Translations under genes and position numbers: made by a program | Shown: piece after piece, positions 1 through 64,000 of the stretch | Numbering within the stretch: position 1 is the first letter of the stretch | Layout: each line of letters opens with the position of its first letter | From: Isurus oxyrinchus | Lineage: Eukaryota | Reading direction: 5' to 3' | DNA length: 64,000 nucleotides | Assembly (NCBI GenBank): GCA_026770705.1 | Contig: JANJGN010000131.1 | Coordinates: 682,001 to 746,000 of the forward strand | Notes under the pieces: generated by a model | The model's database searches: none | Told to the model about the DNA's origin: nothing | What the model saw: only the letters and a program-made list of their open reading frames with translations

Positions 1-239
1 TACTAATAATAACGATAGAAGTTTCCATTAGAAATTGACTGATAGATGGCCCCTTAATGCAACCATTGCAATGATTACACCTCAAGAAACAGGATGTGAG
101 CCAGTGTCTATTGGCTCATGATACCACCTGAAAGATACTGGGAGACATTTTCCTCAGTGCTACGGAGCCACCCAGGTCGTCAAGATGGGAATACTAATTT
201 GAAATGCGGTTTTTCCGGCGTTAGAGCAAGATGGCATAT

Positions 240-985
240 TGGTGTGTGTGTGCATGTGCGTGTGTGTGGTTATGTGTATGTGCATGTGTCTGGGTGTGTG
301 TCTTTGTGAGTGTGTGCATTTATGTATGTGTGCGTCTGTGCATGTTTGTGTCTGTTTTTTGACTGTATGTATCTACGTGTCCATGTATGTCTGCTTGTAT
401 GTATCAGCGTGTGTCTGTGAATGTATTTATGGATGTGCATGTGTGTGAATGTGCATGTGCGTCTGTGTGCGTCTGTGTGTGTGTTGATGTCAGCATCTGT
501 GTTTGTGTGTCTGTTTCTGTGGGTGTATGTGCGTTTGTGTGTGTGTGAGAGAGAGTGGGTATGTGNNNNNNNNNNNNNNNNNNNNNNNNNNNNNNNNNNN
601 NNNNNNNNNNNNNNNNNNNNNNNNNNNNNNNNNNNNNNNNNNNNNNNNNNNNNNNNNNNNNNNNNNNNNNNNNNNNNNNNNNNNNNNNNNNNNNNNGTGT
701 CCGAGTGTTTGTGCTCTTGTGTGCGTTTCTTTCTGTGTCTTTCTGTGTTTCTGTGTCTGCGTTAGCGTGCATTATATGTTGTGTATGTGTATGTGCGTGT
801 GTTTGTGTTTGAGTGTCTGTGTCTGCGCATGTGTGTTTGTCTATCTATATATATTGATGCGTGCTTGTGAATGTGTTTATGTGTGTGTATGTGTGTGTTT
901 GCATATGCGCCGGTGTGTGTCTGGCTGTGTTCATGTGTGTGTGTGTGTGTGTGTGTGTGAGTGTATGTGTGTGTGTTTGTGTGTG
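240..985. repeat. Degenerate (TG)n-rich microsatellite containing an assembly gap (N at 566-696)
   Basis: Visible TG/TGTC/TGTA repeats; 131 Ns; the overlapping Cys/Val/His/Thr-rich ORFs are artefacts of the repeat. Confidence 0.95.
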
Positions 986-1029
986 AAAAACGTCATACTT
1001 TTTGCAAATGAATTTCACAATGATCTTCG

Positions 1030-1650
1030 TCATCCTTCCATTCATGAAAGATGACGGACACACAGCAAACAAATCTATTTCAGATGGGTTGTCCCCAAAT
1101 GCTGCACAGTTTCTGATGGCTGAGGAGGTCAATCCTTGAGGGGCAGTTTCCATCACAAGTGCCTCAAATGAAGCTAAACGCGATGTTATGGGCTGTTGTT
1201 TCTTGTCTTGGCGTCTGTTGCCAAGCCGCTGTAGCAAATAGGCATCATGATGATGCCCAACAGCTCACAGAAAGTGCTGCCATCTTCCTCTGTAGTCATC
1301 GAGTGAAATTCATGTCTGATAACCGCTAATTAGGGCCTCCATGTCACGGATGTAACGGTCCTACAGGCAGAGCTTTGGGTGTCTCACTGTCCGCCTGGCC
1401 CTTCGCTATGTGACCACCTTCCAACCTGTAAACGGGCCCGAGCCATCCAACCTCCCTCTGTTTGCTGAGCCTAACAGACTTGGGAGCTCTGTCTTTGAGA
1501 GGGCTGTCACTTCCTGATTGTGTCCCACCAGGAGATACCCAATAACCACTGCACACAGCGCAGATGGAAGTTGCGGGGATTTTTTTTCTTGATAACTGTA
1601 AGTCATCCATGTTTCACAGCCAGACAACAAGGTACTGAGGACATAGCCCT
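1030..1650 (-). mobile_element. Possible highly decayed PIF/Harbinger transposase remnant
   Basis: Fragmentary minus-strand peptides (…KTELPSLL…RLDG…) loosely recall the Harbinger DDE C-terminal region; many frameshifts, weak similarity by eye only. Confidence 0.25.
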
Positions 1651-2105
1651 AATACACCATCTGCTTGGTGTCAAAGGTCAGTTTGATGTTAATTCATGCA
1701 CGTTTCATGAGTCAGGTGATATCTGTTTCCCCGTGTGTGTATCAGCAACTGCATCAAGAAGCAGACTCTCTGTCACTGAGGAACCTGGGGAGCAGGATTT
1801 ACCAGCCACATCCAGCCGGGTGTTACCTTGTGTGATCAGTGGTGGAAGTGCAACACTTTAAACATGATTTTCTTGACGTTTTTAGTCAAATAGAACAAGA
1901 TAAAACCATGCTAGAGATGGTAAATGAGTCGCTGTTGATCTTCCTGTACAATAAATCTGTGTAACAGAATTTAATAAACCAGTACAGGGGTTGGGGGTAC
2001 GCTTCTGCTCTGTCATTGCAATCCTACCTGCTGAAAACCGTTCCATGAATTCAAGAATCTCGGATCCAAATGTGGTTCCACATGTAGTAGCTCCAGTAAA
2101 ATCTC

Positions 2106-2200
2106 TGCTCTAGGTGAGGCTCGAACTCACAACCTCGGCATAACCCACTGATCGCACTGCTCTATAAGTACCGCGCGCTAACCGATTGCGGCACTGGAGC
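2106..2200 (-). tRNA. tRNA-Ile-TAT: tRNA-Ile(UAU) with a 21-nt intron (2142-2162); possibly a pseudogene
   Basis: Reverse complement is GCTCCAGTGCCGCAATCGGTTAGCGCGCGGTACTTATA-[intron]-ATGCCGAGGTTGTGAGTTCGAGCCTCACCTAGAGCA, matching the vertebrate tRNA-Ile-TAT except for C10 (D-stem mismatch) and A68 (acceptor-stem mismatch). Confidence 0.92.
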
Positions 2201-2899
2201 GCCTGCTAATGGCAGCATTTGATCTGGTTACATTTTTCATAGATCACTGGGGTCAGACATGATTCCTGGGTGGCAGATTGGTCAATGGGGTCTCAATAAA
2301 GTTTTATGATACTATATGAACTGTAATATATTTTGAATAAAATAACATTCCAAGAATGGGCCAGGGAAACTTTGTTAGTTTTCACACATTGAGCATGGAC
2401 ACTGCTGAAGGGCCTATGCCTTTTTCAATATTGTTTTCCCTAACTCCAAGTTTTCAAGAGGGAATTGGACAAATATTTGAAATGGAAATGCTGTCGGGTT
2501 ATGAAGAAAGAGAAAGATATTGGGACTAACTGGGCAGCTCTTTGAAAAAAGCTGGCGTGGGCACGATGGGTCCTAATGAGCTGTGAACTTTTCCGATTCC
2601 AGTGCTCGATCAATTTCTCCATGGTTTACCTAAATATCCCAGCCCAATCCTACTTCTGCAAAGCATACTCCAGAACTGCAACATGAGGACACAGTTTGAA
2701 ATTCTATACAATCTCCTCTGGCTAACTCTCTGCGCGGGGTTTCTGTAGTGTCCTGGTTGTCATATTCGTCCAACAGGCGCACAAACCCCCGTTCAAAATG
2801 GGGCAGAAACACTGCCAAACGCATTTAATCTCCGAGCCGCCAGAAATCAGTAATTCACGTTTGTTGTTGAATATTAACTGAATACAGCATCTTACACTG

Positions 2900-3620
2900 T
2901 GATAAAGAACAGACTCATGGAACCCTGCAGGCTTACAGCACTGATCAGGAATGAATAGTTTCGATTCCGGAGTTCTGATTATTTCTGAGATAAAATGACA
3001 CTTTGTAAATTGAGTTTTTCCATTCATATCTCAGGGGATGAAGATAACACAAGTGTCACAGGATGAACAGGAGCAGTCATAGTCCGGAAGGAGGAAAGGG
3101 TGTTGATTAGCTAATAATCAAAAAGGAAACTAGGGGATTGATAATTTTAAACTGTTGTTAGCTCTACCAGCTATCTTATAACTAAGACCATGGACTGTCA
3201 GTGATTATTGAGCTGATAACCTAGTTTAAAATTAAAGCTGTCCTTATAAGTGATACTCCGGTGTAACAATAACCTTGCAATTGATAACTATTGAATATTG
3301 GTGTCCATGGAAATGGTGCCCTGTTCTAACGATGACCTTGGCATTTGATGAACCGGTTCAAGTAATGTCACCGTCAAACGGTGACCATGTAATTGAAATG
3401 TGTTGTTTTACTGCTCTTGTACCCGACACTCCAGTCCAACAGTGACCTTGTAACATCTATCACGATCTACATTTGACCCTGTACCTGACAGTCCGGTCCA
3501 GCAGCCACCTTTATCTATAACTTGAGGCCAAGAATAAATTTCTTCCTGATATGCCGATCTAATATTGAACATCCACCTGATACTTCGATCTAACAGTAAC
3601 TTTGTGTTACAGGTGCCTAA
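2900..3620. repeat. Diverged segmental copy of 17430-18350, including a degenerate 'tctaacagtgaccttgta' tandem array
   Basis: Colinear blocks shared with 17430-17700 (gaacaga.t.atggaa..tgcaggctt.cagca; ttcat.tctcagg.gatgaa.ataacacaagt), followed by the same degenerate repeat. Confidence 0.75.
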
Positions 3621-4429
3621 TGCCATAGATCATATGTTTTAGAATAGTAGGGTTATTTTCAGTAATGGAGGGAGAATTCCACAGATTAATGACCTTTTGG
3701 GAGAGGATCAAGAGTTTTGAATTTATGCCCTGAAGATGTTCTAGGAATCACTGTCGACTTCCAATGTGATCGGACAGACCACAGGATAAATGTTCGACAT
3801 TTCCGTCTAGCATTCTGTGGGAACCAGCCGAGATCATTCTCCTGCATCAGAAACTACAGTCCAAGGGGCTGCACTTGTACGTGTTTGTTCAATGTCCGTA
3901 ATTAATATGAATGGGTGACACAATCTCACTTGTTTGTTCAAAGTTAGACAAGCACATTCGAGGCTCCTTAATTGTGCCTCTGGGGGGTTAAATCTCAGGT
4001 ATAATAGTCACTACTTCAATAGTCAAACAGAGCTTGGGTGCTTCTCACCGCTGGTCCTCTCAGAAGATGCACTTTCCACCAAGAGGCCCGCTCTGTGCCA
4101 TATACTACACCGCCCTCGCCGCTGTCGCAGTCCCAGGTAAAACGTGTCTCAGTTTTTTCTGCTTCTCAGTTTCTGTTTCGCTTTCACAGGAGTTAGACAT
4201 CCCTGGCTAGGCCACCTATGTATTGGCCATTCCTAATGAAGGTGATGGTGGACAGTCTCCTTGAACCGCCGCTGTCCATGTGGATTGTGAAGAGCTGGAG
4301 AACTTTCCAGCCGCTCTGCCTCACTTAACCGAACTGTTTCTGGTCAATTATGCACAGCCAGTGATTATAGATGTTTCATTATCTATTTTCATTGTTAGCT
4401 TTACTCAATCATAGGATTGGAGCGGAGCC

Positions 4430-4700
4430 GATAGGGCCAGCATATATTGCCCCTCGCTAATCGCGCTTGAGGACTGAGAGCCTTGCTGGGCCATTTCAGG
4501 GGGCAGTTAAAAGAGTCAACCACATTAGCGGTGGGTCTGGAGTCACATGTTGGGCAGACCGGTTAAGGACAGCAGATTTCCTTCCCTAAAGGGACATTAG
4601 TGAACCAGATGGGTTTTTACAACAATGAACGATAGTTTCGTGGTCACCATGACTCATGCGAGCTTCATATTCCTGGCTTTTTAATTGAATTTAAATTGGA
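4430..4700 (-). mobile_element. tRNA-derived SINE copy (same family as 7297-7690)
   Basis: Core gggtctggagtcacatg…cagatttccttccctaaagggacattagtgaaccagatgggttttt is the reverse complement of the core at 7465-7570. Confidence 0.8.
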
Positions 4701-4769
4701 GCGAGGCTGTTTAAGGTCAATTTCCAGGGAGCACTTCCCTTTTCTACATTCTTTCTCTGGACCGGGCGT

Positions 4770-5040
4770 CGATTGCAGAGCCAGCATTTGCTGTCTATCC
4801 TTAACTATCCCAGAACTGAATGTCTTTCTCGGCTATTTCAGAGGGTAGTTAAGAGTCAACCACATTGCTGTGGGTCTGGAGTCACGTGTAAGCCAGACCA
4901 GGTAAGGGCGGCAGATTTCCTTCCCGAAAGGGACATTAGTGAACCTGATGGGTTTTTTTCAGGTTCTGGTTAGTTATAATTGTCCTGGTCACCATGATGG
5001 AGAATAGCTTTATAATTCCAGGCTGTATTAATCAATTCCA
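4770..5040 (-). mobile_element. tRNA-derived SINE copy, tandem with the previous one
   Basis: Same core: aagagtcaaccacattgctgtgggtctggagtcacgtgtaagccagaccaggtaagg…. Confidence 0.8.
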
Positions 5041-5594
5041 ACATTACCATGAGGACACTATCTCCCCCCGACATGCTAAATGTTAGGTACAATAAATCAG
5101 CAATATCCGATATTCAATGTCGCTCAGCAATGTCGACATTGACTCTAAGTCAAGGTCACTCCAACTCTTACATTAGGGTCTCGCCGATCCCCAACATCAA
5201 ACACGATGGCTCCTCACCAGGGAAAATGATCGTTCCTGGCTTCAGGGAGAAGCACGAGTGTTAAGCCAAGTTAGTACAGCAGACAATCAGTTCATTTTTA
5301 AACCTTCGCCACACCCTCCTCTTCCCACCTGGAGTCAGTCCCTTATGCCCCAGCTGCAGGCCATTCAGCCCACTGTCTATGCCAGATCCCACAGAGCAGC
5401 CCCTTTCATTCCCATGCAGCTGCTCTAGCCCGGAGAGCTGCCTTGCCTCATGGGACCAGTTTCATTCAGAAATCAATCATTTCCACTTGGATCATCCTGG
5501 TGAGAATCGAGCTCCAGGTCATTATCACTTGCTGTGTCCAAACACTCATCTCCCCACCTCCCCACTCCGCTGCCATTCCTCACCCAAGAGGCAA

Positions 5595-7245
5595 TGGCTA
5601 CTGTAAAGGCTATGGGGCCTGACAATATTCCGGCAATTGTACTGAAGACTTGTGCTCCAGAACTTGCTGTGCCCCAAGCCAAGCTGTTCCAGTACAGATA
5701 CAACACTGGCATTTACCCGGATATATAGCAAATTTGCCCAAAACACAAAAAGCAGGGCAAATCCAAGCCAGTCAATCCCCACTCCATCAGCCTACTCTCG
5801 ATCATCAGTAAAGTAACGGGAAGGGGTCATCAGTGCTATCAAGCGGCACTTGTTTATTAATAAAATGCTCACTGAATCCCAGTTCGGGTTCTGCCAGGTC
5901 ACTCAGTTCCTGACCTCATTACAGCCTTGTTTCAAACATGGACAAAATAGCTGAACTCCTGAGGTGAGGTGAGAGAGACTGCCCTTGACATGAAGGCAGC
6001 CCCAGCAAAACTGGAGTCATTGGGAATCAGGGGGAAAACTCTCTGCTGGGTGCAGACATACCTAGCACAAAGAAAGATGATTGTAGTTGTTGGAGGTCAG
6101 TCATCTCAGCGCCAGGACATCACTGCAGGAGTTCCTCAGGGTCGTGTCCTCAGCCCAATCATCTTCAGCTGCTTCATCAATGATCTTTCTTCCATCATAA
6201 CGTCAGAAGTGGAAATGTTCGCTGATGATTGCATAATGTTCAGCAACATTCGCGACTCCTCAGATACTGAAGGAGTCCGTGTCAAAATGCAACAAGAATT
6301 GGACAAAATCCAAGCTTGGGCGGACAAGTGGAAAGTAGCAATCACGCCAAACAAGTGTCAGAAAATGACCATGTCCAACGAGAGAGAATCCAACCATCGC
6401 CCCTTGACATTCAATGGCATTATCATCACTGAATCCCCCACTAATCAACATCCTCGGGGTTGCCATTGACCAGAAACTGAACTGGACTAGCCATATAAAT
6501 ACTCTCGCCACAAGAGCAGGTCAGAGGCTGTGATTCCTGTGACAAGTAACTCACCTCCTGACTCTCCAGAGCCTGCCCACCATCTACAAGGCACAAGTCA
6601 GGAGTGTGATAGAATACTCCCCACTTGCCTGGATGAGGGCAGCTCCCAAAACACTTAACAATCTTGACACGATCCAGAGAAAGCAGCCACTTGATCGACA
6701 CCACATCCACAAACATTCACTACCTCCACCACTGACTCACCGTGGGAGGTGTGCACCATCTACATGATACACTGCAGGAATTCACCAAGGCTGCTTCGAC
6801 AGCACCTTCCAAACCCACGGCCACTGTCATCTAGTAGGACAAGGGCACCAGAGATAATGGGACACCACCACGTGGGAGTTCCCCTCCATGTCACTCACCA
6901 TCCTGAGTTGGAGATATATAGCCGTTCCTGCACTGTCGCTGTGTCAAAATCCTGGAACTACCCAAAGCACTGTGGGTGTATCGACACCACATGGATTGGT
7001 TTCATTTGCCCTTTAGGGAAAGAAAGCTGCCATTCCCATCTGGCCTACATGTGACCCCCAGACCCACAGCAAGTGTGGTTGACACATTTCTGTCTGTTGA
7101 CAAAATCCTCACAATTAGGGGTGAACAGCAAATGCTGACCTTGGTTCAAGGCAGTAGCTCATCACCACCTTCAAGGGCAATTAGGGATGGGCAATAAATG
7201 CTGGCCCAGCCAGTGATGCCCACATCCTGCAAACAAATAAAACAA
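5595..7245 (+). mobile_element. 5'-truncated non-LTR retrotransposon (CR1/L2 group), degenerate ORF2 reverse transcriptase plus 3' UTR
   Basis: KAMGPDNIPAIVLKTCAPELA; GVPQGRVLSP..FSCFINDL; FADD; WADKW; frameshifts; 3' tail agggcaattagggatgggcaataaatgctggcc followed by an A-rich end. A SINE fragment is embedded at about 7000-7130. Confidence 0.92.
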
Positions 7246-7296
7246 TTACTCTGTCTCATGGTTCCGAATTCAACTGCCTCTGAATTCCAACTCGGG

Positions 7297-7690
7297 GAGA
7301 TGGAGGATTAGTGGTAACCTCATGGGATCAGTAATCCAGAGCGCCAGGCTAATACTCATAGGTTCAAATCCCACTACAGCAGTTCGTGGAATTTGAATTC
7401 ACCAAGTCTAGAAAATTAAGCTCGTCTCAGTAATGGAGATGATGAAACTCATCGATTGTTCTAAAAACCCATCTGGTTCACTGACTTCCCTTTCGGGAAG
7501 GAAACCTGCTGTCCTTACCCGGTCTGGCCTACATGTGACTCCGACCCACCGTATCTGTGGCTGGCTCTTAAATGCCCCAGGAAATTTGCCCCAGCAGGTC
7601 ACTGAGTTCAATGGGAATTAGGAGTGGACAGAAAATGCTGGCCTTGCCAGTGATGTCCACAAACCGTAAAGAGAAAAACAAAATAAAATG
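7297..7690 (+). mobile_element. tRNA-derived SINE sharing its 3' tail with the adjacent LINE
   Basis: A-box-like tggaggattagtgg and B-box ggttcaaatccc; core shared with other copies; 3' tail aattaggagtggacagaaaatgctggccttgccagtgatgtccac resembles the LINE 3' end. Confidence 0.82.
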
Positions 7691-8804
7691 GGACACGTGC
7701 AAGAGTGCAGTGCTCAGTCCTGCACAGCCCTATTGGGCCTAGGGTGGAGCTTTGATCTGGACATCATCCTCGGTAGAATACCTCATGCTAAAGTGATCAT
7801 TTAAGGGCCTGACTGACAATTTCACACTAACATTGCGCTGAGTAAAACATTTCAGGATCTAAAGACAAGACACGTGGTGGGTACATTTCCATGAAAATCT
7901 TTAATATTTAGGAAAGATTAAAACATTTTAAACATTCCAAAATCTCATGTCTCACAAAAGGCTACAGTGCCCCAGGATGAGCCCAACAGTAATGGGAAAT
8001 GTGGGAACAGGTTCAGGCAGTGAGAGGGAGACAGCACGTGAGCAATATCAGAAACGATGGACATTGTCATTCAGGTCAGACCATCGCCAATCAAATCATT
8101 TCAACTGGTCAACTTGACCGGAAATAGAAAAGGGACAAATGGAGGGCAGAGATTTAAGAAACTTAAAAAAAAATGAACTGACCTGTTGTCAAATATGAGT
8201 CATGAATGCAATAAGGAGAGAGTGTATGGTACTTGGCAAATGCTCGGCTGTTAGCAATATTTGACTGAGGACAGTTTATGTTGGTGGGCGGATGCCGATG
8301 GGACAGAAGATGTTCCATTCTGCATTTCACCAGCAGTCGCCAAAGGACAAGTTCAAGCACAATTGAGCGGTGACGAATTTGAAGGCCATAAGATGGCAGA
8401 CACATACATTCAGAATAAATCGAGGCTCACTGGTCATCAGATCCTCCTCTTGGCCAGGAATCGGCCCGTTTCACTGAAAGAGGGGAACACAGGTGAGAAA
8501 CAGTTCATTCTCAAGGGGGTTGAGATCTGTCAGGCTAACCTCCCATCCCCCTCAGTCTGTCCTGGATACTACTGAGCCCCCCCAACCACCCCTCAGACCC
8601 AGGTATAGTCAGTCAACTGGAGCTGCGATCCTGATATTCATCTAGTGAGCAGGGGGTGACCAGGCTCTCAGCTTGCTGGAGTCCCATACCAGTGACTCGT
8701 ACATAGAACAGCCTGAACTTGCTCACAGGAATGCAACTGTACTGACAATAACAACGTTCATAAACGTGGGACAGTTGTCGATTTATTGGTAATTTGGCAT
8801 GTTT

Positions 8805-9460
8805 AGTTCATTTCACAGGATGTGGGCATCAGTGGCTGCGCCAGAATTTATTGCCCTTCCCTGGTTGCCCCTGGATAGGTGGTGATGAGCTGCCTTCTTG
8901 ATCCGCTGCAGTCCATGTTATGTAGGTATACCAACAGTGCTGTTAGCGAGGGATTTCAGGATTTTTACCCAGCGACAGTGAGGAACAGCAATATATTTCC
9001 AAGTGCTGACTTACTTGGAGGGGAACTTCCAGGTGGTGGTGTTCCCATGTGACTGCTGCCCTTGTCCTTCTAAATGGCAGTAGTCATGGGTTTGGAAAGT
9101 GCTGACGGAAGGGCCTTGGTGAATTCCTGCAATGCATCTTGTAGATGCTACACACTGCTGCTACTGTGCGTCGGTGGTGGAGGGAGTGAATATTTGTGGA
9201 AGGAGTGCCGATCAAGTGGGATGCTTTGGTGTTAAGTTTCTTGTTTTTGTGTTTAGAAGGTGCACTCATCCAGGCAAGATGAGAATATTCCATCACAATC
9301 CTGATATGTGCCTTTAGATGGTGGACTGGCTTTGGAAAGGCAGGGAGTGAGTTACTCTTTCGCACAATTCCCAGCTTCTCTGATCTGGCGTTGTGGCCAC
9401 AATATGGCTAGCCCAGTTTAGTTCCTGGTCAATGGCAACCTCCAGGATGCTGACAATGCA
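8805..9460 (-). mobile_element. 3' fragment of the same CR1/L2-type LINE
   Basis: Minus-strand peptide …MEYSHLAWMSAP…HSLHHRRTVAAVCSIYKMHCRNSPR…RQHFPNP matches 6600-6820; 3' tail at about 8820-8880. Confidence 0.9.
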
Positions 9461-9529
9461 TTTATGACACGTGATGCAATTATTCCAGCTGAAGAATTTT
9501 AAATAATTTGACTAGATTATAAACAAATG

Positions 9530-9995
9530 AAACGAGACTTCGCTACTCCTTTCTCCAAATCCTCTTGTGATAAAAGCTAACATTCCATTCGCCTTCCTGA
9601 TTGCTTCACATGTATGTCATGTTTCAGAGACTTATTGATGAGGGCACCCAGGCCCCCTTGTACAGTTACATTTTGTCGACTCTCACATTTTAAGAATTAA
9701 TCTGCACATCTATTGATCCTACCAAACTGAATAACCTTGCATTTTTCTGCGTTAAATTCCTTCTTTCCTGTTCTGTCCCCGCCCCCCCACCCCACTACGA
9801 CTGTCCAAATCGCCTTGAAACCGCTTTTCATCTTCCTCACAACACATGTTCCCACCAAGCTTTGTGTCATCCTCGAACTTGGAAATATTACATTTGGCGC
9901 AAACATCCAAATCATTGATATGTTGTGAACAGCTGGCTCTCAAGTAGTGATCCTTGTGGTACCCCACTGACCACATGCTCACAAAGTTTGACATT
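9530..9995 (-). mobile_element. CR1-type RT fragment (second LINE family)
   Basis: HINDLD…ISKFEDDTKLGG…QGDLD; EFNAEKCKVIQFGR. Confidence 0.8.
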
Positions 9996-10875
9996 TCACT
10001 CTATACTTTCCCCCGCCACCGCCACCCCCACCAAAAAAAATCTCCCACTTAGCCCGCCAGCCCCCCTCACCCCACACCCCACACTTTGAAATGACATGCT
10101 TCAGTTACTGCTGCAGCAAGAGGAGGCCTTTGGATCACCTAAGGGTGTCACAACACAGATGGAAGCCCTTAAAGCGTTAGTCTGTTTCTCTCTTCACAAA
10201 GGTAGCGAGGGCTGCTGATTATTCCCACATTTCACTTTTTTTATTTCAGTTCTGAGCACATTGGCTCCCCCCTCCCTCTCCTCTCCTGAACATACTTTTT
10301 CCGGATGTGTTCAGGGGGACATTTAAATTGACGAATTTCACAGAGACATAATTTGTGCAGTGGAAATAAACCTTTATTTGAAACGAGGAGACTCCCCACT
10401 CCGAGGTTCTGGGACTGGAATAAACACTGGAATAAAATCACAGAAAGATTTTGAAAAGCTAACATCACTGACCTTTGAACCTCTGAAAACCACCCTGACA
10501 TCTGCAGGTTAGTCCGAAATGTTTTGAACAAGGTTTCCCTGGGATACTGGAGACACTGCGGCATGTCCGCCCCTGGACTGTAACCTGCCCGATTGACCTT
10601 GTCCTCAAAGCCCCCTTTGTGCAATGACATGAAACTCGAGCCCGGTGGGTGGGAATTTCACAACCCAGTCCCAAGGCGAACCGGACAGTTGCAATAGACA
10701 GAAAACCAGCAGGACAAACAGGACTGAGGTAAATTACTTCCCAAATGCAGCGTTTCAGGTAGTCACTGAATCCTGGCTGTGAAAGATGGAAACCAGCCTC
10801 ACCCTGTGCTCATCACCGAGATGAAGAGATTGGGAAACAAACAGGTTAAACTCATATTGAAAATGGAAATTCTTC

Positions 10876-11753
10876 TTACTGTTTAATAAATTTAACAATT
10901 ACAGAAAAGGGATATTTCACCACATTCTTCAGCTCCTTTCTGAATTGAGTCTGGGTCACTGCAGAAATAGCTAATTTGGTTCAACAACTCAGGAGCTGAA
11001 ACATAAACCCCAGTTCGTGCACAAATTTAGGAAGATTTTCAGGAATAGCACCTAACTAATATAGCCTATTACAAGCAGAATAGATCATAAAGATTGCCCA
11101 CCACAGGATAAAATTCCCCGATATAGCAAACAGTAAAATGATGGATTTCCTGTGTTTCTCCATCTCTGGGTCACTGGCATTCTCCCCAGTGCAGTGAACC
11201 CAGAGTCTCCTGCGGGCTGTGCTCGACACTAAAATATATCTGACAGTTAAAGCATTCAACACCAAAATAAAAACAAATGGTGCAAATAGAGTTAAAACAT
11301 AATGAAAAAAATCGATTGCACCAGTCACTAATGTGCAAAACCAAGGAGCGTTGGGAATTGCATACTGACCTTCATACATAAAGTACCAGCAAGTGCTCTT
11401 CACACAGAACAGCAGACTGACTGTTCTGAGAACCACAGCCGCTGTCTGCTCGGTGCAATAATTTGTTTTCAACTTGTGGGAATAATTGGCCAGAAATCTA
11501 TCAAAGGGGAAAGAGTCTGTGAACCAGACAGAACAATCTGTGGCTGCATAAAGCAGGACTGCATGGATAATACACACTGTAATCCTCCATATGAACGGAA
11601 ACTGAGCCCAGTAACGAATAGCAATTTGCCTGAATATGAGATCAAGAATAACGACGAGTAGATCCGCAGTTGCCATGGACACCAGGTAACGGGAAACACT
11701 TTTTGACAGACCGCACCTTCCCCGAGACCGGGTCACAATAGTCAATAAGTTCA
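10876..11753 (-). pseudogene. GPR139/GPR142-like class A GPCR pseudogene A, exon 2
   Basis: Acceptor cttacag at 11754; VNLLTIV…GRCGLSK…YLVSMATADLL…DCSVWFT..FPFDRF…DPEMEKHRKSIILLFAISG…; in-frame stops TAG (11056-58) and TGA (10981-83); the frame continues to …QLLSC*TK.AISAVTQTQFRKELKNVVKYPF…KQ* (10876); ECL2 is shortened. Confidence 0.9.
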
Positions 11754-13099
11754 CTGTAAGGAAGAGAAAGACAGGAAATTTATTGATTAACTTAGAGCAA
11801 CTTTTGCAGACTGAAATTTGAAGAGTTATCCAAGGTTAGAATCTAATTACTATACCAGTGTTTGAACTTTCCGCTGGAGGGATGGTTTCAAGTTAAACAC
11901 CATCCTGTTGTAACAGGAAACCAAATGCAGCAGCAGGTCCCAGCGCCATTTCCTGACCTTATTTATGGGGTTCGGAGTGAAAATCACTCATCCCATTACT
12001 AGTCCTGCTCAATATCCCATGAACATGCTCCAAACTGCATGCACGAACATTGGAAAATCATTTATAGGATGGGCTACGATTTGTACTGAAGGAAAATGGT
12101 TCATGTTTTATTTGACAAGGCAGCTGAGTGGAATAATAAGGCTGTGTAAAGAAGTAAATACAGATTTGAATTCATTCATAAATTGTCCTTCAAATCAGGA
12201 TATCCGAATTTGTCTTCCTGATAATTATTGCTCTCCCAAAAGCCACAATGAACCCTGAGACTGTACCCCAGTAACACACACACTCTCGAAAAGAACAAAC
12301 GAACAGGTTAGGTAAATGGATCGCTAAAGTGAAGAAAATAAATTAGAATTTGAATCAGAACTGGATACTGGCCAACAGAAAGGAGCAGCGGAGAGTGACA
12401 GCATCCCAAATTCAGGTTGGTAAGCAGGAGAGATTTTACCAATGGATCGGATGTGTGTGTTTTGGACCAGGAAATAAATGGGCCAGTGGTTGGGATTTGA
12501 GGTTGTTACATAGGAATGCAGGAACTAGGAGCAAGAGCAAGCCAGTTGTTCCCTAAGGCCAAGTCTAATGTAGACTAAGCCTATGGCCTTTTTTCGACCT
12601 CTACTTTTCAACACTGTCCTCATTTACATTGATGGCCTTAGAGCCCAAAGATCTGTCGACCATTTTCTTGACTGTATCGAAACCAACAGCCGTATAGATT
12701 TGATAATGCCAAAGATTCTCCACTTTCTGAGAGAACAAGATTCTCCCCATCTCAATCCTAAATGGCCAACAGCTTGTTCTCAGGCTATGGGCTCGAGTTC
12801 TGGACTCCCCAGCTAAGGAAAACATTCTCTCAGCATTTACCCAATGAGGAGACTAAATAATTTTCTATGACTCGATGAGATAATCACCCATCCTCTAACT
12901 TAAAGAAAATGCACGTCTAATTTGATTGCTTGATTGATTAGATACGTATAATGTTCAGTAGGCAAGGAGACCAAAACTGTAAACATTAACCCATATGGTT
13001 TCTCAACAATCACATGCATAATTCTATGAATAGGTTCCTTACTCGAAGACAGGGATCACTGCCATTTATTATCCTAATCACTTGCTGCAATATTGTATC

Positions 13100-14320
13100 C
13101 TATCCTCATTACAGCTTTGTTTCAAACATGGACAAAAGAGCTGAACTCCCGAGAGAGTGGCTGCCCTTGACATCAAGGCAGCATTTGGCAGAGTGTAGCA
13201 TCAAGGGGCCCTAGCAAACCGTGAGTCAATGGGAATCAGGGGGGAAATATCTGCTGCTTCTAACCATACCTAGCACAATGGGAGATGGTTGTGGTTGTCG
13301 GAGGTCTGTCATCTCAGCTCTAGCAATTCACTGCAGGTTTTCTTTAGGGTAGTGTTCTCGGTCCAACATGTTGAGCTGCTTCATCAATGACCTTCCTTCC
13401 ATCATATGGTCAGAAGTGGCATGTTCGCTGATGATTGCACAATATTAAGTAGCATTAACGACTCCTCAGGTACTGAAGCAGCCCAAGTCTAAATGCAGCA
13501 AGACCTGGACAATACAAAGGCTTGCACGGACAAGTGGCAAGTAATTTGTGCACCGCTCAATTGTCGGGCAATGTCCATCTCCAACAAGGGAGAACCCAAT
13601 CATCGCCCTTTGTCATTCAATGGCATTCCCATCAATGAATCCCCAGTATCAAACCCTGGGGTTTGCCATTGACCAGAAACGGAATTGAATGAACCATCTA
13701 AATTCTATGGCTACAAGAGCAGGTCAGAGGCTAGGAATAGTGCGATGCGTAACTCACCTCCTGATTTTCCACAGCCTGTCCACCATCTGCAAGGCACAAG
13801 TCAGGAGTGTGGTGGAATGCTCCTCGCTTGATTGAATGGGTGCAGCATCCAAAACACTCAAGAAGCTTGACACCATTCAGGGCAACCGTTGTTTTGGCAG
13901 CACGTCCAAAAACATTCACTCCCTCCACCACCGTCGCACAGTAGCAGCAGTGTGTACCATCTACAAGATGAACTGCAGGAAATCACCAAGGCTCCTTCGG
14001 CTGCACATTTCAAACCCTGACCACTGCCATCTAGAAAGACACAATCAGCAGACAGATGTGAACACCGCCAGATGGATGTTCCCCTCCAAATCACTCGCCT
14101 TCCTGACTTGGAATTATATCGCCATTCCTTCACTATTGCTGGGCCAAAATCCTGGAAATCCCTTCCGAACAGCACTTTGTGTGCACATACACCACATGGA
14201 CTGTAGCAGTTCAAGAAGGCAGATCACCACCGCCTTTTCAAGGGCAACTAGTGATATGTAATAAATGTTGGCCCAGCCAACGAAGCCCATTTCACATGAT
14301 TGGATAATAATAAAATATAT
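13100..14320 (+). mobile_element. CR1/L2-type LINE fragment inside the intron of GPCR pseudogene A
   Basis: Colinear with 5910-7245 (cctcattacagc..tgtttcaaacatggacaaaa…; HSLHHRRTVAAVCTIYKM; 3' tail aagggcaactagtgat..aataaatgttggcccagcca). Confidence 0.9.
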
Positions 14321-15899
14321 TGCATGTTAGCTTTCTCTAGTTTGTGTACCTGAGCACCCAAGTTATGAAAATTTACAATTACAGGTGTCTCACCTGTTGA
14401 AACGCTGGATGAGGATAGAATGCAACTCGTCTGTGTTACTATCTCAGGGAAACTAAAGATTATTGTGCAATATTAACACAGGACAGTGATGTGTGTAAAT
14501 TAAAGCGAAAGATAATTCATAAAATTAATGGTCCTGGCCTCCCATTTGGTGGTGATACTCGGATGATCAGCGTTGATTGTAAATATAATTAAAGCCCTAT
14601 TTTTTTCCACCCTTGCAGCATGTTTTTCTTGCCCACGTAGTGGGGTGGGGGAGATGAGGTTTGCATGAGGTGCGAGGATGTCGGGGTGGTTAGTAGTTGT
14701 TTTGGGGATGGGCGAGTAGTTAACGTGCTTTGTAGTCGGTTGGGGGCGAATGGATGGGCGATGGCTAGTGAGAGGTGTGCAATTGGGTCGAGGGGAAGGC
14801 ATTCGGGTCAGAGTGCGCATTCTGGGGTCAGTAGTTGGGGGTGATGTGTTTTTTTTCGTGTGGGCTGAATGTGGGAGGTCTGTGCATGGGGGTTGGGCGT
14901 GCATGGGCTGCGCCCCACAGTTATTCACTGACACATGCTAGAAATTAACACCGGGAAAATTCTAGGGCAAGCATGTGTTACACAGCAGGCACAAGAGTCC
15001 CAAACTGAAGTCAGTTTTGTGGTCATTGTCAGAGGGGCCCGGGTAGTACAGATATGCGTATCAGAAGTTTAAAGTTCGCAGATAATTACCATGTATGCTC
15101 CTGGATCAAGATTTCTGATTGGTCCTGATGTGCAGAGCGGCAGACATTTCAATATTTACCACTGTTGGCATCGGGCGATCCAGGTTAATGATGCAATCAG
15201 GATCCAATTCACCGCAATGGACTCCAGACACCAGCTTCAGATAGAGGGAAATTACAAAAGAGGGAAATGGAGACCAGGTCAAAGAAGGATGGCGAAGGGG
15301 GAATAACAAAAAAAGACACATGTTAAGAATTATCTTGAAGGATGATAAGTTTGTAGCGAGGACAACAGATTTAGGAGGTAATTCAGAACATGAAAGTCTT
15401 AATATTTCACTGCGGCCACCCATGCCAAAGGCTGCAGACATGTCGAGAAGAGGAAGGAGAGGGGTTTTGACATTAGCATAGTCACATAAGATAGAATTTG
15501 TGCCTTTGCTAAGGACGGTGTAAGAGTTGTAATAAGGGAGAAAAATGGTTAGAAGGATTTAAGCATGATGTCCCTGGAAGGTGGGGCGGAAACGTGGGGG
15601 TTAGCAGCAGGGACAAGGAATTTGCAGAGGAAAGAGATCTTAGAGATGGAGTGTTTGCTTACAAGGACTGAGGCATCAGGGGTTGTTTATTTACAAGAGC
15701 AGGGGTGATGGCTACAGATTGGAGCAGGAGAAGAACAGTGGCTAAGCAGATGGATCTATTAACTGTATCAGCAACTGACGAACATGTTGAAGAAGTTCGG
15801 TGTTCAGCAGTTTGGTGGGAGTGTACTGAACCAGTCCCCACCAGCAGCCACCGCTCCGCCCAACCCCCACAGCACGCCTCCCACCAAACCAATCAAAAG

Positions 15900-16380
15900 C
15901 TTGGAAATCTCACGCATGAAAAATGATGGAACGCTCACTACTCATCAGGATGGGTATCACAGCAACACACAATAAGCAGAATCACCTTCAAAAATGGAAT
16001 AGATTTTCCATCAGTGACCGTTCATCATTAAACTCGATATTTCACCGCCTCCACCTTTGTGGATGCAGCGAGAATCTCTACATAATCAACAACAACAAAA
16101 CACCGGGCCTACTTCGACAGCACGTACCAGCACAGCAAAATGCAGAAGGTGTGCGCAAGATTCACCTTCTCTAACGTACCATCCTGACTTGGACCGATAA
16201 CCTCTCCCTTCATCAGAATTCTGGAATTCCATAATACCAGGTAGGAGCACCGTCAGCAGAGGGAATAGTTCAGCTCAGCAAGAAGACCCAGCAACAGCTT
16301 CTCAGCTGACCTCCGGATGGGTAATAAACGGAACTTTGTCACAAGCATCCATGTCCCAAGAACACATTTTCAAAATAAAA
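15900..16380 (+). mobile_element. Older, heavily diverged copy of the LINE 3' end
   Basis: Residual matches (tctctacataatc..aacaac..accgggcctacttcgacagcac; accatcctgacttgga; ggatgggtaataaa). Confidence 0.55.
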
Positions 16381-17042
16381 ACCTGTGGGAGGGGGATACT
16401 GACTTACAGCTCTGAATAAAGTAATGCAGAGACAAGCGAAGGAAATTAGGTCTGTTGACAGAAATGGGAACGGAGCCAATTGTTGGTGAGGGGAGCAAGT
16501 ATTGTTGAACAATTATTACATTTTGTACCCTGTCCTAAAAATAAAGATTTTGTGACTGTTAGGCAAAGCGGGAAATGGTGGAATACAAGGTGCTTGGAGC
16601 TGAATCATTCTTGGAGATTCTCTCTTGTTCCTGCCTGCTCTGATTGCCACAGATCAGTGCAAATTACAACCTCCATCAGACTGCAAAACCAATACCTGCC
16701 AAATATATTTCGTCTGTGATATTGGGGTTCAGTTCAAAGAGCAGACTGCAGCTGTTCAATATCTATAATCCATCGCTAATATTTATTGCGTAAAATATTC
16801 AACCAGCCAAATTATGCAGAAAAAAATCAATTGAAGCAAGTCGTGAGATATAAAAACGGTCCATGAAACAGCGAACAGGGAATCGACACCTGGTGAAATG
16901 CTACTTGACAGAAACGTAGGGAATTACATGCCACACGACGAAAAAATTACAGAGAATAAATTAATTAGCTCGCATAAAACACAAGGACAGCAAACACAGT
17001 GAAAGATGTTTTATAAAATACATTTCTAAAATAATCACTCAC

Positions 17043-17139
17043 CAGGAATACCAACAGCAGCGAGGAGTGGCTAGTAAATCCTTTGTAAATTATAAATTAC
17101 CCACAGGATCCGACGTTCAGCTGGAATATTCCAAAACAT
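17043..17139 (-). pseudogene. GPCR pseudogene A, exon 1 (N-terminus and start of TM1)
   Basis: MFWNIPAERRILWVIYNLQRIY*PLLAAVGIP followed by the phase-1 donor G|gtgagt; TAG at 17071-73 replaces the second Tyr of the family YYP motif; joins exon 2 in frame (P-V-N-L-L-T). Confidence 0.88.
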
Positions 17140-17689
17140 GATCTCATTTTCTGTGAGATCTAATGATCGCCTTTAATATTGGGGGCCACTATACTCTTTC
17201 AAGCACTGATGTACACAGTGAACACATTGCCTAGATGTAGGCAGAGAAGAGTCTCCAGTGATTCAATTTAAACATACACTGGCTGACATTAAGTACAGTC
17301 ACTTAACAAACAAGATGCCTTAACCCTTTCATTCCATCAATTTCTATGGAAAAATATAATAAAAACAACATGGCATTCCTGTCAAGGTAATTCATTCAAA
17401 GCAAGCACATGACGTCAGCCACTTTTGTGAGAACAGATTATGGAATCTTGCAGGCTTGCAGCACACCTTGAGAAATAAATAGATTCAAATCCAGAGTTCT
17501 GATTGTTTTGGTGATAAAAATTCTGCCCAGCAATTTCACGTTATCAATTCATTTCTCAGGCGATGAACATAACACAAGTCCCAGGGGATGGTCAGAAGCA
17601 GTAACAGTTCTAAAGGATTTATGGTTGATGATCATCCCGTGATCAGAAAGTAAAAAGTGAACTGATAATTTGAAACTTATGTCTGGTCT

Positions 17690-18350
17690 AACACTAAACG
17701 TATACGTGATACCTCCGAGTGACACTTATTATGGAAATGATAAAACAGTTTAACTTGAAAACTGGCCTTGCAAATGATATCCCGGTGTAACAAAAACCAT
17801 GTAATTGAAATCCATGGAATATTAGTGCCCATGTAGAAAGCGGACAATCTAAATTGATCTTGTGCCTGACACCACAGACTTACAGTGATCACGTAACTGA
17901 TACCTGGTCGCACAGTGCTCCTTTAAATGATACCGAAATCCAGCAGTGGGTGTTTTACAGATACTGTCATCAAACGGTTACCATGGGATTGAAACCTGAT
18001 GTTCTGCTGGCCTTGTATCTGACACTCCGATCTAACAGTGACCTTGTAACCAATGTCCCGATCCACAATTTACCTTGTACCCGCAGTCTGTTCTAATCGC
18101 CACCTTGTAATTGATAATCCAGCCTAACAGTGACCTTGTAACTGTTATCATGATCTAACATTGGCCATGCACTTGATAGTCCAGTCCAGCAGTGACATTT
18201 TAACTGATAATTGAATCTAACAGTGACCTTGTACCGGATGTCCCAATTTAGCCCTGATCATTTATTTGAGGCTCTGGCTGACAATGACCTTGTGACTGAT
18301 ATCCCAGTTTAATAGTGACTTTTTACCCGATCCTACGGCCTGAAATTGAC
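17690..18350. repeat. Degenerate minisatellite (tctaacagtgaccttgtaac(c/t)gata…) upstream of GPCR A
   Basis: aacagtgaccttgta recurs at about 18034, 18126 and 18219, with variants between; related array at 3150-3620. Confidence 0.75.
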
Positions 18351-18894
18351 CTTTTGTTACGTTAGTGTCATTGTTCAGATGTGTTTTTTTCAATGTAATC
18401 TTTAATTTTGGAAATTAGAGATTTAACTGATGGCACTGGGTACATCTGGTGACGAAACTGGCAAATGCAGCCCTAAATTTAATGTAATGGAAACAGCCTT
18501 AGTGTTTATTATTCTTAGAAGGCTGGAGCCATGTTGACTTAAGATTTAACAGCCAGGAAGTTAAGGTCTTCATACTGCAGGTGGTCTTCATTGGCTACGG
18601 AACAGGAACAGGACGTCTGTAGTTATTCCAATGAATTAAAAGCTATTTACGTGGTTTACCAGAATTAAGGAAAGTTTTGGAATTAACAGATAATTATTTT
18701 GCCATTCTACACGGTAACAGACCATGTGTGTCATGTTTATGTGAAAATATCTGGAGCTCAGTTGAGAGTTTAGAAAAAGATGGAGTGCAAAAATATATTT
18801 GTGATCAAAATTTGGTTCAAGTTCGCGGTGTTTGCTTCAAGAATTAAAACTTTTGTCAGCTGTAGGGATTTCATACTCTCTCAAACACATGGCC

Positions 18895-19340
18895 TCACAG
18901 TCACACAAATGCAAATGTGTGTGTGCACACACACATACACACACACACACATACACAACAGGTACAAATGCAGATATACACAACCCCATAAGCAGACTCA
19001 TGCGGGACATGTAAACATATACATGAATATGTTCATTACTATGCTTCAACGAACACAAAAATATAGATCTAAAGACACACTATCATGCACAGTAATGCAA
19101 ATACATAGGCATTTCCATACACACATTAACAAATTGATACACGGGCACTTAGATGAACAGGCAATAGCATTTTCACTAACACTGAACAAGAAACGAAAAT
19201 GAATATATTCACACACCCACAATAACACAAACACATAGAAACACACATTTTAGTACACATGGACAACTAAACAGACATAAACACATAGTTATAAACATCC
19301 ATCAACACATAAAGGCACGCCGTAACATATTCACACGCTC
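18895..19340. repeat. CA-rich low-complexity tract (resumes at about 20590-20830 after the Penelope insertion)
   Basis: (CA)n and ACAC/ACAT-rich sequence on both sides of the element. Confidence 0.8.
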
Positions 19341-19414
19341 ATGCAGGCAAAATTATTAACATAGCAAACAGAGAACCTAAAAAGTCATAATATCAGATAC
19401 ATTAACAAGCAAGG

Positions 19415-20590
19415 ACGGAAACAAACGCAAAAATAGCTGGAAAACTCCACAGGTCTGACAGCATCTGCGGAGAGGATCACAGTTAACGTTTCGAGTCCGC
19501 ATGAATCTTCATCAGAATTAAGGAAAAATAGAAATGATGTGAAATATAAACTGGTTGAAGGGGTTGGAACAGGTAGAGCTGGATAGAGGGCCAGTGATAG
19601 GTGGAGGCAAAGAAGAGATTGCCAAAGATGTCATAGGCAAAAGGACAAATGAATGTTAACGGTGGTGATGTTAGCAAAGGAACATGCTAATGGTGCTATT
19701 AAGGGTAGAAAGCAGGACGAGCAAGTGACAGATAGCCTCCGTGGGACTGTGGTGGGGGAAAGGGATCGAAATAGGCTAAAAGGTGGAGGTAAAGCAATGA
19801 GTGGAAATTAAATTAAAAATATTAGAAATAGGTGGAAAAAGAAAAACATATTAAAAAATATTTTTTTAAATTATAAAGTATTGCAAATATTAGACTATAC
19901 GCAGACACCGGTCTGTCCGCAACATGACTCAGACCTCCTGGTCACTTGCCATTTCAACACACCACCCTGCTTTCATGCCCACATGTCCGTCCTTGGCCTG
20001 CTGCAATGTTCTGGGAAGGTCAACGCAAACTGGAGGAACAGGACCTCATCTTCTGATTAGGCACTTTACCGACTTCCAGACTTAACATTGATTTCAACAA
20101 CTTCAGACCATCAATTTTCTCCTCCATCACCACCCCCTTTCCGATCCCCTATTTCCAAAAAATTATAATTTTTTAAATATGATTTTTTAAATATATTTTC
20201 CTATTCCCACCTATTTCAATTATTTTTAAATTTATTTCCATTCATTTTTTCTTCACCTTTTAGCCTATTTCGCTCTCTTCCCCCCACCGCAACCCCATCA
20301 CATTTCCACCATCAACACCCCTTTATCCTTTACTCGTTGACATCATTGGAAATCTCTTCTTTGCCGCCACCTATCTCGGGCCCTCTATCCAGCTCTACCT
20401 ATCCCACCCCCCTCAACCAGCTTATATTTCACCTCATTTCTATTTTTCCTCAGTTCTGATGAAGAGTCATCCGGACTCATAACATTAACTCTATTCCCCG
20501 CCGCAGATGATGTCAGACCTGCTGAGTTTTTGCAGCTATTCTTGTTTTTGTTTCAGATTTGCAGCATCCACAGTATTTTGCTTTTATGGA
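19415..20590 (+). mobile_element. Penelope-like retroelement 3' end: GIY-YIG C-terminal remnant flanked by inverted pseudo-LTRs
   Basis: 19900-20110 encodes (frameshifted) …HDSDLLVTCHFNTPPCFHAHMSVLGLLQCS…RKLEEQDLIF*LGTL…LNIDFNNFR; 19418-19885 is an inverted copy of about 20155-20555. Confidence 0.88.
19481..19520 (-). ncRNA. Minimal type I hammerhead-ribozyme-like motif in the Penelope pLTR
   Basis: Reverse complement AATT-CTGATGA-A-GATTC-ATGCG-GACTC-GAA-ACGT-T-AACT: CUGANGA and GAAA cores with a palindromic ACGU helix III; the plus-strand twin at 20452-20490 has GAAA mutated to ATAA. Confidence 0.65.
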
Positions 20591-21419
20591 CGTAAACAAA
20601 CTCTTTGACACAGGCATTAATAAGTGAACATAAACATCAACGCATAAACAGGCACACTGATACACAAACATTTACAAATGAACAAACAAACATACACAGG
20701 TGCGCCACACATAAATAAGCATATCAACATTCATTACACATCAACACACACATCAGCATTCATACAACATGGCACACAAACACGGTTAAATGCAGAGCAC
20801 GAGACACCCCTGCACGCTATACGCAAATATATGCTTTTAAAAAAACAAATGCCAGACGGAAGTCTATTTCAAGTGTTGTTTTTTAGCGGGCACATCTTCC
20901 AATAATTTCTGGGAGCACATAAAGACCCAGGAAACACAAGGAAGCAATGTTCTGAATTATAAACTGATTTAAGTTAACTATGTGCCATACATTACTACCA
21001 CAAATATACAAACAAGTTGAAAATTTACAGAGTTCAGAATCTCAGAATTAATAGCGATCAGTACCTACCATTAAAATAATTGTTATCAATTATTAAACGT
21101 CCTGCAATTTACTGCATAATATAATCCAATGATAGGCCGCACGAAATTGATCCAAAATGAACTGGTACCGAAGGGGGAAAAGACACTTTTTTCCAATACG
21201 GGCAGGATGAGGAAAGTAAAGTGAGAACAGCTGTGGGGTTAGTGACAGGCAGAGATTGCTGAGAGTCGCCAATTTATTACCAGATATGCACTGAAAACTT
21301 AATGAGAAGACAAATCAATAGTTTGAGGGAAATACAATAGATTTAATATATATTTTAAAAAGTAAGATGCCCTCGGATTCTAACAATGTAATTAAATTTC
21401 CTCGGTTACATTCCTGTAG

Positions 21420-21547
21420 ATTCCACAGAACGCATGTGGATTGAAGACAATGAGGACGATCACGGGAACGTCTGCACAACAGCTTCCATATCCATTGCCC
21501 TGTTCGTCCTGAGCATTTTCTACAGAGCTGCCGTCACTCTGGTGAAT
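21420..21547 (+). pseudogene. IGHM: Immunoglobulin heavy chain (IgM-type) membrane exon TM1, orphan and degenerate
   Basis: Acceptor ttcctgtag, phase 1; (D)STERMWIEDNEDDHGNVCTTASISIALFVLSIFYRAAVTLVN|gtgaga aligns with the IgM TM1 consensus (N.WTTASTFIVLF.LS.FYS..VTL.K), but W>C, TF>IS, YS>YR and K>N. Confidence 0.88.
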
Positions 21548-21687
21548 GTGAGAAAAATGAATTTACTAACACGACAATCTGACAGAAGCGGTTTGAAAAC
21601 TTTCTTAATGTTTCAACGATTAAGATCTATAACATAAATGCACCAGATCATAAACATCTGCTTCATTATATTCTCCCTCTTTTACAG

Positions 21688-21696
21688 ATCAAGTGA
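21688..21696 (+). pseudogene. IGHM: IgM-type membrane exon TM2 (IK-stop)
   Basis: Polypyrimidine tract ctccctcttttacag, then ATC AAG TGA, 140 nt after the TM1 donor; this is the canonical two-codon TM2. Confidence 0.85.
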
Positions 21697-23154
21697 TCGG
21701 TTGAATTTCAGACCCCGTAGCTTTTCCTTTAATTCCAATTTAAAATATGTTCTCTTGGTCACTGTAAAAGTGAAATGTTCTCACTTTGTAATTCCCGATC
21801 TGTAACCGAACCTGCCACAGAATTTCTGTTTTTCTGTTTGAAATGTGTGAGGTGTTAATGGTCGTAATGAAACTGGAGCATCTAATTTCCATGGACTTAG
21901 AATTCCATTTGTCTTTAATTAACTTTTCTGGTTCCATTTTCACTATTGTTCCCTTCCCTTTCCGTTGAGCTGCTGTTTTCTCTTTCTGATCTATGTTTCC
22001 GTGGTACATATGGTTTACCAACTCAGAGTGCATGTTCCCAATGTGACGCTCAGGCATTATATTCACGTCTGTTAACCATAAATTAAACTTTCATGTAAAA
22101 TATTCTCTGAAATTGCTAATGAATGTGGAATGAAAAGTGAACTAACTATGGCTTTGCTGAATTCCTTTTTCTGCAGTCCATCGACACTCCACCATTTTCC
22201 CTATTACACATTTCTCCCTATTTCACCAGTCCTGTCTGGGATCTATTTGCCCAGAAGGCCCCAATGGGCCACCCATCGCCCCTTCTGTGCAAAGGGACCT
22301 TTACCTCTGCCTGTTTCTGGCAATTGCCTGAGGCGGAATGATTGAACAGGGAGAGCCACCTCGGTGATTTGACTCATACTCTGGGCGGTCACAGTCACAT
22401 GTCAGGTAATTTTATATAGTAGCATTCGGCTTCATCAGAGGCTGACGCATGACAGGATGTTGGATCAGAAAACTTCCTTTACACTGCCCTAGCCAACACT
22501 CCCACGGTTGGTACAACCAGGGTCATAACAGGGTTAAGATCCCTCTGCATTGTCCAATTAAACACTTTGAAGGCAGGGGTGCCGCTGGCTAGATATATAA
22601 CACAGGCATAATTGGGAGCATTAATCAACAGGCGATTCCAGAGACTCGAACGTGTCTGGCACTGATATATGATCGAGTGAAAATCCTGTAAATTATTACA
22701 GAGCTTTAGGTCTATTGCACATACCAGGGGGACAAAACCGCGAAAATGCCCAAAGACGGGGCTCCACGTGATGCAGCAAGTAAACATAAACATGGGGCTT
22801 GTTCCTTGATCCAGGGGCCTATCGAATACTGAGACACTGGCTTCGAAGTATTTCTTAAATACATAAACAGGCATTACTCGCACCCCACCCAAACCAGCGC
22901 CTTTCTGTTAAGAATATATACGGTCCACATTCCGGTAAATACACACTGAAAGTCCACTTCCAACTTTTCTTTTAAATCCATTAGCCCTGTCATTCTCCCT
23001 TTTCCTTCAATTGTGAACTGTTTCCCTGATCTGCTCATTCCCCTGATACCATCTCCCTGTTCTCACTGAGCATAACCCCAGGGATCCTCTCTGCCTGCTC
23101 CATTCCTTCTGATACAATCTCCCTGAACTAAATGAACATCACCCCACGGTTACG

Positions 23155-23340
23155 TAAACACAGAAAATGCTGCAAAAACTCAGTAGGCGGACAGCACCTG
23201 TGGAAGAAGGAATAGAGTTGACGTTTCGAGTCCGTCTGATGAAACGTTATAGCTTTGTTTCTGTCTCCACAGATGCTGTCAGACCTGCAGAGTTTTCTGT
23301 GTTTCTTTCAGATTTCCAGCATCTGCAGTTTTATTCTTTT
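23155..23340. mobile_element. Short inverted Penelope pLTR remnant
   Basis: aaaatgctg…actcag..gg..gacagca.ctgtgga…gtttcgagtccgt followed by gaaacgtt…tctccacagatgctgtcagacctgc…tttcagatttccagcatctgcagt. Confidence 0.75.
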
Positions 23341-23649
23341 ATCACCCTCGGGTTTTGTTCCATCTGCTTCATTGTTTTTTTCAGTGGTTCCTTCAGCGCC
23401 TCCCAATCATGGGAATATCAGGAGAAGTTCTCTCCACGACCTAATATCTTCCAACATTTTCTCTAAAATCCCAGAGTTCAGGGGCGAGGTTCCTTGTTGT
23501 TGAATGTAGGAAGAGTGAGGCAGGGAAAAATTACCGATGCATCTTAAAGACTCGGAATGCTGTTTGTTAATCGGTGAAGTTAATGTTGAAACCCTTTATC
23601 TCTCCCAATCTGACTCCCATCCTCTTCCACACTACCGTTCAGGACATTT

Positions 23650-23895
23650 CAAACAACAACAGAAAATGCAATAAAAGCTCAGCAGGTCTGACAGCATCTG
23701 CGAAGGAAAAGACAGAGTTAATGTTTCGAGTCCGTATGACTCTTCTTCAGAGTCTTCTTCTCTGAAGAAAAGTCATACGGATTTGAAACGTTAATTCTGC
23801 CTTTCTGTCCACATATGCTGTTAGACGTGCTGCGTTTTTCCAGCATTTTCTGTCTGTGTTCCAGATTTCCAGCGTCCGCAGTATTTTGATTTTAC
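23650..23895. mobile_element. Head-to-head Penelope pLTR pair with two hammerhead-like motifs
   Basis: Minus-strand CTGAAGA-A-GAGTC-ATACG-GACTC-GAAAC (23716-23750) and plus-strand CTGAAGA-AAAGTC-ATACG-GATTT-GAAACGTT (23762-23796); flanks are mutually inverted. Confidence 0.78.
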
Positions 23896-24444
23896 CGTTC
23901 AGGATATCTCTCCACTGTTAGCTGCATTTATTTTTAGCCAGCACCGTTGTGCTCCTGTGTTTCTCTGTCCTTTCCCAGTCTCGGAAACACTCAATGGACG
24001 CACGGCCCCAATAAGATGCCAAGAACTCACTCCCACGGGCCAACAGTCCTCAGTCAGGGGTCACAGGCGGAACAAACCTCCCCGTTGAGCGGGGGCTGTG
24101 GACGGCCTGTGATCACTCGGTGCTGAATCAGTGCGGGAAATTGCCAATTACAGTCGATATATGTTACGGTTCAATGAGTATTGAAATTGAGTGGCTATTT
24201 TACTGAGAACGGAAGTCATCTTTTCATTCAATTGAAACGCTGTTTTTAATAAACAGCAGGCACAAGCAGGGTATGACTTCACAATAACATGGCCTTCGTC
24301 GATTGGTCCTGCAGCGAATGATGTCACAATTTTTCCAACACGTCACTGCACCGTGATTGGTTCTTGTTCCATAAAAGTCGGCTGTGCATGAGTTCATTAT
24401 TCTTACTCTGGATATTCCAAGATGCTTTTCGACCGTCACCCTGC

Positions 24445-24970
24445 ACCTTATGAGACAATGATCGCTGTCTCCTTGATGTTCCCCACTGACACTTGATCTA
24501 CCTGTCTAACTTCATTTGCAAGAGCCAGGTCTAGCAGTGCCTCCTTTCTTGTTGTACCGGACACATACTGCTGTACAACATTCCCCTGAACACAATCGAG
24601 GAGCTCTTGCCCTTCTCTGTCCTTTACACTGCGAGTATCCCAGTCTATATTCCGGTAATTAAAGTCCCCCATTATTACTATTCTTTCATGATTGGACCTC
24701 TGTGTTTACCCTGCAGAGTTGTTCCATTACATCCTTCCTACTGGCAGGTGGACGGTAGGCAACACCTCGCACTTAATGGTACATTTTTTCCCCCTTAGCT
24801 CTCGCCAAATTGATTCTGTCCTTCAACCTTCTGGGACACCCTCTTTCTGCAGCACTGCAATGCTGTCCTTAAACAATACCGTCACCCCCGTCCTTTTTTT
24901 CCTGCACAATCTTTACTGCATACCTTTTACAGAGAAATATTTAGCATCCAGTCCTGCACTTCCTTGATCC
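24445..24970 (-). mobile_element. CR1 LINE AP-endonuclease fragment
   Basis: MGDFNYRNIDW…GQELLDCVQ…QYVSGTTRKEALLDLAL.NE. Confidence 0.85.
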
Positions 24971-25729
24971 TGTTGAAAACGGAAGTCTATGAAACGAAAA
25001 GCCAGAGGCAGCGTGGCCGAATTTATGAGAGAATTGCAGTAAGGTGATGCAGTGCATAATTTCCAAAGCAGTAAGAGGACAATTATCTTGAGGCTGCTTT
25101 AAAAACTCGCATTTTAACTTATAACATTAGGCAAGCATGTGAACATCGAATATCACATGACAATCCTGCAGCCTGTGTCACATTTCCTGTCCTGTTTGAA
25201 AATTCTTGCATCGGGGTATTTTCTACCACAGCGTACATTCACTTGTGCAGCACTCACTTAGTGTTTAAAGGGCTTTTCAAGTATATGAAAGTGTTAGAAA
25301 AATTTGAAAATTTTTAAAGTCTGTAGAAGTGTTTTAAATCATAACAAAACACCCATCTGCCTTTGGCCTGAAAAGGGACCGCAGGGAACTTGTATCAGGC
25401 TCGTGACGTCAGGAGGGGCGGCCGTCGTCAGAAGTCACCCCGATGCTACATTTCACAGATCATTTTGTCCATGGGCCATGCACCAGCCAAAGGCTTAAAT
25501 TCTGGCGGCAGCCAGTGAACCAGTCAAATTGGGATTCGCCAGAGCAATCAGGGCCAAAGGCCTCTCATTCACCCCTGACCACAAAATCCAGGTCGGTATC
25601 TTTTTATGAGAAAATAAATTGTGATCATGCCGCAATCTCTGGGTGGCAACTCCATTGAAAAAAAACTTTTTATTCTCCCAAAACATAAACGTCAGTCCTG
25701 AAGCAGCTGGGCTGAACTGTTTTTATTTA

Positions 25730-25800
25730 AAATTAATGCATTTAATGCAAGAGATCAAACCACATAATTAACTCCCTGGCGCTTCACATCAGTTATAAAT
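25730..25800 (+). promoter_or_regulatory. Putative core promoter of GPCR B: TAAT motifs, O/E-like site, TATA
   Basis: TAATTA 25765-70, TCCCTGGCG 25773-81 and TATAAA 25794-99, about 55 nt upstream of the ATG; aligns with the upstream region of GPCR C. Confidence 0.55.
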
Positions 25801-25850
25801 GTGACAATCTTTCAGTGATGTGCAGAAGGCGTTCAGAACATTTGTTGGAA

Positions 25851-25920
25851 ATGCACGGATCACCAAAAGACCTTCTGTCTGCCGTTTATTATCCAGTCCT
25901 TGCAGCTCTCGGGGTTCCAG
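25851..25920 (+). CDS. GPR139-like GPCR B, exon 1
   Basis: MHGSPKDLLSAVYYPVLAALGVP followed by G|gtaaag (70 nt, phase 1); closely resembles exon 1 at 44228-44297. Confidence 0.9.
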
Positions 25921-25989
25921 GTAAAGTATTGTAATTAGTATTTTGATACGGAAATCGGTTATCTGCAGGAATTCTACCTTTTAAAAGCA

Positions 25990-26425
25990 TTGTATATCCA
26001 TAACGTTATACCCATTCTCCCATTTCGCCCTTTATCTGTACAATTCTCCCCATTAATGGAGCAATTTCCCTCTTTTAACAAGTATATTTTACCCCTCTAA
26101 AAGAACATTTTCCCCACTTTATAGGTATAATGTCTCAATTTTGACAATATAATTTGTTCCCTTTGTCTAAAATTCTCGCCGCTAATGGCTTAATAATATG
26201 CTATTAAAGGTGCAATTCTTCGCTGTTAGTGGCATAATATAACCTTGTTAAAAACAAAATTTCACAATTTAAGTGCTATCATGTCACCCTGCAAAGTGTG
26301 CAATTTCTCGCTGTTAATGGTAAAATATTACCCTGTTCAGAGTGAAATTTCTCGTTGTTAGCGGTATAATATCCCCCTTATAAGGGTGTAATTTTTCGTT
26401 GTAAGTGGTATTATATTACCGTCTT
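25990..26425. repeat. Degenerate 44-bp minisatellite in the GPCR B intron
   Basis: aattt(c/t)tcg..gt recurs at 26302, 26346 and 26390, with more diverged units upstream. Confidence 0.75.
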
Positions 26426-26479
26426 CAACGGTTTTTTGCACCATTTAGTACTAGTGTATTTTCACACAGTTATCACAGT

Positions 26480-26880
26480 GCAATTGCCTTTCCATTCTGT
26501 TACTGGCATTGTTGCTGAAGGAGAATTATCACATTGTAATCACGGTGCAAGTGTAATTGTCTTCTGTTACTGCAGGTGTATTTTAACAGTGACATTACAG
26601 TCTAAATGTTTTTCCATTGTGTTTCCAGTATCGTTACTGAAGGTGAATTATCACATTGTAAGCACGGTGTGAATGTGATCACCTTCTGTTACTGACAGTC
26701 TAACTGTGGTTGAGTGATCACACTTTAATCACAGTATGAATATGTTCGTGTTCTGTTACTGACAGTCGAACTGTGGTTATGTTATCACACTTTAAACGCA
26801 CTGTGAAATGGTTCATCTTCTGTTACTGACAGTCAAACTGTGGATGAGCTATCACACTGTTTTAACGGTGCAAATGTAAA
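26480..26880. repeat. 67-bp minisatellite (about 6 units) in the GPCR B intron
   Basis: ttctgttactg at 26495, 26562, (26629), 26684, 26751 and 26818. Confidence 0.85.
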
Positions 26881-28082
26881 TCTGTTGTGTTGTTCACATT
26901 GACAATGATCGAACAATTCCCACGAATGTTTCATTGATAGAGAGCAATGTAACATTCAATATTCCCCCAATGAATTTGATGGAAGGACATCATGAGCACC
27001 CAGTTTTTGACAGATGTATAAACAGTGTAATAATAGACTTTTGATGAATATTCTATATTAACACCACAATCACAGAGATGTGTTTCTGCTCTCAGTCTCC
27101 AACACTAATTTGTTCATGAGCTGCTGCTGACGCTTCGACTTGACCACTGTTGACGCCGGAATTTCCTTCTGCTGATATCACCGGGCAATGTCCCACATTT
27201 TCCCATCTCCGCTGTTTATCCATATTGAATGAGGCTGCCTAATTGGCTGCATCTTTCACATCTCAGGCGCAATGCTTTGATTTGAAATATCCATTACAGG
27301 ACAACGTTAATAGTTGATCCCGAAAGTGCAGTGCAGTACGGAGTCAGTGCTGCATTGCAAGAGGGACCTCACTCGGAAGGAGACTTCGGCTTCTGCCATT
27401 TCCAAAGGTTCAGATCGACACTGATCTTCCAGTTGACTATAAGTGAGGAGCTAGGATGTATCTTCACATGCAGGCAAACGCCCTGTCTGGAAGATCAGAA
27501 ATCATTCATTGCCCCTTTACTCCTCGCTGTATGTCGATATTTTTGAGCAGGTTTAATTCCCAAAGTTCACAACAATGAATAATTTTCAATAATTATTGCC
27601 AATTATTATATAGGAAAGGAACTATATTGATCTTCAGTGAGATATAATCCGCGCCCTTGTTAGTTTCCACACTTCTTGTTGCTTGTTTTGTTACTTACCT
27701 TCGTCATTATTTCCTGCAATGCCTTGCAGATGCATACACTTTCTTCTTGCTTATACAAAAATTCTAGGTTGGTTTCTCAGTTTTAACGATGTCTTTTGTT
27801 CTCCATTAGTTTTTATTAAAATATTTGACATTCATATAACTTTGACCTGACCTATATTGAATTAAGATTTCAATTTACAAAGCTGAATCACTTGCCCATT
27901 GCAATTGCGCAACTGGGGAGCACATCTGAAATGTACAAATTCATGCAGAATCCTATACAATTGTTGATTTGTTTATAGTTTGAGCAGTAACCCTCCTGTA
28001 TTCGTTCTCTCCCAAACTCACACACACACAAACTCAGTCTCTTTCCACCTTCTCTCTTTCTCTCTCTCTCTCTTTATTGCAG

Positions 28083-28939
28083 CTAACCTGGCGGTGATTG
28101 TGATCCTTTCTCGAGTAAAATGCGGTATCTCCACCTGTATAACCTATTATTTACAATCCCTGGCGGTGTCAGATCTCCTGCTCATTATAACCGCTGTGAT
28201 ATTGAACCGGATTGCTGGTATTTATTTCCCACTCAGTTTCCTGTCAATCACACCAGTATGCAGTCTCCGTGAAGCCCTAATATATTCAGCCATAGACAGC
28301 TCTGCCGGGTTAACTACAGCTTTCACCTTTGATCGATTTGTGGCCATTTGTTGCCATAAGCTGAAAGTAAAATGTTGTTCCAAAAGAACGGCGGCACGGG
28401 TTATAGGGACAATCTGCGCAATCAGCTGTTTCAAAAACACCTTCCAGTATTTTATATACGAATCTTTGTACATAATTGACAATGTGCCCTGGTTCTGCGA
28501 TGTAAAAGTAATATTTTATACCTCACTTGCATGGATCGCCTATGACTGCATTCATCACATTTTAACCCCTTGTCTCCCAATCATTCTGATTTTACTGCTC
28601 AATGTCCTGACAGTCAGACACATTCTCGCAGCCAGTAGAGCTCGCAGGAGACTCCAGACCCGGAGAAATGGAGACAATCAGCGTGACCCTGAGATGGAGA
28701 AGGGGAGAAAGTCCATCATTTTACTCTTCTGTGTATCGGGAAGTTTCATCCTGTTATATTTGTTACTTTTTATAACTTTCCTCTATGTGCAAATTGGAAA
28801 TGTTAAATACTTATCAAGCTCGGAAATCAATCTTTCAATATTCATTCTTGAGGAAAAAGCATATATGCTTCAGTTTTTGAGTTCCTGCGTCAACCTGTTT
28901 ATTTATGCAGGGACCAGAGTAAATTCAGAGAGGTGTTAA
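28083..28939 (+). CDS. GPR139-like GPCR B, exon 2 (TM1-TM7); a 1-nt deletion after TM7 truncates the C-terminus, so possibly a young pseudogene
   Basis: Acceptor (CT)n…ttgcag; ANLAVIVILSR.KCGIS…AVSDLL…AFTFDRFVAICC…PCLP…DPEMEKGRKSIILLFCVSG…LSSCVNLFIYAGT; spliced ORF of 308 aa. Restoring one base at about 28914 gives GTQSKFREVLKNGVKYPLLEIVKLFGR* (stop at 28990-92; 326 aa). Confidence 0.88.
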
Positions 28940-29699
28940 AGAATGGGGTGAAATATCCACTACTTGAAATTGTTAAATTATTTGGACGATAAGGACAGCA
29001 GAATCCAACTTCAACTGTACACAAGATTCCATCCTTTCCCCTTCTTGTCGATGCCACGCATTGTTTTCCATTCTAGTTCACAGTCACTCAGTTTGAAAAT
29101 AAGACTGTTAAAGGGGCAATACATCCGAGCACAATTAAGTGTCAGTATCTGTTCTCTGGTAGTTAAATGTTCTCTTCCCCATATTTTCTGTGGTCTGTCT
29201 TATTCCCATCAGAATCCATGGTCCTTGTAATCCTCGTAGTATCTCTACGTTCATGTGGACGGCAAAGTGTTGTATATCTGATTTGTTAGCACATTCCAAG
29301 ATGAACTGTTGATAAAGCAACTACAATCTCCCCGCGTCCCGCCCCAGTAATGATTCTGATCTTGATGGTTGGATACGCTTCGAAATGGATGCACATACTA
29401 TCCTCAGGAATTGTTCTCCACTGACCAAACACCGCTTTACAGCAAACACCTGAGCCCCTAAATATACAAACAGCGGACTGTGGGATTGCGATGGCAAAAC
29501 ACCATCAATTCATCTTCTGCACTTTCCGTTGGCCAATTGGGAAGAGTCCCATCTCTACAGGGGCCCCAAAAATGACCAACAAAATCATTTTTAAAAAAGT
29601 TATAAAACTGCATAAGGACATTATCTTCATTTATCATTTATAAATCTTCAGCCGATTTCGTTTCCTGCTGTCCTGTTAGCCACGTTGATAAAGGTAGAA

Positions 29700-29990
29700 G
29701 GGAATTTTTTATTCATTCAATCGCTAAATGCTCTTGTTCAGAGAGCATTTAAGATTCACGTAGAGGCCAGACAGCAGATGCTCTTTCCTGCAGGAAATAA
29801 TTAAACTAAATGGGCTTTTACAGCAATTAGCAATGGTTTCATGATCATCATCAGACGCTTAATTAAAGATTTTTATTGAATTCAAATTGCCCAACCTTCC
29901 ACGGTGGGATGCGAACTTGGTCCCCAGAGAATTAGATTGGGCCTTATGCAATGTTAACCTGGTCATAATACTGCTACACCACCACCTCCC
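29700..29990 (-). mobile_element. Degenerate SINE copy
   Basis: cagcaattagcaatggtttcatg.tcatca…ttgaattcaaatt…ggtgggat.cgaac…actacaccacc; tRNA-like head at the right end. Confidence 0.55.
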
Positions 29991-31979
29991 ATCAGTAGTT
30001 AGCTGGTCCTACCAATTTATCTTAACAGTTATTCGACAAATGGTCCAGACGTGATCAACAAAAATGTCAGTGGATAGCTTCAATATTTGGGGCGCGAACT
30101 GACTTGCAGCAGTGGTACCGAGGTTTAGCTGTGGTTTGCTGAGGCACCTTCTACCATGACCCAGAATTCCATTTGTGAAAGAGGCCTGTGGGAGTATCCC
30201 CCGTATTTGTCTGGAAGAGGTGAATCGATGTTACACTAAAGTCACACATCCTGACGACTGAGGTGATGGCAGTATACCGAATGTGGACTGGAAACCGCAT
30301 TAATACATCATTCGGCAAACAGAAGCTCCAGTTCTGCAAAACTGACACTCCACCAGTGTTTCACGATGGGCTTGGCACCTTAATATCATGGAATTTAATT
30401 TGGAGGAGTTCTCCTCTCACAAACTATTTGGTGTTATTAAGGCTTGTTTTTGGAGGCCTTGTGGTTGGTTTCTGGATTTCCCAGATGACCGTTCTGCAGC
30501 CTGTAAAGAGAGGCAGCAGATCTGATGATGTGTCCATGGAAAGGCTGTAGCGGGGCCAGCGGTTGCGATGACTCTGGACCAGCAACGTTGTAGCTGAAAT
30601 GCAGTGTCGGCTATGAAGAGGTGAATCTCTGCCAAATGCAATCTGTTGAATTGGAGCCAGACTCTTTAATGCTCCTTGACAGCGGCAGGAGTTGCCATTG
30701 CATTGTATGAACCAATATTAACAAACTCACTCGATCTTCTCGCAATACTCAATAGATCCATTTATCAATGATCTGATGGGCAGGATTTTGGGGTGTGCAT
30801 AGCGTGAAACGCAATCGAGTTTAGTTGACACTTAATGGATTCCAGAGAATAACAGGATGTTGGTGCTGCAGTGTTGCTTTGTAATGCAGTAGGGGCCTAC
30901 AACTCGGCAATTTGGGCTGATTGGCGAGACGTTCCATTCGTTTTCATTTAGGGCGGATGCTGGATGACACTGACACTGCTCAGGAGCACATTCGTCTTTC
31001 GAAAGGCAGGTACAGAAAGAATTTGACGAATTTATTAATCGGGTTGTCTCGTTATTTCCGTTGCATTAATTAATCCATTGTAATTCCCAATAAGATCAGT
31101 CGTTATTTTTTCATGTTCTCCTTTACAAACTAGATTTTTAAAAAACTTATTCAACAGGAAACATTACTCCCATGATATCTTACAATATCTTTAAAAGTTG
31201 CACGTTTCTCACGTTATGATGTTGAATGTTAATGAAGCATATTGACATTGAATGTCACGTGACAATCTAGAAGCCCCCATACAAATTCACCAAAGAGACA
31301 TTTCCGATCCTGTGTGAAAATCATTGCTGCATTACAATCAGTCAGCCTAACATTGCCGCCAGGTGAACGTCCAGTGAGCAGAATCGGGGCAATTTTAATG
31401 GTTAATTGGAAGATTTTCGGTTAATAACCGACAGCTAACATGGATTTGTAATAAGGCAAAATAGAGAAACTTGACAGAACTTTTCTCTGAAGTAATAGAC
31501 GGGATGGTATTCGTGGGTCCCGATGGTTTTGCATCATGAAGCAAGTTAACACAGTGTCCCACAAGTATTGGTGTTCAGTCAAGTGTCATTTGTGATATCT
31601 GTTAGACATATGGACACGGGAACAAAGGGTAAAAATTTAAGCTTTGCCGATAGCGCAAGACATGGATATGGAGAAAACTGTGTGCAGGCTAGTTGACATA
31701 ATTCAGGAAAGACAACTGGAATGCCAAGCGCATGAGATATGGAATTTACTGCAAAAAATATGATTTGGAATGCTATAATTGGAAATAAATCGAGTTGGGA
31801 AGCAACATAACCCAACAGGCTAGAACCTTCGGTGATGCCAGTGCAGTGGTGTATATTCTGGAAGGAGGGCCTTTGGAGTTCTCAACATCTGCTGCGGAAT
31901 CCATCAAGTCTCATGGCATCAGACATGGATAAGGAAAACTACTGCTATTAGATATCAGACATCCAGAATCCAATTTTCC

Positions 31980-33500
31980 AGGATTGGGGATGGAGGTGAT
32001 GGGCTGCTGGGGGAGAGGGTGGGAGGGCGGTGTTGGAATCATCAGGTGTGTCCAGGGTTGTTACAATTGGATACCAGGAGAGAATTAGGCGTGGTTGGGA
32101 TGGTGGTCGAGGTGTTAGAGTGATACCCTGGTCTGTTCAGGCAGTTGGAAGGCTTATGGGGTAATCAGGGGTCTGCAGGGTGTTTGGGGAATCGAGGGAA
32201 ATTGTCGATGTCATGCTTGACGAGTATTCGATGTGTTGGGAGGGTTTTTGGCAGGTTATCGGGGGTATTCGTGAGGTCAGTTGGGTCCTCACTGGGTGAC
32301 GGTGCAGTCACGGTTCTTGTGGTTCGTTGATTGTTGGGAGGACAGCCTGGGGGCGGGAGGGTTGTCAGGGGTTGGGGAAGGTAATGGGGCGTAGTCGGGG
32401 GCGGGTTGAGAGGATAGGTGGGGGTGCTTCGGCAGTTGAGGAGGTGGGAGATATAGTTGAGGTTTCCAGTGGGGGGTCGGGGTTGTCATTTCTATAGTAA
32501 CCCAGGAGTTAGAAGCGATTTTCGTTCCTCTTACTCCTCCTGGGAAACTATTTTCCCGGGACAGGCATAACAATCTGAAGTTTCCAATTAAAATCCACGT
32601 GTCGGATGGTTTGGATGGTCCCTGATGTCCTTCGGAAGTTTGAATTTTCCGGTCAATACCCGTGCAGCCCTCATATGGGGGCTTCCTGCCCGGGGGCGGA
32701 TGGTGGAGGTTGTACTTCTCCCACAGCATCTTTGTGGTGCCTCATGACTGCGGCCCTACGGAGATCAGAATGTATTGTCAATATATCCCAGATCTTCTGA
32801 CCAGTTGATGGCCTGACCCCGAGGTACCAGAGAGATGCAATGTTCGATGCCATGTAACTCCCCACTTCAGGACAGCCAGGCAACTTTCCCCGGATTTTCC
32901 ACATCCATTGGGCAATTAATACTGCATCTGGAACATTCCAGAACCCTGGGTTAGATTTGGAGGAGTTGGATTGTCCTGGCATACTTAGCAGAATAGGTAC
33001 CCAGGAAACGTGAGAAGGATTAATACCAGTTCCAGCTCCTGGGGAACCAGAATTCAGATCTGCAACTCTGAAATGGACACCCCAATTACTGTCCAGACAG
33101 CCCGAGTGTGCCCCAGGTCCCCGACTACCATCCAAAACCCAATTACCCATACCCTGTCTAATACATTGAAACTTCAACTGCTGCCGAGACGACGGGGACA
33201 ACCCCTATCCCCAAACTAATGCCCCACATTCCCATTGCACCCAACCCCCGACTACCCCCCCGAACACCCGAATCTCCCCCTACCCCAGACAACCCTCCGG
33301 ATAACCCAAACGCTACCCACACTCCCACCCCACTGTGCCTACTCCACACTTCAATGCCCACCCACTAACCACCCCCCCCCCGTCCAATCGTCTAGCCCCC
33401 TTCCCCCACTAAATGTCAACAACCTCAAACTGCCTGATATCCCTCGACCTACCCTATTCCCTCACCCCTATACATGCCACACGACTACCTGACCCTGCTG
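31980..33500. repeat. Imperfect foldback: G-rich arm plus core, then inverted core plus C-rich arm
   Basis: 32500-32552 (acccaggagttagaa…ctcctgggaaactatt) resembles the reverse complement of 32992-33048 (aataggtacccaggaa…ccagctcctggggaac); G-skew switches to C-skew near 32.8 kb. Confidence 0.6.
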
Positions 33501-33539
33501 TCTTGCACACTGACCTTCTCTCCGCGCTGTGCCAATCTT

Positions 33540-34450
33540 CATTTTATGATTCTGAATCCGTAATTGAGACATTCGTGGACAGTATTTCCGCCTTTCTGTC
33601 TGAAATTCGAGAGATAATTATTATTTTAAAATAACTGTAGCTTATAATTTCACTATAGCTTGAATTGCATTTGTAAATATGTCTTTTCTTTCGCTGTTCT
33701 CCCCTTCCCTTTATGCTAAATTTCTGTTTTCTCTTTCTGGCCTATGTTACACTTCTACTTACAGTTGGCAGCTCAGAGCACATGGGGTTGTCTCAATGTG
33801 ACGCTCAAATGATAAGTTCACTTTTGTGACCTTTAAATGAATAATTTCTACAAAACATGCCCTGAAAATTGTTAATAAATCTTGAATGATAATTGCACCA
33901 AGTATGACTTTGCTGAATTCATTTCTCCTCGCTTCATTGACATGGCTGCATTTTCCCTATTTCACGTTTTCCTCCTTTCCCGACTGGTATTTATCACGAT
34001 TCCTGTCTGCGAAGTGTTTGAACTCGAGGCCCTTCAGTCAAAGAACGATTCACCACACAACGCCCCACCCGTGTAAAGAAATGTTTACCCCTTCCCTTTT
34101 ATGGTAAAAACCAGAAGCAGAATGATGGAATGGCGAAGAGCAACTCAGTGACGTCTCTGATCTGTCACAGTCAGCGTCGGGTCGTTCTAAATAATAAAGG
34201 CACTCTTCCTCAGAGGTTAATGCAGCACAATGTTTGAGGAAGAATACGTTCTTTACATATCACATAAAATATTCCCAGGCCTCTACAGCTCTGGTTAGGC
34301 ACGGAGTAAAGTGCCCCCCCCGCCCCCGGCCCCACCACCGCCACCCCCCACCCCCCCCACCCCCCCCCCCCCCCCCCCCCCCCCCCGCACTGTCCGGCTA
34401 AACACTTACAAAGCAGAGCAATTGCACAGCCGATATATAACACTGATATT
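33540..34450 (+). repeat. Diverged paralogue of the region downstream of the IgM TM2 exon (21780-22620)
   Basis: Shared colinear blocks: cccttccctt; ctgttttctctttctg..ctatgtt; ctcagag..catg; caatgtgacgctca; tatg.ctttgctgaattc; cacagtca; tcagagg; taaacactt; gatatataacac. Confidence 0.7.
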
Positions 34451-36289
34451 GCCGTTGGCACAACCATAGGCTAATTCCTTGAGGCCGGGAAATATATGGC
34501 ACATAAACACCATCGAGACAAAATCTTGTCGGCCTTCTTATGCTGAACCGGGCAAAAAACATGAGAACGATTCTGAGAGATTGGGACCAATGCAGATCTG
34601 ATATAGACATACTATTGAACAGAAATTCTACAAGCTTTCGCTAGAATTTGTCTTCCCTCAGGCTTGAGAGGGAGCAGAACCCGTTGGACATTGGGGCCTC
34701 GATGACTCAAAAAGGAAATTAGCCTAAACAAAGTGATGTGGTCCAAAAACCGGGGCCTCTCTAATACACAAACCCTAATGCCTTCTCTGGCACTTTTAGC
34801 TCCTTTGATCTGGGAGCTGCATGACTACTTGAACCCCTTATGAAGACAACTGCAGATAGTACGTCCACACCATGAAAAGCTGCCTATTCTTTAAGGATTT
34901 CACACTGGCAGATCAGGCCTCTTTATGCAGACATGGACTATCCAGTGAATTGTAATTATTGTTTACCCACTACACAAATCCATGCTTCCCCACATCAATT
35001 ATTATTACTAAAACTAAAAGAAAACACGAGTTACCAGATTGGCTAGTCACAACACTTGACATCATGCGAATTGTCAAAACTAGCATGAATGACGTCTTGA
35101 TTGAAAGAATAAAACGAGGGCTGACAGTTAAAATCTCGCATCAGGTTTTGGAAAATTCACGTGTCCACTGGTCGAGAACAGCTATTGAGGCGGAGATTAG
35201 AAGTGAAGGAAAGGGGTGAGATGGGCTGTGCTAATGCACAATGCACAAAAAGTTAACTGACTAAAGATGGTGGTGTAAGGCTGAATATGGGTTGCAATGG
35301 GACAGATGTTTCTGCTTGCTGTTTACACAGATACACACATTACTCCTGATCAACCGATCTCAACTGACCTTTGAAAACAGCACTCCAGTCCGGAGTTGTT
35401 TCTTCACTGCAACAAATGGTGCAACTCCGCCAGGTTTACAACTTGTTTTGTGTTGCAAAGTGGAGAGTGCCTAATTTCAAAATGAGAATACAAATATTAC
35501 AACTTTGATTTTAAACATTGAATCATGGAACAGATACTGAGTATAGTTGTTTGAATTTGCATGGTATTACTAATGATTGAGTAAAAGTTGTTATACATTT
35601 GGATATTTGCTGCACATTGACTCTAACATCCTGAAATTCATTTCAAGCTGAGGCACCAGGCGGAAACCAACAGTTGTCCTGCTGTAATAACTGGCATGGC
35701 GCCTGAGTCTAAATATTAAAACCTTCCAAGCATTCTGGTAGATCAGTGCCGGCCTGCTTCTAGACCAATGTTTATCATTTCTAATGTTCTGTTCCCAGAA
35801 CTATACAAGTAATCCAGCATGTAATCTAACCAGGGATTTGTACAGCTGTAGCAAAGCTTTTCTCCTTTTCTGTTACAGCCTCAGTTCACGGTACAGTAAA
35901 TAGACTTACATTGTGCATATCCATTCAGAGTAACGAAAACCCTCTTGATCAGAAAAAACGACTTTTGGCTCTTTGGTATGAATTCAATTGCACGCTTAAA
36001 CACTGCATATGTCAAAAACTGTTTAAGAATCACAAGCCCAACTCTTCGTGTCTTTCCATCAGGAAAGTTTGTTTATTCAGGCAATCTGTGCGAGCACACC
36101 GCAGAAAATCCTTCAAAATTGGTCAATTACTTGCAAGAAGATATGGAGCCCAACACATGTGGTCATTCAACGTATTTGACCAAAGCATCATTTACTCCGT
36201 CAATGTTAGAGTCGGATATCAATACTTCGTCACAATTAGGCACAATATCAGTTAAAAAGTCAAAGGGTAAAGTGATGCTTCTGTAACAG

Positions 36290-36950
36290 TTTTTTTATTC
36301 ATTCATGGATGTGGGTGTCCCAGGTTCAGTCAGCATTTAATGCCCACCCGTAATTGCCCTTGAGAACATGGTGTTAATGAGCTTCTTTCTTGAACTGCTG
36401 TGATCCATGTAGTGTAGGTACACCTATGTTCTGTTAGGGAGGGAGTTCCAGGATATTGACCCAGAGACATTGAAGGAACAGCGACATATTTCCAAGTCAG
36501 TATGATGAGTGACTTGGAGGGGAAATTCCAGTTGTTGGAGTTCCCATATATCTGCTGCCCTTGTCATTCAAGAAGGTAGTGGCCGTAAGTTTGGAAGGTG
36601 CTGTCTAAGGTGAATTCCTGCAGTGCATCTTGTAGATGGCAAATAGTGCTGCCACTGTGCACCGGTGGTGGAGGGAGTGAATATTTGTGGATGGGGGGGG
36701 GGGTCAATCCCGCGGGTTGCTTTGTCCTGGATGGTGTCAAGCTTCGTGAGTGTTGTTGGAGCAGCACTCATCCAGGCAAGTGGGAAGTATTTAATTACAC
36801 TCTTGACTTGCACCAAGAGCAAGTGGGCCTCCTGGTGGGCAGGCTTTGGGGAATCAGGAGCTGAGTTAATCGACGCAGGATACCTAGCCTCTTACCTGCT
36901 CTTGTAGCCACAGTGTTTAGATGGCTAGCCCAGTTCAATTTCTAGTCAAT
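36290..36950 (-). mobile_element. 3' fragment of the CR1/L2-type LINE
   Basis: QVKSVIKYFPLAWMSAAPTTLTKLDTIQDKA; 3' tail at about 36300-36360. Confidence 0.88.
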
Positions 36951-36959
36951 GAATGTGTC

Positions 36960-38110
36960 AGGGGAAGAGTAGATCAGGATTCGAAAAGCCGGCGTGAGGT
37001 AGGATGCTTTGAACTGACAGAATGTGTAAGGTGTTGTGAACAGTTGACGTAGTGTAACTTGTGTCAGGAGTAGGTTTCGTTGGCAGTTGAGGAATGGTCG
37101 GGCTTGTAGTCTAGTTCAAGTGGGGCAGGATTGTTCGGGCGTGAAATGGTCGGGCGGGTTGGCTGGTTCAGGCTGTCTGTTAGGTCGGGGAGGTAGAGTG
37201 GGTAGTATAGGTCCAGTGGGTTAGAATAGTCCAGACTGTAGGATAGGTTGGAGGCAGGATGGGTTGAGGGGGGTAGGTTGGGCTAGGAGAATTGGATGAT
37301 TCAGGGTAGGATACTTGGAGTGTGTATGATGGGTTGGAGGTAGGACGGGGCGAGTGGGGTTGGGTGTGCCAGTCTGGATGGTTGGATCAGGGGTAGAATG
37401 GTGGAGCATGGTAGGATGATTCAGTGATGTAATCTGTGGCTGGCTGGTTGGATGAGTTGAGTGGGGCAGCATGGGTCAGGGGCATAGGATGGTCCCGGGT
37501 TTAGGGTAGGTGGAATGGGATAGGGAGGATCGGGTGGTAGCATCGTTCAGGGGAATAGGATACGTTGGGATTAGGATAGGTGGAGTGGGTAGGATGGGTC
37601 GGAGGGTGTAGAATTAGTCCAGGGGTATTTTGTGTCTGCGGGTGTCAGTCGAGGCGTGGGTGAGACGATTTGTGGAGGGAGGAATAATAGGGTGGTGTTT
37701 TTTTAGTCGGGCTACTCACGGGGTTGGGGTTGTAGTCCGGGGTAGGAAGATAGTCGGGCTGTCAGGAGGATAATCAGGGCAACCGGGTGAGGAATGGTGG
37801 AGGGGAATATTGGGGGTCAAGTGGGGAATCGGGAAGTAGGAAATTATTTCAAATCCCCTAACTTTTCCTGGATACCTATTCTGCTAAGAGTGGTGGAGCT
37901 ACGTATGTTCTGCAATTTAAATTTGATTTCCAGATGATTCCAAGGCATCCAGGATAATTTCCCATCGGAAGTTTGAAGTTCCTGTGCAATATCTTTGTAA
38001 TATTTACATGAGAAATTCCTGTGGGGACCCCGGGTGCATCTTCTGGGGCACTCACCATGCACAACCCCTCCCACCCCCACGTACCGAATTCGGAAGTTCG
38101 GTGCGAATGA
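36960..38110. repeat. G-rich low-complexity tract plus the repeat core also seen at 32.5-33.0 kb
   Basis: ggg/gggt-rich run, then ttcctggatacctattctgctaag (reverse complement of 32984-33008) and tcggaagtttgaa (also at 32632). Confidence 0.6.
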
Positions 38111-38129
38111 CAATGGTTCCCTGAATATA

Positions 38130-38365
38130 GTCTGCTCTGCCCCTAAATACAATGCTCTCTGCCCTGTAAATGGAATGATCTCTGTCCCCTAATACAATTT
38201 TCACTGTCCCCTAAAACAATGACCACTGTACCATAACCATAATGATCACTGGCTGCTAAATACAATCTTTGAATGTCCCCTAACTACAATGATCATCTTC
38301 TCCTAAGTTCAATCATTAATGTCCCCTGAATGCAATCTTCACTGTCCCCTAAAAATAATGTTGAT
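38130..38365. repeat. Minisatellite of about 23 bp (tgtcccctaaatacaatgatcac)
   Basis: About 10 degenerate units; cccctaa…caat at about 38140, 38186, 38208, 38277 and 38346. Confidence 0.8.
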
Positions 38366-41300
38366 TCACCCATAAATTGAACAATGCGCTCTCTGCAGGG
38401 AACATTTGTCAGAGCTCCGCAAGGGATTATTTAGAAGTTTACTAGAAAAGCATCATATTACCGCTGCTTTAAATGTTATTTATAGATAATTATTTTAAAA
38501 TAGACTCTGCACAGTCACAGGCCCCTGTGTACTGTACCCAGTTCGGTGAGTATGTTTTTGTCAAGGAGCTGGTGATGCGATTGATAACTTCCAGCGTTTT
38601 TTCTTTTTGTTGCTTTATGAGATTTTCAGATTTATTTCCATGTTACATAGTTGCCTTTGAATTACTTTCATCTTTTTCAGCTTGTGATTACTGGCTCTAA
38701 TGGCTTAATTACAGTATCACTTTTTACAACCAACGCTTTGTTCAAATAACTTAAGTGTAAAAATTACAGTAATCAGGGATACAAGCACATCATTAAACCT
38801 AAATGAGATACGGACCAAGGTGTGGCTTAAAACAGAGCAATTCTATTTCATTGATTTATTAACCTCTGTTTGCTTTTCTACATATAATTTCCAATCCCTG
38901 TTTTGTAGACTCCGGCCGATCATAGAAAACACACTAATTTAAATCATGAAGTCTTCTTAATTTCACAAAGTTCAAATGAACATGTAATTAAGAAAATACT
39001 TTGAAATGGAAGTCGATCTGTAAGTTTACTAAGCTAGATATCGGGCATTGTTGTTTACGTGTCGTCTCAGAGGTGAAACATAATTGTTACATGTAACTGC
39101 TAACCAGACCTCCACTTTAATAGCAATTTCTCAAAATGCACAAATCCAACCAAGAGGATAATTACTTTTTATTTTAAGTTTCAGCTTCTTGTTCCATCGC
39201 TAGAACTCTCGTTTTTAAAATTTTTTTTATGTATTTGTAAAAAAGTGTGACACATGTTTTGTGATGGGTGTCCTGCAACATAAGTGCATCGGTTCCAAGA
39301 CTAACAGCAAATATGCAAACGGAAATGGTAGGTTGTTTGATAGTGACAGAGAAACTAACCAATCAATATGGACATTCATTTTGAGTGGAAAGGTTCGTCT
39401 CTTTTAAAGATAACAAGTTTATTTAATGTCAGGAGATCTAATTGTTCTAAATAAACATCAAAGAGGTATTTGAACTTAATCATTATTTAATTGTCATTGG
39501 GCCAGTTTGGTGCAGGTCACTTTCTAGTTGTGGACAAAAACGCCCAACACTTTAAGATTTTTTTTTTCGCGGTATGGCCAAACCTAACTCTGAATGGTGA
39601 TAGAAACCTGGAATATTGGCTGAACGGTACAATTCAAAATATGATTATGTCAGCCTGTTGCCTGAATTCTCTCTGGGGCAGATCTCATGCATCCGCATGT
39701 GTGTGAAGAAGACTTTACAGGATCGACAGAGCTGACTGTCTTTTTGTTGTTTCTGGTGCTTAGCTCGATGCCGGGTGTTCCATCGGTTCTATTTTCAAAC
39801 ATTTTCTCCCGCTTGCTAGGCCAGTTAAGGGGGAAGTTGTTACTCCACTGCATCTCCCTGGGCGTAGCGTCACATAGAGGCCAAACTTGGGGAAGACAAC
39901 TGAATTCCTTCATGAAAGTAAGTGAATGAAACGGATTGTGCTAATTCATGAGAATTCTGTAGTTTCATGGTCATCATTCATAATTGCTCTTTTTTAATTT
40001 TCAGCTTACTTTCGTGAACTGAATTTATGTTCATCAGTTGACGTGGTGGGATATAGATTTTCGTCCCTGAATCACTAACCTTGCGTTCAGATTTACTAGT
40101 CCATGAACCTGAGCACTATTCCAACATACATCAAGGCAATTGTCTACCAACGAGATATAGAGACTAGGGTTCAATTGAAAATATCAAAACTGAGATTGAT
40201 AGGATTTGGTACCATCTGCTTTAAACTAAGGTGTCCAAATGGAGACATTCTGCATATTAGCAATGCACTAATTGAAGGACAGGGAAGATTCCCGGACCAG
40301 AATATCCTTCTCCTTTTGCTATGGGTCAACAACTTCGGGATAGGATCCAAAATTGCACTGGTAAATGCATAACTGAAATCAGAAACCAGATATAGTCAGC
40401 AATTTCTGCAAAGCAGCGAGAAGGGAACAAGGAGGCATGGAACAGCACTAAGCAGATTGGAAAAATGGTCGCCAGTATAGTAAGTATGACTATATTTCAA
40501 TAGTGTGACAGCAAAAAGAATGTGATGCACACTGGACAGAGAGTGCTCCAATGCAATGGATGTGGACAACGTTTTAACTAGTTAGCACAGCATGAATAAA
40601 TAAACGCATCACACCATTCACAGTGGGGAGAGGTCTTGCACGTTTTCAATGACTGGACGAAGTTTCAACAAATCATCCAACGTCAGTAGCACAAGGATGC
40701 GGTATACTGCGAAACATTGCAAATGAGGACACTGTAGGACGGGACTTGCTTCCTCAGCCTGCCTGCTAATTAATCGATATATTCCCACTGAGAAGAAGTC
40801 GTTCACATGCTGCATGGATTAGGGAAGATGTTAACAGTTGTTTCTTCTTCTCACAGTCCGTTATGTTCAAGAGGTAGACGTGGGAAAAACCTTTCAAATG
40901 ATATGTAGTTGGCGAGTGACTCAGTCGTGCATTTCAATTGCTGACAGATCAGTGAAATTTCAAGTAGCAGCAGAATTTCAACTATGTTCTTACTAAAGAT
41001 GTTAATCACATCTGGGGTTATTTAATAATCTGGACAAAGGGCATATAAAGCGAAGGCTAATGCATCAGTTTCCACCTCGACATTGAAAGACCTTTCGAGG
41101 TATAACAAATAATTACTTCCTTACTCACGATCTTCCGCTGGCAACAGTGACAAATATTGAGACCAGTGCCACATTTTGCATTTGGGGAGCAGGGGAACTG
41201 CCATACCCCAAGCGCATGTGCAGTATTCACCCGAGATTGGGATAATGATCTGTTGCAATGAGTAGCCAATAACTTCTCTGGCGTGAGATTTTGTGGCTAT

Positions 41301-42069
41301 CAGGATGGCAAGAAATGTGTTTGTGCATGGTCAGTGGGGAGCGGCAGTGCTGTAAAGTGTGGCGAGTCATTCAAAAGCTCATTGGCTTTGGCAGAACCAA
41401 AAAATCTCGCCGCCGAGAGGGGCCATAAAATTCTGAATTTGCCATTACATTTGATGAGTGATTTTTAATAATTCTGTTGTTCACGATTGATGCCCGTTGA
41501 AAATAAGACACTGTAGTTAGACTCGATTTATGCTGTTTGATAATACTGGAAATGTCATCGTAATTGTCCGATTGAAAGTGTAGAAGGTGAATTACTGTTG
41601 TTCATTTTTTCCTGCCCCTTATTCCTATGTTTAATGACAAGGGTTAGCGAGTGTGAAGCGGTGACTAGTGAGTTGAGAACAATGCATGGGAGCAGCATTT
41701 GTTACCGTTTCAGAACGCCTTTTACCTATAAGGTATAAACCACACAAAGCAATAACATTGAGGTTCCTACCTTAAATTGTTAAATTTTGGTATCTAATAT
41801 CAGATCTAAGCCGGACTCTCTGTCTCCTACATGGATTTCCAAGGCCATGGCGTCTGGTGTGGATGTACCAGGCCCCTGCTCGCACGAGGAAGACAACTAA
41901 AAACTAACAGGGAGCAGGCAACGTTCTTTATACATTGTTAAATTCACACGGAGGAAAAGGGACTCAAAGAAAATGACGCTGTTTCCGGGAGACAAAACTT
42001 TTGTGTGAGATAAACAAAAGCAGCAATGGATGGAACACTCATTATGACTCATGTTGAATTTTATTTTTA

Positions 42070-42980
42070 TCATCTTTTAAATAATTTTACAAGCAGATTC
42101 AATGGGAATTTCACACCATTCTTTAACTCTTCTCTGAATTTACTCTGGGTCCCTGCATAAATAAACGGATTGATGCAAGAACTCAGGAGCTGAAGCATAC
42201 GTGCGCTTTCCTCCATAAGAAAATTTGATTCATTGAAATTGGTAGAGTCTGCATAGCTAAGATTCGCAATTCGGACATAGAGGAAGTTTATAAGTCTTAA
42301 CAAATGTAACAGGATGAAACTGCCCGAGATACAGAAGAGCAAAACGATGGACTTCCTTCTTTTCTGCATCTCTGGGTCACTTTGATTCTCTCCATTGCTC
42401 TGGATCCGGAGTCTCCTGCGGGCTCGACTGGCCGCTACAATGTGTCTGATGGTCAGAGCATTGAGCAGTAAAATAAGGAAGAAGGAGAGGCAAAGGTTTA
42501 AAACTGCGATTATGCTTTCATAAGCGACCCATTCAGGTGCCGTATAAAATATTGATTTTGAATTGCATTGCCAGGGTATATTGTCAATTATAAAGGCAGG
42601 CTCACACATAAAATACAAGGGAATGCTTTTAACGCAGTTAAGTACAGAGACAGTTGCTATCACCGCAGCCGCCATTTTCTTAGTGCAATATTTAATTTTC
42701 AGCTTCTGGCAGCAAATGGCTACAAACCGGTCAAAGGTGAAAGCCACTGTTACCCAGACAGAAGAATCGATGACTCCATAATTTAGCACAAGTCTGAGGC
42801 TGAAGACCGGAGTGATGGCCAGGAGACTGAACGGGAAATAAATACCTATAATCTGGTTTAATATCACAACTGTGATCCCGACAAGAAGATCCGTCACGGC
42901 CATGGACATCAAATAGTAAGTGATACATTTGGAGAGACCGCATCTTCCTCGAATCAGTATCACAATCACGACCAGATTAG
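42070..42980 (-). CDS. GPR139-like GPCR C, exon 2 (open reading frame intact)
   Basis: Acceptor gctgtcacag; ANLVVIVILIRGRCGLSKCITYYLMSMAVTDLL…SSVWVTVAFTFDRFVAICC…DPEMQKRRKSIVLLFCISG…LLSSCINPFIYAGTQSKFREEL…*; seven hydrophobic segments, DRF and NPxxY present. Confidence 0.93.
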
Positions 42981-44227
42981 CTGTGACAGCGAAACGCAGC
43001 CAGCAAATAGCCAATTTTGGGAAAGAAATTTAGAACATAAAATGTTGGAAATTCTCAGTCAGGCAGCAGTTGAAAAGAGAGGAACAAGTTAGCATGTCAG
43101 AAAGATGATCTGGAGGAAAATATCCTAAAACACAGCAATCTGTTCTGTACTGTCAGCAACACTAAGGGCTAACTCAAGGTGAACATTGAACGTCCTGCAT
43201 TGTGACCCTGAAATACAGTCAATGTTGTTCTCATTCAACGTTTAGAGACGGGAAAATATAACAATACTCTGAAACATTGGAAAATCGAAGGTTAACAAAT
43301 ACATTATAGAGCTTGAAAAAAGTTCAGCAAAAAAAAAGCTACTACTTAACTGAAAAGAATATGAAGGAGATGTGATGCATCTGAGTTGTAACAATTCGAA
43401 GTTAAAGGAACAAGGCTTCACAGCCACGAGTAAAACTAATCATGCTTACTATGGCTCAGTTTACAGCAATCTCACTTTTGAGTCAAAAGGTTTAGCGTTC
43501 AAGCCCAACTGTTGGACTTCAGCAACGTTGTACTGCCGGATATGCTATATTTCAGCTAAAACAAAAGACTGAGGACCGGTCGTGAATACAAAATCTTACT
43601 TAAGAAATAGCTGTTATTCACATTCCAGCGCAAGGAGCAATATATGCACATGGCAAAGTGAGGTAATTCAACAGCTGTGTCAATAACACCATAGAGCTAC
43701 ATTTACAGCGTGATAAATCAGCCATGGTGACAGTGTCAATAATACAATTGATTTACATTGCACTGTGATATTAGTGTGCTAAATACTTCACCCACATTAA
43801 TAATGACAATAACAACATCTAATTACGTTTAGACTGAGAGGCGGCACTGCTAAGTTGGCAGAAAAGTTTTATTTAAAGAGATGAAATGGCATTGGCGAAG
43901 CAAACATAGTAATCCCTGAAATGGAAGTAAGTATAGTGGCAATGGGAAGAAACTGTTCTCGTGAAGGGGAGAAATTGTAGCCTTAAAGTGGAGAAAAGAG
44001 ACCAGTAATGACCAGTAATATTGCAAGGAAAGGGAAGGTTTAATATCATTTAAAAGAAGAATGCACCAAACGTGGAGATAAGGATACTGCAAAAAAGGGA
44101 AAACATTATAAAAAAAACAAATTATCCTGTTAATGGGGTGAACCATAGAGAAGCAGTACAGCTAAATTAAAGAAGTGATAGAGTGAAAAATGATTCTGGT
44201 AACTGGTAACTAACCCTAATACTTTAC

Positions 44228-44306
44228 CTGGAATACCGATAGCTGCAAGAACGGGATAGTAAATGGCGAACACCAGACCTTTTGGTATCCCATGCATTTC
44301 TCTCAT
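44228..44306 (-). CDS. GPR139-like GPCR C, exon 1
   Basis: (MRE)MHGIPKGLVFAIYYPVLAAIGIP followed by G|gtaaag, phase 1; spliced product 326 aa from the ATG at 44297, or 329 aa from 44306. Confidence 0.9.
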
Positions 44307-44344
44307 AAGCTCCAAGTGCGCTCTGTGCTACACCGAAAGACTTT

Positions 44345-44415
44345 TAGATTTATACATGATGTCGGACTCTAGGGAGACAATGAGAAGGTTTGGCTTTTTA
44401 CATTAATTACACTAA
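44345..44415 (-). promoter_or_regulatory. Putative core promoter of GPCR C: TAATTAAT, O/E-like TCCCTAGAG, TATAAA
   Basis: TATAAA 44349-54, TCCCTAGAG 44367-75, GTAATTAATG 44401-10; aligns with 25730-25800. Confidence 0.55.
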
Positions 44416-45049
44416 CTGAAAAAAACATTTTAGTGCAGCTGCTGCCGCGCTCCCATTTATGTTTTTGATGGAATAGAATCTGTTTTCAAGGACACTGGCA
44501 CGGCTCCAAATTGAAATAATCAGACAGGAGAGTACGGTCCAAGTTGCATTTTTTCCTAAAATTTAAATAACAAGCCAAATAAGCGATTGTAATTGTGAAA
44601 GTGAGCACTGTGCATGAGCATCCATGGCTTTAAACCCCGCAGGAAAACATTACAAAGTTCTCACTCTTGATCATTTTTCAGCCCGTGTGAACACGGATCA
44701 CGTGTAATGTGGCTCCCTTTCCCTCCTGGAATGAGGAACCAATCAGTAGCCATCCACCCTCAGCCTCTCTGCCTGCTTGGACGTCAACTCACGACGAAAA
44801 CTCTGTAAATGAAACGCCAATGCTACGGGTATTGGCTTGCGTCCTATTTCTGTTTGGCTTTTGGATGGATTTGTAGCAGAATTATTGATCCAGTCCCACT
44901 CAAGCACCTCCATCACACTTTTGCCTGGTATATTCATGACCAGATCAGTATTGATCTCGTTCAACCCCTGAACTGGAAAATGAGGTTACGTTTGCTTTGG
45001 AATGTAACCCTCCCCATGCACTTACTTGCTCCATGTTTGAAATTTATAT

Positions 45050-46310
45050 TTTCTTCTGCCACTTTGATGTGGACACATCGGGGAATTGGCTATGGCCCAA
45101 TATTCAACAGAAGTTCACCAACAACCAGTTATCTTGAATACACATCCATGCACATCGTTTACTGGAAAGGCTCTTTTCTGTTCTCTCAGAATCTCAGTTT
45201 CTGCTGAATATGTTCGATTATCCCTTCTAGCTTTCTCCAATAGAGCTTCCAATGACTTCAGCCGAGTATTTCCAGCGCACCGTGGTTGACAGAACCCAGT
45301 GCCGTGCATGTAACATGTCTCACACTTCTGCTTTCACACCTTCCCCCCCTCCAGTTTCCACAATAGGCTTCTCCTTGCCCTTGCATACCATTCCACACAT
45401 CTCTTGTATCATTTCGTCCACCTCTGCATTTTCAAACTCATCCGGCATGTTGTCACTGCCCAATATGCCCAACTCACTTCTACTATTTAACATTGAGAAT
45501 GGGTCTTTGCTCCACTCCGCACTTGTCTCCTCCAAAGTCAATCCAACCCCTCCTTTTCCGAAGAACGTTCCCATGCACGCAATGAACATGCAACGCCAGC
45601 CCCTGTCTCCATGCCCTTCTCTCTGTCCTACGTCTCAAACAATGCTTCTAAATGGAAAATCGATTTGTTTGAACTTCTGTCCATTGAGTATACCCTGTTC
45701 ACTGCTCAATATGCAGCCTGCTCCACATTCTGGAGGTTAAATGTAGATTGGTGATAATTTCTCAGGTACATCCATTCGGTCCACAAGTGTGATCTTCTGG
45801 TCACTTGTCACCCTAATTATCTGTTCCATTCTCACTTTGACATGACTGTCATTGAACCCTCCTACTGCTCCAAGGAAATGGAACCAGTGCTCCAGGAGTA
45901 AAATCTCATATTTCCTTAAGGCACTTTCTAGGCTTTTGGATTTTCCATAAATTTCAACAAGCGTGATCACACCCACTGCATTTTTCTTCCTTCTTTGCTC
46001 TTTGTTATTGCGTTGGGAAAACATCTCTTGATTTTGATTCTGTTATAAACAGTTTGCCGTCTTTTAGACATTCCTCTTCTGCTTTTCCTTGTTCCACTTT
46101 GACTTCCACCATCACTGCTTTTGTCATTTGATTTTTCCTGTTTTCCCATTTACCAGAAGCATCTCCTTTTGAACATTTTTCCCCCAAAACCGTCTTTTGC
46201 CTCTACACTTGCATTAAAACTGTTCCATCTGTAACTTTTGACTGATTTGATGAAAGGTCACATGTTGCCGGATATCTTGAGTATTTCCATTGTTTCCTGT
46301 TTAATTCCAT
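45050..46310 (+). mobile_element. Old, decayed Penelope-like element (RT C-terminus, GIY-YIG and pLTR remnant)
   Basis: Residual matches to Penelope ORF 3' motifs (ttccagcgcaccgtggttgacaga; tgttcactgctcaatatgcagcctgctccacatt; aaatctcatatttcc.taaggcac) and a pLTR-like end (tgatgaaaggtcac…tgagtatttcca). Confidence 0.55.
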
Positions 46311-47544
46311 TCAGGATGTTTACATTCAGTGTAGAAATGTGCAGCTCGGCACGGTTATATTCACAGTGCGCACGCCTGGTTTGGCATGGTTACTTCCATT
46401 GTGGACTAGTACAATTCAGTTAGTGTAGCCATGTCAATCCCGGCAATAACGAAAGTGCACAGGTGTGTGAATTTACATTTTGTGTGGCAAGATCCAGTTC
46501 AGGACGTGTGTGCTTGGTGTTTTCAGTCTAAGCTCAGTCCACTCACATTCAGAAAAGACAACTTCCTGTTGAGCATGATTAAATTAATGATGGAGCGCTC
46601 CAAATCAACATGGTTATATGCCATGTAGAAAGTCCTGTTCAGCTCGTTAGCAATCACTGTTTAGTGGAAAACCAGTTTAGGGGATTATCACGCTGGTGTG
46701 ACTGTCCAGTTCAGTAAATTGCATTCACTGCATTCAGGTTAAATTGTGCACAGCTCCACTCAGTACGAACAGGCCAATTTCTATCCTGTTACACTGAATG
46801 TACATGGACGACTTTTTGCCCGATTATTGTCAACTTTGTCCAGTGGAACACAACTACGTACAATGTGCACAGCCCCGGCTGTGAACACTTTCTTTCTTGT
46901 AGTGGAAAATTTCACTTCAGCGTGATTACATTCCATATAGAATAATCAATTTCATTACTGCTGTATTCGATGGAGACAGGACTGGCCAAGCATGGTTATG
47001 TTTCGTGTAGATTTATGATTGTCTGCTCGGTGTTAATAAATGTGTACATGGACATTTGCATTCAGACTGGACTGGTTTAGTTCTGCATTCTTACTTTTAA
47101 TTTGAGCTTCTGTGGTTCACTGTGGTGGACAGTCCCAATTGATCACTGTGAACCTTTTAATTTCCCAGCAGCTATGCTTCGTGTGCAGATGTCTTGATCA
47201 GTGAGGTTACATTCAATTTGCGTAATTGCAGTTCTGTAGCATGATTTTCAGTGCAGACTGTTCTCGGCCGGAGAGATTTTATTCATTGTGATTTTCCACA
47301 CAAAATCTAGGTCTATTGTTACTGACAAAGGAAGGTTCATAGGCAAAAGTATCAGGGGATGAGGAGGTTCTGGAGACTTTGGAATTGTCTTCTCCAGAAA
47401 ACAAGAGTCGGCAGGGGCACTAAATATATTCAAGGCATAGTTAGACAAATTATTGATCGACAAGAGATCCGATGGTTACTCAGTCTGGCAGGAAAACGGA
47501 GTTAAGGCCAGGATTACATCTGTCATGAACTCCGATGGGTATTA

Positions 47545-48390
47545 CACAGCGTTGACAACAAAATGCATCTTAGGAGAATTGAATGGAGCAGTTAACAGCA
47601 GCAACAGAGTTAAAAGTGCTCTTCATAACAGTTAATCGATTGCAACTATTTGATAAATTTACGAATAAACATGTGGAGGGTAAACAAAAATATGGAAAAC
47701 TACATACCACTATCATTTATAGCTTCACGCCAATTAGAAAATATGCTGATCTGTAATGGTTAAGCTCAAATCGCCACAAAACAACACCCTCCCACAAATT
47801 ATGTTCCTTCTCCCACAGTTTGCTCTTTCAGTTATCCAACAACAATCCTTCGCAATGTCCTCTTCTTAACCAAAATATTTACTGTATCACATGGCTTGTT
47901 TTTGGCAGCACTTTGGATACAAAACTTACTGTTGCTTCCTTTTGAACCTTCTAAATACGGTGAAAAGCTGAGATCCAAATACAAATCGTGCGAATCAGCT
48001 GTCACCCCTGTCAATTGGACTGTATTCACATTACCGATCAACAAATTAAATGAGCTTTGTACATACCACAGCCATCGCGAGTTAAATTTATGTCGATATC
48101 AATTTAAATTAACATCTAGGCATGTAAAATAAATGACCTGTTTAACTAAGAAATTCTGGTTTTAATGACATTATTGAAGTAACAATTAAACTACATTGTG
48201 CAGCATTTGTATCATTACCAAAACGTCCGTCAACACAAGACACAGAAATCGCGGACACACATAAAACAATCTTGAATGTTTTGCTGTTGGAGGACAGCCA
48301 AACATCCGGAGAAGCTAGACAGTAAACATCTGACCCTCATGCTTCACAGTTGAACAAACATTGAAAAGACCTAATTCCGGAAAAACAAAA
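47545..48390 (-). repeat. Copy 1 of a duplicated unit of about 850 bp, possibly a decayed leader plus V-set Ig-domain exon
   Basis: Colinear with 49421-50285 over its full length; minus strand shows ttgacag|..VTADS.DLY, LEGS and INDSGM*FS. The duplication is certain; the Ig-domain reading is tentative. Confidence 0.8.
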
Positions 48391-48429
48391 CGTATAATTC
48401 AGATTCAGAATGTTTCCGTTTCGTATTTT

Positions 48430-48586
48430 GAGTGGCTCAGGAAACTGACAGGAAAATAAACAGCCGTAAACCAGCTTAATACCAGTGTAATGATAATAAC
48501 TTGGAGATCTGTCACCGCCATGGACTCTGCGTATCTGGAAAGACCACATCTTCCTCGGGAACGGATCACGATAGTCAACAAGTTAA
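48430..48586 (-). pseudogene. Truncated GPR139-like exon 2 fragment D (TM1-TM2/ECL1 only)
   Basis: (CT)n…cccttacag acceptor, then VNLLTIVIRSRGRCGLSRYAESMAVTDLQVIIITLVLSWFTAVYFPVSFLSH; homology ends abruptly and there is an internal deletion of about 3 codons. Confidence 0.85.
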
Positions 48587-49420
48587 CTGTAAGGGAGAGA
48601 GAGCGAGAGAGAGAGAGAGAGTGAGGAGAGAGAAGGGAAGAATTAGTGCTGAATCTCCCAGCTACAACGTCCTTTTGGCGGGAGAATGGTATGGCACATG
48701 GACCATCAATACTTCATTCAACGCTGGAACTGATTACTTTGCCAATGTATTAATGCTGGTCCATTTTTTATTTATATTGTCGCAGATGAAGTGGAAGTCG
48801 GAATATAAAATGACACAAAACACTACTTTCCGACTGATGTAAATTTTATGTAATCTAGAAGTAGAAGGAATTGATCTTCATTAAATTGACAAAAGGACAA
48901 CCTGAGAATGGCATAAAAATACAGATAAAAGCTCAGTACATTTATTCATTTATAAATACAGTAAATGATAACATTATGAAACGTTAAACCGCTATAACAA
49001 TGAAAGCAATCGAATGACAGGACATAAGATATGGGTAATAACGAATTCCTAATAAATATCAGAAGGAACCAAGGTACGATCAAAAAGAAAATTTGGACTT
49101 TGCCCCTGTGGAAGCAAGTCAAAGCGCATCAGAGGCTTTTTTGCAGTTCAGTGATTGCAGTAGTGGAAGATCAGGTCTCGCAGCAGTAGTGTGGATTTTC
49201 AACTGATAAAACAGCAAGGCCTTGGCTTAGAGCCTCGTCAGAAGGACGACAGAATAGACAGTGCTGGACAATCTCAGGGGCATGGAGCTCGGCTATGGAC
49301 ACGAGATCGGAAGTAGGGATCAAACCCAAGGCTTTCCGAATGATCACTGAGGTTTCAAAATTTAGTTGAGCTAAATAAAGTGGCTATGAGCATAATGAAT
49401 TCCGGCTTCGAATGTTACCA

Positions 49421-50285
49421 CACAGCCTTGACAACAAAGTGCACTTCTAAAGAGAATTGAATGCAGCTGTTAACCGCAGCAACGGAGTTAAAAATGGTCT
49501 TCATAACAGATCATCGACTGAAATGATTGATGTTAAAGTTACGCAATGCAAATCGAACAGCAATAAACATGTGGTGGGTAAACAATAACATGGAAAATAC
49601 TTACCACTATCATTTATAGTTTCACGCTAATTAGAAAATATGGTGACGTGCAATGGATAAGTTTAAAGCGCAGAGAAAAAATCTCTTCCACAAATTGTAT
49701 TCCTTCTCCCACAGTTTGCTCATTCAGTTATCCAACAACAACCCTTCGCAATGTCCTGTTCTTCTCTAAATTATTGACTGTACCACATGGCTTATTTTCG
49801 GCAGCAATTTGGATACAAAACTTATGGTTGCTTCATTTTGATCCTTCTAAATGCGGTGAAACTCTGAGGCCCACATACAAATCCTGCGAATCAGCTGTCA
49901 CCCCCTGTCAATTCAACTGTATTCGCACGATCCATCAACAAATTAGATGAGCTTTGTACACACCGCAGCCATCGTGAGTTAAATTTACATCGATATCAAT
50001 GTAAATTAATATCTAATCATTTAAAATAAATGACCCGTTTAATGAAGAAATTGAGGTGTAAATTACAATATTGAAGTAACAATTAAACTATACTATGCCG
50101 TATCTGTATCATTGCCAATAATCCTGTCAACACAAGAAACAGAACGCCTGGGAACTCATAAATCAGTCTTGAATGTCTTGCCATTGGAGCGCAGCCAAAA
50201 ACCTGTAAAAGCTACATAGTAAACATCTGACCCTCAAAGATTGACAGTTAAGCAAAGGTTGATGAGAACTAATTCCGGGAAAAAA
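49421..50285 (-). repeat. Copy 2 of the duplicated unit
   Basis: Colinear with 47545-48390; minus strand shows PQSFTA, LEGS, AMWYSQ and INDSGKYF in shifting frames. Confidence 0.8.
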
Positions 50286-51071
50286 ATATGTAGAATACAA
50301 TGAACAATGCCAGATAGTACAGGAAGCTACAGAGACAAGACGCATGCCCCTGTAAAAGCCATTACCCAGACACAAAACTAGAGAGACATAGCTCAGCCAT
50401 CTTTAGGATACAAAGGGTTGAGTTATGAGAGAATTCCCTTGAAAAGTTAAGACAAATGTACACTGTACTATTGAGAAATTATATTGGATTTTAAGAATAA
50501 CTTCTTCAAATCAATATTTGTTTGAATATCCAGATTGTTCAATGCAGTGGATTTATAATTTTATGCTATCTTACATAGGATTGCTAGGTTATATTCGATG
50601 ATATAGTATTGATATAGATATGAGTTGTAGCCTCATACTGAAATTCTCACGAACCCACATATAAGTAACAATATCATAGAAATTGTAAGTTTGGTTTCTA
50701 AGTGCGGATATTGGTAAACGTTTAAAGAGTTTTTTTCTTACTGTAATATACCTGTAGTAATATTCTACCCTGGTATAATTTTTCTGGTTCGAAAACTCTG
50801 AGGAGTGAAGATATTTTATTTCGGGTCCACGTTTATAGCTCGTAAAGCTGACTATATTATTTTAATGATCTATTTCTTTCTGAGATGAGGTTTTAAGCCA
50901 ACAATAACATTCAGTGGGTTGGTTTAACTTTCCGTGTGGTAAAGTGAGTAAAACCATAAACAGGCAGCCATAAAACCTCTTACCAATTTCTTTATAATCT
51001 AATTTACATCATCATCTAAAATCGACTTCATTAATTCTTCTTTGTAAAGATAGGGTATTAATAGAAGATGA

Positions 51072-51109
51072 CGTTTTTGTACAGCGTTCTCGCTCCTTGC
51101 TACACTGTG
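51072..51109 (-). other. Recombination signal sequence (22-bp spacer, 23-RSS class)
   Basis: CACAGTG-22 nt-ACAAAAACG immediately after …TYFCAV. Confidence 0.92.
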
Positions 51110-51362
51110 TGTACAGCACAGAAGTAGGTGGCAGTGTCTGTGAGACTCAAGGCTGAGATGGTCAGGGAGTTGCTTTTCAACAAACTTCAAATGACGGCTC
51201 TAAAGTCACTGTTTGCCGACACCATTAACAGCAGCTTTGGGCTCTGGTTCGGAGACTGAACGTACCAATATATCACAGAGAATGGGATGGTTTTGCAGCA
51301 GTGTATCAACATCGTTTGCTGTTCACCCGGATTCTGTAATGGATAAATTTGTATAACATCTT
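51110..51362 (-). pseudogene. T-cell receptor alpha/delta-type V pseudogene
   Basis: DVIQ…IHC…IYWYVQSPNQSPKLLL…I*SLLKSNSLTISALSLTDTATYFCAV; in-frame TGA at 51187-89; shortened domain; 5' boundary uncertain and no convincing leader found. Confidence 0.82.
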
Positions 51363-52179
51363 CTTTACATTTAACACACAAAGTGACAACTAGAGCAAAG
51401 CCACCAGCTCTAATCTGTCCCAACATGTATCTCAGAACATAGGAGCAGCTGTTTGACTTTCAACTCTACAGCCCTGCTCCATATTCAATTAGTTATCATT
51501 TCGTCTGATGCATAAATTTATTTGCTTTCCTTAGCCCAATACCCCATGATGTAATTGTGCTTAGCTAAGGAACATCTTGGAAATATAACGAAAGAAATAC
51601 AAAAAATTGTGTTTGTGTGTGTAGTCATTCATTCTTGTTTGAGTTAATAAAGAGGTAAGATACCCTTGAGAAAATAGAGCCTAAATGTGGCAGAGGACAA
51701 GGGAGTCTGCTGGGACTGTTGCAGGATGAGCAGCGACAGAGTTTATCAAGGCAATTGGGCACATAAGAAGAAAACTGGGTTTCATTTCTAAAGGGAGGAA
51801 AGCTGAAAATCAGAAAAGTTGCTTTTCTGATACACTGAACTTCGTTAGGTCACACGTGAATCTCTGTCCTAAGTTCTAGTTTCTATTTCGATGCATTTGT
51901 TTTTAATCTCATGACCCGAATTTTGAGATCATACTGGCCAGATACCATGACAACGATTTGTCTTGTATATCTAGAAATGAATAAAGTGGGTTTTGCCCCT
52001 ATATTAGTCTTTGGGTTACAGAAGTATTCGAGAAAACATATATAAGGAAAACGTCTCTACTTGTGGGAGATACTAGAAGTCGTAGCATACATATAAGATA
52101 GATGAAGAGTTGTACGGGAATTCTCTTACTTAGCGTAATCAGATGCACAGACTTGTTGGGCTGAGCACCCTGTTTCTGC

Positions 52180-52900
52180 GCTGCATATCCTGTCTAACTA
52201 CTTAACGCTTCGAATGGAGTCAAGAGCTTCGGATTCACAACCTTCTCCATGGAAGAAATTCAGTTTTCCCTCAAAAATAGCCTACCTCTAATTTTAAGAT
52301 TATATACGCTCGTCCTTTATTCTCCTATAAGAAGTTTTTTTTTCTGTATCTACCCTGTCAAACAGTTAAACGGTAAACCACCTCTAACAGGTCTCCTTTC
52401 AAGACTCGATGGTCAATGGAATACAACGGACAATTCTGCTACCCTTCCCCATAATTGCATATCATATCTCATGCATCCTGCTGGTGAATCTGTGCTGTAT
52501 TAACTAGGAAGCAAATTAATGTTGCCTTTGGTGAGGCGCAGAGAGTTGAATGCATTCATGCAGATACCGTCTGACCAGACAACTGAAGTCTAACTTTTGC
52601 TGCTCCATGTCCCAGTTACCTTCTATAAGGACTCACTTTGTTTTCGCCATTCTGATGGTATTTTCTGTCCCTCTACTCGCTTTCAATGATTGTAAAAGTG
52701 GACACTTAAGTCTCTTTAAATTCCTTCCTTTCTCCACGTTTAGGTTTTGGAGGTTCAGGGTGAAAGCCCTCACACCTGCACACAGTAAACTCAATCTGCC
52801 ACATTGTATCCATTCATTTATTCCGTCAACTTCCTCGTACAGCCACATACATAATTTAATTAAATATGCAATCTTGGGTGTATAATTCACTTTCATTTAC
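52180..52900 (-). mobile_element. Decayed CR1-type LINE 3' region
   Basis: agagcttcggattcacaacct…gaaatt…cctc…taattttaagatta…tcgtcct…tctcc and ttccattttgccattctgat-like motifs typical of the CR1 3' end. Confidence 0.5.
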
Positions 52901-55900
52901 TCCAGGTCATTAATAATGTTCGTAATAACTATGCTTACATATTTGGAGGGACAAAATGTAATAAAATTTTGCACATTCTGTCAGTATTGTTTTACACATT
53001 TAAATACTCACATGTTATAAAACTGACTGGAATGGACACTAATATCAATCTGAAATGTTCTTGCATCATGTGCATTGAAAGGGCCTAGATTCTGCTCAAA
53101 GTATTGTTGCAGAATTAGAGAAATGTAAAAGGGACTAAAGGATAGGCTGGACCTGCTTCATTGATTCATACATCCGAAAATCAAACGCACCGACAGCTTC
53201 TCCCGCATGTTACTTCGCCATTGCTGGTCACGAGGGTAAGTTCCATCATTTAGGAAAGGAAGTAATACTCAGTGCAGCGCCGTCCTCAAATACAACCCCG
53301 AGGTTATTGCTGGCGGGTTCAGCAGCCGAGGTTCTATACATTAGCGTGACAGAAATTCGACCCGCATCACAATAAGAGACTCGTGTTTCCCTTAAAATCA
53401 ATAATATATATTATTTCAATGATAGTTTCCTCATTGATCTGCTGACACTGCAGGAACAATTGATCAGGACAGTCTGATTTCTAAGCGTTCGGCTTTTTAA
53501 AAAAAATGTCTTTATTTGAAATATCACCGAGTGGATATAGGATATTTTCGTACATTTTGGAAAACGCGCGTGAAATTTTGAATGTTGATCTGCTTTATAT
53601 TAAATGAAGTTTCCAGAAGATATCTTATAGTATTGTTCACCATCTCTGGGGTATTAAAAACAAATTGTGTTTGAGACACTTTTTACAGCACTCAGTGTGA
53701 CAATAGCAAGAAGTGCCTGCCATGCTTAAGCTATTACGAGTGACGATCCACAGATGAGTCAACATTAGTACATTCTTCCTAACGCTGATTAACAAGCAGT
53801 GAATTGTTGGTCCGGGGAACAAAGCAGACATCAGGCCCCATTTAAAGTCAACTATTATCTGCTTCCATTTTTAAAACTGCAAACACTTACATTTTGTTTG
53901 TTATTATTATTGGTTAGAATGCAAACCAGTTAGGACTTTTAAAGCAACTTTTTTTGGTTTAGCTTTTCAACCGGGCCGTATCTCTGCAGTGCTGAGTGTT
54001 CGCAAGCACAAATCCAAAGAGCTACACGGACAATCATGGTCCGGAGGTGTATTTACATAGTTTTATCTTTTAATTACGTGAATAAGTCATAGAAATGTTC
54101 ACGCATTAATGACAGAAAAATGTCTCATATTTAACATTAAATTAGCTCGCCTTCGGCACTGAGCATGGAGACGGAGTCTTGTTGCATGTAATTTATGTGC
54201 CATTTGGGAAGTCCAGGACGATTTGTTTGTCCTCTTTCTCAACACAAGCAGGTGTACCTCCAGTTGCTCGTTGTCCAGCTCAGGCTCTTTGAGCGTGAAG
54301 AAACGTTCAGGCCACATGGAAGGCTTAGAATCATCGAGACCGCACATTAGGATAATTTCAATTGGTTTTCGGGCCATAATATCTAGCTTTGCAGATTATT
54401 GGAAGTTATGCAATCCACTAGTGACGTGGGAAATAATTGACGCATTCTGGTGATACAGACACTCACATAACAGGTAACACTTATCTCGGAGAAGTATTAA
54501 ATTCTCCATTTTGGTAGGTATAGTGAGGAAAGGTAATATGGATTAAATACGCGATTTTATCAGGGGGAAAGAGCTCCTGGAGTTATATGAAACCAAAATT
54601 TGTAGGTCACAGGACGAACAGAGATGGCTGCTCAGGATCATAAATTTCCTAATAGAGGAATGATTTTCCTCTAAGCCTTTGTCAAATACTGGGTGCTAGT
54701 CCAGACTTAGGGTTTTTGGTGTAATTAATATATTACGTGCTAACTAAGAGATCGGCCACTTAGAACTGAGGTCGCAATAAATGTTCACACTCAGATAATT
54801 GTGAATCATTGGAAATCTCGACCGCAAATGGACTGTATGTTTATTCAGGACAGATATCGAGAAATCAAAGACAATCAAATAAATGTTGCAAGGAATTTCA
54901 GTCAATAATTTTAGTCTGGATTCTAGCGAGTGACAAAGGAGCCTGGAGTGTCAGAATAACCTAATCTTGCTTCTGTATCTTATCTATTTTATCCATATGA
55001 ATAGGATAGAAAAAATATTAATTCTAACATTCTCTGCTCGTTTTCGTCATCTAGAATAGAACAGAGATGGTAATGTGTGGGATCTGTTTCGTCCTGATGC
55101 CTTTGTAAGACATGTGACAAATATGGCAGACATTTCCTTTTATCGATGTGTTGTAATTTTAGTGAATGGTCTCCTTTTATGTTAAATTTATGTTATCTGA
55201 CAATTTAATAAGTTCAAGGCCATATGTTTGCATTCATAGTCATCACCCATACATAGAAAAATAATATTGATAACAATTTCTCATATAGATTTTCAAAGGA
55301 CTTTCTGCAGGTTTAAAATGTAATACCTATAAAATGTAATACCTATGAAGGCAGATATGGGATAGCAAACTACGTATGAAAACATATTTCATGATATTTT
55401 AACATAATGCAATTTAAATTTATGGGTTTCAACATTATTGCCATTGTTTGTGATGCATCATTAAATTCGATTTTCCACCTGGCTGAAATCCGTCTCCACT
55501 TGTTTCTGAGTGTTTTAATGAACAGAAGCGCATCATTAACAATGTTAACGGTATGAATTTTAGAATAGCACTGAAATTAGTCATCGGTTTGGCACTGATT
55601 TTTTTTTCTGAGTTCAGGTGTAGTTTCTACGCTTTGAAAGTTTGAAGTTGCAGAAGGATTTTATTCATCATTTGCATTTAATAGAGTGTTTCGGGCAACA
55701 CAAGTTTCTGGGGAATTCCTATTACAGCTCCCTGGTTGAAGAGGACCGGCTGATGCGTACCTGCCCTAACATCAACCCTTTGACCATTATTTTCTCTCTT
55801 ATTACATGTTACGTGTTCCAGACATTACTTCACCAGGTTTAGCTGCGAAAAAAATCAGCTTTAGCAAGGATCACACGAAAAACTTTGCCCTTGGCTGAAC

Positions 55901-56504
55901 TGCCAATCTAATCATTCAACGGACGACAATTACAGCGCCAAACAGGGACTCCCTGCATTTCTTATGTCACCTGCCTCGATGGAGGCATTTTCTGAAGTTA
56001 TACCGTATGGACCTGAAGGTTACCACATACCCAAGAGAGATGAAGACAAGCTCATTCCTGACTTATCTACAGTAAGCAAAGTGACCTCCCAAGCAAATAA
56101 ATCTGACCTTGATTGAACTGATCTCCCTTCACCGCTTGGAAATGCTTTCAGTTAAACTATGCGTTATGCACTGCAACTCACGTCATCAACAAAGTTTTTT
56201 TTTTAAATCACTATAATGTAAACCCAGTCCTTGCTGAAGTCTTTCTTTGCTATTTCACTAGAGATGCACCAGAGAAATATGACTTTCATGTTCGGATCGA
56301 TAACTTGGAAACTAAATCGAACTCAATCCACTCTATAGGCCATGTTGATACATTTGGGCCTTTGGTACAGTTTGCAAATATTTATCTGAACCGCTACATT
56401 ATATTTGTCCTGTGACTCTGACAGCACACCGTAGTGTTGTTCTTCTCACTACCAGGCTCCACAGTCGCAATGAGAGCTTACCTCCAAGTCACAAGGGCCC
56501 ATCA

Positions 56505-56543
56505 AGTTATTGTACAAGTGTCGGGCTGGTTCTAATTGCTGTG
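56505..56543 (-). other. Recombination signal sequence (23-bp spacer)
   Basis: CACAGCA-23 nt-ACAATAACT directly after the V coding end. Confidence 0.85.
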
Positions 56544-56854
56544 AGCATCAATATGCAGTAATACATAGGCTGCGTCAGAGAGCCGCAGTTTGGAGAATTT
56601 TAAGGTAATGATGGTATTCGTAGTGACCAGTACAGACGAGAAAAGACTTCGACCAGAATGTGCTCTCATTTGGCAACCAGCCGAAACCCTGTGAAGTAGA
56701 ATTTGTGATTCTTTGCCCGGGTATTGTAGGACCCAGAATAAGCTGAAGGAACCTTTGGTACTGAAATAGATGCAGTCTGAAATTGTAATGCCTCCTTTTG
56801 TCCAAACCACTGTCAGGAGGCGTTGTGTCACAGAGATTTCCTGAGTCAGGCCAG
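56544..56854 (-). pseudogene. T-cell receptor delta/alpha-type V exon, pseudogene
   Basis: Acceptor catttaaag; GLTQEISVTQ…DCIY…SLFWVLQYPGKESQILLHR…FSSVL…LKFSKLRLSDAA; a 1-nt insertion precedes ATG TAT TAC TGC (MYYC) and shifts the second Cys out of frame. Confidence 0.87.
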
Positions 56855-56935
56855 CTTTAAATGGAAAATGCAAAAGCTATCCCATTTATAAAGTGCTGTT
56901 ACGTTTGGTTCAAAATTACTACCAAGAATACTTAT

Positions 56936-56993
56936 CCGTGATAAGTGCTCCAAATACGGCACCGAAAAAGAGTAAGCGCACTGCCGTTTTCAT
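56936..56993 (-). pseudogene. Leader exon of the 56.5-kb V segment with a mutated splice donor
   Basis: MKTAVRLLFFGAVFGALIT followed by G|ATAAGT (GT>AT); 81-nt phase-1 intron to the V exon. Confidence 0.8.
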
Positions 56994-58129
56994 TAACACA
57001 GTAACCTATAGAAACTGGCACAAATTGACCTCTGAAAGTAGCCGCATTGAGGGTCGATGTGTCCCCAGTGATATGTCATAATGTTCAATCTTTCGGGTAA
57101 AACACGGCTACGAGTCTCCAGGCAATGAGAAAGGAAATGTTACAATCGCACAAGCTGCAAGCATCAAAAATCCAAACAGGATAACGATTTTATTCAGAGG
57201 GAAGGAAGCAATATATTTTTATAGTATCTAATTTAGGTTATTCGCTCTCGACGTATTTGTGAACTTGTTGCAATCACTAACAGCTGGACATTACGATTGA
57301 ATTTCACCAAATGCACTGAAGTTCACCAACGTCTTGTATATAATGTAGCGTGTCACAGAACGTGGCATAAGTCAGTAACTTGCACGGGATATTTTGTAAA
57401 TATTGAACCTTTCTTTTTCTGTTTGAGTTCCATTAAAGGCACTAGAATATTAGAGTCCTGCACGAAGTTCACAAAAAATAAACAAGGGACATATAAATAA
57501 AAGGTTTCCCCTGTGGACAATTTTGTTACATTATTAGTTACCAACTGCTCATCTAAACGGTACTTTGTATTTTACTTCCTTCGGTGACATTAACAAGTGC
57601 AATAACTTGCATAGTGAATGAAATGCTAACTATATCGCTTTTGACATAGCAAAGCTTCCATGAGACCTGAAACACACGTGGGCATTTTTAGCCGTTGAGG
57701 TGATGTTAAAACCACCTCGTGAGGTGACGCTTCTCGCCGCTGCTGTAACCTGGGAGCAACAGTTGCGGTACAAGGTGGGACAGAACCAGACAGGTGCACT
57801 TCCGGCTCTAATGGCGGCTCCTTATCTCCAACTGAGTGGTGACAGAAGAAAAAGACTGAATGGAAAGTAGGGCAATTCTATGAGACAAAATATTCAAAGA
57901 AAATGATTAAACATTTGAAAACGCTGGTGACACTACATGTTCACTCTCCAAGTGCATTTCTGGGGAACTGATTATAGAATTTATTTATTTTTTTAAATAA
58001 AGGACATGAATTAGGATCGGAACAGACAAGGGGGTGGGGAATGTTTTCATGGAAAACATGAAACTAAGGCTGCTCTTTACATACTTTACGTGTAAAGTTA
58101 CGCCGTGCAACATCACCTCTTAAGAGCAG

Positions 58130-58500
58130 ACAATGGCTTAGTAGCAATGTCACCAGAGTAATTATTCAGACACTCAGGCTCATCTTTGGAGGATGCCTAT
58201 TCAAATCCCACCACAGAAAGCTGGTAAAATTAACTTAACAAAATCTGAATTTATAATTCATTTCAATGATCCTGTCTGTGAATTATCAATGATTGTCACA
58301 AAACCCATGTGGTTCACTGATATCCTTCAGGGAAAGAAATCTGTCGCCCTTACCTGGTCTGGCCTCTATGTGACTACAGATTGATTGTTAACTGCCCTTT
58401 GATGAAACACCCTAACAAGCCATTCAGCTCAGTGACATTTAGGGATGGACAGCTTATGCAGGTCTTGTCAGCGACGCCAATATCCTATGAAAGAACTATA
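58130..58500 (+). mobile_element. tRNA-derived SINE copy
   Basis: tggcttagtag…ttcaaatccca head; aaaacccat.tggttcactga.atccttcagggaaag.aatctg..gcccttacctggtctggcct core; agggatggacag tail. Confidence 0.78.
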
Positions 58501-59527
58501 AGAAATTTAGGAAGCACGTCAGGAAACTTTAGCCCAGCAAACCCCCAAAAAGCAGCAATGTGATCCTGACGATGTCACCCCTTTTTATTATATTGACTGA
58601 GGATAGATGTTCACCAACAGATCAGGCAGATCTACAGTTTCCTCCCTTCCATCCTACTCACCTTCCTAACTTCATCCTTCCTCTCCCCTTCCTGATTTCG
58701 TTCTTCCATTCCTCCCATCGAAATTCTTCAATATGTAATGTGAAGTTTTCACTGTCACAACTGAATGTTGTAGCCCACAACTGATACACCACAACTGTTC
58801 TGTTATTGAGCAGATTCTGTGTGACTTTAACACTGTCTATTCCTGCACACGCAGGTATACCGCGGAGTACCAAGTTATAGACTTGTGAATATCAAATGCA
58901 GTTTGCCATTTTATACAATAGATATTGATGTTGAATCTGTAGACTGTGTATTCAGTGTCAAAAGGTGGGATGAGCCACATTTGCAATAAACGAAATCAAA
59001 AATAAAAGTACATCTAAAAACCTCAGCATTTCTGACAGCAACAGCGGGGAGCAACACAGTTATCGTTTGGAGTCCGCATAACTCTTCAACAGAACGTGCC
59101 TGCTGGTCCGAATAAGCGTATGCAAATGGTTGTAGTTTCTTCATCTTTGCCCCTTCCCAATGTTGACAACACATTCCACCATTAAAGTCATGTTCAGACG
59201 GAGTCTGCCGCTCTGCCAGCATGAAGTATTAATTCAGGGCACTGGGAGAGCTGCAATGCCCTTCTTGAAATATGCCAATGAATCATTTATGTGTAAAGGA
59301 GGAAGCAAACCGGACTTCAGTACAATACATTCGAAAGCTCCCACAGTTGTACACCGAAATGCCAGTCTACATTAAAAACACAATCTCCAGACTGGGACTT
59401 AAAATAACATTTTCTGATTCTGAGGCCAGAGTGCCACCACTGATCCACAAATCTGTAAAGGAATAACAGCAGTGTGACGGCTGATTGAAGCAGGGAATTC
59501 AGAGAATTCACAACAACTGGAGCTGAT

Positions 59528-59566
59528 AGTTTTTGTACCAGTGGTAAGGATTTATGTAACGTGGTG
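59528..59566 (-). other. Recombination signal sequence (23-bp spacer) with a non-consensus heptamer
   Basis: CACCACG-23 nt-ACAAAAACT after …SAVYNCAAMK. Confidence 0.82.
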
Positions 59567-59874
59567 CTTCATAGCCGCGCAGTTATACACGGCTGAGTCA
59601 GAGAGCTGGGTGTCTGTGATGTTCAAAGGGATGTTTGTGTTGCTCCTATCCTGTACGGCTGAAAAGCGCTTTGCAAAAGCTGGTGCATTCTTTTCATTCC
59701 CAGCCGTGTGTCTGAGCAGCATATACTGAAGGCCTTTTCCCGAGTACTGTACGTACCAGAATAGGTAAGCAGCTGTGTATGTCGCTGGGTAGATACATGA
59801 CAACACCGCAGTATCTCCTTCACTCACTGCTACAATTGAGGGTGTTTGGGAAAGTCTCTCCTGTTGGCCGCATT
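59567..59874 (-). CDS. T-cell receptor delta/alpha-type V exon, open reading frame
   Basis: Acceptor ttttccag; CGQQERLSQTPSIVAVSEGDTAVLSCIY…YLFWYVQYSGKGLQYMLLRH…AFAKRFSA…LNITDTQLSDSAVYNCAA; Cys23, Trp41 and Cys104 present; followed by a 23-RSS. Confidence 0.93.
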
Positions 59875-60343
59875 CTGGAAAACAATAACAGAATGTTATC
59901 AATGCAACTTTTAGATTTTTTTCATTCGGACAAAATAAGCTTTCCAATGCACTCGCACACGCGCGTACACACGGGCTCACGTTAAATCATTCCCTTTAAT
60001 ACAACGGTTGACTGCATTTCGAGTGTGAACGACAACAACAAAAACAGGGAGCTTCAGCGATTTCACCCCTCAGTTAACTGATCCCAGGCCATCATCGGTG
60101 TAATTTCCTTCTGGCAGTGTTCAGCCAAGGCTACCGTTTCTGCAGGAAATGGAGAAGCCCTTCTCCGGCCCGCTGAGACAGTGACAGGTCAGCTTGTGAC
60201 TAATGTAGATACTGTACGCTCACTCACTGACCAGTGAGTGAAGCCGTGGAAGCTGACCTCATCAATGGAGTGAAGAAAAATTGGAGGAAAAATAACAATA
60301 CAGTTAACAAAATAAAAGCGTTACAATCGCATGAAATACTTAC

Positions 60344-60425
60344 TTGGTTGAACATTTATGAGGAAAAGGAACACTTTGACGAATATTATTCTTGTCCAGG
60401 AGACACACTGGCGATCAGAAGACAT
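60344..60425 (-). CDS. Probable leader exon of the 59.6-kb V segment
   Basis: MSSDRQCVSWTRIIFVKVFLFLINVQP followed by A|gtaagt, phase 1, in frame with the V exon (K-C-G-Q-Q); hydrophobic core IIFVKVFLFLI. Confidence 0.68.
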
Positions 60426-63400
60426 GTTGAAGTTGTATCCTGTGTCAGAATTCCATGCTGTACGGAAGTATGTGATGTATATTCAAGACATTTGTTACAT
60501 CCTACCACCACGTTTAGCTGCACATGAGTATGGCTCCGAGATTTATAAACAACACAAAAATTGCAAATGGAAGTTTCCTCAGTTTGATGTCTTCCAGCAG
60601 CCGATAGGTGCGATGCTGGCAGGGGTGGGGCAGACAAACAAAGGCAACGAATCAAAATTTTAAAAAATCCAAATTCATATCTATAGCCCGGCCTCAATAT
60701 CGAGGTACATCAATGGCATTTGTTAGTTAATAGACACAATTGATCTTTAATATTTCATTGACTCCAATAAATGCTGTTCCTTACCAGATGCAAGTTGTGT
60801 GATGGACACCAATATAACATTGGTGTCATGGACACTCATATAACAATCAACACTGCGCATTGTTATTCAATGCAGAAAGAATACACTTTGTTTTTTGTTC
60901 GGACAGAACTTCAGTATTTCTGAAAAAGAGACAGGTCTCAGCTTATCACCCTGCACTCATCAGGAAACTCGCAAGAATAAAAATACATGGGAGGGGGGAG
61001 CACAATTTATACTGTATGTGAGGAGAATGATGATTGGTTGGCAAGTGGCATTTCCCTGAATAATGCACCACCTATGGCGAAGGACAGTTAACTGCCAAGA
61101 ATTGTTTGAAATTTAAGCCAGACAGCTTGACCCTGATAGGTTCAGGCTGACTCGTTTCTCATGATGATGAAGAAGAAGATGAAGATGATATTGCTGATCT
61201 AACTGGTTTGCTCTCCGGAGGTCCGGCAAAGACTGTGTATGTCGAATGCCTCCCTCCCCGCCCCCACCATTCCGCCCCCCCCCCAACCCCGCCACCACAG
61301 CGCCCCCCTCCCCTCCTTTCCGGCTCCGTGCTGTAATGAGACTGGTGAATCTGGTTGCACCAATCTATGGCAGAGCTACCCAGCCCCAGTTAGGTGGACC
61401 AAAACTGAGCACAGTTCTCCAAATGTGTTGTTAGCAAAATCTTATATATTTGCAGCAAAGCTTCGTTACACTCCTTATCCAAACCTCTTGCGACGGCTTC
61501 ACAAACACTGTTGATTAGTCTTTGTTATTAACCAGTTTGAACTGAGAAAAAAAAACATAAAGACATTGTTCTCCTGCATATTTTTGGCTTTTCCCTTTCT
61601 CTCTGTACGTATTTAATTCGAAGACTGACAGAGAGCTATAGATACAAAATGGCAACTGAAAAAAACACTATGTTCCTCCGAGTACTGAATTAAAAGTGAG
61701 AGATGGATTTAGTCTTCATTGTATTGAATCGGAGCTAATCCATTGCACAGCTATGAATTCCATGTCAGAGCAATAATCGATCAAGAAACAACCCTGGCCT
61801 AATTAACCAGAGCAAGAGCGAGAATATTCATCACACAGAGAGATCAAGGCGAGCAAATGAGAAAAAAAAGAGCTAAGGATAGAGACAGAGTCAAATAGAC
61901 AGAGATAAATTGAAGGAGAGTCCTAGACAAAGGAAAGGGAAACAGGCATAGAAACTGACAATTAGTGGAAAGAAGCTGTACATTCATTTCACAATTCCAT
62001 CTCATTATTCATTCATAGTTACTGGGAGACAGCACCTTCTGAAATTATATAAAGTCCTTCAATAGTTCAGAGTGTCCCAGGTTGCTTAACGACAAGGGCG
62101 TATCTAGTGAAGTATAGTCACTCCTTTAATCTAGTGATAGAGTTAGAGGAAAATACAGAATCTGTTTAAATAACATCTTAAGAAAGAGATATAAACGTGA
62201 TTTTTTCTTTCCATGTATTTACGATGCTTGATGAAGATCCAGGAGATGTAAAGGTCTTTTGAATTTTCAACTTCTGCTCTGTTAAAATTTCACTCGTACA
62301 GCATGAAATTCACAGAAATTTGGAACAAAGAATCAGGCCTGTAAGCATTCTCCGATCAATAAGATGTTTAATTTTTTATGTTCTAAAAGCGCAAGGAGAA
62401 GTTAAGGAAGTTAAACAATTATAATGAAATCCTTTGAATGATTATAACTGCTGCAAGCTGGAGGGGTCGTTGGATACCCGCTTCTTAGTTTATTGTCAGA
62501 GAAACCAACGGATCTATGATCAAAGGTAATTAACAGCTCTCAGTTACTCTCAGGCAGCATAAATCATGCTTCCTGCTCCAGTGAATCTTGTCATCTGCTA
62601 CTTGATGACATAGTTTAACCGTAGACCACAAAACGTTAAACGAAAACTTATGTGTCACATTCCCACCTCCTTGCATAGGAAGAACCAGATTAAAATAACC
62701 TGGCATCAAGGCGGAGATAAACAGACTCTTGGTCAAAAAAAAATGTTGAAGATCTGAACTATAATAACACAGGCAGGCATGCGCACAGGCACTTGTCAAA
62801 GAGGCTACACAAACAAACACACACACGTACACATATAGGCGCGCTTGCACACACGCAAACACGCACGTACCCACACAACCACATGCATTTCGACATCAAC
62901 ACGTATGTATCTGTATATATTTTATGTCGTTTTAAATGGAAATAGAGGCGGACAAGCTGCAAGAACATTGGCTGCTATTTTGACTTATTTTATTAATGCA
63001 CAGTCTATCAAAATGGAGAACCCAACAACACTGTCAGGGTGCAAGGAGGAGGGGAGTAAACATTGCTCATACACCCGTGATACCACCACCACCGTGTATC
63101 GCTAGTGGTGGCGCTGCAGTTGTTCCCTCAAACAGTTCAGGTTCATATTCACTTAACAAACGTTTACATTCAAGCAGTTACCAAGACCATAAGGATCCCC
63201 AAACACAGGCTTTTATGCCTAACATTTCAGAAGGCACACACAACAGTATTAAGTTGATCTTTTATATACCGCTTGGTGATGAATATCAAGGTCACCTGCT
63301 CAACGACTATCTATTACTCTTTGGTCCAGTGACTGATCAGTTGCCAGTCACATCTGTGTCCACAATTAGCTACACGTGACGGCTGGCTAAGTTAGTTTAA

Positions 63401-64000
63401 TAGAAGATACCAGTACAGGCATGAACAAGGAGCAATGGATGGTGAGGGAAATCCTCAATTTACATAATTTAAAAATGCTTGCAAATCTCCAGACTCTGAA
63501 CAGCATCTTTCAACTCATGTCACTCAAAAATAAATATAGTAAACTGGATAGATCCTAGAATAATTTTAATTCTAAACACCAATCGTTACTCTTCCAGGGG
63601 CTTGAAACTATTTTCGTGTTTGCAAATTCGATGCCAATTCTGTTTCTTTCTGGAAGCTATTGTAATATTTTCGATAAGCAACCAATTGAGGTCCGAAATT
63701 GCTCTAAGACTTCGATAGCTCAAACTATGTGACACAATAGTGACCTAACAGCACAGGAAGGACTTCAAATTCCCATGAGTCAATTTTCAAAACGTTCTAT
63801 ATCCTCTTTTTCTAGAGTCATATAATGATGTAAATTATAGATCAGGCATTTTTTTCTCTCTAAGAGATATTCTGAAAAAATATATCTATATATTCCAGTG
63901 CTCTCCCCCCATTACTCAAGGACGTTCGTGTCTCATTGTGAAGGGCAACTATGCACAGCCCATCTCAGAGCTGGAACAGGTGCATGATATCCCTTTCGCA

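What the first reader, a model, noticed from the sequence alone, without database searches (positions are those of the whole stretch)
10876..48586. Birth-and-death cluster of two-exon GPR139-like receptors: a candidate uncharacterised sensory or immune receptor repertoire
Seen: four paralogous class A GPCR loci in about 38 kb. The three loci with both exons share a phase-1 intron in TM1 (YYP.LAA.G.P|(A/V)NL), and the fragment starts at the same acceptor. Family motifs include (G)RCGLS in ICL1, FDRF and DPEMEK.RKSI.LLF. They span the full range of states (open, one frameshift, multiple stops, fragment) and at least two subfamilies (short versus long N-terminus), and differences appear concentrated in TM3, ECL2, TM5 and ECL3. 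Established: mammalian GPR139 and GPR142 are single-copy receptors for aromatic amino acids (Trp/Phe), and cartilaginous fishes have small classical OR repertoires. Inference: tandem expansion, high turnover and pocket-side divergence are what chemoreceptor or variable immune receptor families look like, so this may be a lineage-specific amino-acid/peptide-sensing family with no assigned function.
Basis: partly seen in the sequence, partly recalled or inferred. Interest (0 to 1): 0.85.

Follow-up and report, generated by a model that had tools for sequence, protein, structure and literature searches.

The report
Giant shark receptor family inside immune loci
This shark DNA holds one intact and four broken copies of a cell-surface receptor gene from a family of over two thousand copies that is mixed in among antibody, T-cell-receptor and MHC genes and is likely an overlooked set of chemical sensors, although the tissue that uses it is untested.

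Summary
Observation confirmed: four two-exon class A GPCR loci (intact, frameshifted, multi-stop, fragment).

The family is huge: 2,342 and 2,056 exact hits to two independent motifs, 0 in controls (haplotigs not removed). It is not GPR139: GPR139 and GPR142 are separate single loci, an exclusive clade with them is rejected (AU p=4e-5), and the Trp/Phe site is not kept. Its sister is a single-copy amphibian/sturgeon orphan.

The G-protein face is conserved (identity 0.89) and the pocket is variable (0.40). Promoters share a homeodomain plus O/E-like plus TATA cassette resembling odorant-receptor elements, but eight shark V2R promoters lack it.

New here: copies are interleaved with IgM/IgNAR clusters, TCR V segments and MHC class I genes, and they co-duplicate with an orphon V. 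No expression data could be obtained.

Best reading: an independently evolved chemosensory repertoire (0.5); immune use (0.25) stays open. The scan noted this family before on other windows of this genome. Ten literature searches found no description.

The parts
3969..4136 (+). Orphan fifth locus: promoter element (homeodomain + O/E-like, 3969-3985), TATA-like box and exon 1 (4067-4136) with GT donor; no exon 2 on this strand before locus B
   Evidence: tblastn of exon 2 finds nothing on + between 4137 and 28060
10876..11753 (-). Locus A exon 2, pseudogene: two premature stops and an 8-codon deletion at ECL2/TM5
17043..17139 (-). Locus A exon 1 (32 codons, premature stop at codon 23), phase-1 GT donor
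17253..17269 (-). Locus A decayed homeodomain + O/E-like promoter element
   Evidence: 13 of 15 match
25765..25920 (+). Locus B promoter element (25765-25781), TATA box and exon 1 (ATG 25851; upstream in-frame ATG 25818)
28083..28992 (+). Locus B exon 2: seven TM helices open, then a frameshift removes helix 8 (stop at 28939); R6.30 also changed
42070..42980 (-). Locus C exon 2, intact (mid-TM1 to C-terminus); lacks the TM3 cysteine C3.25, as do all 27 distinct close copies
44228..44306 (-). Locus C exon 1 (short N-terminus and outer TM1), phase-1 GT donor
44349..44410 (-). Locus C promoter cassette: palindromic homeodomain site, O/E-like site, TATA box
48435..48586 (-). Locus D: fragment of exon 2 from the acceptor to TM2/ECL1, with a 4-codon deletion
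51112..51375 (-). Degenerate TCR-type V segment (one stop) followed by a canonical heptamer and near-canonical nonamer, 22-nt spacer
56562..56849 (-). Degenerate TCR alpha/delta-like V segment
59555..59866 (-). Open TCR alpha/delta-like V exon with an atypical 23-nt-spacer recombination signal (read by eye); 30 copies at 88% or more, 23 of them within 60 kb of a locus-C-type receptor

Best explanation
These loci are copies of a shark-and-ray receptor family of over two thousand genes and pseudogenes whose signalling face is conserved and whose binding pocket varies, and which likely works as an independently evolved chemosensory repertoire, with each cell predicted to use one or a few genes to detect different waterborne or body-derived molecules. 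Shown: copy number, turnover, inner/outer contrast, shared promoter cassette, interleaving with antigen-receptor and MHC genes, origin next to a single-copy amphibian/sturgeon orphan. Inferred: that the cassette binds Lhx2-type and Ebf-type factors, that expression is in sensory cells and sparse, and that all members feed one G-protein pathway. Ligands are unknown; the GPR139 Trp/Phe site is not kept. Recent copy gain is largely by block duplication of the surrounding immune regions.
For: Scale: 1,564 strict and 2,342 relaxed TM3-motif hits, 2,056 hits to an independent TM6 motif, 0 in each control. The relaxed motif finds 71 of 104 known loci. By contrast there are 2 olfactory-receptor matches at E<=1e-25 and 37 class C cysteine-rich exons. 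Across 33 diverse intact members, 20 activation/inner positions have identity 0.89 and mean omega 0.09; 33 pocket positions have 0.40 and 0.63. Omega is 0.31 on the inner half and 0.48 on the outer half; allowing omega>1 gains 2dL=25, with 6 of 8 flagged sites in ECL2/ECL3. In 24 promoters picked by exon 1, not by motif: O/E-like 13 (shuffles 3.7), homeodomain 17 (8.9), TATA 14 (2.7); the joined element at >=12 of 15 bases in 10 of 24, against 0 of 24 upstream controls. A genome-wide cassette pattern gives 108 hits against 5 in the control, and 27 of 30 fetched hits lie just upstream of a family exon 1. Adjacent Lhx2/Ebf sites mark mouse odorant-receptor enhancers (PMC5608512). No family name appears among bamboo shark single-cell cluster markers.
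Against: No expression data: eight laid runs were contigs of guessed kind with no spliced joint seen. Eight V2R promoters of the same genome lack the joined element (O/E-like 2 of 8, homeodomain 4 of 8), as does the one intact OR. The spacing differs by one base from the single mouse composite probe seen. Homeodomain sites are as common further upstream (16 of 24). The promoters are homologous, so shuffles overstate significance. Ebf, forkhead and E-box sites (forkhead 17 of 24, E-box 7 of 24) also fit a B-cell programme (recalled). The genes sit among Ig, TCR and MHC genes. Among 27 recent copies of locus C there is no outer bias (2 of 5 flagged sites, 2dL=5.3). Higher outer omega is usual for class A GPCRs and may be relaxation. 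Catshark olfactory neurons nearly all express Go and TRPC2 and are attributed to V2Rs (PMC10116579).
Confidence: 0.5

Rival explanations
1. A germline-encoded, variable immune receptor family used by lymphocytes, myeloid cells or mucosal/thymic sentinel cells to detect microbial or self peptides, kept beside Ig, TCR and MHC genes because it shares their regulation.
For: Copies lie between TCR V segments and beside an IgM minicluster at C26:35.15-35.30 Mb; on C38, C42, C20 and C26 with IgM and IgNAR-type constant exons; either side of a V array on C163; and among MHC class I genes on C21 93.5-100.3 Mb, for example 8 kb and 11 kb from class I exons at 99.68 and 100.10 Mb, and on both sides of class II-like exons at 79.6-80.9 Mb. 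Only 27 of 2,342 motif hits lie on C1-C19. Promoters carry Ebf-like, forkhead and E-box sites.
Against: No gene named GPR139 or by five alias names among bamboo shark cluster markers (weak, since sparse multi-copy genes drop out). No enrichment of octamer (1 of 24), RUNX (2 of 24) or ETS sites, and TCR V upstream regions lack the joined element (0 of 12). Light-chain-like loci on C13 and C16 have almost no copies nearby. Mammalian odorant receptors also sit beside MHC and TCR alpha/delta (recalled), so linkage does not decide. Most copies lie on contigs whose immune content I did not test.
Confidence: 0.25
2. Mostly passengers: a modest set of receptors was multiplied because it lay in duplication-prone antigen-receptor and MHC regions, and the assembly adds haplotype duplicates; the extra copies are redundant and decaying.
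For: An 18.5-kb inverted block at 95.6% and an 8.6-kb block at 84.9% lie around the window. 23 of 30 copies of an orphon V travel with locus-C-type genes. Shared lesions are copied too: all 17 close copies of locus A are broken and B's frameshift recurs. Only 6 of 17 exon-2 loci in the 15 pattern-picked regions are open. Equal-scoring pairs on C26 and C38 suggest duplicates. Omega among recent copies is 0.46.
Against: Deep subfamilies are 41-73% identical, with invariant activation residues under strong constraint. Shark and ray members pair within subfamilies, and 2,045 database clusters at 90% were hit. So diversity is old and maintained. 100 of the 131 nearest matches have no internal stop (counted by eye).
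Confidence: 0.15
3. Receptors for reproductive or endocrine peptides (testis, sperm, oviduct), descended from a peptide-receptor lineage related to invertebrate MIP/sex-peptide/FMRFamide receptors.
For: The wider clade is kin to protostome MIP, FMRFamide and sex-peptide receptors (PMC8514136; Atlas neighbours). The model matches peptide and chemokine receptors as well as GPR139. Some catshark V2Rs are expressed in testis (PMC11979771).
Against: An endocrine ligand set would not need thousands of variable pockets; R6.51, kept in all low-copy relatives (K in amphibians), is the most variable pocket site here. No direct evidence.
Confidence: 0.1

Closest known systems
GPR139 / GPR142 (vertebrate Trp/Phe-responsive class A receptors)
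   Same: Best PDB sequence match (E 5e-8); same phase-1 intron in TM1; mostly no proline at 7.50; W6.48 and H5.42 kept in many members.
   Different: 22-24% identity to locus C; separate single loci in this genome; exclusive clade rejected (p-AU 4e-5); N7.39 in 2 of 33, R6.51 lost; TM3-ECL2 cysteines kept in 30 of 33; thousands of copies against one each.
Single-copy orphan of amphibians and sturgeon, labelled 'probable GPR139' (e.g. Pleurodeles XP_069092602.1, Xenopus tropicalis, Microcaecilia, Acipenser)
   Same: Sister to the whole family (100/99); shares the FTFDR and DPEM..R.SI.LL motifs.
   Different: One conserved gene per species, 66-74% identical among amphibians; about 31% to locus C; uncharacterised in the papers searched.
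Vertebrate OR, TAAR, V1R and V2R chemoreceptor families
   Same: Clustered birth-and-death arrays, short N-terminus in most members, variable pocket and conserved inner face, homeodomain + O/E-like + TATA promoter (PMC12547500), linkage to MHC and TCR loci (recalled for mammalian ORs).
   Different: Different ancestor; two coding exons; not picked up by the OR profile; shark V2R promoters lack the cassette; sensory expression not shown.
Elasmobranch antigen-receptor complex (AgRC; PMC12227049) and MHC (PMC10751288)
   Same: IgM and IgNAR clusters linked to TCR alpha/delta, with stray V exons between IgH clusters, match the surroundings of this window.
   Different: Neither main text contains GPR, GPCR or G protein, so the interleaved receptors were not noted there.
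Formyl-peptide receptors and MRGPRs (class A families shared between immune and sensory use; recalled)
   Same: Lineage-specific class A expansions that serve both immune and sensory cells.
   Different: Unrelated in sequence and tens of copies, not thousands; recalled, not tested here.

Membership tests
Class A (rhodopsin-like) GPCR | 7tm_1 domain, seven helices, D2.50, D/E-R3.50, N7.49 and Y7.53 | tested here: met
   Pfam E 4e-19; model pLDDT 81 with seven helices and helix 8; the listed positions invariant in 33 of 33
GPR139/GPR142 | Forms an exclusive clade with GPR139 and GPR142 | tested here: not met
   AU p=4.2e-5, 56 lnL lower; three low-copy orphan lineages are closer
GPR139/GPR142 | Trp/Phe site F3x33, H5x43, W6x48, N7x38 | tested here: not met
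   Locus C has Y, I, H, R; family F/Y 23, H 16, W 25, N 2 of 33; residues from the abstract of PMC5430874
Wider GPR139/142-MIP/FMRFamide receptor group | Shared phase-1 TM1 intron and nearest-neighbour status | tested here: met
   Same acceptor position in GPR139, GPR142, a third paralogue and 84 of 86 further intact-frame rows; PDB and Atlas neighbours; the root rests on two somatostatin-type outgroups only
GPR139/GPR142 | Activation by aromatic amino acids via Gq | not testable with these tools
   Needs a cell assay
Olfactory receptors (OR) | 7tm_4 profile match and OR ancestry | tested here: not met
   Only 2 genome matches at E<=1e-25, on C11 and C4, neither a family member; Pfam gave only 7tm_1
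Chemoreceptor-type repertoire (works like) | Large clustered family with many pseudogenes | tested here: met
Chemoreceptor-type repertoire (works like) | Variable pocket, conserved G-protein face | tested here: met
   0.40 against 0.89 identity; not seen among recent copies of locus C
Chemoreceptor-type repertoire (works like) | Homeodomain + O/E promoter logic | tested here: inconclusive
   Cassette present but absent from 8 V2R promoters, spacing off by one base from the mouse probe, binding untested
Chemoreceptor-type repertoire (works like) | Sparse expression in sensory neurons | not testable with these tools
   Runs offered were unlabelled contigs; catshark supplement unreadable
Variable immune receptor family (works like) | Linkage to antigen-receptor or MHC loci | tested here: met
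Variable immune receptor family (works like) | Expression in leukocytes or lymphoid tissue | tested here: inconclusive
   No hit in one bamboo shark marker table; low sensitivity for sparse multi-copy genes

The most novel reading that the evidence does not exclude
Sharks and rays carry a fifth, independently evolved chemoreceptor family of about a thousand intact genes, run by odorant-receptor-like Lhx2/Ebf promoters and woven through the MHC class I cluster and the Ig/TCR complex. It would overturn the view that sharks smell with a few dozen receptors and show that the MHC/TCR-to-chemoreceptor linkage arose twice, perhaps to read individual or immune-derived peptide signals.
Probability: 0.3. 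Interest if true: 0.93.

Novelty: new variant of a known kind. Interest (0 to 1): 0.8.

Why it matters
Published counts give cartilaginous fishes a few dozen olfactory receptors despite large olfactory organs (PMC10116579) and report a paucity of GPCRs (PMC8455134). A family of more than two thousand loci hidden under the label 'probable GPR139' would rival mammalian odorant-receptor families in size. If sensory, it fills that gap; if immune, it is an unknown germline receptor system inside the oldest MHC and antigen-receptor complex. Public multi-tissue nurse shark RNA-seq exists (named in PMC12227049), so the question is directly testable.

Tried and rejected
Expression: one run search and two read-laying runs (18, 21, 114) gave only contigs of a related organism, of guessed kind and without tissue labels. 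No joint across the TM1 intron was listed, and one contig ran from exon 1 into intron-like sequence, so nothing is concluded.

The catshark supplement could not be read; tissue tables there may bear on expression.

The first tree held locus A in the wrong frame and was redone. For the AU test three badly trimmed rows were dropped and the family was thinned to 12 of 24 rows.

A bootstrap of omega failed on a parsing error and was not repeated, so the inner/outer omegas have no intervals.

Capture-recapture from two motifs gave 4,300-6,900 loci, rejected because the listed places are pseudogene-rich and unrepresentative.

A TCR alpha constant-region profile found nothing, so the TCR constant genes were not placed. 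The V type on C163 was not resolved by PDB. Exon 1 of GPR139 and of the third paralogue was not found, so their promoters were not compared.

The fold search did not single out a nearest structure; GPR139 ranked 45th and 50th. Rfam found nothing in the window.

Rejected: transposon or artefact (intact splice sites, 7TM fold, purifying selection); simple GPR139 duplicates.
Full report
OBSERVATION. The window is G000:C131:682001-746000 of a 4.98-Gb genome. It is a shark: family proteins match Heterodontus at up to 75% and a single-copy gene matches Cetorhinus at 95%. The four loci are as described. C is intact (326/329 aa). B has one frameshift after TM7. A has three premature stops and an 8-codon deletion. 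D is a fragment from the same acceptor. All three introns are GT-AG, phase 1, in TM1.

SIZE OF THE FAMILY. A protein search returned 7,808 first-look candidates, of which 130 were scored; 100 of the 131 matches have no internal stop (counted by eye). Exact motif counts: 1,564 (strict TM3), 2,342 (relaxed TM3), 2,056 (independent TM6 motif), each with 0 control hits. The relaxed motif catches 71 of 104 loci found by protein search, so 2,342 undercounts the assembly. Haplotype duplicates were not removed and could inflate the count; equal-scoring pairs on C26 and C38 suggest some. Open frames: 6 of 17 exon-2 loci in 15 pattern-picked regions and 4 of 10 in the contiguous 184 kb around the window. 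About 900-1,000 open genes before purging is an inference from these small samples. The same genome gives 2 OR matches at E<=1e-25 and 37 class C cysteine-rich exons. The database search hit 2,045 clusters; the named ones among the top 120 are all sharks, and rays and skates appear among named representatives. I saw no chimaera member.

IT IS NOT GPR139. True GPR139 is one locus on C15 and a GPR142-like gene one locus on C22 (name inferred from 55% identity). The family is monophyletic (95/87; 99/98 when thinned) and sister to a single-copy gene of salamanders (100/99), whose orthologues occur in frogs, a caecilian and sturgeon. Two further low-copy fish/amphibian orphans join this clade (94/92; 99/97), one of them single-copy on C6. 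Holding the family with GPR139/142 alone is rejected (p-AU 4.2e-5). All share the TM1 intron, so they belong to the wider group that includes invertebrate MIP/FMRFamide receptors (PMC8514136, passages). Of the four residues tied to Trp/Phe activation (PMC5430874, abstract), locus C keeps none exactly, and N7.39 survives in 2 of 33 members. The amino-acid inference therefore fails.

SELECTION. Across 33 diverse intact members, 20 activation and inner positions have identity 0.89 and mean omega 0.09; 33 pocket positions have 0.40 and 0.63 (numbering by alignment, not from model coordinates). Omega is 0.31 inner and 0.48 outer. My own grid site test gains 2dL=25 with omega>1 and flags 8 sites: 4 in ECL2, 2 in ECL3, 2 in the C-terminus. 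Gene conversion and loop misalignment were not controlled. Against: 27 recent copies of locus C show omega 0.39 against 0.54, 2dL=5.3, and 2 of 5 sites outside. The model of locus C exon 2 is a 7TM bundle (pLDDT 81) that matches peptide and chemokine receptors without a clear nearest one.

PROMOTER. They share a forkhead-like site, a palindromic homeodomain site, a homeodomain site joined to an O/E-like site, and a TATA box. Counts against shuffles: O/E-like 13 vs 3.7, homeodomain 17 vs 8.9, TATA 14 vs 2.7, forkhead 17 vs 6.3, E-box 7 vs 1.3; octamer, RUNX and ETS are not enriched. The joined element matches at >=12 of 15 bases in 10 of 24, against 0 of 24 upstream windows. A genome-wide pattern gives 108 hits against 5 in the control; 27 of 30 fetched hits precede a family exon 1, and 15 of those 30 are near-identical copies on C34. 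Adjacent Lhx2/Ebf sites define mouse OR enhancers (PMC5608512, passages and one supplement; PMC7804114, passages); OR promoters carry O/E, homeodomain and TBP motifs (PMC12547500, passages). Against: the spacing is one base off the mouse probe, homeodomain sites are as common upstream (16 of 24), and 8 V2R promoters, 1 OR and 12 TCR/Ig V upstream regions lack the element. Ebf, forkhead and E-box sites also fit B cells (recalled).

NEIGHBOURHOOD. This is the main addition. In 200 kb of C26 two family loci lie among 18 V-like segments and beside an IgM minicluster with V-D-D-J signals. IgM constant exons occur on C38 and C20, C1-set hits on C42, C100, C126 and C146, and IgNAR-type exons on C26 within 60 kb of family genes. 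Two copies flank a 12-V array on C163. On C21, copies are interleaved with MHC class I exons at 93.5-100.3 Mb and lie on both sides of class II-like exons at 79.6-80.9 Mb. Only 27 of 2,342 motif hits are on C1-C19. The window's open V has 30 close copies, 23 within 60 kb of a locus-C-type gene (8 of 10 on C38, 1.1 expected), and an 18.5-kb inverted block at 95.6% lies next door. Recent growth is thus by block duplication. This setting matches the antigen-receptor complex of PMC12227049 (introduction, first third of results, term search and supplements), which does not mention GPCRs; nor does the main text of the MHC paper PMC10751288 (term search). Limits: light-chain-like loci on C13 and C16 have almost no copies, and most copies sit on smaller contigs whose immune content I did not test. 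Labels for IgM, light chains, class II alpha and TCR V type rest partly on recalled motifs.

EXPRESSION. Not obtained. A bamboo shark single-cell marker table has no 'receptor 139' or alias entry (PMC11372145, supplement term search, file cut when stored but the shark sheet precedes the cut). The catshark top-50 brain/olfactory list has no GPCR at all (PMC11979771, passages). Both are weak for sparse, multi-copy genes. Catshark olfactory neurons nearly all express Go and TRPC2, while the V2R co-receptor v2r1 is expressed only at moderate frequency (PMC10116579, passages and two sections), which leaves room but proves nothing.

MECHANISM. Most likely each gene encodes a short-tailed class A receptor with a conserved coupling face and a private pocket, driven by a compact shared promoter and renewed by block duplication in the same unstable regions that hold Ig, TCR and MHC genes. 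Sensory use is put at 0.5, immune at 0.25, mostly passenger at 0.15, reproductive or endocrine at 0.1.

NOVELTY. Ten searches found no description of the family; term searches of PMC8455134, PMC10620051, PMC12208981 and bioRxiv 2024.09.09.611499 showed none either. The library lacks most subscription journals. RefSeq already models members under the names GPR139, GPR15-like, capa, FMRFamide or sex-peptide receptor. The scan noted the family on other windows; those notes are leads, not support. An expanded chemoreceptor-like GPCR family is a known kind, but this one comes from a different ancestor, at unusual scale, inside immune loci: a new variant.

Noticed in passing
L135, L148-L151 (G000 C34, C85, C110, C68, C91), exon 1: One subfamily has a long N-terminus built of a variable number of 14-residue tandem repeats, most with an N-glycosylation sequon; much of the small-contig expansion appears to be of this type.
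   Followed up: partly
window 42804-42806 (locus C, TM3) and close copies: All 27 distinct close copies and the sister clade L156 lack C3.25 but keep the ECL2 cysteine, yet stay open; the usual disulfide is missing.
   Followed up: partly
L064 (G000:C6:157.84 Mb); P0346, P0357; P0339: Three conserved low-copy orphan GPCR lineages of fishes and amphibians are all labelled 'probable GPR139' in databases but are distinct genes.
   Followed up: partly
window 51112-59866: Orphon TCR-type V segments; the open one has 30 copies at 88% or more, away from the main V array at C26:23-40 Mb, with an atypical heptamer. No leader exon was confirmed.
   Followed up: partly
G000:C26:23-40 Mb, C140, C151, C152, C210, C301: Repeating units that combine TCR alpha/delta-like V segments, IgM miniclusters and family GPCRs every 150-400 kb.
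   Followed up: partly
G000:C163, C1134, C1481: Array of paired V segments of another type (TCR beta-like by recalled motif, unresolved), about 45% identical to V segments on C31, flanked by family genes.
   Followed up: partly
P0309, P0318, P0359, P0245: Database models fuse family exons to sodium-channel-, integrin-, uromodulin- or hemopexin-like sequence (labels read by eye); probably gene-prediction artefacts.
   Followed up: no
window 5963-6469 (+): Reverse-transcriptase fragment, probably of a LINE (Pfam RVT_1, E 1e-17).
   Followed up: no
G000:C11:7.09 Mb and C4:194.74 Mb: Only one intact and one broken classical olfactory receptor pass E<=1e-25 in this genome.
   Followed up: partly

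Follow-up and report, generated by a model that had tools for sequence, protein, structure and literature searches.

Does a cluster of GPCR genes beside V segments of TCR alpha/delta type mark the edge of a working TCR locus? A 64,000-nucleotide stretch of the Isurus oxyrinchus genome, here called the window, raises this question. It lies on contig JANJGN010000131.1 (C131), which is 1.39 Mb long and whose first 342 kb were covered by genome-wide searches only. The initial annotation had placed a TCR alpha/delta V array at the window and suggested that, with D, J and C segments to its left, V(D)J deletion would excise the GPCR genes. We found three defective segments rather than an array, and the window is not the edge of a TCR alpha/delta locus. 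It is best explained as a single copy of a segmental-duplication module that recurs in the genome, its three V segments probably being neutral passengers beside GPR139-like genes, away from the D-J-C unit. This reading is based on copy number, fixed spacings, the defects themselves, neutral evolution of the V segments against selection on the GPCR, and the location of D-J-C on another contig.

V segments and GPCR genes of the window

All three V segments lie on the minus strand, as first described, and each has a V-set exon of TCR alpha/delta type (Table 1). TCR alpha chains are the best single-domain PDB hits of V59, and protein-database searches with V59 returned no close relative, the best of the 150 matches listed reaching 46% in a word-filtered comparison that is weak evidence. 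Among the TCR alpha/delta V segments of the I. oxyrinchus genome, V59, V56 and V51 fall into three different clades. V51 is the nearest of the three, its RSS ending 2.47 kb short of the GPCR fragment (about 48,600-48,435), in agreement with the approximately 2.5 kb given initially.

Table 1. Coordinates of features in the window (position 1 is its first nucleotide).
Feature	Position	Strand	Details
Left arm (part) of inverted duplication	1..46240
G11, GPR139-like exon 2	10879..11761	-	Two stops
G28, GPR139-like gene	25851..28990	+	Exon 1 25,851-25,920; exon 2 frameshifted near 3' end
G42, GPR139-like class A GPCR	42070..44297	-	Intact, two exons (exon 1 44,297-44,228; exon 2 42,980-42,070), 326 aa
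Left part of 59-kb spacer between arms	46241..64000		Contains all three V segments
Duplicated 0.9-kb piece	47544..50299		Two copies, 81% identical; travels with the module
5' fragment of GPR139-like exon 2	48435..48600	-	Fragment D of the initial annotation
V51 V pseudogene including RSS	51072..51368	-	V-set exon about 51,368-51,110; RSS CACAGTG-22-ACAAAAACG
V56 V pseudogene including RSS	56505..56854	-	V-set exon 56,854-56,544; RSS CACAGCA-23-ACAATAACT
V56 leader exon	56936..56993	-	Donor AT, not GT, in window copy
V59 degenerate 23-RSS	59528..59566	-	CACCACG-23-ACAAAAACT
V59 TCR alpha/delta-type V exon	59567..59874	-	Pfam V-set 2.3e-16, PDB matches, leader scan, copies

An intact leader, splice sites and reading frame are not found together in V59, V56 or V51. 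V59 has an open frame and an intact splice acceptor, with YNC in place of YYC; the leader scan found no hydrophobic leader in the window copy, and none is common to V59 copies. All 28 copies examined have CACCACG or CACCATG as the V59 heptamer, and V56 carries a one-base frameshift ahead of the second Cys, also in 28 of 28. Therefore, both defects are older than the amplification. V51 has lost its splice acceptor, contains an in-frame stop at 51,189-51,187 and has a 12-bp deletion relative to the copy on contig C26. The initial annotation had assigned a 22/23-RSS to each segment. Only the RSS of V51, with a 22-bp spacer, is near the RSS consensus, and it is the sole window site with at most one mismatch; the RSSs of V56 and V59, with 23-bp spacers, have four mismatches each, a level that seven window sites reach.

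G42 encodes a 7tm_1 protein of the chondrichthyan GPR139-like family, its identity to named shark members exceeding 60%. All of the top 120 among 2,276 protein matches come from sharks, are about 325 aa long and are 62-74% identical to G42; NCBI names these relatives 'probable G-protein coupled receptor 139'. GPR139 is also the best PDB match, and the likeness to human GPR139 is distant (E 2.7e-8). No RNA data set is listed as containing the G42 gene, which speaks neither for nor against its expression. The analysis points to a large, selected receptor family on which a literature search found no paper, though some shark antigen-receptor papers could still mention it.

Selection was assessed from pN/pS among the module copies. 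The ratio for G42 exon 2 was 0.36 (22 copies, p<1e-4), which indicates purifying selection. Values for V59 (1.0, 28 copies), V56 (0.94, 28 copies) and V51 (1.52, seven copies) led us to reject protein-level selection on the V segments. Some observations run against a passenger reading of these segments. V59 retains an open frame in 23 of 28 copies, and divergence in the V59 exon is only about half that in the flanking sequence; neither would be expected under pure neutrality. The near-consensus RSS of V51 is another, as RAG requires no intact V.

Distribution of the module and of the D-J-C unit

The left arm of the inverted duplication runs from 656.9 to 728.2 kb of C131 and is mirrored at 787.6-846 kb, with 94-96% identity over most of its length. 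Sequence to the left of the window contains C2H2 zinc-finger genes, five V51-like pseudogenes in tandem and also a second module. The duplicated piece at 47.5-50.3 kb has no worthwhile match in Pfam, Atlas or PDB. Ig remnants reported by the initial annotation were not recovered: IgM/TCR C-exon and V-exon profiles matched nothing in the window beyond the three V segments, in a search that combined profiles built from local C1 and V exons with a limited Pfam scan, neither of which includes IgW or IgNAR C exons.

Among 150 genome matches listed for V59, 30 are close copies (67-100%), distributed over 11 contigs with 17 on the plus and 13 on the minus strand. A G42-type GPCR occupies a fixed place in 23 of the 30. 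It lies 38-52 kb upstream of V59, inverted, in 22 copies and 17-18 kb downstream in seven; the GPCR-downstream layout belongs to these seven of the 30 module copies and not to the locus. Twelve of the 30 copies are followed, at a distance of 132-185 kb, by an IgM last-C exon of the same strand; the V59 copy of the window has no IgM downstream, and the nearest IgM is 558 kb upstream. Of the copies that we fetched, the most divergent is at C26:5.96 Mb; the first array V match on that contig is 17 Mb away. The module, a multi-copy block with fixed neighbors and neutrally evolving V segments, shows the pattern of V orphons carried in a segmental duplication. Some near-identical copies may be alleles that were assembled twice.

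The TCR locus was located by an exact 12-RSS pattern, which gave 38 matches, ten of them on contig C242 (reversed control, four). The single TRAC-like exon of the genome is on C242 together with a J-alpha array, and the two TRDC-like exons are on C242 and at C26:29.9 Mb; the same genome-wide search found neither exon type on C131. J-like sites number 92 in 810 kb of C242 and zero in 424 kb of C131. The initial annotation saw no D, J or C segment in the 51 kb downstream of the V segments, and we can extend this to the 311 kb ending at contig position 422,001. At contig level, then, the window V segments have no D, J or C in cis. Because D-J-C is on C242 and absent from those 311 kb, excision of the window GPCRs is unsupported. 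The V segments are orphons, which the initial annotation had itself named as refuting its proposal, and its placement of D/J/C to the left therefore fails. C131 is placed relative to C242 at contig level only, which qualifies the passenger reading. One further candidate, a single match to Pfam PF09291 (TCR-alpha C) on contig C5, was weak (E 0.73) and was rejected.

The true V/IgM array has genes of a distinct GPR139-like subfamily dispersed along it, with 40 matches at C26:23-40 Mb and one inside C242. The window GPCRs do not lie between working V segments and D/J/C, whereas a member of this sister subfamily does so at C242:212 kb.

Origin of the module and alternative explanations

The GPCR/V block exists in about 30 copies, its V segments are defective, and the joining and constant parts are on a different contig; the V segments are thus likely passengers. 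Their identity to the nearest array V segments sampled is only 31-43%, which suggests that a block of TCR V segments and GPCRs departed the working array in the distant past. The V block would then have lost function, and amplification by unequal crossing-over and inverted duplication may have come afterwards, involving also IgM miniclusters, GPCRs and zinc-finger genes within the IgH portion of the shark antigen-receptor complex. The targets of selection would have been the GPCR and IgM genes rather than the V segments, and the window GPCRs would be spared from excision by TCR rearrangement.

We considered whether the V segments could instead form the distal end of a working TRA/TRD V array whose D/J/C would lie still further to the left, so that rearrangement would delete the GPCRs. 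The segments are of the appropriate type with RSS-like ends, and shark V arrays extend over many megabases in mixed orientation (PMC12227049 Table S1). However, C131 is without D/J/C, the three segments are all defective and neutral, the module occurs on 11 contigs in both orientations, and its most divergent fetched copy is 17 Mb from the array on C26. This possibility is by now largely refuted, and we give it almost no credence. Whether the V59/V56 pair rearranges to the D segments of a downstream IgM cluster is a separate matter. IgHV-TCR-delta joins are known, and TCR-V/IgM chimeras would be the reverse arrangement. The same-strand IgM cluster ahead of 12 copies and the unusual uniformity of the V59 exon would fit such joins, but the invariant heptamer defect, the lack of a common leader and the neutral pN/pS of V59, the universal V56 frameshift and the absence of downstream IgM from the window copy make them very improbable. 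Misassembly of the V-GPCR junction, or copies that are assembly artefacts, also seems very improbable. The region is highly repetitive, some copy pairs are nearly identical, and none of the short-read contigs listed spans the junction. These contigs come from four runs, one of a first organism and three of a second from three studies, and match 29-30 of the 30 bins into which window 41.5-61 kb was divided at a likeness of at least 85%. Against an artefact, the 17-18 kb GPCR spacing recurs in seven places whose sequences differ by 2-15%, copies bear their own mutations, and 424 kb of C131 is without an assembly gap except for one masked run.

Comparison with known antigen-receptor loci

The elasmobranch antigen-receptor complex (AgRC) links IgM/IgW/IgNAR clusters to TCR alpha/delta, and published work already places TCR-type V exons between IgH clusters in sharks (PMC12227049). 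As in our module, these TCR alpha/delta exons include many pseudogenes, occur in both orientations among IgM clusters and in some cases are far from TRAC. That paper mentions neither GPCRs, with zero hits in its text and supplements, nor a repeated V, GPCR and IgM module, whereas here three dead V segments are amplified about 30-fold. On the GPCRs, we found no paper. The shark complex consists of blocks in which TCR V, IgM and GPR139-like genes recur together, and this offers a concrete route by which TCR V segments came to sit between IgH clusters.

In mammals, the olfactory receptor genes OR10G2, OR4E2 and Olfr1507-1509 lie within the TRA/TRD loci (PMC4574546). As far as layout goes, the parallel drawn by the initial annotation holds at the true locus, where GPR139-like genes stand among real V segments at C26:23-40 Mb and on C242 much as class A GPCR genes stand among mammalian TRAV segments; it does not hold for the window's own V segments, which are outside the working locus. 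The shark family is also unrelated, given its best PDB match to GPR139, and comprises dozens of genes along the whole array, against two or three at the mammalian 5' end.

A broader proposal would be that the antigen-receptor chromosomes of sharks harbor a large GPCR family that is under selection and multiplies in parallel with TCR V and IgM clusters. The subfamily found within the working TRA/TRD V array might undergo inversion or deletion through V(D)J joining in every T cell and be co-regulated with antigen receptors, which would give lymphocytes a clonally varied receptor set, convergent with the mammalian olfactory-receptor/TRAV layout. We regard this as unlikely.

Orphon V genes of Ig and TCR loci are non-functional V segments that segmental duplication has separated from their D-J-C unit. 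The window V segments resemble them in both respects, but have a higher copy number and, unlike them, are probably still on the antigen-receptor chromosome. The importance of the window itself is slight; dead V orphons of this kind make the number of TCR V segments seem larger than it is and can misdirect annotation.

V exons of the window and their surroundings on C131

The window (C131:682,001-746,000 of the Isurus oxyrinchus assembly, G000) lies on a contig of 1,389,050 bases. The layout described in the initial annotation was recovered, with three minus-strand TCR alpha/delta-type V exons (V59, V56 and V51) and a GPCR fragment beside V51, but all three V exons are defective. The frame of V59 is open, yet its heptamer reads CACCACG or CACCATG in every one of 28 copies. 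The window copy shows no hydrophobic leader, and the copies have none in common. RSSs were compared with the consensus motifs. V56 carries a one-base frameshift ahead of the second cysteine in all 28 copies examined, and its leader donor is gone in the window copy; V51 lacks its splice acceptor, contains a stop and has lost 12 bases. We placed these exons in a tree with the V exons of 240 kb of C26 and the entire C242 contig, which came to 81 rows once near-copies were dropped; each fell in a clade of its own, with 31-43% identity to its closest sampled relatives.

The initial annotation proposed that V(D)J deletion would excise the GPCRs if D, J and C segments lay to the left of the V exons. 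That side holds zinc-finger genes, a tandem group of five V51-like pseudogenes (527-539 kb) and another copy of the segmental-duplication module (343-442 kb); the D-J-C segments are on C242. The reported lack of D, J or C segments downstream held up: profile searches of C131:422-846 kb turned up neither a C1 exon nor an IgH-like V, and J-like sites numbered 0; C131:1-342 kb was covered by genome-wide searches only. The contig's single IgM last-C exon lies 558 kb from V59, on the upstream side. At contig scale, the V exons are orphons unlinked to a C region, the outcome that the initial annotation gave as refuting its proposal. The five V51-like pseudogenes look identical, and four form a 3.14-kb tandem repeat.

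Coordinates and strands of V, D, J, C and GPCR features
Feature	Location	Strand	Description
V59, V56, V51	window	minus	TCR alpha/delta-type V exons
G42	window 44,297-42,070	minus	two-exon class A GPCR, intact, 326 aa
G28, G11	window		broken paralogues of G42
GPCR fragment	window ~48,600-48,435		2.47 kb off V51 RSS
GPR139-like gene	C242:212,002-212,904	minus	inside real V array; exon-2 frame open over 312 aa
D	C242 590.2 kb	plus
J segments	C242 595-609 kb	plus
C exon	C242 616.9 kb	plus	TRDC-like
Long J array	C242 657-743 kb	plus
C exon	C242 749.5 kb	plus	TRAC-like

A repeated module and pN/pS among its copies

The window GPCRs belong to a large chondrichthyan family named "probable GPR139" by NCBI (2,276 of 4,761 candidates in a protein search matched at E 1e-20 or better), and human GPR139 is the top PDB match (E 2.7e-8). 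A genome search with V59 listed 150 matches. The best 30, spread over 11 contigs (17 plus, 13 minus), are close copies at 67-100%. For G42, 38 of 130 matches listed are full-length copies (89-100%), and a G42 holds a fixed place beside 23 of the 30 V59 copies: 17-18 kb downstream in 7, window layout included, and 38-52 kb upstream, inverted, in 22. An IgM last-C exon follows on the same strand, 132-185 kb downstream, in 12 of the 30. C131 itself carries an inverted duplication whose arms show 94-96% identity along the greater part of their length and whose 59-kb spacer is occupied by the V exons.

We estimated pN/pS from allele counts against the majority codon, rather than on a tree, in 28 of 30 V59 copies and 22 of 39 G42 copies fetched. 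The ratio was 1.0 for V59, from 13 synonymous alleles on 70 sites and 44 non-synonymous alleles on 236 sites, 0.94 for V56 and 1.52 for V51 (7 copies). For G42 exon 2 it was 0.36 (91 on 205 versus 113 on 701 sites, p<1e-4), and 1 of 22 copies was broken. The V59 exon (window 59,567-59,872) has 0.15-0.19 alleles per site versus ~0.3 in its flanks, about half, among the 28 copies. This low divergence affects silent and replacement sites alike, and gene conversion or DNA-level constraint may possibly account for it. The window V exons are very probably neutral orphons within an amplified GPCR/IgM module.

A duplicated 0.9-kb piece (window 47,544-50,299) contains faint WYxQ and DxGxYxA-like words; it matched no family, and all 40 scored copies are on module contigs or C20. 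On the 94.9-Mb contig C20, G42-type GPCRs and IgM exons occur at 75.9-78.2 Mb without a close V59 copy. C38:13.29-13.41 Mb and C26:0.69-0.81 Mb have their C1 exons and GPCRs in common, shifted throughout by ~12.607 Mb, which would link C38 to C26 through recent duplication or haplotype overlap.

GPR139-like genes within the true V array

C242 was read over 810,000 of 814,430 bases, with no N. Its C exons were called TRDC and TRAC by position, likeness to the C1 set and agreement with the order of the stingray TCR alpha/delta unit (PMC12227049 Table S1). The genome search gave one match for the TRAC-like exon and two for the TRDC-like exon. A second TCR-delta-like unit, comprising an IgH-like V, D, five J and a C exon 85% identical to its C242 counterpart, sits on the minus strand amid the V/IgM array at C26:29.90-29.93 Mb; the genome search found no TRAC copy for it. 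On C242, 68 of 106 V-like hits are on the minus strand. Tandem NAR-TCR-like V pairs at 380-549 kb are oriented opposite to D-J-C and would therefore join by inversion.

The GPR139-like gene at C242:212 kb, for which exon 1 was not found, lies 378 kb upstream of D. Upstream of it are eight open V segments with good RSSs; joining of the 2 on the plus strand would delete the GPCR, and joining of the 6 on the minus strand would invert it. A frameshifted relative lies among V segments at C26:25.18 Mb, where we counted 1 GPCR in 80 kb and 0 in another 120 kb. Its best 64 of 150 listed matches (67-100%) comprise 40 on C26:23-40.3 Mb and 24 on eight other contigs, five of which also have V hits and IgM exons. 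This array subfamily (C242 and C26:23-40.3 Mb) is distinct from G42, at 53-54% identity. Because a GPR139-like subfamily is spread through the real V array, interleaving of GPCRs with TRAV characterises this genome's antigen-receptor complex as a whole, and the window represents a decayed offshoot of it. The parallel with the OR-TRAV association drawn by the initial annotation stands, as a layout, at the real array rather than in the window, and the interest lies mainly in the subfamily inside that array.

Literature searches, with subscription papers outside their coverage, listed nothing relevant on these GPCRs as a family or on a link between them and the TCR/Ig loci of sharks. In PMC12227049, V exons of TCR alpha/delta type are reported to lie between IgH clusters, and GPCRs go unmentioned. 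Passages of PMC4574546 confirm olfactory receptors among mammalian TRAV, and those of PMC5931798 and PMC3964593 add nothing further on this. Catshark members of the family are on a 133,841,611-base record, and the catshark chromosome coordinates in PMC12227049 Table S1 reach 133.54 Mb, which is compatible with the two being one and the same.
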